The position numbers and the translations under genes are program-made. From Antedon mediterranea (lineage: Eukaryota > Animalia > Echinodermata), in assembly GCF_964355755.1 (NCBI RefSeq), contig NC_092680.1:18113045-18177044 (forward strand): a stretch of 64,000 nt of DNA. The letters run 5' to 3'. Of the stretch, positions 1 through 64,000 are shown in pieces. How positions within the stretch are numbered: the first letter of the stretch is position 1; each line of letters starts with the position of its first letter. Under the pieces are notes generated by a model. It saw nothing but the letters and a program-made list of their open reading frames with translations. It searched no databases and was not told the DNA's origin.

Positions 1-441
1 TTTGCAGGGACTGCCTCAAATTCGTTCGTTTCGTTCGTTTTTATTTCACAATGCATCAAACTTAATATTTTTACATAATAAGTATTAAATAAAAAAATGC
101 AAAGCCTGGAAAAGACCAAATAAGCTCAATATAGAGCTTTAAGCCTGGTTTCACCAGTACAAAATACACTAATAATTGTATCAATTACAATAGACAATAA
201 TTAAATATTAATTAAAGTAGTAGAAATAATATTATATTGTATTGTGCTGCATTATGCAGTCAAATACAAGCTTGGTGCATGGTCTTGTGGTATGAATACC
301 AGACTAGTGATCTGAAGGTCTTGGGTACAAGTCACAGCCAAGAATCATACAGTACTCTCAACTACTTTGCAGTACAAAAGTATACGTCAGAGTAGGACAA
401 ACATCTGACCAAGTATTTAAATTACTTACTAGTTAGTCTTA

Positions 442-725
442 AGCTCTGTCTACACTATCAAACTAGTTTTATAAAAAAAGTGTGATGTGCCCAAATAAGG
501 TAGTGATGCTAAAAAAGGTAGTGATATGACATCATCATGTCCATATATGGACACATTACATTTTTTTGTCACTGTACATAAAGTTTGATAATGTAGACAA
601 AGCTTTAAGCTCTGTCTACACTATCAAACTAAAAAAATGTGAGTGCCCTATGGAAATGGTGATGCACTGTGGTACATCAGTACTTCACTTTTTTGTCAAA
701 CTAGTTTGATAGTGTAGACAGAGCT
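442..725. mobile_element. Two adjacent MITEs (442-604, 608-725), PIF/Harbinger (Tourist)-like
   Basis: TIR AGCTCTGTCTACACTATCAAACT at both ends of each copy; TTA flanks at 439-441, 605-607 (shared) and 726-728; the family recurs many times in the window. Confidence 0.85.
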
Positions 726-3368
726 TTACATAAGATAAATACAGCATGAACATGTTTGTATATTGTTAGTCTTTACTGATGAAAATAGTTATCTCCATGC
801 AAGAAAGGAAATAAGATAGGGTACAAAATGTTAGAGAAAAGTCCACAAAATGTCTGTGGCGTGGTGTAGTGTAGAGCTGTAGTGTACAGTAGAGCTGTAG
901 TGTACAGTAGAGGTACAGACAGGTACAGTACGATAAGATCAAGCCTAATTATCTCAAGATCAATGGGTTTTTGTGATCTTTAAAATACAAGTAAACACTT
1001 AATTTTTCTCTTGAAAAATTTCAAACTAAAAAGTTTCAAATAAACAAGTTAAACAATAAAAAGACTGAGTATGTTTTTAAATTAAAAAATATCATTGACC
1101 AACATGCATTCTACAGTACTCCTGACGTCTCCGTTTATGGTACCCCAATTACTGTAGTGTAATGCCTAAAAAAAGAGAAAGAAATGGAATATGTGGGAGA
1201 AATAAAGGAAAATGCACCACGATGCTGGATTGGGATCATGCGGATATAACTTACGTTCTCTCATTTTGCATTTATTTTCGTGTTGCATAGCAGCTAAGGT
1301 GAGACGGTCTAAGCCACTGCCTAAGGTATTAGCTCTCTCACAATTTGCTACACGGGCTGGCAGCACCAATAGTGGAAAATTTAGAAAGAAAAAAGTATCA
1401 TCATATGCTGTATTTTGAAGTCAGTAGAGTAGTAAAAAAAAACCAGTGAGAAAGGTATGAATAGTGTTACTGTACATCTACTATAATTTGCCACATAAAA
1501 GAACAAACACAAACATGCTTTGATAAATAATGGTATTTATGTTGACATGTTCAATACAAATGTGATGTTGTATGTCAAGTTGAATATTCTTGATAGCGAG
1601 ACTGCAGAGAAAAAGAAAAATCAAAAGTACAGTCAGAGTAAAATAAGTCTCCCTTGAAACTGTTCGGTGTTCTCAGGGTGGCCTAGGGTGAGTGATAAAC
1701 AAGGGCAGCAACGGTATAAACATATTGGACATGGTATTCAAAACATTTGCAACATGAAATGTGCAATAACTGAACATGAACATAATATTTTATAGGCAAG
1801 ATTAACTAATGTACATTAGAAATTTACAGTTACTAAATAGTACGCATTGAGATCATTAATATTTTGTCCCACACAGTAAAGTATTGTTGATGACTGTATT
1901 GTGTTATTTTAAATCATTTGGTCATCGTTTTCGATTAGTTTGTGCACGGTCAAAATGATTGTGCCATTCAGTGACGTTTTGAAATGAGGTCAATTTGAGA
2001 CTGTGATTCCGTTGCAGCTAAAAATTGCTCCGGAAACCGTTTTAAAAACTGTTATCGTTTGTTTTGTGTTGTTACTACTGTGTAAGAGTTGCCAAGAAAA
2101 TTCTTTTCTTTCAAAATACAGTTTTAAAACGATGTTTCTCATGCTCAATAGAAACAGGACGCTAGACTCTAACCATCATCAACCAAACAACATTACTGTA
2201 CATAGAGAATGAAGTATAGACCATCAAGTTCAAAATCATGTTCAAGTATAGCTGTTTTTCTCTGGACTTTGGAGCCTCTCAGTCTCACCAGGATGTTAAA
2301 ATAATTTTAGATTTTTCGAAACTTTAACTTCCTTATTCTTCTACCTTACTTTACACTACAGTACAGTATGTGCAATGTACGGTACAGTCAGTAGCTGAGA
2401 ACTAAAGTTTACACAACATCAAACAGGATGATACAAAATTATCATGCACCATTGTGTTTAAATTACAAACTAGTTCAGAGTGGTATTGACATTTCTATGT
2501 GTGATCTTTATGTAAATATTTACTCGTAAGATTGAAATAGCTGCTGAAAAAACCCCTTTCTGGTTATCATTTTAATTTCAATTTGACCCTACATTTGACA
2601 GACCCTACCTGAATAGAGTAGAAAACTAGGGGAAGAATAAGTTCTTATGCAATCATGACTTAGAAATCCTTTACAGTAGGCCCAACAAGTATCAAACAAA
2701 AACCAACGTTCTAGAGCTATGGTCTAACTTACAAAAAAAAGACCCTGTGTGTGCTTTTTTTTTTTTGCTACCATACAAAACAGGGGGAAGGATAAGAAGG
2801 TGAGTGGATGGGAAATGAGGGTGAGGGAGGGGGATTATTAATGGTACGGCATACTTTATTGAATAATGAAGGTAAATAGTATTTGTATAGTATTACATGG
2901 CTTACTGTAGTTAATTGTATACAAAGATTAGAGAACATTTGACTGTAGTAGGAATAGAGAAATTTAATATTTATTTTTACTGTATACGAATCTATAGACT
3001 TGACTCATACATCTTTGTAAGGAACTACTGTATGGGTCATTGACCCCTACCTACTGTAGTAAATCAGCCATGTCTATTGAACAAAACAAGTTTACATTCG
3101 ATTTTTCAGGTTGTGCACAGAGTGTGAATGTCAGATGACAAGCAAGTTTTTGACAAAGGGTTTGAAAGAGCTTGTTCCTGGACGCGGCAGCACCCTTTGT
3201 CTATACTTTACGCGGATAAGACATTGTTGTAGGCAGATGGACAGTTAATCTACAGTTATTAGATTATGAAAATAATAAAAATTAGAAAAAAAAGAACTTG
3301 GAAATAATTGTAAAAATGTAATAACAATTTTATGAAAATCAGAAATGTTTACAAAAGTACAATTTTTA

Positions 3369-3535
3369 AGCTCTGTCCACAAACTAGTTTGACAAAAAAG
3401 TGTGATGTGCCCAAATATGGTGGTAGTGATACGTTTAAATATGGTACTGTACAGTAGTGATATGACATCATCATGTCCATATATGGGCACATTACATTTT
3501 GTTGTCACATAAAGTTTGATAGTGTAGACAGAGCT
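3369..3535. mobile_element. MITE, same Harbinger-like family (3' fragment follows at ~3556-3613)
   Basis: Same TIRs and internal GTGATGTGCCCAAATATGG core; TTA/TAA flanks. Confidence 0.85.
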
Positions 3536-3684
3536 TAAGTTATTGCTACTAATACTATATATGAGCACATCACATTTTTTTGTCGCATAACATTTGATAG
3601 TGTAAACAGAGCTTTAGATTTAGATTAATGTGTGCTCTATTTAAATATTTGTTACGTAACGTTTAAAACTAAACAATAACACAC

Positions 3685-3832
3685 CTGGTTGTTGTGTATA
3701 GCCATTTCCTCCCTGCGGTTCTTTGACTCTGTATTTATGACTTGTGTTCTCATGAACTGGAGTAACTGGCTCAGATTTTCTTGGGTTGTTCTGTATCGTT
3801 GGATCTTCTTCCTTACTACAAATACAACCCAT
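3685..3832 (-). CDS. First coding exon of a probably myristoylated/palmitoylated protein, most likely a Src-family tyrosine kinase (SH4/unique region)
   Basis: MGCICSKEEDPTIQNNPRKSEPVTPVHENTSHKYRVKEPQGGNGYTQQP(G) matches the MGCxxSK acylation motif; strong polypyrimidine acceptor with exon start at 3915; phase-1 donor CAG|GTGTGT, as expected before the SH3 exon in Src-family genes. No SH3 or kinase exon lies inside the window, so the family call is inference. Confidence 0.6.
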
Positions 3833-4170
3833 ATTTATTTGGCACCATTCAACAGTCAAGTTGTGACAAATCACTGGACATTAGAAACTGACCCAAACTA
3901 ATTGAATCTTACAACCTAAAAAAGAGAGAGAAAAAAGATCTTGTACAAGTTTTTAGATATTGTTTAACTGTTTTAATTATTAGTACACAAATAGGAAATA
4001 CCAAGCTTTGTAAAACATGATACTGAATTGTTATTTTTTAATGTTATATATATTGGCAAAAGAGGAGATACATTTTACTCAGTGGCTATGAGCGCTCACT
4101 GAATAAACCCAGGAGTTCCAGAGCTCAAGGAGCCTCAGAGCATGAGCAGTTCAGTGCAACATAGCACCCA

Positions 4171-4623
4171 GCGTTGGAGGGCTCTTTTAGGAGTGCTACT
4201 GTAAGCCTTTGCCCTCCCTGTGTGTTAATACGCCACTATGTTTATTTAAATACAGAGTATAGACACTTAACATACTGATAGTGATACAGTACATATCTCT
4301 CTCTCTCGCTAGAAAATCGACGGAGTGTCTGAAACTACCTTATTTATTCAATTACAGTATATTTTTGGCCCAATTTGAAATGGTGGAGATACTGCGTTGG
4401 AGGGCTCCTTTAGGAGTGCTACTGTAAGCCTTTGCCCTCCCTGTGTGTTAATACGCCACTATGTTTATTTAAATACAGAGTATAGACACTTACTGTAACA
4501 TACTGATACTGATACAGTACATATCTCTCTCTCTCGCTAGAAAATCGACGGAGTGTCTGAAACTACCTTATTTATTCAATTACAGTATATTTTTGGCCCA
4601 ATTTGAAATGGTGGAGATACTGT
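4171..4623. repeat. Local tandem duplication, ~223-bp unit x2
   Basis: GCGTTGGAGGGCTC...GGTGGAGATACT at 4171-4393 and 4394-4623, near identical. Confidence 0.95.
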
Positions 4624-4779
4624 ATGTAAGTAGGAAGAAAACTTCAGTGTTTTTAATAACTTTAGGGGGAAAACCAAGACTTTATTTTGTATCTTAATTG
4701 TTTTCCTGTTTATATTTTTTAATGGATTTTCCAGAATATTGTGAGCAATTAAAGGAAACTAATAGGATTGATGTAATAA

Positions 4780-4937
4780 AGCTCTGTCTACACTATCAAA
4801 CTTTATGTTCGACAAAAAAATGTCCATATACTGTACTGTATGGACATGAAGATGTCATACTGTATCTATCAGTATCACTACCATATTTATCATATCACAC
4901 TTTTTTGTCAAACTAGTTTGATAGTGTAAACAGAGTA
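4780..4937. mobile_element. MITE, same family, opposite orientation
   Basis: TIRs present; the internal core is reverse-complemented relative to 442-604. Confidence 0.8.
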
Positions 4938-6805
4938 TTAGATTTACAGTACATTAGCATTTAAAACAAACAAAACCAAACACATTAAGATAGTAAAAAG
5001 CTGCTAGACAAACCCAAGAAATGTTGTTAGTGATAAATGGGTAAGAAATATCTGTGTGCTAGTAGATTTTTGTCCATTGTATTATGTAAGGTTTTAAAGG
5101 GTGTATCAGTAAAAACACAATCCTATTTGGTTGGGTACTGAAGGAGTCCTTAGGTTCAAGTATAAATATTGCATTGTAATTCATTAACATTCATAAAACC
5201 AGTCGGTTTATAAGCAATTCATTCATGTTACTGACATGATAAAATAAATTGAATAGATTGAAAGAAATTAAATGGCCGCTACAATTGAAGTTAAAGCTAC
5301 AAATAATCAATATTGTAATAATTATATTAAAATCATAACATCTTGACGTTGCTGTCTACAGTAGTGGAAAACTCTAATACAGTACAATAGGGTATGTACA
5401 GTACACCGGGTGTACAAACAATACAATATGTAGATAATCCATATGTTCAGTAATAGTCTGTACTACAGTATACATTTTAATGCTGATTATTAAGAAATAC
5501 CATTGATATAAAAATAGCACATGATGTAATGGCTTTTTTGTCTGAATGAAATATGATTATTCAAATAATGTGCATTAGACTAGAGATAATACCAAGGTTA
5601 TACAGTAAATTAATCTAGGTGGAATGGAAGAATAATACTGGGTGGGTGACCCTGCTTACTTACAGTACTGTACAGTACTGTCGTATCTCTTTAATATTAC
5701 ATTGACAATTTTTCACTCCTTGTTTTAATACATTCTTTTGTAATCAAATCAGAACATAGGAATTTAGCAAAATGAAGCTATTTTTAATAGAAAATGAGGC
5801 AACAATACTGTACTGTACAGTTGTTTTAGCTATAATATCAATCTGTATGGACTGTACAAGGAAGCTACTTTAACTTTGGGGTTTGGCCAGATGGAGTGCT
5901 AACGGTTTTAATATCATAATACTGTATCTCTATAACTGTTACACTTCTTCTTCTATCTCATTCTGAAATAATTTATTCTACATGAAATACATTTTTTCTT
6001 CCAGCGGATTTCCGACTCTTTAGGAATGTGGTGAGAAAATTTATGAATTTTTTAACAAAAACCTACAGGTACTGTAGGTAGGCTAAAAATATTTAAGACA
6101 TTTATTAGTTAAAATCAATACAAGGTCAAAGGTTAACAATACAACCTAGTGCTAAGGATTTCAAGAATAAAATACAATACAGTGTATTATGACAAATTTG
6201 ACAAGCAATCATTTAATGGTAAAAGTATGATGATGTTGAAATTATCTAAGTTATTAAAAAAAAAAGTGGGGGAGGGGCGATGCTCTTCTCGCTTCAGTGA
6301 CATTCACAATAGTCTTACTTTACAACCTTTTTACGAATGAGCCACAATCAACCCCAAGGAATTATACACTGTAGCTGGTATCTACAGTAAAGTCACCTCA
6401 GTCATGGCCTAAAGCTAGGCCTAGTAGTCATTTCGGTCGCATTTCACATCAGTTGTGGTGTTATGCCGGTCGCTGCACCGTTTGACTTTGTATGTAAATT
6501 AGCTGATAGTATGGAGCGCCGTTCACCAATAAAATGGCCAGTGTTACTTTTATGAGTACTAATACAGTTTACAGTATTTATTACGTTCTTTAAAATTAAT
6601 TTAAAGATGATGTATTGTCCCCCTGAAAAATAATTATTGAACATTTTAATGTTACATACAGTTATTCACTTATGACCAAAATTAGATAAAAAAAAAAAAT
6701 TATTTACCCCCTGGGTAAATGGGGGACGATACATCTTTAATGGACTTTTTCTCATTACAGAAATAAGAATACAGCAACATTTTTTAGAAGGAATAATAAT
6801 AATTA

Positions 6806-7053
6806 GTAAAGGTAAAAGGTATTCATATTTGTCCTCAAGCTTAACTGGAAACTGAGGAAATTCGGATTAGGCCCTCCACGGACCCACGGCAGCCAGCAGT
6901 GCAGCGCCTACCAGATCAGCACACCAGGAGACGATCCCTTACTCTTTTCGAATAGTGTACCATACCAAGTTCTTTAACGTGCACTGTTAAGTACACGGGA
7001 CCAACGGCTTTACATCCCATCCGAAGGACGAGGCAATGAGAGTAAAGCACCTT
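6806..7053 (-). mobile_element. 5'-truncated Deu-domain-type SINE
   Basis: Minus strand reads CTTCGGATGGGATGTAAAGCCGTTGGTCC...GCACGTTAAAGAAC...CACTATTCGAAAAGAGTAAGGG, resembling the Deu core; TTTTACC-type tail. Confidence 0.65.
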
Positions 7054-7889
7054 ATAGAAAACAGTCTGTAGTATTTGTTGTTTGATTTTGATTATTTGTT
7101 AGATATATAATGTGTATGGTAATAATGCATCCGAGAGAGTAAATATTGAGAACAAATGAAAAGAGCCTTAATGTGTTTAATTATCTATAATTTCCATCAG
7201 AAATTGTTACTATAAATTCAATCAAATCCACGTCTGATCATTACAATGATATTGTCATGTTGGTTTTTACAAGCTTCTCTTTCGTACGTTTTACTGATCA
7301 AATCCATTCCCCTTTTAAATCTATGCATGTCATTTCGACTCCACGACGTCGTATAGTACGGTCAATAAATAAACACCGATAACCTGCTTTTCACTTTATA
7401 TTCGATATTTTATTTTATGAATAAAATATGTGTATATATATACGCCAAAAACGGGAATCGGTGAATTTATATATTTTGGAATTAAATATTTATTATTATA
7501 AGCTAATTTTTACAGAATATTATAGCGTAATATATATTGGGTACATAAACCTATATTGCATTTTTCGTCTCTTTGTTGCACCAATGGAAGCCTATGGTTT
7601 GCATAACAAAAATTGTTTTTGTTTGTACCTACAGTAGCCTACCCTTTTTTTTTTCGTTTAAATCATGTTGCAAATAAGGTATGACCCTGGATGAATAAGC
7701 AAAGAAAAAGATACACAAGGCACATATTTGGCATGGACCGATTCGAAACGCCACCGATTTCAAACACGACCGAAATGATCTGTAACCTTCTAGGCCCTAG
7801 TAGTAGTAGGCCTACCCTAAGTAAAGTAGCCTAGGCCTAGTAGTGGCCTAGTAGTAGTAGGCTAGTAGTAGTAGACTTTTTTTTCTTAC

Positions 7890-8300
7890 CTTCTGGGTTT
7901 TTATATTATTTTTTTAGCAAACAAAAATGTACAATTTTCACGAACTCCACCACATCAACCGTCATTGCATTGGTGCATCTATTACAAATTAAAACAAGTA
8001 ACAAATAATGAAACAAAAGAAAACACAATATAACTCAGTCGACAAACTTTAGGCCCACTCTTATTTGATAGCAACAAGGTGGTACAAACCGGTACGAGAA
8101 GGCTAATTCTTCGTGTAAATAATCACTGACCGACCAACCAGCCTCGGTAAAACAATGCACGGAACATCTCAACTTGATTATAATAAAAACATATCTATTA
8201 CAATTTACCTGCTTAACTGTATAGCATACACAATGCTGCGTTAATAATTGTTAATAGATTGTTATAAAACTTACATTCGCCATTTATTATATTATCACAA
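7890..8300 (-). other. Probable non-coding first exon of the MGCICSK gene (5' boundary approximate)
   Basis: Consensus donor AAG|GTAAGA at 7890/7889; CpG-richer surroundings; GGGCGG box near 8420; pairs plausibly with the acceptor at 3915. Confidence 0.5.
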
Positions 8301-10704
8301 ACACGGAAGAAAATACAACAGTTTGTTGGAAAATAATGCAAATTTCTTTTGTGATCTTCGCCTTTTTGTAAATATCACCGCTTCATTACTCCAATACAAT
8401 GGCAATTGGTCCACATAGAGGGCGGTAATCTATTAATCGATACAAACTACTACAGTATCCTGTAAATAATACGAACTACGGTAGCCTAGCAGTAATAAAG
8501 TTATTTAAATTATTTCGTTAAATATTTAAATAATTTAAAAAAATTTAAATTATTTAGAAAAAAAAAACAAATTGTATGAAAAATAATATTCGAAACTATT
8601 TACGGCCATGATTTTGTTATACACATACACGAAATATTTCACTTTGAAATATCTGTAACCTCAAAATGAAAGCAATACTGGATATGGAAGTTTATTGTGT
8701 TAAGACTTTACGAAAATAAAAGAGGCTAAAGAAAAATTGTGCTGTGTGAATATTAATCTAGGGTGCCAGAAAGTGATGACAACGTGCATGTATATGTCGA
8801 GGGGGTGGGGCAAGAAGTAAATGAGAGGGACTTGCATGTTGAACTCTGTCAATCAGTCGGCAGTTTAAAATATTTCAATAAGAAAATATGAATTGGTAAT
8901 TTATAGAAATAAGAAGTATTCGAATGATAAAACTATAGCTGCTTACGGACTTGAAATCAACCCAAAAAAAGTGCACATGGCCATGGTAGTCGAAATTAGA
9001 TGATGCGCGTGAACACCAACGAAAGTAGAAAATAGGCCTACAAAACTATATTTTGGGTGTATTTTTCGTTGTGTATAATTTGATATTTTGTTTGTCAGAG
9101 TTATATTAGTGACCACATAGATCAAAGAGGACATAAATCGAATGACCTCATATTGCACACACATGTTCCGTAATGTTTGGATTCGTTTTGTGTGTGTGTG
9201 TGTGTTTTTTATTTCAATGGTTTTTGCTATTTGTTTGTGGTTGCTTTGTTATATTTTTTGCTACTTTATAATTAAACTGTGTCAAGTTTGATTTTTTTTT
9301 TTGCTTTAAGCCATGATACTTATTATTTACACATTTCGAACTCGAATGTAGGCCTACTAAGCATTGATATATATATATATATCAAGCCACGGCGTCTTAC
9401 TCATGAGCTGCCCGTGATTTACGAAATTCATTCTGTTCACATGGTAGGTGTAGTTAATTAAAACTTCAATGCGATCAGTCAAAACGGTTGGCCGGCCGGC
9501 CGGCTGCCGAGTGACCACTGTTTTAATTTGGCGGCTCGAAATGGTATTTGTAGATCTGGCCAAACCGTGAGGAGGTTGCGTAGTTGACATGACGTAACAA
9601 CTTGCGAAACAGGTAAAGTTTCTGTTTTTGCATTTGTTAGTGTTTATTCCTCAAAATTCAGGAAAAAGATAGTCTACGTGTGTGGCCCCTCAGTGTGCCA
9701 AAAGTGAGCACGTACCCTTCAGCGGTTTCGGAGGCCTGGAGATACGTAAAATTACGCGACAAATTTTGGGCCGCTAAACATTTTTGAAGGACCTCAGGGT
9801 GGCTTAAGAAATTGTGTTAAAAACGATAATTTAGCGTCATAAGCGCCTTTATACAGTAAACATACTTTTGTAGCAAAATGTTTGGTAATATACAGTAAAA
9901 GAATTTTACTACAAATAGGCCTAGAATTTGATAATGCAAACCTTCAAACAATATAAATAGAATTGTATTATAATAAAATGCTGCTGTGTGTGTAAAGTAT
10001 GTGTCGGGGCGTTTAGAGTGGGTGTTGATTATTCAAAATTAAGTTTTATGGGGGAGGGGGGGGGGTTATTCAATCCGCGACACAGTGGGCCGTTTCAGCC
10101 TTACAAATCTGCTCAGCTAACTCAACAACTCGGCTACCATTCAGGGTTCCACCTGATTTAAAACAAATCTATTATAGCTATCATCAGTTCTTCCGATGTG
10201 TAGGCCTTATGTAATTATTTTTACCCGATTTCTGACATTAATTTTTTATATAGTGATTTTACAATTTTCCTTTTATGAATTTGATTTGATCGTTATTATT
10301 TTTAGTGTACTTTAATGTTGCTAACTTTGAGCATGGCCTATGAAAATGGCAAAATATGAATATCGCCGCCAACGGCAAACGTTGGGCAACAAAACCCCGG
10401 AAGTGATTACCGTACATTTTCCGCGGACGGTTGAAAATGTTGTTTTATAACCCTTATAATATCTTTCTAAGAGAGAAATATGGAACAATATCATATTGGT
10501 GAACACTATAATGTTACTCAATCTACGTTTTGCGGAACATGTGAGACAGAGGATAGGTATCCAAGGAGGAGATCCGTACAAAAGTGTTGTGTATTTTGGG
10601 TAATTTCCGAATTAATACTGTATGAACTGTTCTTATCTTTTAATGTACTGTATATGTTGTAATTTCACAAACAACTCATATATTTCATGTATACCTTTAT
10701 CTTA

Positions 10705-10841
10705 AGCTCTGTCTAATCAAACTGTAGGCCTATGTTACAAAAAAATGTGATTTGCCCATATATGGACATGATGATGTCATATCACTACCGTATTTGGGCA
10801 CATCACATTTCCTTTGTTAAACTAGTTTGATAGACAGAGCT
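10705..10841. mobile_element. MITE, same family (paralogous copy at 60572-60694)
   Basis: AGCTCTGTCTA...TAGACAGAGCT with TTA flanks. Confidence 0.8.
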
Positions 10842-11666
10842 TTATTTGTATATCTTTGATGACATTGTTTCATTTTTTGTTTTCTCCTAAGGGAGGTGAA
10901 TACACGTACTAAACATAACTAATTTCAACTTGTTCATACTTATAATAAATCTAGACAAATATTGTTTTGAACCAACAAATATCGGTGGGTGTCTTTGAAA
11001 TATAAATTCAAGGTTCATAATAAACAGTACAACATTTAGATTTAAATCAAATAATATTAGGCCTACTTTATTCATCTTCTAACCATATTTTCTCTGATAG
11101 TAATCAAAATATAGGCCTACATACATTAAAGATGAAAATGGTCCATAAACCCGCAAGGGCTTATGGAAACCATAATAGTAGGTCTAAATGAATGAGTAAG
11201 TACATAAAGTGACACAGTAAGCAAAATTAAAATGATTTAGAGGTAATACATAATAATATATAATACATGTTTAGTAAATCATAATAACTAAAAGTTAATA
11301 CATATTTCGTTAAAAAAAAGATGTTAACAATACTATATTATTTCTACTACATTTTAATTTATAATAAAATTGGTACAGAGTCTGAATTAGTATATCTAGA
11401 TCACCGGTGAATAATATTATGCGGCCAGTTATTGATTTAAACAACGTTAAAATGCGAAGGCTTGGTGATATGCTTCCTTCTTGTGGTAAATGAATGGCGA
11501 ACTGTACTCTGTAAAGAAGTCACACTCGCTTCGGCCTCCGAACGATTAGTGACGTGTGGGTATATAAAACACATCAGATGATGTCAGTGGGGTTTTATCG
11601 CGGGACATGGTTCTTGACTTCGTCTCGGGGTAATGGTATCGAGATCGCCGAGGGCTATATACTGAA

Positions 11667-11719
11667 CTATGCTCCAGTCAAAATGTATATAATATGCATT
11701 AAAGCAGAAGAATGCATGT
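11667..11719 (-). CDS. Candidate terminal exon F, unit 1: (D)MHSSALMHIIYILTGA*
   Basis: Acceptor TTTTTCTTTCATTATAATGTACACAG, phase 1 compatible with the EGF exon donor; short hydrophobic tail then TAG; present in all three units. Confidence 0.35.
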
Positions 11720-11884
11720 CTGTGTACATTATAATGAAAGAAAAATAATATAAATAAGTTAAAGATTTTTGCATTATAAATTTTAGATTCTTGAGCCAAA
11801 CTTACCAGCAGGCCTACTCATAATATATTCATTACATTTTCATTATCCGTGTTTTTTGCTCAGAAAAAACGTCCCCTTTTTTAG

Positions 11885-12133
11885 TAAACCAAATATAAAC
11901 AGGTTAAAACAAAATATAAACAGGTTAAAATCAAATATAAACAGGTTAAAACCCAATATAAACAGGTTAAAACCAAATATAAGAAGATTAAAATCAAGAT
12001 AAACAGGTTAAAACCAAATATAAACAGGTTAAAACCAAATATAAACAGGTTAAAACCAAATATAAGAAGATTAAAATCAAGATAAACAGGTTAAAACCAA
12101 ATATAAACAGGTTAAAACCAAATATAAACAGGT
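11885..12133. repeat. 21-bp minisatellite (AAAACCAAATATAAACAGGTT), ~12 copies
   Basis: Direct tandem repeats; ~11 copies at 36354-36582 and ~7 at 61752-61897. Confidence 0.95.
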
Positions 12134-12850
12134 TCCGACTTATGACATTAGGTTAATAATAATAATATACATAATCTGCAAGCATGACTAATACAATAAA
12201 TCAAAACCAATTACGAAAGGATATATAAACATTTTCTCAACCATGTGTTTTTTCAAAATGATGAACGAGTTATGGCGAACACCCACAGTATACATTAACT
12301 GAAAGAAAAAATAATGTTTTAGGAACTGCATCTTGGAGTTGTGGCTTGGTGGTTATGATGCTTGGCTACCAATCCAAGGCTACTGGGTTCCTTTCGTATA
12401 GTTTTTCTAATTTCTAATGACAAATTACAACTCTACTACAAGACTTGTAATAAGACTTTTTTTATGTAGAGCATCATTATGTATGTTTGTCTTGTGAACG
12501 GTGATTGCCACATTTAAGAAGAGTGAATGAATTCGCTTTTGGTTATACTTGGCAATTTGCCAATATATATAAAAAAAAACAAACAAAAGTAAAAAACAGT
12601 TTTTATATTTTACCGTTTAATATAAATGTAGTCAAGATACAGAACCTTGTATATCATAATTTTACACTTGTTTGTGGTTTGTCAATACATTTTGCAAGCA
12701 AAAAATACAAAATACATGCATGAAGTAATTTTACTTTGTGTTCTTTGAAATTATGCTCTGTCGTGATACGGCGTTTAAAAAGAATGGTGACGAATAAAAA
12801 CGAATTTAGGCACACTGAATAGAATAATATTTTTTTAAGTATAGGCCTAC

Positions 12851-12973
12851 CTATTTTACGGCTGCTACATGTTGGGCCCATGTACCCATTGGCGCATTTG
12901 CAGACGCTGGTATTCTCTGTAGTAACACAAGTACCACCATTCAAGCAACCACCGCAATCATCTTGAATATCAG
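12851..12973 (-). CDS. Exon E, unit 1: EGF-like domain
   Basis: ADIQDDCGGCLNGGTCVTTENTSVCKCANGYMGPTCSSRKI, six-Cys EGF pattern; acceptor TTACAG, donor AG|GTAGGC; 123 nt, phase 1-1. Confidence 0.9.
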
Positions 12974-13292
12974 CTGTAATAAAAAAAATTAGTAATGGTA
13001 TATTTAGTAAAAATAAGATTTTAGACTTGTGTCTAAAATGAATAATGGGAACTTTATGTTTACGACCTACCACCGACTAACCTAGGTCAGGTCAATCGAT
13101 GTGTCGTCGGTCGTCGTCTGGACTGGACATAAGAACAAACGTGTGTCGAGGTGAGAAGCGAGGAAATGCGTCCCATACGCAGTTCAGTCGTCACAAATCA
13201 AACGCTACGATATTATATATACTTAGGTCCATGATTATACTCTAAATTGTTAGACCACGAAAATAATAGTCTTAGTCCATAGTTAAACCTAC

Positions 13293-13553
13293 CTGTGAAT
13301 GGGCCTATATAAAAGCCTGAATATGGATAACTAATTTGAGTAATACTGCTCTCCAATGATTGATTTTCAGTTCTTGTATTAACTCTATATATGCCATCAG
13401 TCAAAGATTCTGTCCAGTAGATATAGGGGCCATATATTTCAACATCAATGCAGTAAATACCGTCCAGATCAACAGTTGTTGCTCTGTTGGTTCCATCAAG
13501 GTTAGCTTCTTCAATGACATTAGTTCCTGAATCACACCAATACATCTTTCCAT
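13293..13553 (-). CDS. Exon D, unit 1: YWTD propeller blades (MYWCD, IYWTE)
   Basis: DGKMYWCDSGTNVIEEANLDGTNR...IYWTE; acceptor TTTAAG, donor CAG|GTAGGT; 261 nt, phase 1-1. Confidence 0.92.
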
Positions 13554-13693
13554 CTTAAAGATAACAAAAATATATAAAAAAAATAATTAACAATGGGATG
13601 AACAAGGGGCCCGGATGCAGTTTAATCCAATAATTCAGTATGTGACAGTTTTAATCTCTTTTTTTTTATCTCTAAACACACAAGGCTTTCATT

Positions 13694-15798
13694 GGTCACA
13701 GTGCATTTCGGCCGCCAATCATTTCGGCCGCCGGTTATGGAACGACCAAATTCATGAAACTCCAAAAAGGACAAAATATGGCATGATCATTTCGGCCGCC
13801 AGGTATGGCGCGCCAAATTGAAATAGCCAGAAATAACTGCACAGTATTACAGTGAAAAAAATAACTTTACCAAGTCTATAGAACGCCACAGAGAACTATG
13901 GTCATTTAAACCAGAGATCAGTTGTGCAATGACCTAAATACATTTTTTTTGCCGTAGATTTAAAGTTATATTATTTTAACGTCTGAATATTTTGGTCAAA
14001 ATGAATATTGATTAAATGTTTATTTTTTTTATATTACAGGTCCCGAAAATGCGTGTGCTTTGTAAAAATGTGTTTCATTATGAATATAATAAATGTAAAA
14101 CCATGGAGAATTGGTAAAACATACGAATAAAAGTGTTTTTGACTGGCACATAAAAAAACTTCAGCATCACCTCCTTCTTATTAAAGAAAATGATAGCTTT
14201 GCGATATAAGGGAAGTTTCATTTATAATTTCCAAACAAAATGCCCTAGGATGAGTTTTACAAGGCTCATTAAACATTAGTGCCTTGGGTACACACACATG
14301 ATCTTTGAAAACGCTGGTAACGATACCGTACATATCTGAGGTGATTTTTCTTTGTCATTGTCGGACGCATTTCGTCATAAAATATTTGTTTAAAAAAACA
14401 AAGGCGGGCTAAAGATCCGACGCTAAACAGTTATGCGCTAAACAAGTAGGCGTATCTTTTTTTATAATGTGGTCTTCTTTTGGCACACTTCATATTAAAT
14501 TCAATAAACATGCGATGACGCGCGATGCATTGTTTATTTTTTTTTCCAAATAATATCCAAGGAAGAGGGTTCGATCAATTACGCGGAGATTCTTTTTTTT
14601 CTCATTCAAATCAGATAATTATCGGATAAATGCGATAATTTTTAACCTTTGACATGAAGGAAAAATTGTTGCAATGTGATTGGGCACCTGGTTGTTTGGT
14701 AATGACCGATCATGCGCACTTTTATTGGTTGAAAAATTAACCGATATTTTTTGTTTTGGCTGCGGAAGCGGCCGTTTGCGCTGCACGCCTTGCCGCTAAA
14801 ACTACAAATTCCGGGATTCCCCCTTTTATGTAAATGGTGACGTTTTTTCTATATAAAATAAAAGCTATACATTTTAAAGTAAAACTGGTGTAGGGCTACG
14901 TATCAGTCGGCAATGAGATTGTTTTTAATGTATCGAAAAGCGGGCAATCCTGCTGGCGACAGCGTCCAACAGTTGGAATGTATAAGGCTTAGGTTAGGGA
15001 TAGTGTCTTACCGTAATCATTCACAACAGTTAGCTGATAGATACCAAGTATTTATAAGAGACACTAGTTTTAATGTTTTGATTTGTCCACTATATTCTAT
15101 ATCGTATGCGTATTGTACTTTTTTTATTTCTACATATTATTATTATCCATACCCCAAACGAGGCTCATAACCACAATATTTCCCATTTTTTCAATTGTAT
15201 TTTTTCATTATTTAAGCACTTGAGTTTACATGTACCCCAAACGTATTAAAAGTTACCGGTATCTGTTTGACAGCAAAAAGATTAGATTGATAGCTAGGCG
15301 CGGTACAGAAACAATGTCCTAAGTTGTTATCGATATAAATAATGAAGTATTAATACTGTTAAACATTTAAATAATACAATTTGCAAAATATAAAAAGGAA
15401 AACCCCAAAACCACTTTATTTTCAAAAAGCACACATACTTCTTGGCACCTGTGAAATAAATTGACAACAAAAATGTATTAGGTTTAATAAACATTCTTAC
15501 ATTATAAATGTAGAGTGCAACGTTTGCTGAAAATATCATTAATATATTCACTGTAGTGATGGCAATGTGCACGCCATAAATGTTTCTGGAATTGAAGACC
15601 GCCGATTCGGCTTAATAATACAGTATTAGTAAAATATTAACATTTTAACACACATGGCGTGTCATACATATTCAAGAATAATTACAAGTCTGGCGGCCGA
15701 AATGAACAATACATATTTTGTCCTTTTTGGCGTTTCATGAATTTGGCAATTCCATAACCGGCGGCCGAAATGACTGGCGGCCGAAATGATCAGACACC
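13694..15798. mobile_element. Non-autonomous DNA transposon, ~110-bp TIRs, 8(-9)-bp TSD (Merlin- or MULE-like), unit 1 only
   Basis: GG...CC termini; TIRs with repeated CATTTCGGCCGCC; TSD CTTTCATT at 13686-13693 and 15799-15806; empty sites at 38165-38172 and 63453-63460. Confidence 0.85.
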
Positions 15799-16261
15799 CT
15801 TTCATTGTGTTAAATTATAAAGACCAACACTATCGAGTTTAATTAACGCTCAGCCACAGGTGGAAATGTCAGGCATTTACGATATAAACAAACGTTGTCA
15901 AGATATGTTTTTTATAATAGTTATATTGTATTTGTTCGTTATCACTGATTTGTAATATATAAACAATAAAAATGAACTTCCACACATCCTACAAAAGCCG
16001 GGACTTGCATAGAAAGAATGCCATCTACAGTCTAGTCCCAGCCTGTCCGTAAATAGTCCAGGGGTTCTCAACAGGCCGGCCGGGCCAAATGCGGCTCGTT
16101 GGTGAATTTCATATGGCATGCAAAGAGATACTGCTAGGCCAGGGGTTCTCAACAGGCGGATCGCGGACCAAAATGCGACTCGTGGGTGCATATGGCATGC
16201 AAAGAGATACTGCTAAAAAGTTTACTCCTTAGCGGCATGCCTACCGTAAGAAGGTCTTTAA

Positions 16262-17870
16262 AGGGGGGTTCCAGGTTTAAAATGAATAGTAAAAAATGTA
16301 AAATATATTTGTTTGTCTCTTGAACGGTAAAAGTTTCAATTTATATAAGCGCCCAGTGAAGCAGAACGAAGGCTGTGAAATGAGGCCAGATTACAAGTGC
16401 AGCTACGGCAAAATCACACTGTGGTTACAGAATAGGAAATTCGTGAAATGGTCAATCTTCTGACGACTCGTTATCATTAACCATATCAATTACTTTTGTA
16501 AAATTATACTTATCTGATGTAATTTTAGTCGGTCTTCCCATTTATAAAGTCAATTTTCTATGAAAATCCATCAAAACAGTGAAAAATTAGATAAGTTTGC
16601 ACTTTACGTTTGCCGATTTTCGCAAAGCCTTCAAAATCAATGAAGCGTAACGTATACATTCCTGCTGAGCGAGGAGAGCGAGACGACGATACACGTGCTC
16701 TCTCTGCCCATGCCTGGCATCGTTACGTGATAAGCAGATACAGTATACAGTATACAATACCAAACTGGTCGGGTCGAGTATACCCCATCTATAATCACAA
16801 CATGAACGATGTACAGTATTTGATTGAAGGTCGACTCAACCTACCGGAATGGTATAGATAATATCTGCTCGAATGAGAGAGTTGGAATATTTGTAAACAT
16901 AAGTACAGTATTGCTAATTTTAACAAGTGTAGCCTAAGTAAAAGGCCTGGTAGTATCAATTCGCATAGGGTCTACTACACTAGCTAGCTCAATTTTTAAC
17001 TGGGCCGGATCGGCTAGGCTAGGCTAGGTCTCCTTCCTACTACCGGTCTACTTGCTTGATGCAGTATCCGCTTTTTTGGAGAGTAAACCAGGCCTACTTA
17101 TTAGACGATCGGGACACCATACGTGCGGACGGCGATCGGACCTTGTTTTGCCTCAATATTTACAGCCGATTTTTGTAGAACGTTTTAGGTTTAGGAGTTT
17201 GGTTGATAGGATGGGTTTGGAATCCACTGAGTTTTGTTATTTATGGGCCAATCGTTTAGTAATAGGCTAGCTAGGCCCATGAATGATGGCCCCAATGTTT
17301 TAACGTAGCCATCGTGGCATGGAATCCCTAGTCAGAAATGGCTCTCACCCCGGCATGAATAAAATGATTTAGGCTAGGCCTAGCCTAGTACGTGAAGCCG
17401 ATATACGATCTGTACTATTAATTCGAGGTATAAAAATAGTATAATTTATGACTCCGTAATCTGTACTAAATTTTGTATTTCATTAGGCCTAAATGTCAAA
17501 TAAATATATGCTACTACTGTTATTATTACACTTTAGGCCTAGCTTAGCAAATCTACAAAAAATGTATTTCACAATGATCGGGTGGTCGTCGTTTGACAGA
17601 GAGAGAACACAACGTACAAGCTTGACGTCGCGAGTTTGGAATCCACTGATGACGTGATTTTGTGAATATCTCATGAATATTAATGAGCTTCTCTAAGCTG
17701 CTGAAAAACAGATTTTCCATAAATTTACCCTAAAATGTATATGAAATTTAATTTTTTTAATTTCTCGTTATTACTTCTTCATTCTGACATGTCTACAGTA
17801 TATTGTTATAATATTTTTTATTTAATAAATAAACGATATTTAAAAGCAATTTTAAACCCAGAATCCCCCT
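16262..17870. mobile_element. Non-autonomous Kolobok-like DNA transposon
   Basis: TTAA on both sides; TIR AGGGGGGTTCCAGGTTTAAAAT vs AGGGGGATTCTGGGTTTAAAAT; purine-purine termini; no ORF. Confidence 0.8.
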
Positions 17871-18177
17871 TTAAATATTAGCAGCAACCGGAACCGGCAC
17901 ATCAACCGTCTAGTTCTATTTTTCAAATGTTCTTAGCTCAGCCCAGCCCCAATCATGGTGGGACTGGTCGGTCCTGGAAACAAAGTGCCATTTCCCGTTT
18001 CTTTTATCTTTGTAGGCCTACTCCATGACCCAAAGCCCTTGTTACATGGCTGTTCCAGCATATAATATCTGGCCCGCGGCGACATTTGTAAATTGCAATA
18101 TGGCCCACGGTAGAAACTGTTGAGAACCTCAGACATAGGCTAATAACTAAAAAATAAAATATAAGTTGTATCTGAAC

Positions 18178-18305
18178 CGTTAACTGATAACACAAGCCCG
18201 TCTGGTGATGAAAGTTTTGTCACATTTAGTTCTTCTCTGGTACTCAAGTCATTCAGCTTCGCGCGCTCTATCTTGGCGTAAGAGTAATCAGCCCAGTACA
18301 GGTAT
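18178..18305 (-). CDS. Exon C, unit 1: YWTD blade (LYWAD)
   Basis: YLYWADYSYAKIERAKLNDLSTREELNVTKLSSPDGLVLSVN; acceptor TTTTATAG; weak donor G|GTTCAG gives the in-frame join VN-D-GKMYW; 128 nt, phase 2-1. Confidence 0.88.
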
Positions 18306-18657
18306 CTATAAAATAAAGCATAATGATTTCTCGTATTTATAACGTCCGTGTGTACAGATTTATAATACAACTATTACAACCGGAACAGACACAAATATTT
18401 AATTTCATTATTAATAAGAACACCAAAGGAAATTAATAAAATTAATCAAATCAATATTCAATTTTGATCTACGTCATTTAAAAAAAATTATTTTGTTAAA
18501 AGGGTAATGTGAAAAAGCCCTGCATAGAGCAGAGATAGATTGATTTGCATACGGTAAGTAAACCGCTCAGTAGGTGATTCATTTGTAGACGTTTATAATG
18601 AGAACCCACCTAAGCAAGATTTGAACCCGGTTTCTTCTGATTAGATAAGCTACATAC

Positions 18658-18811
18658 CCGTTAACAGTATCTATCGCAAAACCGACTAATAATGTATTAA
18701 AAAGAACTGTTCTGCCTGTTCCATTGAGATTTATTACTTCGATTCGGTCTTCTGTGTCATCCGTCCAATAGAGTTTATTTCCAATTACATCAACGGCAAT
18801 ACCAGTGACAT
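18658..18811 (-). CDS. Exon B, unit 1: YWTD blade (LYWTD)
   Basis: [51 protein letters not shown], read manually (not in the ORF track); donor GG|GTATGT; 154 nt, phase 1-2. Confidence 0.9.
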
Positions 18812-19009
18812 CTTAATTAATGAGAAATATCATTTTTATATTATTGTTTTGGGTTAACATTACCTTGAAACATTACCTCATACAGCCTCATAATATGTAT
18901 TAGGCCTAACTTATATTTTAATTCTTGTCAAGTTCTTCTTCACGGCTGTCAATAGTACATTCTACTTGATAATTAATTGAACATAAAAAGAATAATGTCT
19001 TGTTCTTAC

Positions 19010-19260
19010 ATCTAACTCCAGTAGAAACCAAAAGATCGTGCTGATTATTGGCAAATGAATATGATTCAATGGCATCTCCTCTAGTAGAAGAAGACCAGTA
19101 TAACGTTAATGTGTTGGGATTATAATCAAGAGCCGTAATACCGCCTGGTGTTGGTGACACTGTCTGCGGCAATGCTTCCACAAGTTTAAAGTTGTGTTTG
19201 TCAGACTGATGTTTGAATAATAAATGGTATCTTCACCACCTACGAACACAATATCACGTC
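19010..19260 (-). pseudogene. Exon A, unit 1: propeller N-terminal strand and first blade (LYWSS), with a 1-bp frameshift
   Basis: 251 nt, not frame-preserving; CACAAGTTT at 19179-19187 vs CACAAAGTTT in unit 2; the shifted frame reaches TAA inside the exon. Confidence 0.8.
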
Positions 19261-20259
19261 CTGTAAGATAATAACGTTACATCGAATACAATAACTTAAA
19301 TAATACAAATACAATAACTTAATACCAGTACGTTCTAATAAATGAAACACGAATACAGAATTGTTGTAAAAAAACGTTTTTGTTACCTCTGTGCATCCGA
19401 CAGACAGCGTAACACAAACTACAAATTATAATTATAGTTAATATCTAGGCCTAATTTGTTAGGTAAAAACGAAAGCTCCCTCTATAGTGTAAAACATCCT
19501 AATTCTATAACAACAAACCTAATTTCTGAAAACACTGTCAAGTAAACTTTACTTTCAGAAAATAATATATTACAATATTAATAGAAGACATATAGTTTAT
19601 TATTATTAATTAATTTTTTTGTAAGAATTATGGAAATTAGAGAGAGCTAACCGTACCTTTATGCATACCGTAACATAGTTATATTGCGAAGGTAACCTGT
19701 TAAGTACATGTAGATGTACACTGTAATATATATTTTTGTTAAAATTATTGTGTAGTTTAATAGTCAGTTTGTATGATACATGATTATATTTAACCGTATT
19801 TATATTTTTTTTTTCTAAAAACGCATAATTATATTAAGGTCATGTCTTGAAGTCGATACTTACCATAAACGAATCCTATGCGTAACGTCACTAGACACAT
19901 TGCAAACAATAGAGATGTCATCATGTTACTTCTATATACAAGAACAACAAATCTGTTATCAAGGATTCATGACAACTTAATTATATCTTGTTGTTAGTTT
20001 ACTGTACATGTCAAACGAAAACTATGCATAATAATATTAATAATAAATATTGTGTTATAATACCATAAATTCTGTGCTTCAAGCTATTTTACATGGATAC
20101 AATTTATCGAAAACGTTGATCAAATAAATGTAATTATTGCATGAATTGCTTTCATTGTAGGCATATATTTATCAGCAGTCAAAAAAGAACATGAGCGATG
20201 GAGCGCGCCCTCTATTGACTTCTGCTAAATCAGACTTATATGACGAGTAAAAAAAATTT

Positions 20260-21156
20260 CGCATCCCGGCAGGAGTTAATAAGCGTATAAGTCAATTATC
20301 AAGCGACGAAGAAACATTCGAAAACACCAAGCAACTATACAGCGAAGCACTTCGAACAAGCGGACACAAAGATAACTTACTCTACACCCACCACTCCGCA
20401 TCCGGTATAAGAAGAAACAGAGGGAGAAACATAATATGGTCCAACCCACCATTCAGTACGAACATTAAGACAAATGTCGCACGAACCTTTTTACAATTAA
20501 TTAAAAAACATTTTCCCAATGGACACGTATTACATAAAATATTTAATAAGAACAATGAGTAAGCTATAGTTGTATGCCATGTGTAAAAAATGTAATTAAC
20601 AAGCATAACCACAATGTACTGAACCCCCATACAGAACGAGAAAGTGCGTGCAATTGCCGCAACAAACCCAATTCCCCCTAAATGGTTCATGCCTCGCATC
20701 TGAAATTGTCTACTCCACCGACGTCATAACCAATAACGAAACTAAGACATATATTGGTATGACGGGTGGGCAGTTTAAAACTAGGTTTAACAATCACGAG
20801 AAATCTTTCAAAAAAGAAACGTACAGTAAAGAATCCGAGCTCTCAAAGTACGTATGGTCTTTGAAAAGTAATGTTTATTAAATGGTAAGTAATTAAATAT
20901 TCCTCCACTAAGAATGCCGATTATAGGCGTTGTAGTCTTTGTCTAGATGAAAAGCTATGTATTCTAAATGCAAACAAAACAAATTTGCTAAACAAAAGGT
21001 CTGAACTGATTTCAAAATGTCGTCATAGCAAGAAAATGTACATACCACCTGACTAAAGCCTTATAACACCTTGAGATACGGTATTTTTCAGTCTATCTGA
21101 AGATCGTTTAACGTGAAACACCGTGCAATAGACGCCCGTGTTCTATATAATTCATA
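20260..21156 (+). mobile_element. Penelope-like retroelement 3' fragment (RT thumb to GIY-YIG), possibly Naiad-type; copy at ~43359-44261
   Basis: RNIIW.NPPFS, KVSYSCMP, CNCR, YIGMT..FKTRFNNH, NKRSELISKCRH across frameshifts; ends in a hammerhead-like motif and (TA)n. Confidence 0.85.
21091..21133 (+). ncRNA. Type I hammerhead-like motif at the PLE 3' end (copy at 44196-44238)
   Basis: GTCTAT-CTGAAGA-short stem II-GAAA-CAC/GTG-CA-ATAGAC; 6-bp stem I; C at the position normally U16.1, so possibly inactive. Confidence 0.6.
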
Positions 21157-21209
21157 AATATATATATATATATATATAAATCAATGATGTTGCGTAGCAC
21201 TGTGTAAAT

Positions 21210-22880
<1,671 letters not shown>

Positions 22881-22995
22881 CTTAAACAAATCAGGCAAAG
22901 AACATTAATTCTAAACCGCCCGGTAATATACTGAAATTTAATTAATTAATTCGAAACGATAAAGATGAGGAAATCTGTGAGAATGAGAAAAAGTC

Positions 22996-23060
22996 GCCCC
23001 AACCGAGACTCGGACCGCCTGCTTGATATGCAGATGTCCTAACCATTAGACCACTGGGGC
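22996..23060 (-). mobile_element. tRNA-like (Glu/Asp-like) module with oligo-T terminator; copy at ~47028-47097
   Basis: GCCCCAGTGGTCTAATGGTTAGGACATCTGC...GGTTGGGGC followed by TTTTT; A box intact, T arm eroded. Confidence 0.55.
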
Positions 23061-23473
23061 TTTCATGGTATTGTTCGAACTTGATTGGATAGCGACTCTT
23101 TAACATTCTCGGCGTGGTACGGCGGAACAGCACTAGTCCTCAGTTGTACGGACGCGCACCAGAGATCAAATTGATACGCCCTCATCTTACAGTATTTTTA
23201 TTCACGAGGCGGGATCTCCGAAGAGATACTTTTATATATATAAACAAATCAGGCAAAGAACATTAATTCTAAACCGCCCGGTAATATACTGAAATTTAAT
23301 TAATTAATTCGAAACGATAAAGATGAGGAAATCTGTGAGAATGAGAAAAAGTATATATATATATATATGTTCATTGCCTAATGTGTTTATATATATATAT
23401 ATTGTGAGGGTGTTTTATTTGTTGTATGAGAGAATGTATCTGGTGGGTGAAAATCTGTGATAACACCATATAT

Positions 23474-23545
23474 GGCTCTGTAGGCTAGTGGTATGATACT
23501 CGCTCTGTAAGCGAAAGATCGCAGGTTGAAATACCGCCAGAGACA
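23474..23545 (+). mobile_element. tRNA-Pro-derived head of a (TA)n-bounded repeat (copies ~27719, ~47448, ~51708, and both palindrome arms)
   Basis: GGCTCTGT.G.CTAGTGGTATGATACTCGC...GCGA.AG resembles tRNA-Pro; followed by a T-run and a conserved body. Confidence 0.65.
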
Positions 23546-24434
23546 TTTTTTCAACATTTGTTTACAACTAAAAATACGGAAGTTTCGGCGATGAGCTATG
23601 CTCGACGCGATTATGAGATCATGGTCCGAATATGAGCACTGTTTTAATAATTTGACAGTATGATTTATTTGATCTCTGGTGCGCGTGCGTACCATTTGAG
23701 GGAATAGTGCTGAAATCTGTGAAAATAAGAAAAAGTTGTTTCAACCGAGATTCGAACCCGGCATTAAAAACTTATTTTGTGTTAAAAACCTTCTGAAGGT
23801 CACCGAATATCACCAAACACACTGATTGTTCACACTATATTAGTCACAAATTCACTGATACTTATCCGATATTTTTCTGGAAAAGTCAAATTTGTTCAAA
23901 GTTTAATAATCTTTACAGCAATATAAATATTAATAACTAAATGCTACGTATTTTTTTCCGGAAGTTTGATTCCAGTCGTGAAAACAGTAACATCGATTAA
24001 ATTACCATGCTATGATAAATACAAATTCCTCTAAAACCAAAACCGCCAAGCTTAATTTATTCTGTAAATAATGTCTAAAGGTGCGTTTGATTGGTTCTTT
24101 TTACGGACTAATCACATTTGTGAAGTCTCCTATCGTTACGTACAGAATAGCCATGATAATTCGGGTATATTTATTGTCCAAAAACAGACGATCAATGATA
24201 CAAATAGCTAAAAGACTGAAACCGTAACCTTTTACATAAAAAAGTTTAAAATTTATAAGAAAATATCCTATATGTAAAAAAAAAAATGTATAAAATGTAT
24301 AGACAATTAAATATAAGGAAAGAAAACGACATTAATACGAAGTAAAGGACATAAAAAAAGTCTAAGGTGTATAATTAAAGAGTCTGATTAGGGCTGGAAT
24401 AGCTGACTTTCAGCGTCTCTCAGTACGACAAAAG

Positions 24435-25065
24435 GATCTCTTTCCTGAATAAACTTAATACGCTTACCATGTACGTTTAAAGAGGTATGCCAGACACAGC
24501 AAGCATACCGGGTATTCTAAACACGGCCTAATATTTGGTATTAAACACTACCATGACATTTCGATGGTTTCGGAAGCATCTGATTATTAGTGCACTAGAG
24601 TTCAATCTCATTAAACATACATTGCATAGAGGAATCACAACCCTTTTTAAAAATTTCACCAAAGGTAAAACCGTCAGCATATTTCCATTGCCTGCAGTTT
24701 CCCTCACAAGCATCATTAATGAGGATGAGAAAGAGCACAGGCCTCAACCTCGTACCTTGCGGTACCCACAAGTAATTTGGCGTGTAGATGATATATTAGT
24801 GCCGATTTTGAATTAGTAACTCTATTGGAAAGAAAACAGCAGACGATGGGTATGATAGATGGTGTAACACTAATTGAAATTATCTTATTAATTAAAACTG
24901 TGTGCTCCACACGATCGAACGCTTTGGTGAAATCTATAGCACAGACACTGACTAACAGCTTTTACCATCAACATCTTTAAAAACAGAAGAGTCAAGCATG
25001 GTAATTAAATAATGAGAAGTCGAAAAGCCTCTTCTACTACCGAACTGTTTGAAGTCCAAATTAAG
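24435..25065 (-). mobile_element. Degraded LINE RT fragment (CR1/L2 group); copies ~28680-29475, 48400-49020, 52200-52455
   Basis: DFTKAFDRVEH, VPQGT.L.PVLF, YADD motifs with frameshifts. Confidence 0.85.
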
Positions 25066-25755
25066 CAAGCGATCAAAAACATATATAAGGAACCGTTTCT
25101 ATTAAATTATTGCCTGTAAACGGTTTGTTTGAATGACCCGACAACCTTGTTAGCGACTTCAGGGCTGTTGGTGCAAAATAAGTTTGTAATGGAACTTTTT
25201 CTTGATATGCAGATGTCCTAAACATTATACCACTGAGGCTTTCATGATGTTCAAAATTGCACTGATAATAAAATGTATTACTTAATACTTACCCAGATTC
25301 TAAATTCGATTACTTAAACTAGAAATTGCTTACCGACCAATTTACTTACACTGAAAGAGACCGCCTTCATTGTCGTTATATGAAGTAAATTTGATTGTTA
25401 TGTTAATTTGAATCCTAATTTATAAAGATGGTTTTATAAAACGTTCGATAAACCAATTATTGCTACGTTTCGACTATTTTCAATAGCCTTGGTCACGCAA
25501 ATGACCAAGGTAATCCTTGTTATTATGTTCTTTACTTAGGACAAATCTTCTTTTGCATACCGATAGATTTGGCGCTCCCTTTGCCATTCAAATGAAAAAT
25601 GTCTTACTGTGAGTGTGGGTACTGTTAGATATATACAAATAAACTGTATTACTGTGAGTGCGGATAGGCCCTACTGTTAGGTATATAAACACATAATATA
25701 CAAATAAACTGTTGCTTGGTGTATACATGTACTGTACTATTTCAATCGACTATGA

Positions 25756-26577
25756 TTCTCTTCTTATTCAGCAAGATGTTGTTAGGCTTTGCAATTGGTC
25801 TGACACATGGAAAATGTTCTTAAATCCGCTTAAGTGTCAGATTCTTACTTTATCACTTAAAAAACAAATTATTAATTTTGATTACACTATTAACGGACTT
25901 TCTCAGGGTTAACTTTCAAAAGAATCTTGGCATTTATATTGATTCGAAACTTATCTTTAACAAACATGTTGATCATATTATTTTTGCCAAGGAATGTTAG
26001 GTATGCTTAGGCGTCACTGTAAACATATCGATAGTGTTACTTAACTTAAACTTTATATCTCTCTTGTCCGACCTATTTTTGACTTTTCATCAACAATTTA
26101 CAATTTCATTTCGATCTCGCAATCAAATCGTATGAGTTCAATCCAAATGTATTTACTTTATTAACCACAACAATCCAGGTCCTTTAATTCATCTTCCTCC
26201 GCTTCATACTGGGAGAAGCTTCTTTGATTTGGTATTTCTTTTTAAATGCTTCAACTCCCTTTTTAAATGCAATATTTTATCATTTTTTTCCCCTTGCCCG
26301 TTGTCGAGTCAACGTAACCAAAATTGGTTTCATTCAAAGATTATCCAAGCTTTTTAATTCAATTTCTATTAAGGATAAGACTATCGATATTTTTTTTGAC
26401 ACTTTGTCCAAATTTAAGTCTAAAGTTCTTAAATCGATTTAAGTTTGCCTTTCTGTATGTTTCATGTTTTGTATTTTTATGTGCTTTTAATTCTATATTT
26501 ACATCTTAAGAGTTTTAAGGCATCCTGTATTTGGCGATTTTTCGCTGTTGGATGTGGTTGAAATAAAATAAAATAAA
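25756..26577 (+). mobile_element. 5'-truncated CR1/L2-group LINE with (AAAAT)n tail; copy ~49845-50547, 3' fragment ~29910-30250
   Basis: QQDVVRLCNWSDTWKMFLNPLKCQIL is RT C-terminal-like; ATGA duplicated at the junctions; empty site GACTATGACAGTG near 53001. Confidence 0.85.
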
Positions 26578-26799
26578 ATGACAGTGACAGTTTTAGCAAA
26601 GTATTAAATTGCAAATGTTTTACTCTATTTAGTGGTATATTATTTATAGGCCTATAAAACATGAAAATAAATTTCGTTACTGATAAAGAATATATTTAAA
26701 AATTGTTCCTCTATGTACCCATCCTCTTCCCCATCCCTAAACCCTAATGTTATATACAAAACACAAATTGGGTTTGTTTAAATGAGTCCAAATCAAAAA

Positions 26800-26914
26800 C
26801 AAGGCCAACAGCCATAAGTCGCGTGCTAAAACGCATAGTGATACCGGACCGACAGACCGACAGACCGACCGACCGACATAGTGAACTATAGAGTCGCGTC
26901 CACGCGATTAAAAA
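26800..26914 (-). mobile_element. Mini Helentron-associated (HINE/DINE-1-like) element; copies 38401-38512, 39856-39965, 40530-40612, 50770-50887
   Basis: 5' TCGCGT..ACGCGA inverted repeat, (GTCG/GTCT)n microsatellite, repeated ACGCGACT subterminal motif, 3' hairpin, T-rich flanks. Confidence 0.7.
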
Positions 26915-29900
26915 GGTAATTCCCAGGGTGCTAATATGAGTTGACTACATAAATCATCGTGTCTATTTATTCGTTTTTGTAAACGACAATGTATTATAGT
27001 CCTGCGGTACGTAAATTTAAAAAACGCTGAAATTACTGTGTATTCGAGAACCATCTGTGTGCACGACCTAGATGGTAAGCGATGCATCTATTATGTTATA
27101 ATCTTCGTTATTGTTCTTTACTTAGGACAATTCTTCCTATGCCCACCAAGATTAAGGTAGATTATGCATTACTGACTTTAATCAATTAATATTATTTAAC
27201 GTACCGTACTCACAGATTAAATCTTCTTACTTTTATTGAATTGAACTCTATCTCACTAGAGTTAATTATGTTAAATATTGTTGAAATAAATTAATAAATA
27301 AATATAAATGTTATAAATATTATCTTCAAAATAGAAAGATGTAGGCCTAATGGTGTGATAAAAGGAATGGGTATCATTGAGGAATCTAACAATAAAGGAA
27401 CCAACAGGACCGGCATTTATAATTTGCATGGAAAAGAAAAAAAATCAGATCATTTAGAAATAATAAAAGCTGAAAATAATGAAAATGCTGTGGGTATCGG
27501 TGGCTGGATCTCAATGGAAATACACAATAAAATCAAAAAGATAGATCAAAACGATAAAGTAAAACAGCCAGACAAAATTAGTAGAGCTTTCGGGCAACAC
27601 TAGCCCTTCATCAGTGCAAGTGAGAGTATATATATATTGTGAGGGTGTTTTATTTGTTGTATGAGAGAATGTATCTGGTGGGTGAAAATCGTTGAAAATC
27701 TGTGATAATACCAGATATGGCTCTGTGGTCTAGTGGTACGATACTCGCCCTGTAAGCGAAAGGTCAAAGGTTGAAATCCCGCCAGAGAAATTTTTCATCG
27801 ATGTGCTATACTCGACGCGATTATGAGATCATGGTCCGAATATGAGCACTGTTTCAATAATTTGATAATATGATTTATTTGATCTTTAGTGCGCGTGCGT
27901 ACAATTGCGGGAATAGTGCTGAAATCCGTGAAAATAAGTCGCTTCAACCGAGATTCGAACCCGGCATTACAAACCTATTTTGTGCTAAAATCGTTCTGAA
28001 GGTCACCGAAAAACAACAAAAACACTGATTGTTCACACTATATTGGTCACAACTTCGCTGATACTTATCCGATATGTTTCTGGAAAAGTCAAATTTGTTC
28101 AAAGTTTAATAATCTTTACAGCAATATAAATATTAATAACTAAATGCTACGTATTTTTTTCCAGAAGTTTGATTCCACTCGTGAAAACAGTAACATCGGT
28201 TAAATTACCATTCTACGATGAATACAAATTCCTCTCAAGCCAAAACCGCTAAGCTTAATTTATTCTGTAAATTATGTCTAAAGGTGCGTTTGATTGGTTC
28301 TTTTTCGGACTAATCACATTTGTGAAGCCTCTTTAAAAACTAAACACATCGTTACAGAATAGCCATGATAATTCAGGTATATTTATTGTCTAAAAACAAA
28401 CGATCAATGATACAAATAGCCAAAAGGCTAAAACCGTAACATTTTACATGAAAAAGGTTAAAAATTTATAAGAAAATATCATAATAATATGTAAAAAAAA
28501 TGTATGAAATGTATAGACAATTAAATATAAGGAAAGACAACGACATTAATATAAAGTAAAGGACATAAAAAAAGATTAAGGTGGATCATTAAAGAGTCTG
28601 ATTAGGGCTGGAATAGCTGACTTTCAGCGTCTCTCAGTACGACAAAAGGATCATCAAAAGTTTTTCTAAGGCATCTCAAACACTCACGTTTAGGGAATAA
28701 CAAACTGCCGATATCAGATAAAAGAAGTTTCTTCCCAAGGGCCAAATAAGAAACATTTCATCTCTTCTCGCCTTAAGCGAAATAAGACCTACATACCCAA
28801 GAGCAATATATCGTAATGGGTATATAGTCTGAACCGAGAATGAGACGGAACACTCTTTCCTGAATAAACTTAATACGCTTACCATGTACGTTTAAAGAGG
28901 TATGCCAGACACAGCAAACATACCGGTATTCTAAACACGGCCTAATATTTGGTATAAACACTACCATGACATTTCGATGGTTTCGGAAGCATCTGATTAT
29001 TAGTCCACCAGAGTTCAATCTCATTAAGCATACATTGCATAGAGGAATCACAACCCTTTTAAAAAATTTCACCAAAGGTAAAGTCGTCAGCATATTTCCA
29101 TTGCCTGCAGTTTCCCTCACAAGCATCATTAATGAGATGAGAAAGAGCACAGGCCTCAACCTCGTACCTTGCGGTACCCACAAGTAATTTGGCGTGTAGA
29201 TGATATATTAGTGCCGATTTTGAATTAGTAACTCTATTGGAAAGAAAACCGCAGACGATGGGTATGATAGATGGTGTAACACTAATTGAAATTATCTTAT
29301 TAATTAAAACTGTGTGCTCCACACGATCGAACGCTTTGGTAAAATCTATAGCACAAACACTGACTAACAGCTTTTACCATCAACATCTTTAAAAACAGAA
29401 GAGTCAAGCATGGTAATTAAATAATGAGAAGTCGAAAAGCCTCTTCTACTACCGAACTGTTTGAAGTCCAAATTAAGCAAGCGATCAAAAACATATATAA
29501 GGAACCGTTTCTATTAAATTATTGCCTGTAAACGGTTTGTTTGAATGACCCGACAACCTTGCTAGCGACTTCAGGGCTGTTGGTGCAAAATAAGTTTGTA
29601 ATGGAACTTTTTCTTGATATGCAGATGTCCTAAACATTATACCACTGGGGCTTTCATGATGTTCAAAATTGCACTGATAATAAAATGTATTACTTAATAC
29701 TTACCCAGATTCTAAATTCGATTACTTAAACTAGAAATTGCTTACCGACCAATTTACCAACACTGAAAGAGATTCGCCTTTATTGTCGTTATATGAAGTA
29801 AATTTGATTGTTATGTTAATTTGAATCCTAATTTATAAAGATGGTTTTATAAAACGTTCGATAAACCAATTATTGCTACGTTTCGACTATTTTCAATAGA

Positions 29901-30690
29901 CTTGGTCATGCAAATGCTTCAACTCCCTTTTTAAATGCAATATTTTATCATTTTTTTCCCTTGCCCGTTGTCGAGTCAACGTAACCAAAATTGGTTTCAT
30001 TCAAAGATTATCCAAGCTTTTTAATTCAATTTCTATTAAGGATAAGACTATCATTATTTTTTTACACTTTGTCCAAATTTAAGTCTAAAATTCTTAAATC
30101 GATTTAAGTTTGCCTTTTTGTATGTTTCATGTTTTGTATTTTTATGTGCTTTTATTCTATATTTATATCTTAAGAGTTTTAAGGCATCCTGTATTTGGCG
30201 ATTTTTCGCTGTTGGATGTGGTTGAAATAAAATAAAATAAAATGAAATAAAATGACAGTGACAGTTTTAGCAAAGTATTAAATTGCAAATGTTTTACTCT
30301 ATTTAGTGGTATATTATTTATAGGCCTATAAAACATGAAAATAAATTTCGTTACTGATAGAGAATATATTGAAAAATTGTTAAAAAAACGCTGAAATTAT
30401 TGTGACAATTCTTCCTATGCCCACCAAGATTAAGGTAGATTATACATTACTGACTTTAATAAATTAATATTATTTAACGTACTCACAGATTAAATCTTTT
30501 TACTTTTATTGAATTGAACTCTATCCCACTAAAGTTACCTATGTTAAATATTGTTGAAATAAATTAATAAATAAATATAAATTTTATAAATATTATTTTC
30601 AAAATGGAAAGATGTATAGGTGTGGTAAAAGGAACGGGTAGCCTATCATTGAGAAACCAACAGGACAAGCGTTTATAATATGCATGGAAA

Positions 30691-31112
30691 AGCTCTATCC
30701 ACAACAAAATGTGATGTGCCCATATACGGACATGAGTGAGTGGCCGAGCGGTTAAGACAGTGGAACCGTAATCACGTAGCCATAACATCGGCAGCGGTTC
30801 GAGGCTCACTCACTCCATGGTTCGAGTCTTCTCGGATAAGGACTATAAACCGTAGGTCCAGTGTACACAACTTGCTCGTGTGCACTTTAAAGAACCTAGT
30901 ACATCTTTCGAGACGGGTAGGGGGTTACCCCGGTGTATAGTACATCACAGCCACTGATCACCAACTGGGCCCTCTGGGAAATCAGTCTTTGACTTAAGAG
31001 GTCACCCAGTATAAAGATAAAACAATGTCACTACCATATTTGTGCATATCACTACCATATTTGGGGAACAACACACCTTTTTATCAAACTGTTTGATAGT
31101 GTAAACAGAGCT
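30691..31112. mobile_element. MITE hosting a SINE insertion (uninterrupted paralogue at 53708-53848)
   Basis: MITE core and right TIR flank the SINE. Confidence 0.75.
30734..31024 (+). mobile_element. Full-length tRNA-headed Deu-domain SINE, unit 1 only
   Basis: A box TGGCCGAGCGG and B box GGTTCGAGGC; core CTCGGATAAGGACTATAAACCG.AGGTCC...TTAAAGAACC...GTAGGGGGTTACCCCGGTG; absent near 53750. Confidence 0.8.
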
Positions 31113-34100
31113 TTATGATGTTGCATTAATATATGAAAACTATCTGTACTGGACAGATGACGATAAAATGACTGGAATACATCAATGCAGAAGCGGCTTA
31201 TAATACTAGCCTATAGCTCTTTCACACGTAACATTATAAAGTATTATAAAGCTTAATATAATACATTATATTAATATAAATACATATATATATATATATC
31301 CAATCGAGTTCGAACAATACCATATATATATATAAATCCAAAGGCAAATAACTGAAAAAATGACAATCCTGTGGCTGGATCTCAATGGAGATACAAAAAA
31401 AGTGAAAAGCTAAATCAAACGATAAAGTAGGCCTAAAAACAGCCAGAAAAGTTAGCAGAGCTTTCAGGCAACACTAGCCCTTTATCATATATAATTTCTT
31501 TGGGGTAAATTATGATTTAATAATTATAAAACCAAGGACGCTTTATTTTACTGATATTATTCAAAACTTCAGATAAAACTTCATAAAAGTCTATTTTCAA
31601 TAAGCCTTCGCATTGGACGTCATTGCACAATGCATGATGGGAAGGGTTTAGGAGCAAGCGCCACCACCACCCTTATAATAAAAACGTTATATCTGGTGGT
31701 GGCGCTATTGCTTCCCATCACGCTATTTGCGATAAACCCATAGAATTGTAATAAGTTTCGGGTATATAATATCATTGGATAAATCTTATCTTTATTTACC
31801 ACATCGTTTTTATTTTTTCAGTTGTTGGATAAACAATATTCAAGGAAAATGTTTATATATCCTTACAGTTAATGTGTTTTTAATAAAGTTATTAGTTTGG
31901 TTAATTAATGATGATACGTAACAAAAATGTTTCTAAAATTTGTTTTTTTTTATCAAAGTAAGACCTTTTCAAGATAAGGTTTCGATGTTATTTTGTTTTA
32001 TTTTGTATGTATTTTGTTCTAGTAAATTAAACTAATTGTCCATAGTGCAATTTTTAATAATATTTTAAAAATATGCATATGCATACATTCAAGTCTACAG
32101 AAAGTGGTTTGTACGCAACTAAGGAACTTATAGGCCTACTGTAGTTCAATTATGTTGTAATTAAACATAGTAAATTAATAGTTTGGGCCACCGACTCAAC
32201 CAGCCCGATTACACGTTCGATGAACTTTTGTTGTAGTATATTATGAAAAACAGTTAAGGGTATCCATCCCGAAGCCACTTGGGGCGTATATGCTGGTGCT
32301 TTTAAAATAATCTTACATACCTTTAGTTTTTAGAAGTATGGATACGGTACCGTATCTTTAGCCATAACGTTTTAAATATATTGTGCCATCTGCATTTGAA
32401 GCCTCTTCTTCTTCAAGAAGATGATCTTAAAATGTGTAATGTCGAATAAAGCTAACACAATGCTAATGCGGTACTCTATTGTCTTTTATTGACTTCTGAC
32501 AAAAAAAAACCCAGCAAACTATAAACCAGTTACATAGTAGCCTGCCACAGTCAGGCATATGTAAGGGCTAAGCTTATACAATGCTCTATTAAGACATACT
32601 GTAAGCTTAAAGCTTTAGACTATTATACCATCACGGAATAATAATCCATGTCCCTGCTTCATATCTTATATACAGTAGTCTAGAATATATGCATAATTAA
32701 ATTAGTGTAGGCCTAGTATAGCATAGTACAATCTTAACATAAAGTATAGCTTACCAAGGTTGTGTCTACTTAGAAAAGCTTTCTTCCTTCAATATACAGC
32801 ATAGCCTACTATCAACAAAAGAAAATAGCAAAAGGCCAACACACCTGGCTGAACATATGCAAATAAACACAATAAAAGCAAAACAAGTGGCGTACTACAG
32901 ATATAGTAGGCCTATATGTATAGTATGTCAACCGAAAAGTTTGAACTTCACAAAATTAAATATTTGGAACAATTTTGTCTCCAACACAATGTTTTTTTTT
33001 TCTTATACTTTAAAAATTGTGTGTCAATATTGTGCAAAGAAACCAGAACAAGGAAGTGGAATCATTTTATTTGTATATACTTTTGACTCTATACTACTAC
33101 TGTAGTATACCAGAAATACTGTACTGTTTATTGTATATTAATTATTTCGGATAATTATAAAAAGAAACCCTTTTTTTTAACGTTTCTTATAAAAAATGTC
33201 GGTGCAAGTAGGCCCATATATTGTAGCCTCATTTTGAACACTTTTAGAAATCCACGTAAGAAGATTGACCCAAGTCCACATTTTGCATAACCTTCTCAGG
33301 ATCTATGGAATTAGATGATACTCTGATACTGAATGTAAAACCTTTACAAATGAGAAGAAATGTATAAAGTGTTATCTTGTTTAAGGGAGCTGATTGAGAT
33401 TTTTTACTTTTAACCAGATCCTAACAAAAAAGAAAGAAATTGTTACGTTAAAATGACAATAATGTTTATGTATAACTAGGTCCTATATTTGTTTTTTTCT
33501 TGGTTAAATAACTATTACAAATAGCCATTAAAACAAAATTGTCTTTAGTGCAACGAGAAAGCATTTATAATATTTGACGTAATATAATTATCATTGATAT
33601 GTTAATTTATAATTTTGTAGTAAATTCTAGTCCAATACACAAAGCCATGATAAAATAAAAGTGTGGTTATTAAAATGTGTATTTATCGTAATCAATATGT
33701 TCCAATAGTTGATTTCAATTCAATTCAATTCAAAAGACATTTATTTTCCTCTATTTTAGTTCCATTCTTACGGAGTTTATTCAATCCGCGACACAGTGGG
33801 CCGTTTCAGCCTTAAAAATCTGCTCAGCTAACCCAACAACTCGGCTTCCATTCGGGTTTCAACCTGATTTAAACAAATCTTTTATGGTTATCATCAGTTC
33901 TTTCGATGTAGGCCTTATGTAATTTTTATTCGATTTCTGACATTCATTTTTTATATACTGATTTTACAATTTTTCTTCGATGATTTATGAATATGTTTGA
34001 TTTGATCGTTATTATTTTTAGTGTACTTTAATGTTGCTAACTTCAAGCGTGGCCTATGAAAAGGTCAAAATATGAATATCGCCACAAAGGTTGGGGCAAC

Positions 34101-34349
34101 AAACCCCCGGAAGTCACAGTGATTACATCTTCCGCAGCCGCAGACGGTTGAAAATCTACCTATGAAATCAGCAATTTTTTTTTATAACCATTATAATATA
34201 TTTCTAATAAAGAAATATGGAACAATATCATATTGGTGGACACTGTAATGTTACTCAATCTACGTTTTGCAGAACATGTGAGACAGAGGATAGGTATCCA
34301 AGGAGGAGATCCGCACAAAAGGGTTGTGTGTTTTAGGTTATTTCCGAAT

Positions 34350-35310
34350 TAAGCATAAATAGGTTATATGCATTATCATGCATATAACCTCTTGATTCTG
34401 TCAGAATCTTTATTTATTTATTCCTTTATTTATTCTTTCCTTAGCACTATTTTGTCCGTCAATTATCTTGATATCAGTTTCATCTAGCTAAGTCAATTTT
34501 TCAGAGTATATTCCTTATGGCCAGGAATCTATGTGGTTATGTTTTCACGATGCGCAATCAAAAATTACGCGGTGTACGCGCGATTTAACGAAATCACGTT
34601 TGTAATCATATCTTTACAATCATGAATCACTTTTAAACAAAATTTGGTACTCATAAATTTCAGGTCATATTTCATCATATGGCAATATAATTACGTGCGT
34701 AGCGCATATAACGCATGCGTACGCGCGCTTAAAATTTTCAAAATTATCAAAATTTATTTTCGATGAAATTAGAGCAATTTTAAGCGTTTAAAAAATTGCC
34801 ATGAGTGCGCAGATTTTTGCACGCGCACTGCGCGTTATACGTTAATCCGTACTTTTTTTTCCGATTTCTGTTGTACAACCTTTCTTTAATAATATATTCA
34901 TATTTTATTCACTTTTTAAGGCGAAATTGCGTTATACGAGCACGTCAAAAGTGACAGGCTACGCGCGTGTAAGTTAACAAAATGGTGAAAATATGCTAAA
35001 TTTTAAAATTAATATAGATCGTCAGAATGCTCGGGAACGCCTATTTTTTATTCCATTTTCTTGAAGTGTGTGTATCTTATGTATGATTTATTATTAAATT
35101 AAGGGAACAAAAGTTGATTAAGTCATAATTAATTGCATATTAAATTTTTTTTAATTAATTTCGACAATTAAACAAATTATATCATTTTTTAGGCCAAAAT
35201 AACAAACTTAACATTAACTTTCTTCCTTCAAAAGTTCATATATTAAAGTTAAAAGTATATAGTTTGAAAGTGCATCATTTTTTTACATTTTTAGAGATGT
35301 CATCATAGTA
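34350..35310 (+). mobile_element. HINE/Helentron-type element truncated by deletion (complete at 59065-60489; inverted fragment ~39970-40520)
   Basis: Same 5' end as the unit 3 copy; joins directly to sequence homologous to ~10900. Confidence 0.7.
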
Positions 35311-36107
35311 CTACACACGTACTAAACGTAACAAATATTGTTCGGAACCAATAAATATCGGTGGGTGTCTTTGAAATATAAAATCAAGGTTCATAATAAA
35401 TAGTACAACAATTAGATGTTATGTATTGAGATGCAAAATAAATGAAAGAAAGTAAGAAAGAAAGATTTAAATCAAATAATATTAGGCCTACTTTATTCAT
35501 CTTTTAACCATATTTTCTCTGATAGTAATCAAAATATAGGCCTACATACATTAAAGATGAAAATGGTCCATGAACCCGCAAGGGCTTATAAGATGTGGAA
35601 ACCATAATAGTAGGTCTAAATGAAGTAAGTACATAAAGTGACAAAGTAAGCAAAATTAAAACGATTTAGAGGTAATAATACATAATAATATAATTATAAT
35701 ACATGTTTAGTAAATCATAATAACTAAAAGTTAATACATATTTCGTTAAAAAAAAGATGTTAACAATACTATATTATTTCTACTACATTTTAATTCATAA
35801 TAAAATTGGTACAGAGTCTGAATTAGTATCTAGATCACCGGTAAATAATACTATGCGGCCAGTTATTGATTTAAACAAAGTTAAAATGCGAAGGCTTGGT
35901 GATATGCTTCCTTCTTGTTGTAAATGAATGGTAAATGAATGGCGAACTGTACTCTGTAAAGAACACTCGCTTCGGCCTCCGAACGATTAGTGATGTGTGG
36001 GTATATAAAACACATCAGATGATGTCAGTGGGGTTTTATCGCGGGACATGGTTCTTGACTTCGTCTCGGGGTAATGGTATCGAGATCGCCGAGGGCTATA
36101 TACTGAA

Positions 36108-36160
36108 CTATGCTCCAGTCAAAATGTATATAATATGCATTAAAGCAGAAGAATGCATGT
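36108..36160 (-). CDS. Candidate terminal exon F, unit 2
   Basis: (D)MHSSALMHIIYILTGA*, same acceptor as unit 1. Confidence 0.35.
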
Positions 36161-37313
36161 CTGTGTACATTATAATGAAAGAAAAACAATGTAAGTAAGT
36201 TAAAAATGTTGGCATCATAAATTTTTGATAGGCCATTGCTTTAATTATTTTTCTTGAGCCCAAAATTAAGGTACCAGCAGGCCTACTCATAATATATTTA
36301 TTACATTTTCATTATCCGTTTTCTTTGCTCAGAAGAAACGTCCCCTTTTTAGTAAACCAATTATAAACAGGTTAAAACGAAATGTAAACAAGTTAAAACC
36401 AAATATAAACAGGTTAAAACGAAATATAAACAGGTTAAAACCAAATATAAACAGGTTAAAACCAAATATAAACAGATTAAAACTAAATATAAACAGGTTA
36501 AAACCTAATATAAACAGGTTAAAACCAAATATAAAAAGGGTAAAACCATATATAAACAGGTTAAAACCAAATATAAACAGGTTCCGAATTATGACATCCA
36601 TGACTAATACAATTAATAAAAACCAATTACGAAAGGATATGTAAACATTTTCTCAGTGTCAACCATGTGTTTTTTTAAAATGATGAATGAGCTATGGCGA
36701 ACACGCACAGTATGCAACTGAAAGAAAAAATAATGTTTTAGGAACTGCATCTTGGAGTTGTGGCTTGGTGGTTATGATGCTTGGCTACCAATCCAAGGCT
36801 ACTGGGTTCCTTTCGTATAGTTTTTCTAATTTCTAATGACAAACTACAACTCTACTACAAGACTTGTAATAAGACTTTGTTTATGTAGAGCATCACAGTA
36901 TGTTTATCTTGTTGTAAATGGGATTGCCACCTTTAAGAAGGATAGTGAATGAATACGCTTTTGGTTATCCTTGGCAATATGCCTAAATATATAAAAACCA
37001 AACAAAACAAACAAAGGCAAAAAAAATGTTTTTATATTTAACCGTTTAATATAAATGTAGTCATGATACACAACCTTGTATATCATGTTTTAATGTAAAA
37101 TATTATAAAATGAAAATTTTTATTAATTTTATATTTGTTTGTGGTTTGTCAATACATTTTGCAAGCAAAAAAATGTAAAATACATGCATGAAGTGATTTT
37201 ACTTTGTGTTCTTTGAAAATATGTTCTGTCGTGATACGTTTTAAAAGAATGGCGACGAATGAAAAAGAATTTAGGCACACAATAGAATAATATTTGTTTA
37301 AGTATAGGCCTAC

Positions 37314-37430
37314 CTATTTTACGGCATGTTGGGCCCATGTACCCATTGGTGCATTTGCAGACGCTTGTATTATCTTTAGTAACACAAGTACCACCATTCA
37401 AGCATCCACCGCAATCATCTTGAATATCAG
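37314..37430 (-). CDS. Exon E, unit 2: EGF-like domain
   Basis: ADIQDDCGGCLNGGTCVTKDNTSVCKCTNGYMGPTCRKI; 117 nt (in-frame 6-nt difference), phase 1-1. Confidence 0.9.
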
Positions 37431-37747
37431 CTGTAATAAAAAAAATTAGTAATGGTATATTTAGTAAAAATAAGATTTTAGACTTGTGTCTAAAATGAAT
37501 AAGGGGAACTTTATGTTTACGACCTACCACCGACTAACCTAGGTCAGGTCAATCGATGTGTCGTCGGTCGTCGTCTGGACTGGACCTAAGAACAAACGTG
37601 TGTCGAGGTGAGAAGCGAGGAAATCCGTCCCATACGCAGTTCAGTCGTCGCAAATCAAACGCTATGATATTATATACTTAGGTCCATGATTATACTCTAA
37701 ATTGTTAGACCACGAAAATAATAGTCTTAGTCCATAGTTAAACCTAC

Positions 37748-38008
37748 CTGTGAATGGGCCTATATAAAAGCCTGAATATGGATAAAAAAATCGAATAATA
37801 CTGCTCTCCAATGATTGAGTTTCAGTTCTTGTATTAACTCGATATATGCCATCAGTCCCCGTTTCTGTCCAGTAGATATAGGGGCCATATATTTCAATAT
37901 CAAGGCAGTGATGTCCGTTCAGATCAGCAATTGTTGTTCTGTTGGTTCCATCAAGGTTTGCTTGTTCAATGACATCAGTTGATGCATCACACCAATACAT
38001 CTTTCCAT
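37748..38008 (-). CDS. Exon D, unit 2: YWTD blades
   Basis: MYWCDASTDVIEQANLDGTNR...IYWTETG; 261 nt; same splice sites. Confidence 0.92.
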
Positions 38009-38321
38009 CTTAAAGATAACAACAAAAATATATAAAAAAATAATGAATTAATGTAGTTTAATCCAATAATTCAGTATGTTATAATAATTTATACAACTTC
38101 GTAAAATACATAATCGGTTACATTTGACACTTTTACTCATTTTTTTATCCCTAAACAGATAATGCTTTCATTGTGTTAAATTATAAAGACCAACGTAATC
38201 GAGTTTGTTTACGCTCAGCCACAGGTGGAAATGTCCAGGCATTTATGATATAAACAAACTTTGTCAAAATACGTTTTTATATAATAGTTAAAGTGTATTT
38301 GTTCTTTATCACTTATTTGTT

Positions 38322-39855
38322 TAGGTTTAGAGAAAAGTAATGGATCAGAAATAAAAAAGCATATAAAAAGTATTACAAAAAATAATGGTAAATTATTGAA
38401 ACAAGGCCAACAGCCATAAGTCGCGTGCTAAAACGCATAGTGATACCGGACCGACAGGCAGACCGACCGACCAACATAGTGAAATATAGAGTCGCGTCCA
38501 CGCGACTAAAAACGGAAATCATATGTGAAGAAATCATAGATTCTTTTAGAAAGTATATGCTAAGAAGGGAAACTCCCGAGCCAATAGACAACCAAGATCA
38601 TTCAAATGTAAATAGTTTAACCAAATGAAGAAAAAACAAGTTGTGAAGGCTTAATCACAGTACAAGAATGCAGTGAAGCATTAAAGCATATGAAATTGAA
38701 TAAATCCCCAGAGTATGATGGTTTTACTGTTGAGTTTTACAAATATTAAATGTTTGGTAAGAGCTCAACTATTTAATATGTGATGTATTATGAATACTAT
38801 TTAAATAGCAAAATGAGCAATACGCAAAGACGTGGTGTTATTAATCTGTTATACAAGAAAGGAGATAAAAATCTATTAGAGAATTGGCGTCCTATTACTA
38901 TGCTAACCAAAGATTAAAAATTATTACCACACATCCCTAGTAATAGATTACATAAGGTAATTAAATCTGTTGTAGCCTAAATAGTGACCAAAACGGCTAT
39001 ATCAAAGGTCGTTCTGCTGGAGAAAACAGCTTAGCAACTTATCAATACAACAATAGTAGTTTGCCACACCCCCAATCAAGAAATGCAACACTAAGCTTAC
39101 TCCCAACTACTTGTTTCAACCTCGCGCCGTTCCCGCACACACTTTATATACCAACCCATCATCCAATAAGAGGCCGCCACGCATGAATGCACCTCCCCAC
39201 CCCCCTCATACGGTACAATGGAACAACAATTAAATCACTTGTGGCACTCATTAATGAACTCCTATACTATACCGTTGAAGAAGATGTTGAAGGTGCTTTT
39301 TTTGTCACTTGTCAGCATTACTATTTCTATTGGTTACAGAAACAATGGCAAGTAACCTAAGAAATGATCAACATTATCGGGAATTTTTCTACCTGGTCCT
39401 ATAAAAGAGGAAGTGCGTATAGCACAACTTGCAGATGATACAGTATTGGTTGCAGGAAACGAAAAATGGTATAAAAAGAGGTCTATTCATTGTTAATAAT
39501 TTCTGTGAAATATCTGGTTTAAGCTCAAATAAGAACAAAACTACAGTAGTGCCATGTGGATTTTATAGAACGTATGTTTGTTGCTCCTATTGCCATTCCC
39601 AAATGGAAAAAACAAATTGGTATTGAAATTACAAACTGGTTTGATATTTGGTCAAGAAAAGTAAAAAATTAGAAAAATAAAAAATATGCACAACTTAATT
39701 ACACATTGCTTCTCAGAATTTTACCAACAAATTTACAATTATATAATTGGAATATTAAAAACACAAAACAATGTGATGTAAATGAGGATGAAAGACACAT
39801 GTTTTTTAAATGTAAAATCAATGTCTATTTATGGCAAAAATCAATGAAATATATA
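38322..39855 (+). mobile_element. Degraded L1/Tx1-type LINE ORF2 remnants
   Basis: KLNKSPEYDGFTVEFYK, LLYKKGDKNLLENWRPIT, ADDT, RILPTN...ERHMFFKC; the start matches 63948-63995. Confidence 0.8.
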
Positions 39856-41281
39856 ACAAGGCCAACAGCCATTAAGTCGCGTGCTACAATGCATAGTGAT
39901 ACCGGACCGACAGACAGACCGACAGACAGACCGACAGACGGACCGACCGACATAGTGAACTATACTGACCGAAATTACTGAACATGTTTAAAAATGTTGA
40001 AATGTTTAAAAACATTTATATTTTTTTAATTTACACGTGCGTAGCCTGTCACTTTTGACGTGCTCGTATAACGTAATTTCGAGTTGAAAAGTAAGTCAAG
40101 AAAACAGAAATCGGGAAAAAAGAGTGCGTAATAACATTTAACGCGCAGTGCGCGCGCAAAAATATGCGCACTCATGGCAATTTTGTAAACGCTTAAAATT
40201 GCCTGAAACGTACTCTTATTTCATAGAAAATAAATTTTGAAAATTTTAAACGCGCGTACGCATGCGTTACATGTGCTACGCACGTAATTGTATTGCCATA
40301 TGATGATTTAAGCCCTGAAATTTATGAGTACCAAATTTTATTTAATTGTGATTCATGGTTGTGAATATAAGATTACAAACGTGATTTCGTTAAATCGTGC
40401 GTAGACCGCGTAATTTTTTATTGCGCACCGTGAAAACATAACCACATTGATTCCTGGCCATAAGGAATATACTGTGAAAAATTGACCTAGCTAGATTAAA
40501 CTGATATCAAGATAAGGTCAGAAAGCGATAAAACGCATAGTGATACCGGACCGACAGACCAACAGACCGACCGACACAGTGAACTATAGAGTCGCTTCCA
40601 CGCGACTAAAAAGTTAGATAATAGTAGCGGTTCTTTTGAAGTGTTTTGTTTTTGGGTGTGAATGCAACATAAAGAATAAGTTATACTAAATTGCTCTATA
40701 TTCTAAATACAACATAAAAAGTATTGTCAGAATTAAATAGGTCAATCTGTAAAAACTCATGGATCATGTTTAAAATTATACTTCTCAAGAGCATTCCATG
40801 AATGTATTTTTTATTTTTTTTTAAGGTTACTGTAAATAAACTAATTTGTACAAAAACGTAAATAGTGGAAATAAAACAGAAAAGAAAAAAAAGGGAAAAT
40901 ACTAAAAAGAAGAGTAAGAAGAAAGCACTGAAAATGCTATACTCTAGTACTCAACTAGTTATTGAGTTGATTTTGATTCTCTATATTTATTGTAAATATA
41001 AATATATGAATGATCTCTTGCTGAGTTTTTTTTACATTTTACAATAACCTATTTTTCAAATGTGACTGGTTCCTCCTGTAAACGAAGTGCCATTTCACGT
41101 TTCTTTTATCTTTGTAGGCCTACTCCATGACCCAAGGCCCTTGTTACATGGCTGTTCCAACCTATATCTGGCCCGCGGCGACATTTGTAAATTGCAATAT
41201 GGCCCACGGTAAAAACTGTTGAGAACCCCTGACATAGGCTACGGTAATAACTTAAAAATAAAATATAAGTTGTATCTGAAC

Positions 41282-41409
41282 CGTTAACTGATAACACAAT
41301 CGTGTTTGGTGTTGAAAGTGCCGTTGTCACAAGTTCTTCTCTGGTACTCAAGTCATTCAGCTTCGCACGCTCTATCTTATCGAAAATGTAATCAGTCCAG
41401 TACAGGTAT
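41282..41409 (-). CDS. Exon C, unit 2: YWTD blade
   Basis: YLYWTDYIFDKIERAKLNDLSTREELVTTALSTPNTIVLSVN; 128 nt, phase 2-1. Confidence 0.9.
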
Positions 41410-41763
41410 CTATGAAAATAAAGCATAATAATTTCTCGTATTTATAACGTCCGTGTGTACAGATATATAATACAACTATTACAACCGGAACAGATGAAAA
41501 TATTCAATTTCATTATTAATAAGAACACCAATGGAAATTAATGAAATTAATCAAATCAATGTTGAATTTTGATCTAACGTCATTTAAAAAAATTTATTTT
41601 GTTAAAAAGGTAATGTGAAAAAGCCCTGCATAGAGCAGAGATAGTTTGACTTGCATACGGTAAGTAAACCGCTCAGTAGGTGATTCATTTGTAGACGTTT
41701 ATAATGAGAACCCACCTAAGCAAGATTTGAACCCGGTTTCTTCTGATTAGATAAGCTACATAC

Positions 41764-41926
41764 CCGTTAACAGTATCTATCGCAATCCCACGTACAGCGG
41801 GTAATAATGTATTAAAAAGAACTGTTCTGCCTGTTCCATTGAGATTTATTACTTCGATTCGGTCTTCTGTGTCATCCGTCCAATAGAGTTTATTTCCAAT
41901 TACATCAACGGCAATACTAGTAACAC
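41764..41926 (-). CDS. Exon B, unit 2: YWTD blade
   Basis: [54 protein letters not shown]; 163 nt, phase 1-2. Confidence 0.9.
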
Positions 41927-42128
41927 CTTAATTAATGAGAAATATCATCTTTATATTATTGTTTTGGGTTAACATAATACCTTGAAACATTACCTCATAC
42001 AGCCTCAGATTACGTATATAGGCCTAACCTATATTTTAATTCTTGGCCAAGTTCTTCTTCACGGCTGTCAATAGTACATTCTACTTGATAATTAATTGAA
42101 CATAAAAAGAATAATGTCTTGTTCTTAC

Positions 42129-42377
42129 TCGTAACTTCAGTAGAAACCAAAATTCCGTGCTGATTATTGGCAAATGAATACGATTCAATGGTATCTCTAG
42201 TAGAAGAAGACCAGTATAACGTTAATGTGTTGGGATTATAATCAAGAGCCGTAATACCGACTGGTGTTGGTGACACTGTCTGCGGCAATGCTTCCACAAA
42301 GTTTAAAGTTGTGTTTGTCAGACTGATGTTTGAATAATAAATGGTATCTTGACCACCTACGAACACAATATCACGTC
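42129..42377 (-). CDS. Exon A, unit 2: propeller N-terminal strand and first blade, intact
   Basis: GRDIVFVGGQDTIYYSNISL...ITALDYNPNTLTLYWSSS...VSTEVT; acceptor CTTACAG, donor GTAAGA; 249 nt, phase 1-1. Confidence 0.88.
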
Positions 42378-45300
42378 CTGTAAGATAATAACGTTACATC
42401 GAATACAATAACTTAAATAATACAAATACAATAACTTAATACCAGTACGTTCTAATAAATGAAACACGAATACAGAATTGTTGTAAAAACGTTTTTGTTA
42501 CCTCTGTGCATCCGTCAGACAGCGTAACACAAACTACAAATTATAATTATAGTTATCTAATTTGTTAGGTAAAAACGAAAGCTCCCTGTATAGTGTAAAA
42601 CATCCTTCTGTAACAACAAACCTAATTTCTGAAAACACTGTCATGTAAACTTTACTTTCAGAAAATAATATATTATTACAATATTAATAGAAGACACATA
42701 GTTTATTATTATTAATTAATTTTTTTGTAAGAATTATGGGAATTAGAGAGAGCTAACCGTACCTTTATGCATACCGTAACATAGTTATATTGCGAAGGTA
42801 ACCTGTTAAGTACATGTAGATGTACACTGTAATATATATTTTTGTTAAAATTATTGTGTAGTTTAATAGTCAGTTTGTATGATACATGATTATATTTAAC
42901 CGTATTTATATTTTTTTTTTCTAAAAACGCATAATTATATTAAGGTCATGTCTTGAAGTAAGTCGATACTTACCATAAACGAATCCTATGCGTAACGTCA
43001 CTAGACACATTGCAAACAATAGAGATGTCATCATGTTACTTCTATATACAAGAACAACAAATCTGTTATCAAGGATTCATGACAACTTAATTATATCTTG
43101 TTGTTTACATGTCAAACGAAAACTATGCATAATAATATTAATAATAAATATTGTGTTATAATACCATAAATTCTGTGCTTCAAGCTATTTTACATGGATA
43201 CAATTTATCGAAAACGTTGATCAAATAAATGTAATTATTGCATGAATTGCTCTCATTGTAGGCATATATTTATCAGCAGTCAAAAAAGAACATGAGCGAT
43301 GGAGCGCGCCCTCTATTGACTTCTGCTAAATCAGACTTATATGACGAGTAAAAAAAAATTCGCATCCCGGCAGGAGTTAATAAGCGTATAAGTCAATTAT
43401 AAAGCGACGAAGAAACATTCGAAAACACCAAGCAACTATACAGCGAAGCACTTCGAACAAGCGGACACAAAGATAACTTACTCTACACCCACCACTCCGC
43501 ATCCGGTATAAGAAGAAACAGAGGGAGAAACATAATATGGTTCAACCCACCATTCAGTACGAACATTAAGACAAATGTCGCACGAACCTTTTTGCAATTA
43601 ATTAAAAAACATTTTCCCAATGGACACGTATTACATAAAATATTTAATAAGAACAATGTTAAAGTAAGCTATAGTTGTATGCCATGTGTAAAAAATGTAA
43701 TTAACAAGCATAACCACAATGTACTGAACCCCCATACAGAACGAGAAAGTGCGTGCAATTGCCGCAACAAACCCAATTCCCCCTAAATGGTTCATGCCTC
43801 GCATCTGAAATTGTCTACTCCACCGACGTCATAACCAATAACGAAACTAAGACATATATTGGTATGACGGGTGGGCAGTTTAAAACTAGGTTTAACAATC
43901 ACGAGAAATCTTTCAAAAAAGAAACGTACAGTAAAGAATCCGAGCTCTCAAAGTACGTATGGTCTTTGAAAAGTAATGTTTATTAAATGGTAAGTAATTA
44001 AATATTCCTCCACTAAGAACGCCGATTATGGGCGTTGTAGTCTTTGTTTAGATGAAAAGCTATGTATTCTAAATGCAAACAAAACAAATTTGCTAAGCAA
44101 AAGGTCTGAACTGATTTCAAAATGTCGTCATAGCAAGAAAATTTACATACCACCTGACTAAAGCCTTATAACACCTTGAGATACGGTATTGTTCAGTCTA
44201 TCTGAAGATCGTTTAACGTGAAACACCGTGCAATAGACGCCCGTGTTCTATCTAATTCATAAATATATATATATATAAATCCAAAGGCAAATTACTGAAA
44301 AAAATGACAATGCTGTGGATATCAGTGGCTGGATCTCAATGGAGATACAAAAATAAAAAGCGAAAAGCTAAATCAAAACGATAAAGTAAACAGCCAGAAA
44401 AGTTAGCAGAGCTTTCGGGCAACACTAGCCCTTCATCAGTGCAAGTGAAGGAATTTGGACAACGTCATAGTATAAAGCTGGCAAGTGCTGCCTGGGTGGA
44501 CAGGAATAAAAGAAATTGAACAAAGGGAGCCAGGGTGGAGTCTGAATAATAGTAGAAAACAAAGAAGGTAGCTTGGTAGAGATATACACAATTTTGGAAT
44601 GAAACTAAAAAACAGCTTAAATGGTGGTTAATATTGAAACTTAAATTTTGGTAGTCAATGGAATAATTTTACCGATCTGGGAGTTTGTTCCTAATGTTAA
44701 GTCCAAAAGGTTTTGTGGTAGTAATTCCCAGTGGTTTTCTTTGTCTTTGCGAGTTTTGTCGCTCCATTTGACATCGTGGTCTATTGCAATAACTCTGAAA
44801 TTTGCAATCGAGTGACCAGCTGAATTAAAATGTTCGGCTACAGGTTGATCAAGCTTTAATGTTTTGATAGCTGATCTATGTTGTGTCATTCTCATACGGA
44901 GAGTGTTTTTTGTTTCTCCGACGTACTGTTTGCCACAAATATTACAGTATATGAGATAAATGACGTTTTTGGTTAGACAATTAATTGATTGTCTTATCCG
45001 AAAAATGCGGCCAGTTTGGTTACTCTCAAATTTGTCAGTAGAATCAACCAATAAACAAGTTTTGCAAGATTTGCCGCAAAGGTGACTGCCCAAATTTTGG
45101 CTGTCATGAGAGTTAATTTCACTCTTAAATTTGGATCTGACTAATATATCACGAAGGTTGGGAGGCCTACGAAATGCAATAATGGGTGGTTCCGGATAAA
45201 ACAGTCCTGAGACGTTCTGTGGACTGTAGAATGGGCATATGTTTCTCAATAATAGCCCGTAATGGAGGCAACCTAGGGTGGTAGGTTGTGACAAATGGCA

Positions 45301-45450
45301 CTCTGGTCGAATTTTTTGGCTGACGTGGTTTGTACGTCAGTATTTGACATCGAGGAATATCTTTTGCTTAAACAAATCAGGCAAAGAACATTAATTCTAA
45401 ACCACCCGGTAATATACTGAAATTTAATTAATTAATTCGAAACGATAAAG

Positions 45451-46987
45451 GGGTCATTCTTCAGTAAGTGTCTAATTTCAGGTTTATAAAAAATCGATTT
45501 TAAAATTTGCATTTTTTAAATTTTAAAAGTTTATTCAGATAAATGAACATGTATTACATGGCAAGCGTATGTTTGGCGCAATCTTTATTATATATTTCGT
45601 GTTTTATTCGTATTTATAAACACATGGTTCTATGTTACTGTCATTTCCGTCACATTTATGGGATATACAAAGATAGAAAAAATAACGGTTCAGGAATTAT
45701 AAAATTATTTCCATTATTAATTCTTTGATACTATATATTATTTTGAAAATGATTGTTTTAACATTTATAAGTATGATGTTATACGTTCAAAACCATTTAC
45801 TATTCCAAAAAATAATAATTTTCAGAAAATAGTATGACTGTCACTGATGTTTTACAAAATTCTGTTGAACTAATATTACTATCCATTGACAAAGTAGAAG
45901 AATATTGTTTATATTTCAATATACCACATAATTGCGTTCATTATTTAAATATTTTAGGATTTAAAAGGATAAAATATCCATGTGACGGAGATGAAACCGT
46001 GACGGATATGACGAACCTAAAAAATCATGTGACGGAGATGACTTTAAGATATGATTTGATTATGTTTATTGACCAGAGTCACATAGATATACAATGTAAT
46101 AACATAATAAAGATATACAAAACAAAATGTACAACAAAAAAAGGCCCTGGCAATAACAAAAAGTCATATCCGTCACGGGCCGTCATCTCCGTCACAACGA
46201 AACATTGGGAAATGTGACGGAGCTGACCGTGACGGAGATGATGTATTTAGCATTGGACAACCTAGGATCACATCGTAGGCATGTCTGACAGCGGAGACGG
46301 ATTGCATACTTCTAGATACCGTGAATAACTTGTATTTCCAGTTGAAAAAAACCAGAAATTATATTTATTTAATGAGTTCTATACCGTTCGGATATAACAT
46401 TCAATAAAGGTACGCAGCTGTAATTTTTCTAAAACCTCGTTTTTTTAGCTTTTTTCCTCTTTTTATTGAAAATGATGTGCTGCTAGTTTAATTTCAATAT
46501 CTTCGTATGTTTACAACGCACAGTCAATATTTTTCACCGCCGTTCATTAAACTGTAGACGGTACATTTAAATTATGTGACGGAAATGACACAAAACTGCG
46601 GGACAAGCTTTTTCCAAACAAAAACTTTAAAGTTTGAGATTTAATGTATGTAGAGATGTATTTCGAAGAATATAATCGCATGAAATCATGATTAACTAAC
46701 TTTTTACAATATTTTCGATAACAAAAGTCCTGTTATCAAATATATACGGCGATCATAAAATTGAAGATGTACGATCGGGACATAGGATTTTAGGGGGTTG
46801 CCTGAAACATTTTTATAAAAATTAACAATATCAATGTAATTATCTTTATTTTATGTAATTAATTATATTTCCAATAATGTTGATTATGATTTAAGTCAAG
46901 AATTTTTATTTTTTAATGATGAATTTTCAGTCTCTATCCCACCAAAGTATCGGGACACGATTTTAGACACTTACTGAAGAATGACCC
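45451..46987. mobile_element. Non-autonomous DNA transposon, Sola2-like, unit 2 only
   Basis: Perfect 25-bp TIR GGGTCATTCTTCAGTAAGTGTCTAA; AAAG on both sides; internal GTGACGGAGATGA repeats; empty site near 22960. Confidence 0.8.
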
Positions 46988-49599
46988 AAAGATAAAGATG
47001 AGGAAATCTGTGAGAATGAGAAAAAGTCGCCCCAACCGAGACTCGGACCGCCTGCTTGATATGCAGAATGATGTCCTAACCATTAGACCACTGGGGCTTT
47101 CATGGTATTGTTCGAACTCGATTGGATAGCGACTCTTTAACATTCTCGGCGTGGTACGGCGGAACAGCACTAGTCCTCAGTTGTACGGACGCGCACCAGA
47201 GATCAAATTGATACGCCCTCCAGTATTTTTATTCACGAGGCGGGATCTCCGAAGAGATACTTTTATATATATAAACAAATCAGGCAAAGAACATTAATTC
47301 TAAACCGCCCGGTAATAATAATACTGAAATTTAATTAATTAATTCGAAACGATAAAGATGAGATATATATATATATTGTGAGGGTGTTTTATTTGTTGTA
47401 TGAGAGAACGTATCTGGTGGGTGAAAATCTGTGATAACACCATATATGGCTCTGTAGGCTAGTGGTATGATACTCGCTCTGTAAGCGAAAGATCGCAGGT
47501 TGAAATACCGCCAGAGACATTTTTTTAACATTTGTTTACAACTAAAAATACGGAACTTTCGGCGATGAGCTATGCTCGACGCGATTATGAGATCATGGTC
47601 CGAATATGAGCACTGTTTTAATAATTTGACAGTATGATTTAATTGATCTCTGGTGCGCGTGCGTACCATTTGAGGGAATAGTGCTGAAATCTGTGAAAAT
47701 AAGAAAAAGTTGCTTCAACCGAGATTCGAACCCGGCATTAAAAACTTATTTTGTGTTAAAAACCTTCTGAAGGTCACCGAATATCACCAAACACACTGAT
47801 TGTTCACACTATATTAGTCACAAATTCACTGATACTTATCCGATATTTTTCTGGAAAAGTCAAATTTGTTCAAAGTTTAATAATCTTTACAGCAATATAA
47901 ATATTAATAACTAAATGCTACGTATTTTTTTCCGGAAGTTTGATTCCACTCGTGAAAACAGTAACATCGATTAAATTACCATGCTATGATGAATACAAAT
48001 TCCTCTAAAGCCAAAACCGCCAAGCTTAATTTATTCTGTAAATAATGTCTAAAGGTGCGTTTGATTGGTTCTTTTTACGGACTAATCCCATTTGTGAAGC
48101 CTCCTATCGTTACGTACAGAATAGCCATGATAATTCAGATATATTTATTGTCCAAAAACAGACGATCAATGATACAAATAGCCAAAAGACTGAAACCGTA
48201 ACCTTTTACATGAAAACGTTTTAAATTTATAAGAAAATATCCTATATGTAAAAAAAAATGTATAGACAATTAAATATAAGGAAAGAAAACGACATTAATA
48301 TGAAGTAAAGGACATAAAAAAGTCTAAGGTGTATCATTAAAGAGTCTGATTAGGGCTGGAATAGCTGACTTTCAGCGCGTCTCAGTACGCGACAAAAGGA
48401 TCTCTTTCCTGAATAAACTTAATACGCTTACCATGTACGTTTAAAGAGGTATGCCAGACACAGCAAGCATACCGGTATTCTAAACACGGCCTAATATTTG
48501 GTATTAAACACTACCATGACATTTCAATGGTTTCGGAAGCATCTGATTATTAGTGCACCAGAGTTCAATCTCATTAAACATACATTGCATAGAGGAATCA
48601 CAACCCTTTTAAAAAATTTCACCAAAGGTAAAGTCGTCAGCATATTTCCATTGCCTGCAGTTTCCCTCACAAGCATCATTAATGAGGATGAGAAAGAGCA
48701 CAGGCCTCAACCTAGTACCTTGCGGTACCCACAAGTAATTTGGCGTGTAGATGATATATTAGTGCCGATTTTGAATTAGTAACTCTATTGGAAAGAAAAC
48801 ATCAGACGATGGGTATGATAGATGGTGTAACACCAATTGAAATTATCTTATTAGTTAAAACTGTGTGCTCCACACGATCGAACGCTTTGGTGAAATCTAT
48901 AGCACAAACACTGACTAACAGCTTTTACCATCAACATCTTTAAAAACAAGAGTCAAGCATGGTAATTAAATAATAAGAAGTCGAAAAGCCTCTTCTACTA
49001 CCGAACTGTGTGAAGTCCAAATTAAGCAAGCGATCAAAAACATATATAAGGAACCGTTTCTATTAAATTATTGCCTGTAAACGGTTTTTGTGAATGACCC
49101 GACAACCTTGTTAGCGACTTCAGGGCTGTTGGTGCAAAATAAGTTTGTAATGGAACTTTTTCTTGATATGCAGATGTCCTAAACATTATACCACTGGGGC
49201 TTTCATGATGTTCAAAATTGCACTGATAATAAAATGTATTACTTAATACTTACCCAGATTCTAAATTCGATTACTTAAACTAGAAATTGCTTACCGACCA
49301 ATTTACCTACACTGAAAGAGACTCGCCTTTATTGTCGTTATATGAAGTAAATTTGATTTTTTTGTTAATTTGAATCCTAATTTATAAAGATGGTTTTATA
49401 AAACGTTCGATAAACCAATTATTGCTACGTTTCGACTATTTTCAATAGCCTTGGTCAAGCAAATGACTATTATAATCCTTGTTATTATGTTCTTTACTTA
49501 GGACAAATCTTCTTTTGCATACCGATAGATTTGGCGCTCCCTTTGCCATTCAAATGAAAAATGTCTTACTGTGAGTGTGGGTACTGTTAGATATATAAA

Positions 49600-49802
49600 A
49601 ATAAACTGTATTACTGTGAGTGCGGATAGGCCCTACTGTTAGGTATATAAACACATAATATACAAATAAACTGTATTACTGTGAGTGCGGATAGGCCGTG
49701 TTAGGTATATAAACACATAATATACAAATAAACTGTATTACTGTGAGTGCGGATAGGCCCTACTGTTAGGTATTATAAACACATAATATACAAATAAACT
49801 GT
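49600..49802. repeat. ~60-bp tandem repeat, expanded relative to unit 1 (25605-25712)
   Basis: Repeated AAATAAACTGTATTACTGTGAGTGCGGATAGG units. Confidence 0.85.
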
Positions 49803-52800
49803 TGCTTGGTGTAACATGTACTGTACTATTTCAATCGACTATGATTCTCTTCTTATTCAGCAAGATGTTGTTAGGCTTTGCAATTGGTCTGACACATGGA
49901 AAATGTTCTTAAATCCGCTTAAGTGTCAGATTCTTACTTTATCACTTAAAAAACAAATTATTAATTTTGATTACACTATTAACGGACTTTCTCTTTGATA
50001 GGGTTAACTTGAAGAATCTTGGCATTTATATTGATTCGAAACTTATCTTTAACAAACATGTTGATCATATTATTTTTTCCATGGAATGTTAGGTATGCTT
50101 AGGCGTCACTGTAAACACATCGCTAGTGACCACAACAATCCAGGTCCTTTAATTCATCTTCCTCCGCTTCATACTGGGAGAAGCTTCTTTGATTTGGTAT
50201 TTCTTTTTAAATGCTTCAACTCCCTTTTTAAATGCAATATTTTATCATTTTTTCCCCCTTGCCCGTTGTCGAGTCAACGTAACCAAAATTGGTTTCATTC
50301 AAAGATTATCCAAGCTTTTTAATTCAATTTCTATTAAAGATAAGACTATCGATATTCTTTTTGACACTTTGTCCAAATTTAAGTCTAAAGTTCTTAAATC
50401 GATTTAAGTTTGCCTTTCTGTTTGTTTCAAGTTTTGTATTTTAATGTGCTTTTAATTCTATATTTACATCTTAAGAGTTTTACGGCATCCTGTATTTGGC
50501 GATTTTTCGCTGTTGGATGTGGTTGAAATAAAATAAAATGAAATAAAATGACAGTGACAGTTTTAGCAAAGTATTAATTTGCAAATGTTTTACTCTATTT
50601 AGTGGTATATTATTTATAGGCCTTTAAAACATGAAAATAAATTTCGTTACTGATAAAGAATATATCTAAAAATTGTTCCTCTTGGTACCCATCCTCTTCC
50701 CCATCCCTCAACCTTAATGTTATATACAAAACACAAATTGGGTTTGTTTAAATGAGTCAAAATCAAAAACAAGGCCAACAGCCATAAGTCGCGTGCTAAA
50801 ACGCATAGTGATACAGACCGACAGACCGACAGACCGACCGACCGACCGACATAGCGAACTATAGAATCGCGTCCACGCGATTAAAAAGGTAATTCCCAGG
50901 GTGCTAAATATGAGTTGACTACATAAATCATCGTGTCTATTTATTCGTTTCTGTAAACGACAATATATTATAGTCCTGCGGTACGTAAATTTAAAAAACG
51001 CTGAAATTACTGTGTATTCGAGAACCATCTGTGTGCACGACCTAGATGGTAAGCGATGCATCTATTATGTTTTAATCCTCGTTATTGTTCTTTACTTAGG
51101 ACAATTCTTCCTATTCACACGTCACCAAGATTAAGGTAGATTATACATTACTGACTTTAATAAATTAATATTATTTAACGTACTCACAGATTAAATCTTC
51201 TTACTTTTATTGAATTTAACTCTATCTCACTAAAGTTAATTATGTTAAATATTGTTGAAATAAATAAATAAATAAATATAAATGTTATAAATATTATCTT
51301 CAAAATGGAAAGATGTAGGCCTAATGGTGTGATAAAAGGAATGGGTATCATTGAGGAAGCTAACCCTAAAGGAACCAACAGGAAAGGCATTTATAATTTG
51401 CATGGAAAATCTCTGTTGACAAAATAAAATCAGATCATTTAGAAATAATACAAGCTGAAAATAATAAAAATGCTGTGGGCATCGGTGGCTGGATCTCAAT
51501 GGAAATACACAATAAAATCAAAAAGATAGATTAAAACGATAAAGTAAAACAGCCAGACAAAATTAGTAGAGCTTTCGGGCAACACTAGCCCTTCATCAGT
51601 GCAAGTGAGAGTATATATATATATTGTGAGGGTGTTTTATTTGTTGTATGAGAGAATGTATCTGGTGGGTGAAAATCGTTGAAAATCTGTGATAATACAC
51701 CAGATATGGCTCTGTGGTCTAGTGGTATGATACTCGCCCTGTAAGCGAAAGGTCACAGGTTGAAATCCCGCCAGAGAAATTTTTCATCGATGTGCTATAC
51801 TCGACGCGATTATGAGATCATGGTCCGAATATGAGCACTGTTTCAATAATTTGATAATATGATTTATTTGATCTTTAGTGCGCGTGCGTACAATTGCGGG
51901 AATAGTGCTGAAATCTGTGAAAATAAGTCGCTTCAACCGAGATTCGAACCCGGCATTACAAACTTATTTTTGTGCTAAAATCGTTCTGAAGGTCACCGAA
52001 AAACAACAAAAACACTGATTGTTCACACTATATTGGTCACAACTTCGCTGATACTTATCCGATATTTTTCTGGAAAAGTCAAATTTGTTCAAAGTTTAAT
52101 AATCTTTACAGCAATATAAATATTAATAACTAAATGCTATAGACGTATTTTTTTTCAGTTTGATTTCACTCGTGAAAACAGTAACATCGGTGAAATTACC
52201 CTTTTTAACAATTTCACCAATGGTAAGGTCAAAATATTTCCATCACCTGCAGTTTCCCTCACAAGAATCATTAATGAGGATGAGAAAGAGCACAGGCCTC
52301 AACCTCGTACGTTGTGGTACCCACAAGTAATTTGGCGTGTAGATGATATATTAGTGCCAATTTTGGAATTAATAACTCTATTAGAAAGGAAACCGCAGAC
52401 GATGGGTATGATTGACGGTCTAACACCAAATGTAAATCTTATTAATTAAAACGATGTGCAAAATTGCACTGATAATAAAATGTATTACTTAATACTTACC
52501 CAGATTCCAAATTCGATTCGAATTCGCTTACCGACCAATTTACCTACACTGAATGAGACTCGCCTTTATTGAAGTAAATTTGATTGTTATTATTTGGGTT
52601 TAATTAATTTGAATTATTATATATAAAGATTGTTTTATAAAACTTTCGATAAACCAATTATTGCTACGTTTCGACTATTTTCAATAGCCTTGGTCACGCA
52701 AATGACTATTATAATCCTGGTTATTATGTTCTTTACTTAGGACAATTCTTCTTATGCCCTATTTTTTTTTAAATCCGGTTGAACAGGTCGATTTTCTTTA

Positions 52801-54005
52801 AATAAAATAATATTTTGATGGATTTAAATAAACTGTATTACTGTGAGTGTGAATAGGCCTTACTGTTAGATATATAAACACATAATATACAAATAAACTT
52901 TATTACTGACAGTTGCTTCTCAACGTTTGTATTAATTAATAATTACCAAAAAAAATTCAAACGTCGTCGTGGTGTATACGTGTACTTTGCTATTTCAATC
53001 GACTATGACAGTGACAGTTTTAGCAAAGTATTAAATCGCAAATGTTTTACTGTATTTTAATACTGGTATATTATTTATAGGCCTATAAAACACGAAAACA
53101 TATTTCGTTACTGAGTGAATAAAGAATATTTACAAATTGTTCATCTTTGTACCCATCCTCTTCCCAATCCCTCAACCCTAATGTTATGTATTTGTTTAAA
53201 TGAGTCCAAATCAAAAAGTTATCTTTCTCTTTCAGAAGTAATTCACAGGGTGCTAATTTTAGTTGACTACATAAATCATCGTGTCTATTTATTCGTTTCT
53301 GTAAACAACAATGTATTATAGTCCTGAGGTACGTAAATTAAAAAAAACCGCTAAAATTATTGTGTATTCGAGAACCATCTGTGGGCACGACCTAGATGTT
53401 ACGCGAGCGAAGCGATCCTCCTTAGGACAATTCTTCTTATGCCCACCAAGATTAAGGTAGATTATACATTACTGTTAATAAATTAATATTATTTAGCGTA
53501 CTCACAGATTAAATTTTCTTCCTTTTATTGAATTGAACTCTATCCCACAAAAGTTAATTATGTTAAATATTGTTGAAATAAATTAATAAATAAATATAAA
53601 TGTTATAAATATTATCTTCAAAATGGAAAGATGTATAGGTGTGGTAAAAGGTACGGGTATCATTGAGAAACCAACAGGACAAGCATTTATAATATGCATG
53701 GAAAATTAGTTTTCTCCACAACAAAATGTGATGTGCTCATATACGGACATGACGATGTCATGTCACTACCATATTTGTGCATATCACTACCATATTTGAG
53801 GAACAACACACCTTTTTTATCAAACTGTTTGATAGTGTAAACAGAGCTTTATGATGTTGCATTAATATATGAAAACTATCTGTACTGGACAGATGACGAT
53901 AAAATGACTGGAATACATCAATGCAGAAGCGGCTTATAATACTATAGCTCTTTCACACGTAACATTATAAAGTATTATAAAGCTTAATATAATATATTAT
54001 ATTAA

Positions 54006-56560
54006 CTAGATGGCACGCTCGCTTCGCTCGCGTACCATCTAGGGGTGCCCACAGATGGTTCTCGAATACAGTAGAATCCACGGACGGGGACTTTTTTGGG
54101 ACACTAAACAAAAACGGAAGTGTCCCCCTAATTGGGGTATTCAGAAATAGAGACAACAAAACCAATACTGGATTCCATAAAAGACAATTAATTTATGTGG
54201 ATTAAAGAAATTAGGGAGAAATGGAAATGTATGTACGGGAATTGGGCGGCACGTGGTGGTGGTGATGGAACCGCAGTAATAAAGTTGATTGTATTTATAT
54301 ATTATAAGAACCAAACTAAATAAATAGACCTAGACATTCTGCGAAATGGAAATCGGAAATTCAAGCTCCTATTCAGTGAAAAATTAAACTGTAGTCTACC
54401 TAAATATTTAGGGCAAATCATCGGTTGTGGTGTTGAAATTCCTGTAAACATTTGTGTGAACCAAACTGGGTCGAATTTCTGTCATGAGTACTGATTTGTT
54501 GGCCTGTGATTTATGACGCCTAAGGGATCTATCTAGACTTATTTTTTAGAATAATGTACGTACCTGTCAGATACAATTGTCTTGTGTCGTATAATAAATA
54601 AGTACTGTAATAGTTACTGAAGTTACTATTACAATCTCGTCAATGAAAACACGAAAATGTATATGCACTTACTTATGAAAACGTATACAGTATTATACTC
54701 AGTTATTGAAACAGTAGGTTTAAAAAAGTTTCGTTTGTCTGTAAAATGATGTAATCAAGCTGTTTACATGAGTCTTAATTTATAAGCACATCAATAATAA
54801 AATAGTTTATCTATCCTGTAATTGGCGAGATTATGGTCGCTGTTGAATGAAATAAAGCCAATCGGTATCATATTTGTACAGAAAAGTTTTTGCGGCCGAA
54901 GGGTGTAACCTAAATTCGTTGTATTATCGTCAAGAACTAACTGTAAGTAAACTTACATAGAAAGTAGGGTATCATAAATTTGGCCTTAGCACTCGGGGGA
55001 GTGGCTAAGATGAAGTCCGTGGGACTACTAAATATAAATTGTAATGAACCTCGAGGGACATAAATAGGAATATTTCATGTTTCATTATCAATGTATAATA
55101 AATGGAAACTGTTTACCGATTCAAATAATAGAAATTGGTTTTTAACATTTTCCGAACCTATTGCAAGTTTATTCTCAAAGGGCCCATATATTTACCTACC
55201 GTATGTGTTAAACCAAGGGCTCATAAATTTACCTACAGTACTTGTGTTAAACCAAACTCTGGCAGACTGAGAGATTGGGATGTTCCATTCATCGCAAATC
55301 AATACATTTGTATAATCGTATATTAAATCTATCAAAATAGTTTTTTTTAAAGAAAATCGGCCTGTCTTCAACATTATGATGGTGTACTCTAGCAATCTAT
55401 CAAAATTGTATTTTTTAAAGAAAATCGGCCTGTCTTCAACATTATGATGGTGTACTCTAGCTGTTAAACCGGTTTTCAGCTATTAAAAACAATTATCGTA
55501 GGAGGAGATAGGAAAATGCGAAGCCTCCTCGCTATGTAACATTAGGGTTGAGGGATGGGAAAGCGGATAGGTACAAAAAGGAACAATTTTAAAATATATT
55601 CTTTATCCACTGAGTAACGAAATATTTTGTTCATGTTTTATAGGCCTATAAATAATATACCTCTAAATACAGTAGGCCTAAAACATTTGCGATTTAATAC
55701 TTTGTTAAAACTGTCACTGTCATAATCGTTTGAAATATTAAAGTACATGTCACGATACACCACTACGACGTTTATATTTTTGGTAATTATTAATTAATAT
55801 AAACGTTGAGAAGGAACTGTCAGTATAAAGTTTATTTGTATATCTAACAGTAGAGCCTATCCACATTCTCAGTAATAAAGTTTATATTTTTATATTACAT
55901 CTAACAGTACGAACATTCACAGTAAGAAATGTTCGATTCAAATGAAAAATAGTTAATAGGTATTTACAGTATTGTCAAAGTATTGCAAGTTTATTCTCAA
56001 AGGGCCCATATATTTACCTACCGTATGTGTTAAACCAAGGGCTCATAAATTTACCTACAGTACTTGTGTTAAACCAAACTCTGGCAGACTGAGAGATTGG
56101 GATGTTCCATTCATCGCAAATCAATACATTTGTATAATCGTATATTAAATCTATCAAAATAGTATTTTTTAAAGAAAATCGGCCTGTCTTCAACATTATG
56201 ATGGTGTACTCTAGCTGTTCAACCGGTTTTCAGCTATTAAAAACAATTATCGTAGGAGGAGATAGAAAAATGCGAAGCCTCCTCGCATTTTTTTGGCGGG
56301 TATTTTTCAAGATGGACATCCATTAGACAGTGTATACCACGATCGGAAAACACCCCTATTTGGGGCAAATCGTTGAACCTAAATTCGTTTTAATCGTCAA
56401 TAACTAATTATCTAACTCAATTTAATTAGTAAACAGGGTTACATCAGGCGGTTAAAATCAGTACCGAAAGTACGAACCAACTTTACATACCATCGAGTGA
56501 AAATTCTAGAAGTAAGGCGCGATTTACCGAATTTTGCCCTTACGTAAATTTATATATAGA
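54006..56560 (-). mobile_element. Non-autonomous Helitron, unit 2 only
   Basis: Minus strand A|TC...GC-rich hairpin...CTAG|T, no TSD; empty A|T site near 31274; internal duplication 55160-55530 / 55981-56286; plus-strand relics of the family near 27040-27083, 51010-51060 and 52830-53415. Confidence 0.85.
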
Positions 56561-56565
56561 TATAA

Positions 56566-56629
<64 letters not shown>

Positions 56630-59064
56630 CCAAAGGCAAATAACTGAAAAAATGACAATCCTGTGGCTGGATCTCAATGGAGATACAAAAAAGTGAAAAG
56701 CTAAATCAAAACGATAAAGTAGGCCTAAAAACAGCCAGAAAAGTTAGCAGAGCTTTCAGGCAACATTAGCCGTTCATCATATATAATTTCTTTGGGGTAA
56801 ATTATGATTTAATAATTATAAAACCAAGGACGCTTTATTTTACTGATATTATTCAAAACTTCAGATAAAACTTCATAAAAGTCTATTTTCAATAAGCTTT
56901 CGCATAGAACGTCATTGCACAATGCATGATGGGAAGGGTTTAGGAGCAAGCGCCACCTTTTAATAAAAACGTTATATCTGGTGGTGGCGCTATTGCTTCC
57001 CATCACGCTATTTGCGATAAACCCATAGAATTGTAATAAGTTTCGGGTATATAATATCATTGGATAAATCTTGTCTTTATTTACCACATCGTTTTTATTT
57101 TTTCAGTTGTTGGATAAACAATATTCAAGGAAAATGTTTATATATCCTTACAGTTAATGTGTTTTTAATAAAGTTATTAGTTTGGTTAATTAATGATGAT
57201 ACGTAACAAAAATGTTTCTAAAATTTGTTTTTTTTTTATCAAAGTAAGACCTTTTCAAGATAAGGGCTAAGCTTATACAACGCTCTATTAAGACATACTG
57301 TAAGCTTAAAGCTTCAGACTATTATACCACCACGGAATAATAATCCATGTCCCTGCTTCATATCTTATATACAGTAGTCTAGAATATATGCATAATTAAA
57401 TTAGTGTAGGCCTAGTATAGTATAGTACAATCTTAACATAAAGTATAGCTTACAAAGGTTGTGTCTACTTAGAAAAGCTTTCTTCCTTCAATATACAGCA
57501 TAGCCTACTATCAACAAAAGAAAATAGCAAAAGGCCAACACACCTGGCTGAACATATGCAAATAAACACAATAAAAGCGAAACAAGTGGCGTACTGCAGA
57601 TATAGTAGGCCTATATCTATAGTATGTCAACCGAAAAGTTTGAACTTCACAACATTAAATATTTGGAACAATTTTGTCTCCAACACAACGTTTTTTTTTT
57701 CTTATACTTTAAAAATTATGTGTCAATATTGTGCAAAGAAACCAGAACAAGGAAGTGGAATCATTTTATTTGTATATACTTTTGACTCTATACTACTACT
57801 GTAGTATACCAGAAATACTGTACTGTTTATTGTATATTAATTATTTCGGATAATTATAAAAAGAAACACTTTTTTTTAAACGTTTCTTATAAAAAATGTC
57901 GGTGCAAGTAGGCCCATATATTGTAGCTTCATTTTGAACACTTTTAGAAATCCACGTAAGAAGATTGACCCAAGTCCACATTTTGCATAACCTTCTCAGG
58001 ATCTATGGAATTAGATGATACTCTGATACTGAATGTAAAACCTTAACAAATGAGAAGAAATGTATAAAGTGTTATCTTGTTTAGGGAGCTGACTGAGATT
58101 TTTTACTTTTAACCAGATCCTAACAAAAAAGAAAGAAATTGTTACGTTAAAATGACAATAATGTTTATGTATAACTAGGCCCTATATTTGTTTTTTTCTT
58201 GGTTAAATAACTATTACAAATAGCCATTAAAACAAAATTGTCTTTAGTGCAACGAGAAAGCATTTATAATATTTGACGTAATATAATTATCATTGATATG
58301 TTAATTCATAATTTTGTAGTAAATTCTAGTCCAATACACAAAGCCATGATAAAATAAAAGTGTGGTTATTAAAATGTGTATTTATCGTAATCAATATGTT
58401 CCAATAGTTGATTTCAATTCCATTCAATTCAAAAGACATTTATTTTCCTCTATTTTAGTTCCATTCTTACGGAGTTTATTCAATCCGCGACACAGTGGCC
58501 CGTTTCAGCCTTAAAAATCTGCTCAGCTAACCCAACAACTCGGCTACCATTCGGGTTTCCACCTGATTTAAACAAATCTTTTATGGTTATCATCAGTTCT
58601 TTCAATGTAGGCCTTATGTAATTTTTATTCGATTTCTGACATTAATTTTTTATATACTGATTTTACAATTTTCCTTCGATGATTCATGAATATATTTGAT
58701 TTGATCGTTATTATTTTTAGTGTACTTTAATGTTGCTAACTTCAAGCGTGGCCTATGAAAAGGTCAAAATATGAATATCGCCGCCAACGGCAAAGGTTGG
58801 GGCAACAAACCCCCGGAAGTCACAGTGATTACATCTTCCGCAGCCGCACAGACGGTTGAAAATCTACCTATATGAAATCAGCAATTTTTTTTTATAACCA
58901 TTATAATATATTTCTAATAAAGAAATATGGAACAATATCATATTGGTGGACACTATAATGTTACTCAATCTACGTTTTGCAGAACATGTGAGACAGAGGA
59001 TAGGATAGATATCCAAGGAGGAGATCCGCACAAAAGGGTTGTGTGTTTTAGGTTATTTCCGAAT

Positions 59065-60489
59065 TAAGCATAAATAGGTTATATGCATTATCATGCATAT
59101 AACCTATTGATTCTGTATATTTATTCTTTCCTTAGCACTATTTTGTCCGTCAATTATCTTGATATCAGTTTCATCTAGCTAAGTCAATTTTTCAGAGTAT
59201 ATTCCTTATGGCCAGGAATCTATGTGGTTATGTTTTGACGATCTATGCGCGATTTAACGAAATCACGTTTGTAATCATATCTTCACAATCATGAATCACT
59301 TTTAAACAAAATTTGGTACTCATAAATTTCAGGTCATATTTCATCATATGGCAATATAATTACGTGCGTAGCGCATATAACGCATGCGTACGCGCGCTTA
59401 AAATTTTCAAAATTATCACAATTTATTTTCGATGAAATTAGAGCAATTTTAAGCGTTTAAAAAATTGCCATGAGTGCGCAGATTTTTGCACGCGCACTGC
59501 GCGTTATACGTTAATGCGTACTTTTTTTGTCCGATTTCTGTTGTACAACTTTTCTTTAATAATATCATCATATTTTATTCACTTTTTAAGGCGAAATTGC
59601 GTTATACGAGCACGTCAAAAGTGACAGGCTACGCATGTGTAAGTTAATAAAATGGTGAAAATATGCTAAATTTTAAAATTAATATAGATCGTCAGAATGC
59701 TCGGGAACGCCTATTTTTTATTTCATTTTCTTGAAGTGTATGTATCTTATGTATGATTTATTATTAAATTAAGAGAACAAAAATTGATTAAGTCATAATT
59801 AATTGCATATTAATTTTTTTTTAATTAATTTCGACAATCAAACAAATTATGACATTTTCTTAGGCCAAAATAACAAACTTAACATTAACTTTCTTCCTTC
59901 AAAAGTTCATATATTAAAGTTAAAAGTATATAGTTTGAAAGTGCATCATTTTTTTACATTTTTAGAGATGTCATCATAGTAAAAAATTATAATTCATTGC
60001 GGTATGTAATAATCTCTCTGCACCAAAGTGGTTACTGCATAGTAAATACATGGAGGAATTTTTCTACAACTTTTTATCAGTTGTGTGTGGCTCGGTGGTC
60101 TGTGCTCGTGTCTATGGCATTCAAGGTACCGAGATCGAGTAAGATTTTTTTATATTATCCGTATTGTTTGTTAAAATTTATTTCTTAGTGTATAAATAGA
60201 TATACATGATTTATAATGAAATCTAGATAAAAAGTAACGTATGTCTTTATTATTATGTAATATAATATATTATAACAAATGTGGTTTATGACATTATACG
60301 CAGAGGGATCTTTGATCGGATTGTGATACCGGCTATTGTATTCGCGTTAGCAATGTCCTATCATATATTATAAATAATTAAAGATTCTGAGAAAATCAAT
60401 CAATAAAAATACCTTTTAAAAATCAATTATCTTGATTTAAATCAATGCATATAACCTATAACTCGTCATAGTGACGAATTAAATCTAGT
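59065..60489 (+). mobile_element. Complete HINE/Helentron-type non-autonomous element
   Basis: Subterminal IR ATAGGTTATATGCATT / AATGCATATAACCTAT, extra IR beside the 5' subTIR, 3' hairpin TCGTCA-TAG-TGACGA, CTAGT end; absent from unit 1 (~10612). Confidence 0.8.
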
Positions 60490-61530
60490 TTATATATAGA
60501 TACTGTATGAACTTTTCGTTTCTTTTAATTTGTAATTTCACCAACAACTCATATATTTCCTGTGATTCTTCAGCTCTGTCTAATCAAACTGTAGGTCTAT
60601 GTTACAAAAAAATGTGATTTGCCCATATATGGATAATGATGATGTCATATCACTACCACATTTCTGTTGTTAAACTAGTTTGATAGACAGAGCTTTATTT
60701 GTATATCTTTGATGACATTGTTTCATTTTTTGTTTTCTCCTAAGGGAGGTGAATACACGTACTAAACGTAACTAATTTCAGCTTGTTCATACTTAATAAA
60801 TCCAGACAAATATTGTTCGGAACCAACAAATATCGGTGGGTGTCTTTGAAATATAAATTCGAGGTTCATAATAAACAGTACAACATTTAGATTTAAATCA
60901 AATAATATTAGGCCTACTTTATTCATCTTTTAACCATATTTTCTCTGATAGTAATCAAAATATAGGCCTACATACATTAAAGATGAAAATGGTCCATAAA
61001 CCCGCAAGGGCTTATAAGATGTGGAAACCATAATAGTAGGTCTAAATGAAGTAAGTACATAAAGTGACACAGTAAGCAAAATTAAAACGATTTAGCGGTA
61101 ATACATAATAATATATAATACATGTTTAGTAAATCATAATAACTAAAAGTTAATACATATTTCGTTAAAAAAAAGATGTTAACAATACTATATTATTTCT
61201 ACTACATTTTAATTTATAATAAAATTGGTACAGAGTCTGAATTAGTATCTAGATCACCGGTGAATAATATTATGCGGCCAGTTATTGATTTAAACAAAGT
61301 TAAAATGCGAAGGCTTGGTGATATGCTTCCTTCTTGTGGTAAATGAATGGTAAATGAATGGCGAACTGTACTCTGTAAAGAAGTCACACTCGCTTCGGCC
61401 TCCGAACGATTAGTGACGTGTGGGTATATAAAACACATTAGATGATGTCAGTGGGGTTTTATCGCGGGACATGGTTCTTGACCTCGTCTCGGGGTAATGG
61501 TATCGAGATCGCCGAGGGCTATATACTGAA

Positions 61531-61583
61531 CTATGCTCCAGTCGAAATGTATATAATATGCATTAAAGAAGAAGAATGCATGT
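61531..61583 (-). CDS. Candidate terminal exon F, unit 3
   Basis: (D)MHSSSLMHIIYISTGA*. Confidence 0.3.
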
Positions 61584-62618
61584 CTGTGTACATTATAATG
61601 AAAGAAAAATAATATAAATAAGTTAAAGATTTTGGCATCATAAATTTTAGATTCTTGAGCCAAACGTACCAGCAGGCCTACTCATAATATATTCATTACA
61701 TTTTCATTATCCGTGTTTTTTTGCTCAGAAAAAAACGTCCCCTTTTTTAGTAAACCAAGTATAAACAGGTTAAAACAAAATATAAACAGGTTAAAATCAA
61801 ATATAAACAGGTTAAAACCAAATATAAGAAGATTAAAATCAATATAAACAGGTTAAAACCAAATATAAACAGGTTAAAACCAAATATAAACAGGTTCCGA
61901 ATTATGACATTAGGTTAATAATAATAATATACATAATCTGCAAGCATGACTAATACAATAAATCAAAACCAATTACGAAAGGATATATAAACATTTTCTC
62001 AACCATGTGTTTTTTCTAAATGATGAACGAGTTATGGCGAACACCCACAGTATACATTAACTGAAAGAAAAAAATAATGTTTTAGGAACTGCATCTTGGA
62101 GTTGTGGCTTGCTGGTTATGATGCTTGGCTACCAATCCAAGGCTACTGGGTTCCTTTCCTATAGTTTTTCTAATTTCTAATGACAAACTACAACTCTACT
62201 ACAAGACTTGTAATAAGACTTTTTTTATGTAGAGCATCATATGTTTGTCTTGTTGTGAACGGTGATTGCCACATTTAAGAAGAGTGAATGAATTCGCTTT
62301 TGGTTATACTTGGCAATTTGCCAATATTATATAAAAAAAAAACAAACAAAAGTAAAAAACAGTTTTTATATTTTACCGTTTAATATAAATGTAGTCAAGA
62401 TACAGAACCTTGTACAGTATATCATAATTTTACACTTGTTTGTGGTTTGTCAATACATTTTGCAATCAAACAATACAAAATACATGCATGAAGTAATTTT
62501 ACTTTGTGTTCTTTGAAATTATGCTCTGTCGTGATACGGCGTTTAAAAAGAATGGTGACGAATAAAAACGAATTTAGGCACACTGAATAGAATAATATTT
62601 TTTTAAGTATAGGCCTAC

Positions 62619-62741
62619 CTATTTTACGGCTGCTACATGTTGGGCCCATGTACCCATTGGCGCATTTGCAGACGCTAGTATTCTCTGTCGTAACACAAGT
62701 ACCACCATTCAAGCAACCACCGCAATCATCTTGAATATCAG
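62619..62741 (-). CDS. Exon E, unit 3: EGF-like domain
   Basis: Peptide identical to unit 1; 123 nt, phase 1-1. Confidence 0.9.
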
Positions 62742-63058
62742 CTGTAATAAAAAAAATTAGTAATGGTATATTTAGTAAAAATAAGATTTTAGACTTGTGT
62801 CTAAAATGAATAAGGGGAACTTTATGTTTACGACCTACCACCGACTAACCTAGGTCAGGTCAATCGATGTGTCGTCGGTCGTCGTCTGGACTGGACCTAA
62901 GAACAAACGTGTGTCGAGGTGAGAAGCGAGGAAATCCGTCCCATACGCAGTTCAGTCGTCGCAAATCAAACGCTACGATATTATATACTTAGGTCCATGA
63001 TTATACTCTGAATTGTTAGACCACGAAAATAATAGTCTTAGTCCATAGTTAAACCTAC

Positions 63059-63319
63059 CTGTGAATGGGCCTATATAAAAGCCTGAATATGGATAACTAA
63101 ATTGAGTAATACTGCTCTCCAATGATTGATTTTCAGTTCTTGTATTAACTCTATATATGCCATCAGTCACCGTTTCTGTCCAGTAGATATAGGGGCCATA
63201 TATTTCAACATCAATGCAGTAATGACCGTCCAGATCAGCAATTGTTGCTCTGTTGGTTCCATCAAGGTTAGCTTCTTCAATGACATCAGTTACTGAATCA
63301 CACCAATACATCTTTCCAT
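63059..63319 (-). CDS. Exon D, unit 3: YWTD blades
   Basis: MYWCDSVTDVIEEANLDGTNR...IYWTETV; 261 nt. Confidence 0.92.
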
Positions 63320-63726
63320 CTTAAAGATAACAACAAAAATATATAAAAAAATAATTAACAATGGGATGAACAAGGGGCCCGGATGTAGTTTAATCCAATA
63401 ATTCAGTATGTGACAGTTTTACTCTCTTTTTTTTATCTCTAAACAGATAATGCTTTCATTGTGTTAAATTATAAAGACCAGCGTAATGGAGTTTGTTTAC
63501 GTTCAGCCACAGGTGGAAATGTCCAGGCATTTACGATATAAACAAACTTTGTCGAGATATGTTTTTTATAACAGTTATAGTGTATTTGTTCTTTATGACT
63601 GATTTCTAATATTTAAAAGATATAAATAAACTTCCACACATCCTACAAAAGCCGGGACTTGTATAAAGGCCGTTGCATAGAAAGAATGTTATCTACAATC
63701 CCCGCCTGTCCGTAAATAGGCCAGGG

Positions 63727-64000
63727 GAAACAGAGAACAAAATTGAAGATAAAGAAATACAGTATTACAAAATTGTATTAAAACATTGAATGAGAAACTA
63801 ATTAACAATTCGAGTATTGATATTGAAGAAATTGAGACAGAAATAGATCTAAACAAAGGAATTGGAAAATATTTACAGTAAAAAACAAAAGGTGCTTATA
63901 TACGATCAATGGTTATAAATGGATAGAGGAGTAGCACAAAATACTTCTTAGGTTTGGAGAAAAGTAATGGATCAAAAAAGCATATAAAAAGTATTTTTAA
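63727..64000 (+). mobile_element. L1/Tx1-type LINE remnant, 5' junction
   Basis: KGAYIRS..KWIEE..KYFLGLEKSN linker motif; similarity to unit 1 stops at CCAGGGG (16058-16064). Confidence 0.75.

What the first reader, a model, noticed from the sequence alone, without database searches (positions are those of the whole stretch)
12851..63319. Hypervariable YWTD propeller array: exons diverge faster than introns, at the predicted ligand-binding face
Seen: exon D differs between units 1 and 2 at ~27/261 nt (only ~3 synonymous; 19 amino-acid changes), while the adjacent D-E intron differs at ~5/319 nt plus one 2-bp indel. Changes cluster just after each YWTD motif (YWCD-SG/AS/SV; YWTE-SL/TG/TV; YWAD-YSYA vs YWTD-YIFD; STRGDA vs STRDT) and just before the next blade's first strand (GIYC/GHHC/GHYC; RYVTG vs TSVTS; LVGF vs LPAVRGI; SPDGL vs TPNTI; TQIS/IRFF/TQFS). 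Established: in LDLR, LRP5/6 and nidogen propellers these loops form the top face that binds ligand. Inference: diversifying selection on a recognition surface, i.e. a candidate variable receptor repertoire (immune, allorecognition, gamete or pathogen/toxin interaction) built on a YWTD-EGF scaffold, unlike the normally conserved LRPs.
Basis: partly seen in the sequence, partly recalled or inferred. Interest (0 to 1): 0.9.

Follow-up and report, generated by a model that had tools for sequence, protein, structure and literature searches.

The report
Feather-star secreted propellers with variable pockets
Three neighbouring copies of a small gene, likely from a feather star, each encode one predicted secreted LDL-receptor-type propeller whose amino-acid differences pile up on the predicted binding face, which suggests an arms-race recognition protein, likely immune, on a scaffold normally kept very constant.

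Summary
(1) The units are separate genes, not one LRP-like receptor. Each 23-25 kb repeat has a signal-peptide exon, one six-bladed YWTD propeller, one EGF and a short Cys-x-Cys terminal exon with a stop (334 aa, no membrane anchor). An RNA-like contig from another sample is spliced this way, and Antedon mediterranea has proteins of the same plan. (2) The D-E intron is a poor yardstick: it lies in a conversion tract. Against the next intron, exon D is 1.1-2.7x as diverged, not 2.4-11x, and whole-gene dN/dS is 1.0. The selection signal survives at site level. Top loops vary at 23 of 61 positions, bottom loops at 0 of 50. Top-loop nonsynonymous divergence (21-24%) exceeds every non-coding bin (at most 9%, one 41-base exon-flank bin apart). 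M2a beats M1a (p 0.004 to 6e-5), and 7 of 8 positions of the LRP4/6 ligand pocket differ between copies. Best reading: a crinoid family of secreted recognition proteins under diversifying selection, likely against microbes or parasites. Tissue and ligand are untested, and a large receptor repertoire is not shown. Interest 0.58.

The parts
42974..43034 (-). Gene 2 exon S: ATG and predicted signal peptide (20 codons, phase-1 donor)
   Evidence: identical in gene 1; matches the N-terminus of A. mediterranea P0159; the S-A joint is not shown by RNA
42129..42377 (-). Gene 2 exon A (strands 2-4 of blade 6, blade 1)
   Evidence: covered by the spliced contig of run X5
41764..41926 (-). Gene 2 exon B (blade 2)
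   Evidence: A-B and B-C joints in X5
41282..41409 (-). Gene 2 exon C (blade 3)
   Evidence: C-D junction read as a loose end in X5
37748..38008 (-). Gene 2 exon D (blades 4, 5 and strand 1 of blade 6)
   Evidence: Pfam Ldl_recept_b
37431..37747 (-). Gene 2 D-E intron, inferred gene-conversion tract (gene-3-like)
   Evidence: 2/311 vs gene 3, against 30/476 in the next intron
37314..37430 (-). Gene 2 exon E (EGF domain)
   Evidence: Pfam EGF
36692..36717 (-). Gene 2 terminal coding exon F: Tyr-Cys-x-Cys-x-Pro-stop
   Evidence: same tail motif in Antedon homologues; a contig of the same depth (19.3) as the spliced X5 contig covers 36636 and 36692, where TAG reads TAA
19864..19924 (-). Gene 1 exon S (predicted signal peptide)
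19010..19260 (-). Gene 1 exon A, with a 1-nt deletion in a T run near 19184 (frameshift; assembly error or null allele)
   Evidence: the gene-1-like contig over this place in runs X1 and X3 has the extra base
18658..18811 (-). Gene 1 exon B, with a 9-nt in-frame deletion that removes the pocket Arg position
18178..18305 (-). Gene 1 exon C
13293..13553 (-). Gene 1 exon D
12851..12973 (-). Gene 1 exon E (EGF)
12270..12298 (-). Gene 1 terminal coding exon F with stop
63059..63319 (-). Gene 3 exon D (exons S-C would lie beyond the window end)
62619..62741 (-). Gene 3 exon E (EGF)
62032..62060 (-). Gene 3 terminal coding exon F with stop
10066..63727 (.). Tandem segmental duplication, period about 23-25 kb, mosaic non-coding divergence of about 0.4-9% per bin
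27331..27431 (+). Decayed inverted relic of exon D
   Evidence: nhmmer E 1.7e-5
30593..31180 (+). Decayed inverted relic of exon D, split by inserted repeats; keeps a YWTD motif at 31147
51294..51407 (+). Decayed inverted relic of exon D
   Evidence: E 7e-9
53612..53900 (+). Decayed inverted relic of exon D, split by an inserted repeat; YWTD motif at 53883

Best explanation
The window holds a tandem cluster of separate small genes, each encoding one predicted secreted YWTD beta-propeller plus an EGF domain and a Cys-x-Cys tail, whose copies differ mainly on the predicted ligand-binding face and which likely act as soluble recognition proteins against microbes, parasites or their products. Shown: gene structure, splicing of one copy, site-level excess of amino-acid change, mosaic homogenisation of non-coding DNA. 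Inferred: the family arose in crinoids from a single-propeller membrane receptor that still carries the classical LRP4/6 pocket; the secreted branch has no anchor; unequal crossing-over and conversion keep homogenising the repeat while selection fixes or preserves new residues in the 2-3 and 4-1 loops, so each copy would bind a different target. Untested guess: the two free tail cysteines would link chains into multivalent oligomers, as for an agglutinin, opsonin or decoy. Odds by step: separate secreted genes 0.93, diversifying selection on the top face 0.85, non-self (immune or decoy) role about 0.5.
For: Gene model: signal-peptide exon and terminal exon in each unit. A 333-aa A. mediterranea protein has the same plan (P0159; its shorter isoform P0005 is 57% identical to gene 2). 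Spliced contig in run X5 with A-B and B-C joints and a C-D loose end, with exon F covered at the same depth. No transmembrane segment (best 19-residue hydropathy 1.48 after the signal, vs 2.5-3.0 in the membrane kin). Fold: AlphaFold model of P0005 pLDDT 86.9, best matches LRP4 beta-1 and LRP6 E1, E about 1e-22. Selection: top loops 23/61, bottom 0/50; codon-level counts against a neutral background of 4.7-7.5%: gene 1-2 20/56 (p 3e-7 to 3e-4), gene 2-3 8/20 (p 0.003 to 0.009), gene 1-3 6/20 at 1.5-2.2% (p 4e-5 to 3e-4); structure-blind M2a vs M1a LRT 19.5, or 11.0 after dropping 8 indel-ambiguous codons, omega 11-14 on 8% of codons, with 6 of the 7 sites above 0.8 in top loops. Pocket: 7 of 8 columns that are near-constant in the first two LRP4 and LRP6 propellers differ between genes 1 and 2 (p 1.6e-5); the LRP4 contacts R862, W904 and N906 (PMC10266037, passages) align to three of them. 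Other samples add further states in the blade-3 top loop. Decayed relics and a frameshifted copy fit birth-and-death turnover. Crinoid precedent for a secreted multigene recognition family: OXYL (PMC6409975, abstract).
Against: Whole-gene dN/dS is 1.0, and top-face dN is not significantly above top-face dS (0.276 vs 0.144, p 0.08 Fisher, 0.20 LRT). Synonymous divergence is itself raised in top loops (9-13%), which fits patchwork conversion or multi-nucleotide mutation. Only 2 complete and 1 partial sequence; site tests are inflated by recombination and multi-nucleotide changes (recalled). Top loops are also the most variable class among distant Antedon paralogues (68% vs 39-41%), so low constraint contributes. 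Gene 1 may be a null allele: its frameshift, 9-nt deletion and two substitutions were not seen in the contigs of sample S1. No evidence on tissue, induction or ligand. The top-face classes were set after I had seen the alignment (the AlphaFold classes and pocket columns come from independent data, though).
Confidence: 0.5

Rival explanations
1. Same genes and same selection, but the product is a gamete or egg-coat protein (sperm-egg recognition, egg adhesion), diversified by sexual conflict or reinforcement.
For: Secreted, positively selected and duplicated is also the pattern of abalone and echinoderm fertilisation proteins (search listing; PMC9022041 abstract start). Free cysteines could cross-link a coat (inference).
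Against: Divergence is among coexisting paralogues and across samples of one organism label, not only between species. In sea urchins, sexual-conflict loci were fewer than putative pathogen targets among selected genes (PMC5521101, passages). No gonad evidence either way.
Confidence: 0.2
2. No adaptive diversification: loops are weakly constrained, and patchy gene conversion plus decay of gene 1 create apparent hot spots.
For: Mosaic non-coding divergence, conversion tract in the D-E intron, whole-gene dN/dS 1.0, frameshift in gene 1, raised dS in top loops.
Against: Relaxed constraint cannot exceed the neutral rate, yet top-loop pN is 21-24% against 4.7% pooled non-coding (100/2144) and at most about 9% per bin (one 41-base bin beside exon C reached 7/41). 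Hot spots recur once per blade in four exons while bottom loops are invariant (0/50). The gene 2-3 comparison, free of gene 1, gives the same excess.
Confidence: 0.12
3. A secreted effector of mucus, tube feet or skin (anti-predator, antifouling, prey capture or adhesion) or a soluble modulator of an endogenous ligand, with paralogues specialising on different targets.
For: Accelerated exon change with conserved introns is typical of venom-type gene families (recalled). YWTD domains appear among secreted proteins of the anemone pedal disc (PMC6626399, one figure-legend passage). Membrane kin retain the classical pocket.
Against: No likeness to any toxin in PDB, Pfam or fold searches. An endogenous ligand would not explain loss and rapid turnover of the pocket.
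Confidence: 0.13
4. One long LRP-like membrane receptor with tandem propeller-EGF modules (exon E spliced to the next exon A), or haplotypes falsely assembled in tandem.
For: The exon E donor and exon A acceptor are both phase 1; much of the spacer differs by only 1-2%.
Against: Each unit has its own signal-peptide and stop-bearing exon; the RNA-like contig runs into exon F (inferred from equal depth); no transmembrane exon was found downstream; three distinct exon D sequences cannot be two alleles of one locus.
Confidence: 0.05

Closest known systems
LRP4 / LRP5-6 YWTD propeller-EGF modules (LDL receptor family)
   Same: Six-bladed YWTD propeller followed by EGF; the homologue's model matches LRP4 beta-1 and LRP6 E1; variable sites fall on the positions that bind agrin or sclerostin (PMC10266037 passages, PMC7585440 section 7).
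   Different: One propeller, predicted secreted, no LDLa repeats, no membrane segment or tail; classical pocket eroded and variable; falls in a crinoid clade outside LRP4 and LRP6 (support 100).
Antedon mediterranea single-propeller proteins (XP_071944200, XP_071957857, XP_071953244, XP_071959053; longer kin XP_071944650, XP_071952596, XP_071950857)
   Same: Same clade; three of them share the EGF plus Cys-x-Cys-x-x-Pro tail; 43-57% identity to gene 2 for the six aligned.
   Different: Only automatically named 'LRP5/6-like' or 'uncharacterized'; no functional study found. Two longer kin have a membrane segment and Tyr motifs, and three keep the classical pocket.
Sea urchin SpTransformer (Sp185/333) family
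   Same: Small clustered echinoderm genes diversified by segmental duplication and deletion, with mostly nonsynonymous change (PMC8634487, abstract and outline).
   Different: Unrelated sequence and fold; mosaic element diversity; immune induction and microbe binding are shown there and untested here.
Crinoid OXYL / secreted C1q-domain lectins
   Same: Secreted multigene recognition family restricted to feather stars, oligomeric, agglutinates bacteria (PMC6409975, abstract and outline).
   Different: C1q fold, intronless, defined sugar ligand; here a seven-exon YWTD gene with unknown ligand.
MHC-like pattern: homogenised introns with selected binding-site codons; also abalone lysin and venom gene families
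   Same: Binding-site codons diverge faster than neighbouring introns, and conversion homogenises non-coding DNA (recalled; one search gave listings only).
   Different: Different fold; the evidence here is from three paralogues, not population samples.

Membership tests
LDL receptor family (LRP4/5/6 type) | Six-bladed YWTD propeller followed by an EGF domain | tested here: met
   Pfam Ldl_recept_b and EGF on window exons; model of homologue P0005 has 24 propeller strands and matches LRP4/LRP6
LDL receptor family (LRP4/5/6 type) | LDLa ligand-binding repeats | tested here: not met
   None in the 334-aa gene model or in the Pfam scan of P0159; present in A. mediterranea LRP4
LDL receptor family (LRP4/5/6 type) | Transmembrane segment and cytoplasmic tail | tested here: not met
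   Stop 8-9 codons after the EGF exon; best hydropathy 1.48 after the signal peptide
LDL receptor family (LRP4/5/6 type) | Conserved R-W-W-N-H type ligand pocket | tested here: not met
   Gene 2 keeps 4 of 8 consensus residues and gene 1 none of 8
LDL receptor family (LRP4/5/6 type) | Orthology to an LRP4 or LRP6 propeller | tested here: not met
   Crinoid clade of 9 of 41 rows, support 100, apart from all 24 LRP4/6 propellers (quick method, midpoint root, four divergent LRP6 fourth propellers and gene 3 left out)
Diversified invertebrate non-self recognition families (SpTransformer, C1qDC type) | Clustered small secreted genes with duplication and loss | tested here: met
   Three tandem genes, four relics, one frameshifted copy; secretion is predicted from the N-terminus only
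Diversified invertebrate non-self recognition families (SpTransformer, C1qDC type) | Positive selection on the binding surface | tested here: met
   limited by three sequences and mosaic history; direct top-face dN vs dS not significant
Diversified invertebrate non-self recognition families (SpTransformer, C1qDC type) | Large repertoire or copy-number variation | tested here: inconclusive
   No genome held; 3 copies in the window; 8 A. mediterranea kin; loose ends of further related transcripts in X5
Diversified invertebrate non-self recognition families (SpTransformer, C1qDC type) | Expression in immune tissue, induction, microbe binding | not testable with these tools
   Run X5 has no tissue on record and is only guessed to be RNA
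Gamete-recognition proteins (bindin, lysin, VERL type) | Gonad- or gamete-restricted expression | not testable with these tools
   No tissue information
Gamete-recognition proteins (bindin, lysin, VERL type) | Homology to a known fertilisation protein | tested here: not met
   No such name among the named hits

The most novel reading that the evidence does not exclude
Feather stars have turned the LDL-receptor YWTD propeller into a variable-recognition scaffold: membrane receptors with Tyr-motif tails paired with a turning-over set of secreted, disulfide-linked variants whose pockets are diversified by selection and gene conversion, forming an undescribed non-self recognition system comparable to SpTransformer or C1qDC lectins.
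Probability: 0.3. Interest if true: 0.8.

Novelty: new variant of a known kind. Interest (0 to 1): 0.58.

Why it matters
YWTD propellers are known as highly conserved docking sites for Wnt inhibitors, agrin and laminin. A lineage in which the same pocket is the target of diversifying selection, in stand-alone secreted proteins, would add a new fold to the list of invertebrate variable recognition molecules. It would also give a first handle on crinoid immunity (or gamete recognition) with a directly testable prediction: copies differing at about 20 top-face residues should bind different targets. The locus also shows how intron conversion can exaggerate an exon-versus-intron contrast.

Tried and rejected
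No whole genome is held, so copies outside the window could not be collected. A GPI-like hydrophobic tail at about 11719, 36160 and 61583 was considered as last exon and rejected: the nearer Cys-x-Cys exon matches the homologues' tails and its stop is kept as a stop in the three runs that cover it. Read-through of the EGF exon into a hydrophobic stretch was rejected because gene 2 shifts frame there. Direct dN versus dS tests by exon or whole gene were not significant. No listed run is on record as RNA; X5 is a guess supported by its intron-skipping joints. The S-A joint was not covered by any X5 contig listed. Summed contig depth was not used as copy number. No NF-kB-like site matched in 3 kb upstream of either S exon (crude pattern, start site unknown). 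The longer-protein search and the representative search were crowded by LRP4/6/2 and bacterial repeats and gave one new family member (P0342). Complex prediction for self-association was not available, nor was the protein atlas, so oligomerisation is untested. The primary agrin-LRP4 crystal paper is not held. Literature searches: YWTD + crinoid 0 papers, YWTD + echinoderm 2 papers, both on cnidarians; searches listed nothing on such a family. The library lacks most subscription papers. Earlier findings of this scan: none.
Full report
Verdict. The object is a tandem cluster of separate small secreted-protein genes, and the intron comparison that drew attention is inflated by gene conversion. 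Function is not shown.

1. What is there. Self-comparison shows a tandem duplication of about 23-25 kb period from 10066 to about 63700. On the minus strand each unit has exons A-D (one six-bladed YWTD propeller) and E (EGF) with GT-AG ends and consistent phases. A scan for ATG-hydrophobic-donor exons gave a phase-1 exon S present in both complete units, at 43034-42974 and 19924-19864. A terminal exon F at 36717, 12298 and 62060 gives Tyr-Cys-x-Cys-x-Pro and a stop. Gene 2 is an open 334-aa frame with no membrane segment. Gene 1 has a 1-nt deletion in a T run near 19184; gene 3 is cut by the window end.

2. Independent support for the gene model. The best eukaryotic hits are Antedon mediterranea proteins, so the source is likely a feather star. 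One of them, P0159 (333 aa), has the same signal peptide, propeller, EGF and Cys-x-Cys tail. In run X5 (guessed RNA, another sample and study) one 1088-nt contig covers exons A-D, with A-B and B-C joints and a loose end that reads exon D of the gene 2 type. A single contig of the same depth covers exon F and reads TAA for TAG; that it is the same contig is inferred. In runs X1 and X3 (one sample) the gene-1-like contig over 19079-19264 has the missing base. That sample also lacks other gene 1 features (the 9-nt deletion, two substitutions), so it does not carry this haplotype, and error versus null allele stays open.

3. Checking the counts. Exon D: 27 of 261 nt, 19 amino-acid changes, 3 purely synonymous codons; D-E intron: 5 of 317 plus a 2-nt indel.

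4. The intron yardstick. Non-coding divergence between genes 1 and 2 is a mosaic: 1.1% upstream and in S-A, 2.8% A-B, 4.1% B-C, 5.3% start of C-D, 1.6% D-E, 5.3% E-F, 3.5-7.4% downstream. Genes 1 and 3 differ by about 1.5% throughout. Gene 2 is the outgroup in the 3' half except in the D-E intron, where it differs from gene 3 at 2 of 311 against 30 of 476 in E-F (p 2e-5). That is a conversion tract. A contig from another organism label differs at 35 of 342 letters there, so it is not a constrained element. Exon D is 6.4x, 10.7x and 2.4x the D-E intron in the three pairs, but only 1.95x, 1.09x and 2.7x the E-F intron. Whole-gene dN 0.083, dS 0.072, ML omega 1.0; no exon-level dN/dS test is significant.

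5. The site-level signal. I folded homologue P0005 (pLDDT 86.9), which matches LRP4 beta-1 and LRP6 E1, and transferred its strand boundaries. That 2-3 and 4-1 loops form the top face is recalled; I cross-checked it with LRP4 contact residues from PMC10266037 (passages) placed by the alignment. Variable positions: top loops 23 of 61, bottom loops 0 of 50, strands 18 of 146, 8 of them in strand 1; 0 of 256 mask shifts reach 23. Top-loop nonsynonymous divergence is 24% (21% after dropping 8 indel-ambiguous codons) against 4.7% pooled older non-coding DNA (100 of 2144) and at most about 9% in bins of over 100 bases. Counting codons, to blunt multi-nucleotide changes: 20 of 56, 8 of 20 and 6 of 20 in the three pairs, all above neutral expectation even at the highest background (p 0.009 or less). 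A structure-blind site test (my own M1a/M2a code, star tree) gives LRT 19.5 on 330 codons and 11.0 on 322, omega 11-14 on 8% of codons. Eight pocket columns nearly constant in the first two propellers of LRP4 and LRP6 from fish, bird, amphioxus and echinoderms (the LRP6 E2 pocket residues are in PMC7585440, section 7) differ at 7 of 8 between genes 1 and 2, against 44 of 264 overall (p 1.6e-5). Other samples show further substitutions (X1, X3) and compensating indels (X6) in the blade-3 top loop (only 40 of 179 rows were shown).

6. Results against. Top-face dN is not significantly above top-face dS (p 0.08 and 0.20), and dS is raised there, so some diversity may come from short conversion tracts or preserved old divergence rather than new substitutions. 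Either still needs selection to explain the once-per-blade pattern. Top loops are the least constrained class among distant Antedon paralogues too (68% vs 39-41%). Three sequences with recombination are a weak basis for site models (recalled caveat).

7. Family context. The window genes and seven A. mediterranea proteins form one clade (support 100) apart from LRP4 and LRP6 (an earlier tree, gives the same against LRP1 and mollusc proteins). Three longer members keep the classical pocket, and two of them have a membrane segment and Tyr-x-x-Ile/Val motifs; the short members have lost the pocket consensus. A receptor-to-secreted origin is inferred, not tested with a root. Four decayed inverted exon D relics lie in the spacers.

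8. Mechanism. Shown: duplication, conversion, splicing of one copy, top-face excess of change. Inferred: secretion; binding through the top pocket; specificity differing by copy; a moving biological target. Guessed: tail-cysteine oligomers. A non-self target is the most likely driver (about 0.5), by analogy with OXYL (PMC6409975, abstract) and SpTransformer (PMC8634487, abstract), and because pathogen-related targets outnumbered gamete loci in a sea urchin scan (PMC5521101, passages). A gamete role is about 0.2, another secreted effector 0.13, a neutral explanation 0.12, one long receptor or false tandem assembly 0.05.

9. Novelty. The kind of system is known; its use of a stand-alone YWTD propeller was not found in print (open-access library only; no supplements were read). 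New variant of a known kind, interest 0.58.

Noticed in passing
window 45336-44644 (-) and 43403-44158 (+), with a counterpart near 20280-22960: Decayed Penelope-like retroelement fragments just upstream of the signal-peptide exon, duplicated with the unit; GIY-YIG hit above cutoff for one ORF, no Pfam hit for two others. The Penelope label is recalled.
   Followed up: partly
window 3832-3700 (-): Start of a neighbouring gene with a Met-Gly-Cys-x-Cys N-terminus, the myristoylation/palmitoylation pattern of Src-family kinases (recalled); no Pfam hit on this 44-aa piece.
   Followed up: partly
gene 2 residues 207 and 235 (exon D, all three copies): A cysteine replaces the usual proline before strand 1 of blade 5 and might pair with the cysteine of the blade-4 YWCD motif; Antedon homologues have only the latter.
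   Followed up: no
exons C and D: Predicted N-glycosylation sites differ by copy: gene 1 gains one at the blade-3 rim, genes 1 and 3 have one in blade 5, gene 2 has one in blade 4 instead.
   Followed up: no
window 11886-12134, 36354-36583, 61752-61896: 21-bp tandem repeat in the 3' UTR region with 12, 11 and 7 copies in the three genes.
   Followed up: no
window 43041 and 19931 (-): An AG acceptor-like site 7 nt before the ATG suggests a non-coding first exon further upstream.
   Followed up: no
run X5, loose ends at 18699, 18751, 18754, 19094, 19134: Further transcripts of the same propeller family, one at about five times the contig depth of the gene 2 type, are present in the same run.
   Followed up: no
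P0372 cluster: Five neighbouring, near-identical YWTD proteins of about 800 aa in the fish Acnodon oligacanthus (locus tags 146900-146980): another possible tandem YWTD expansion.
   Followed up: no
P0295, P0304, P0243: Brittle star and sea star proteins with 3-4 lineage-specific propellers outside LRP4/6; other echinoderm classes have their own YWTD offshoots.
   Followed up: partly
window 21567-21784, 56551-56626: Long TA-rich microsatellites in the spacers, differing between units.
   Followed up: no
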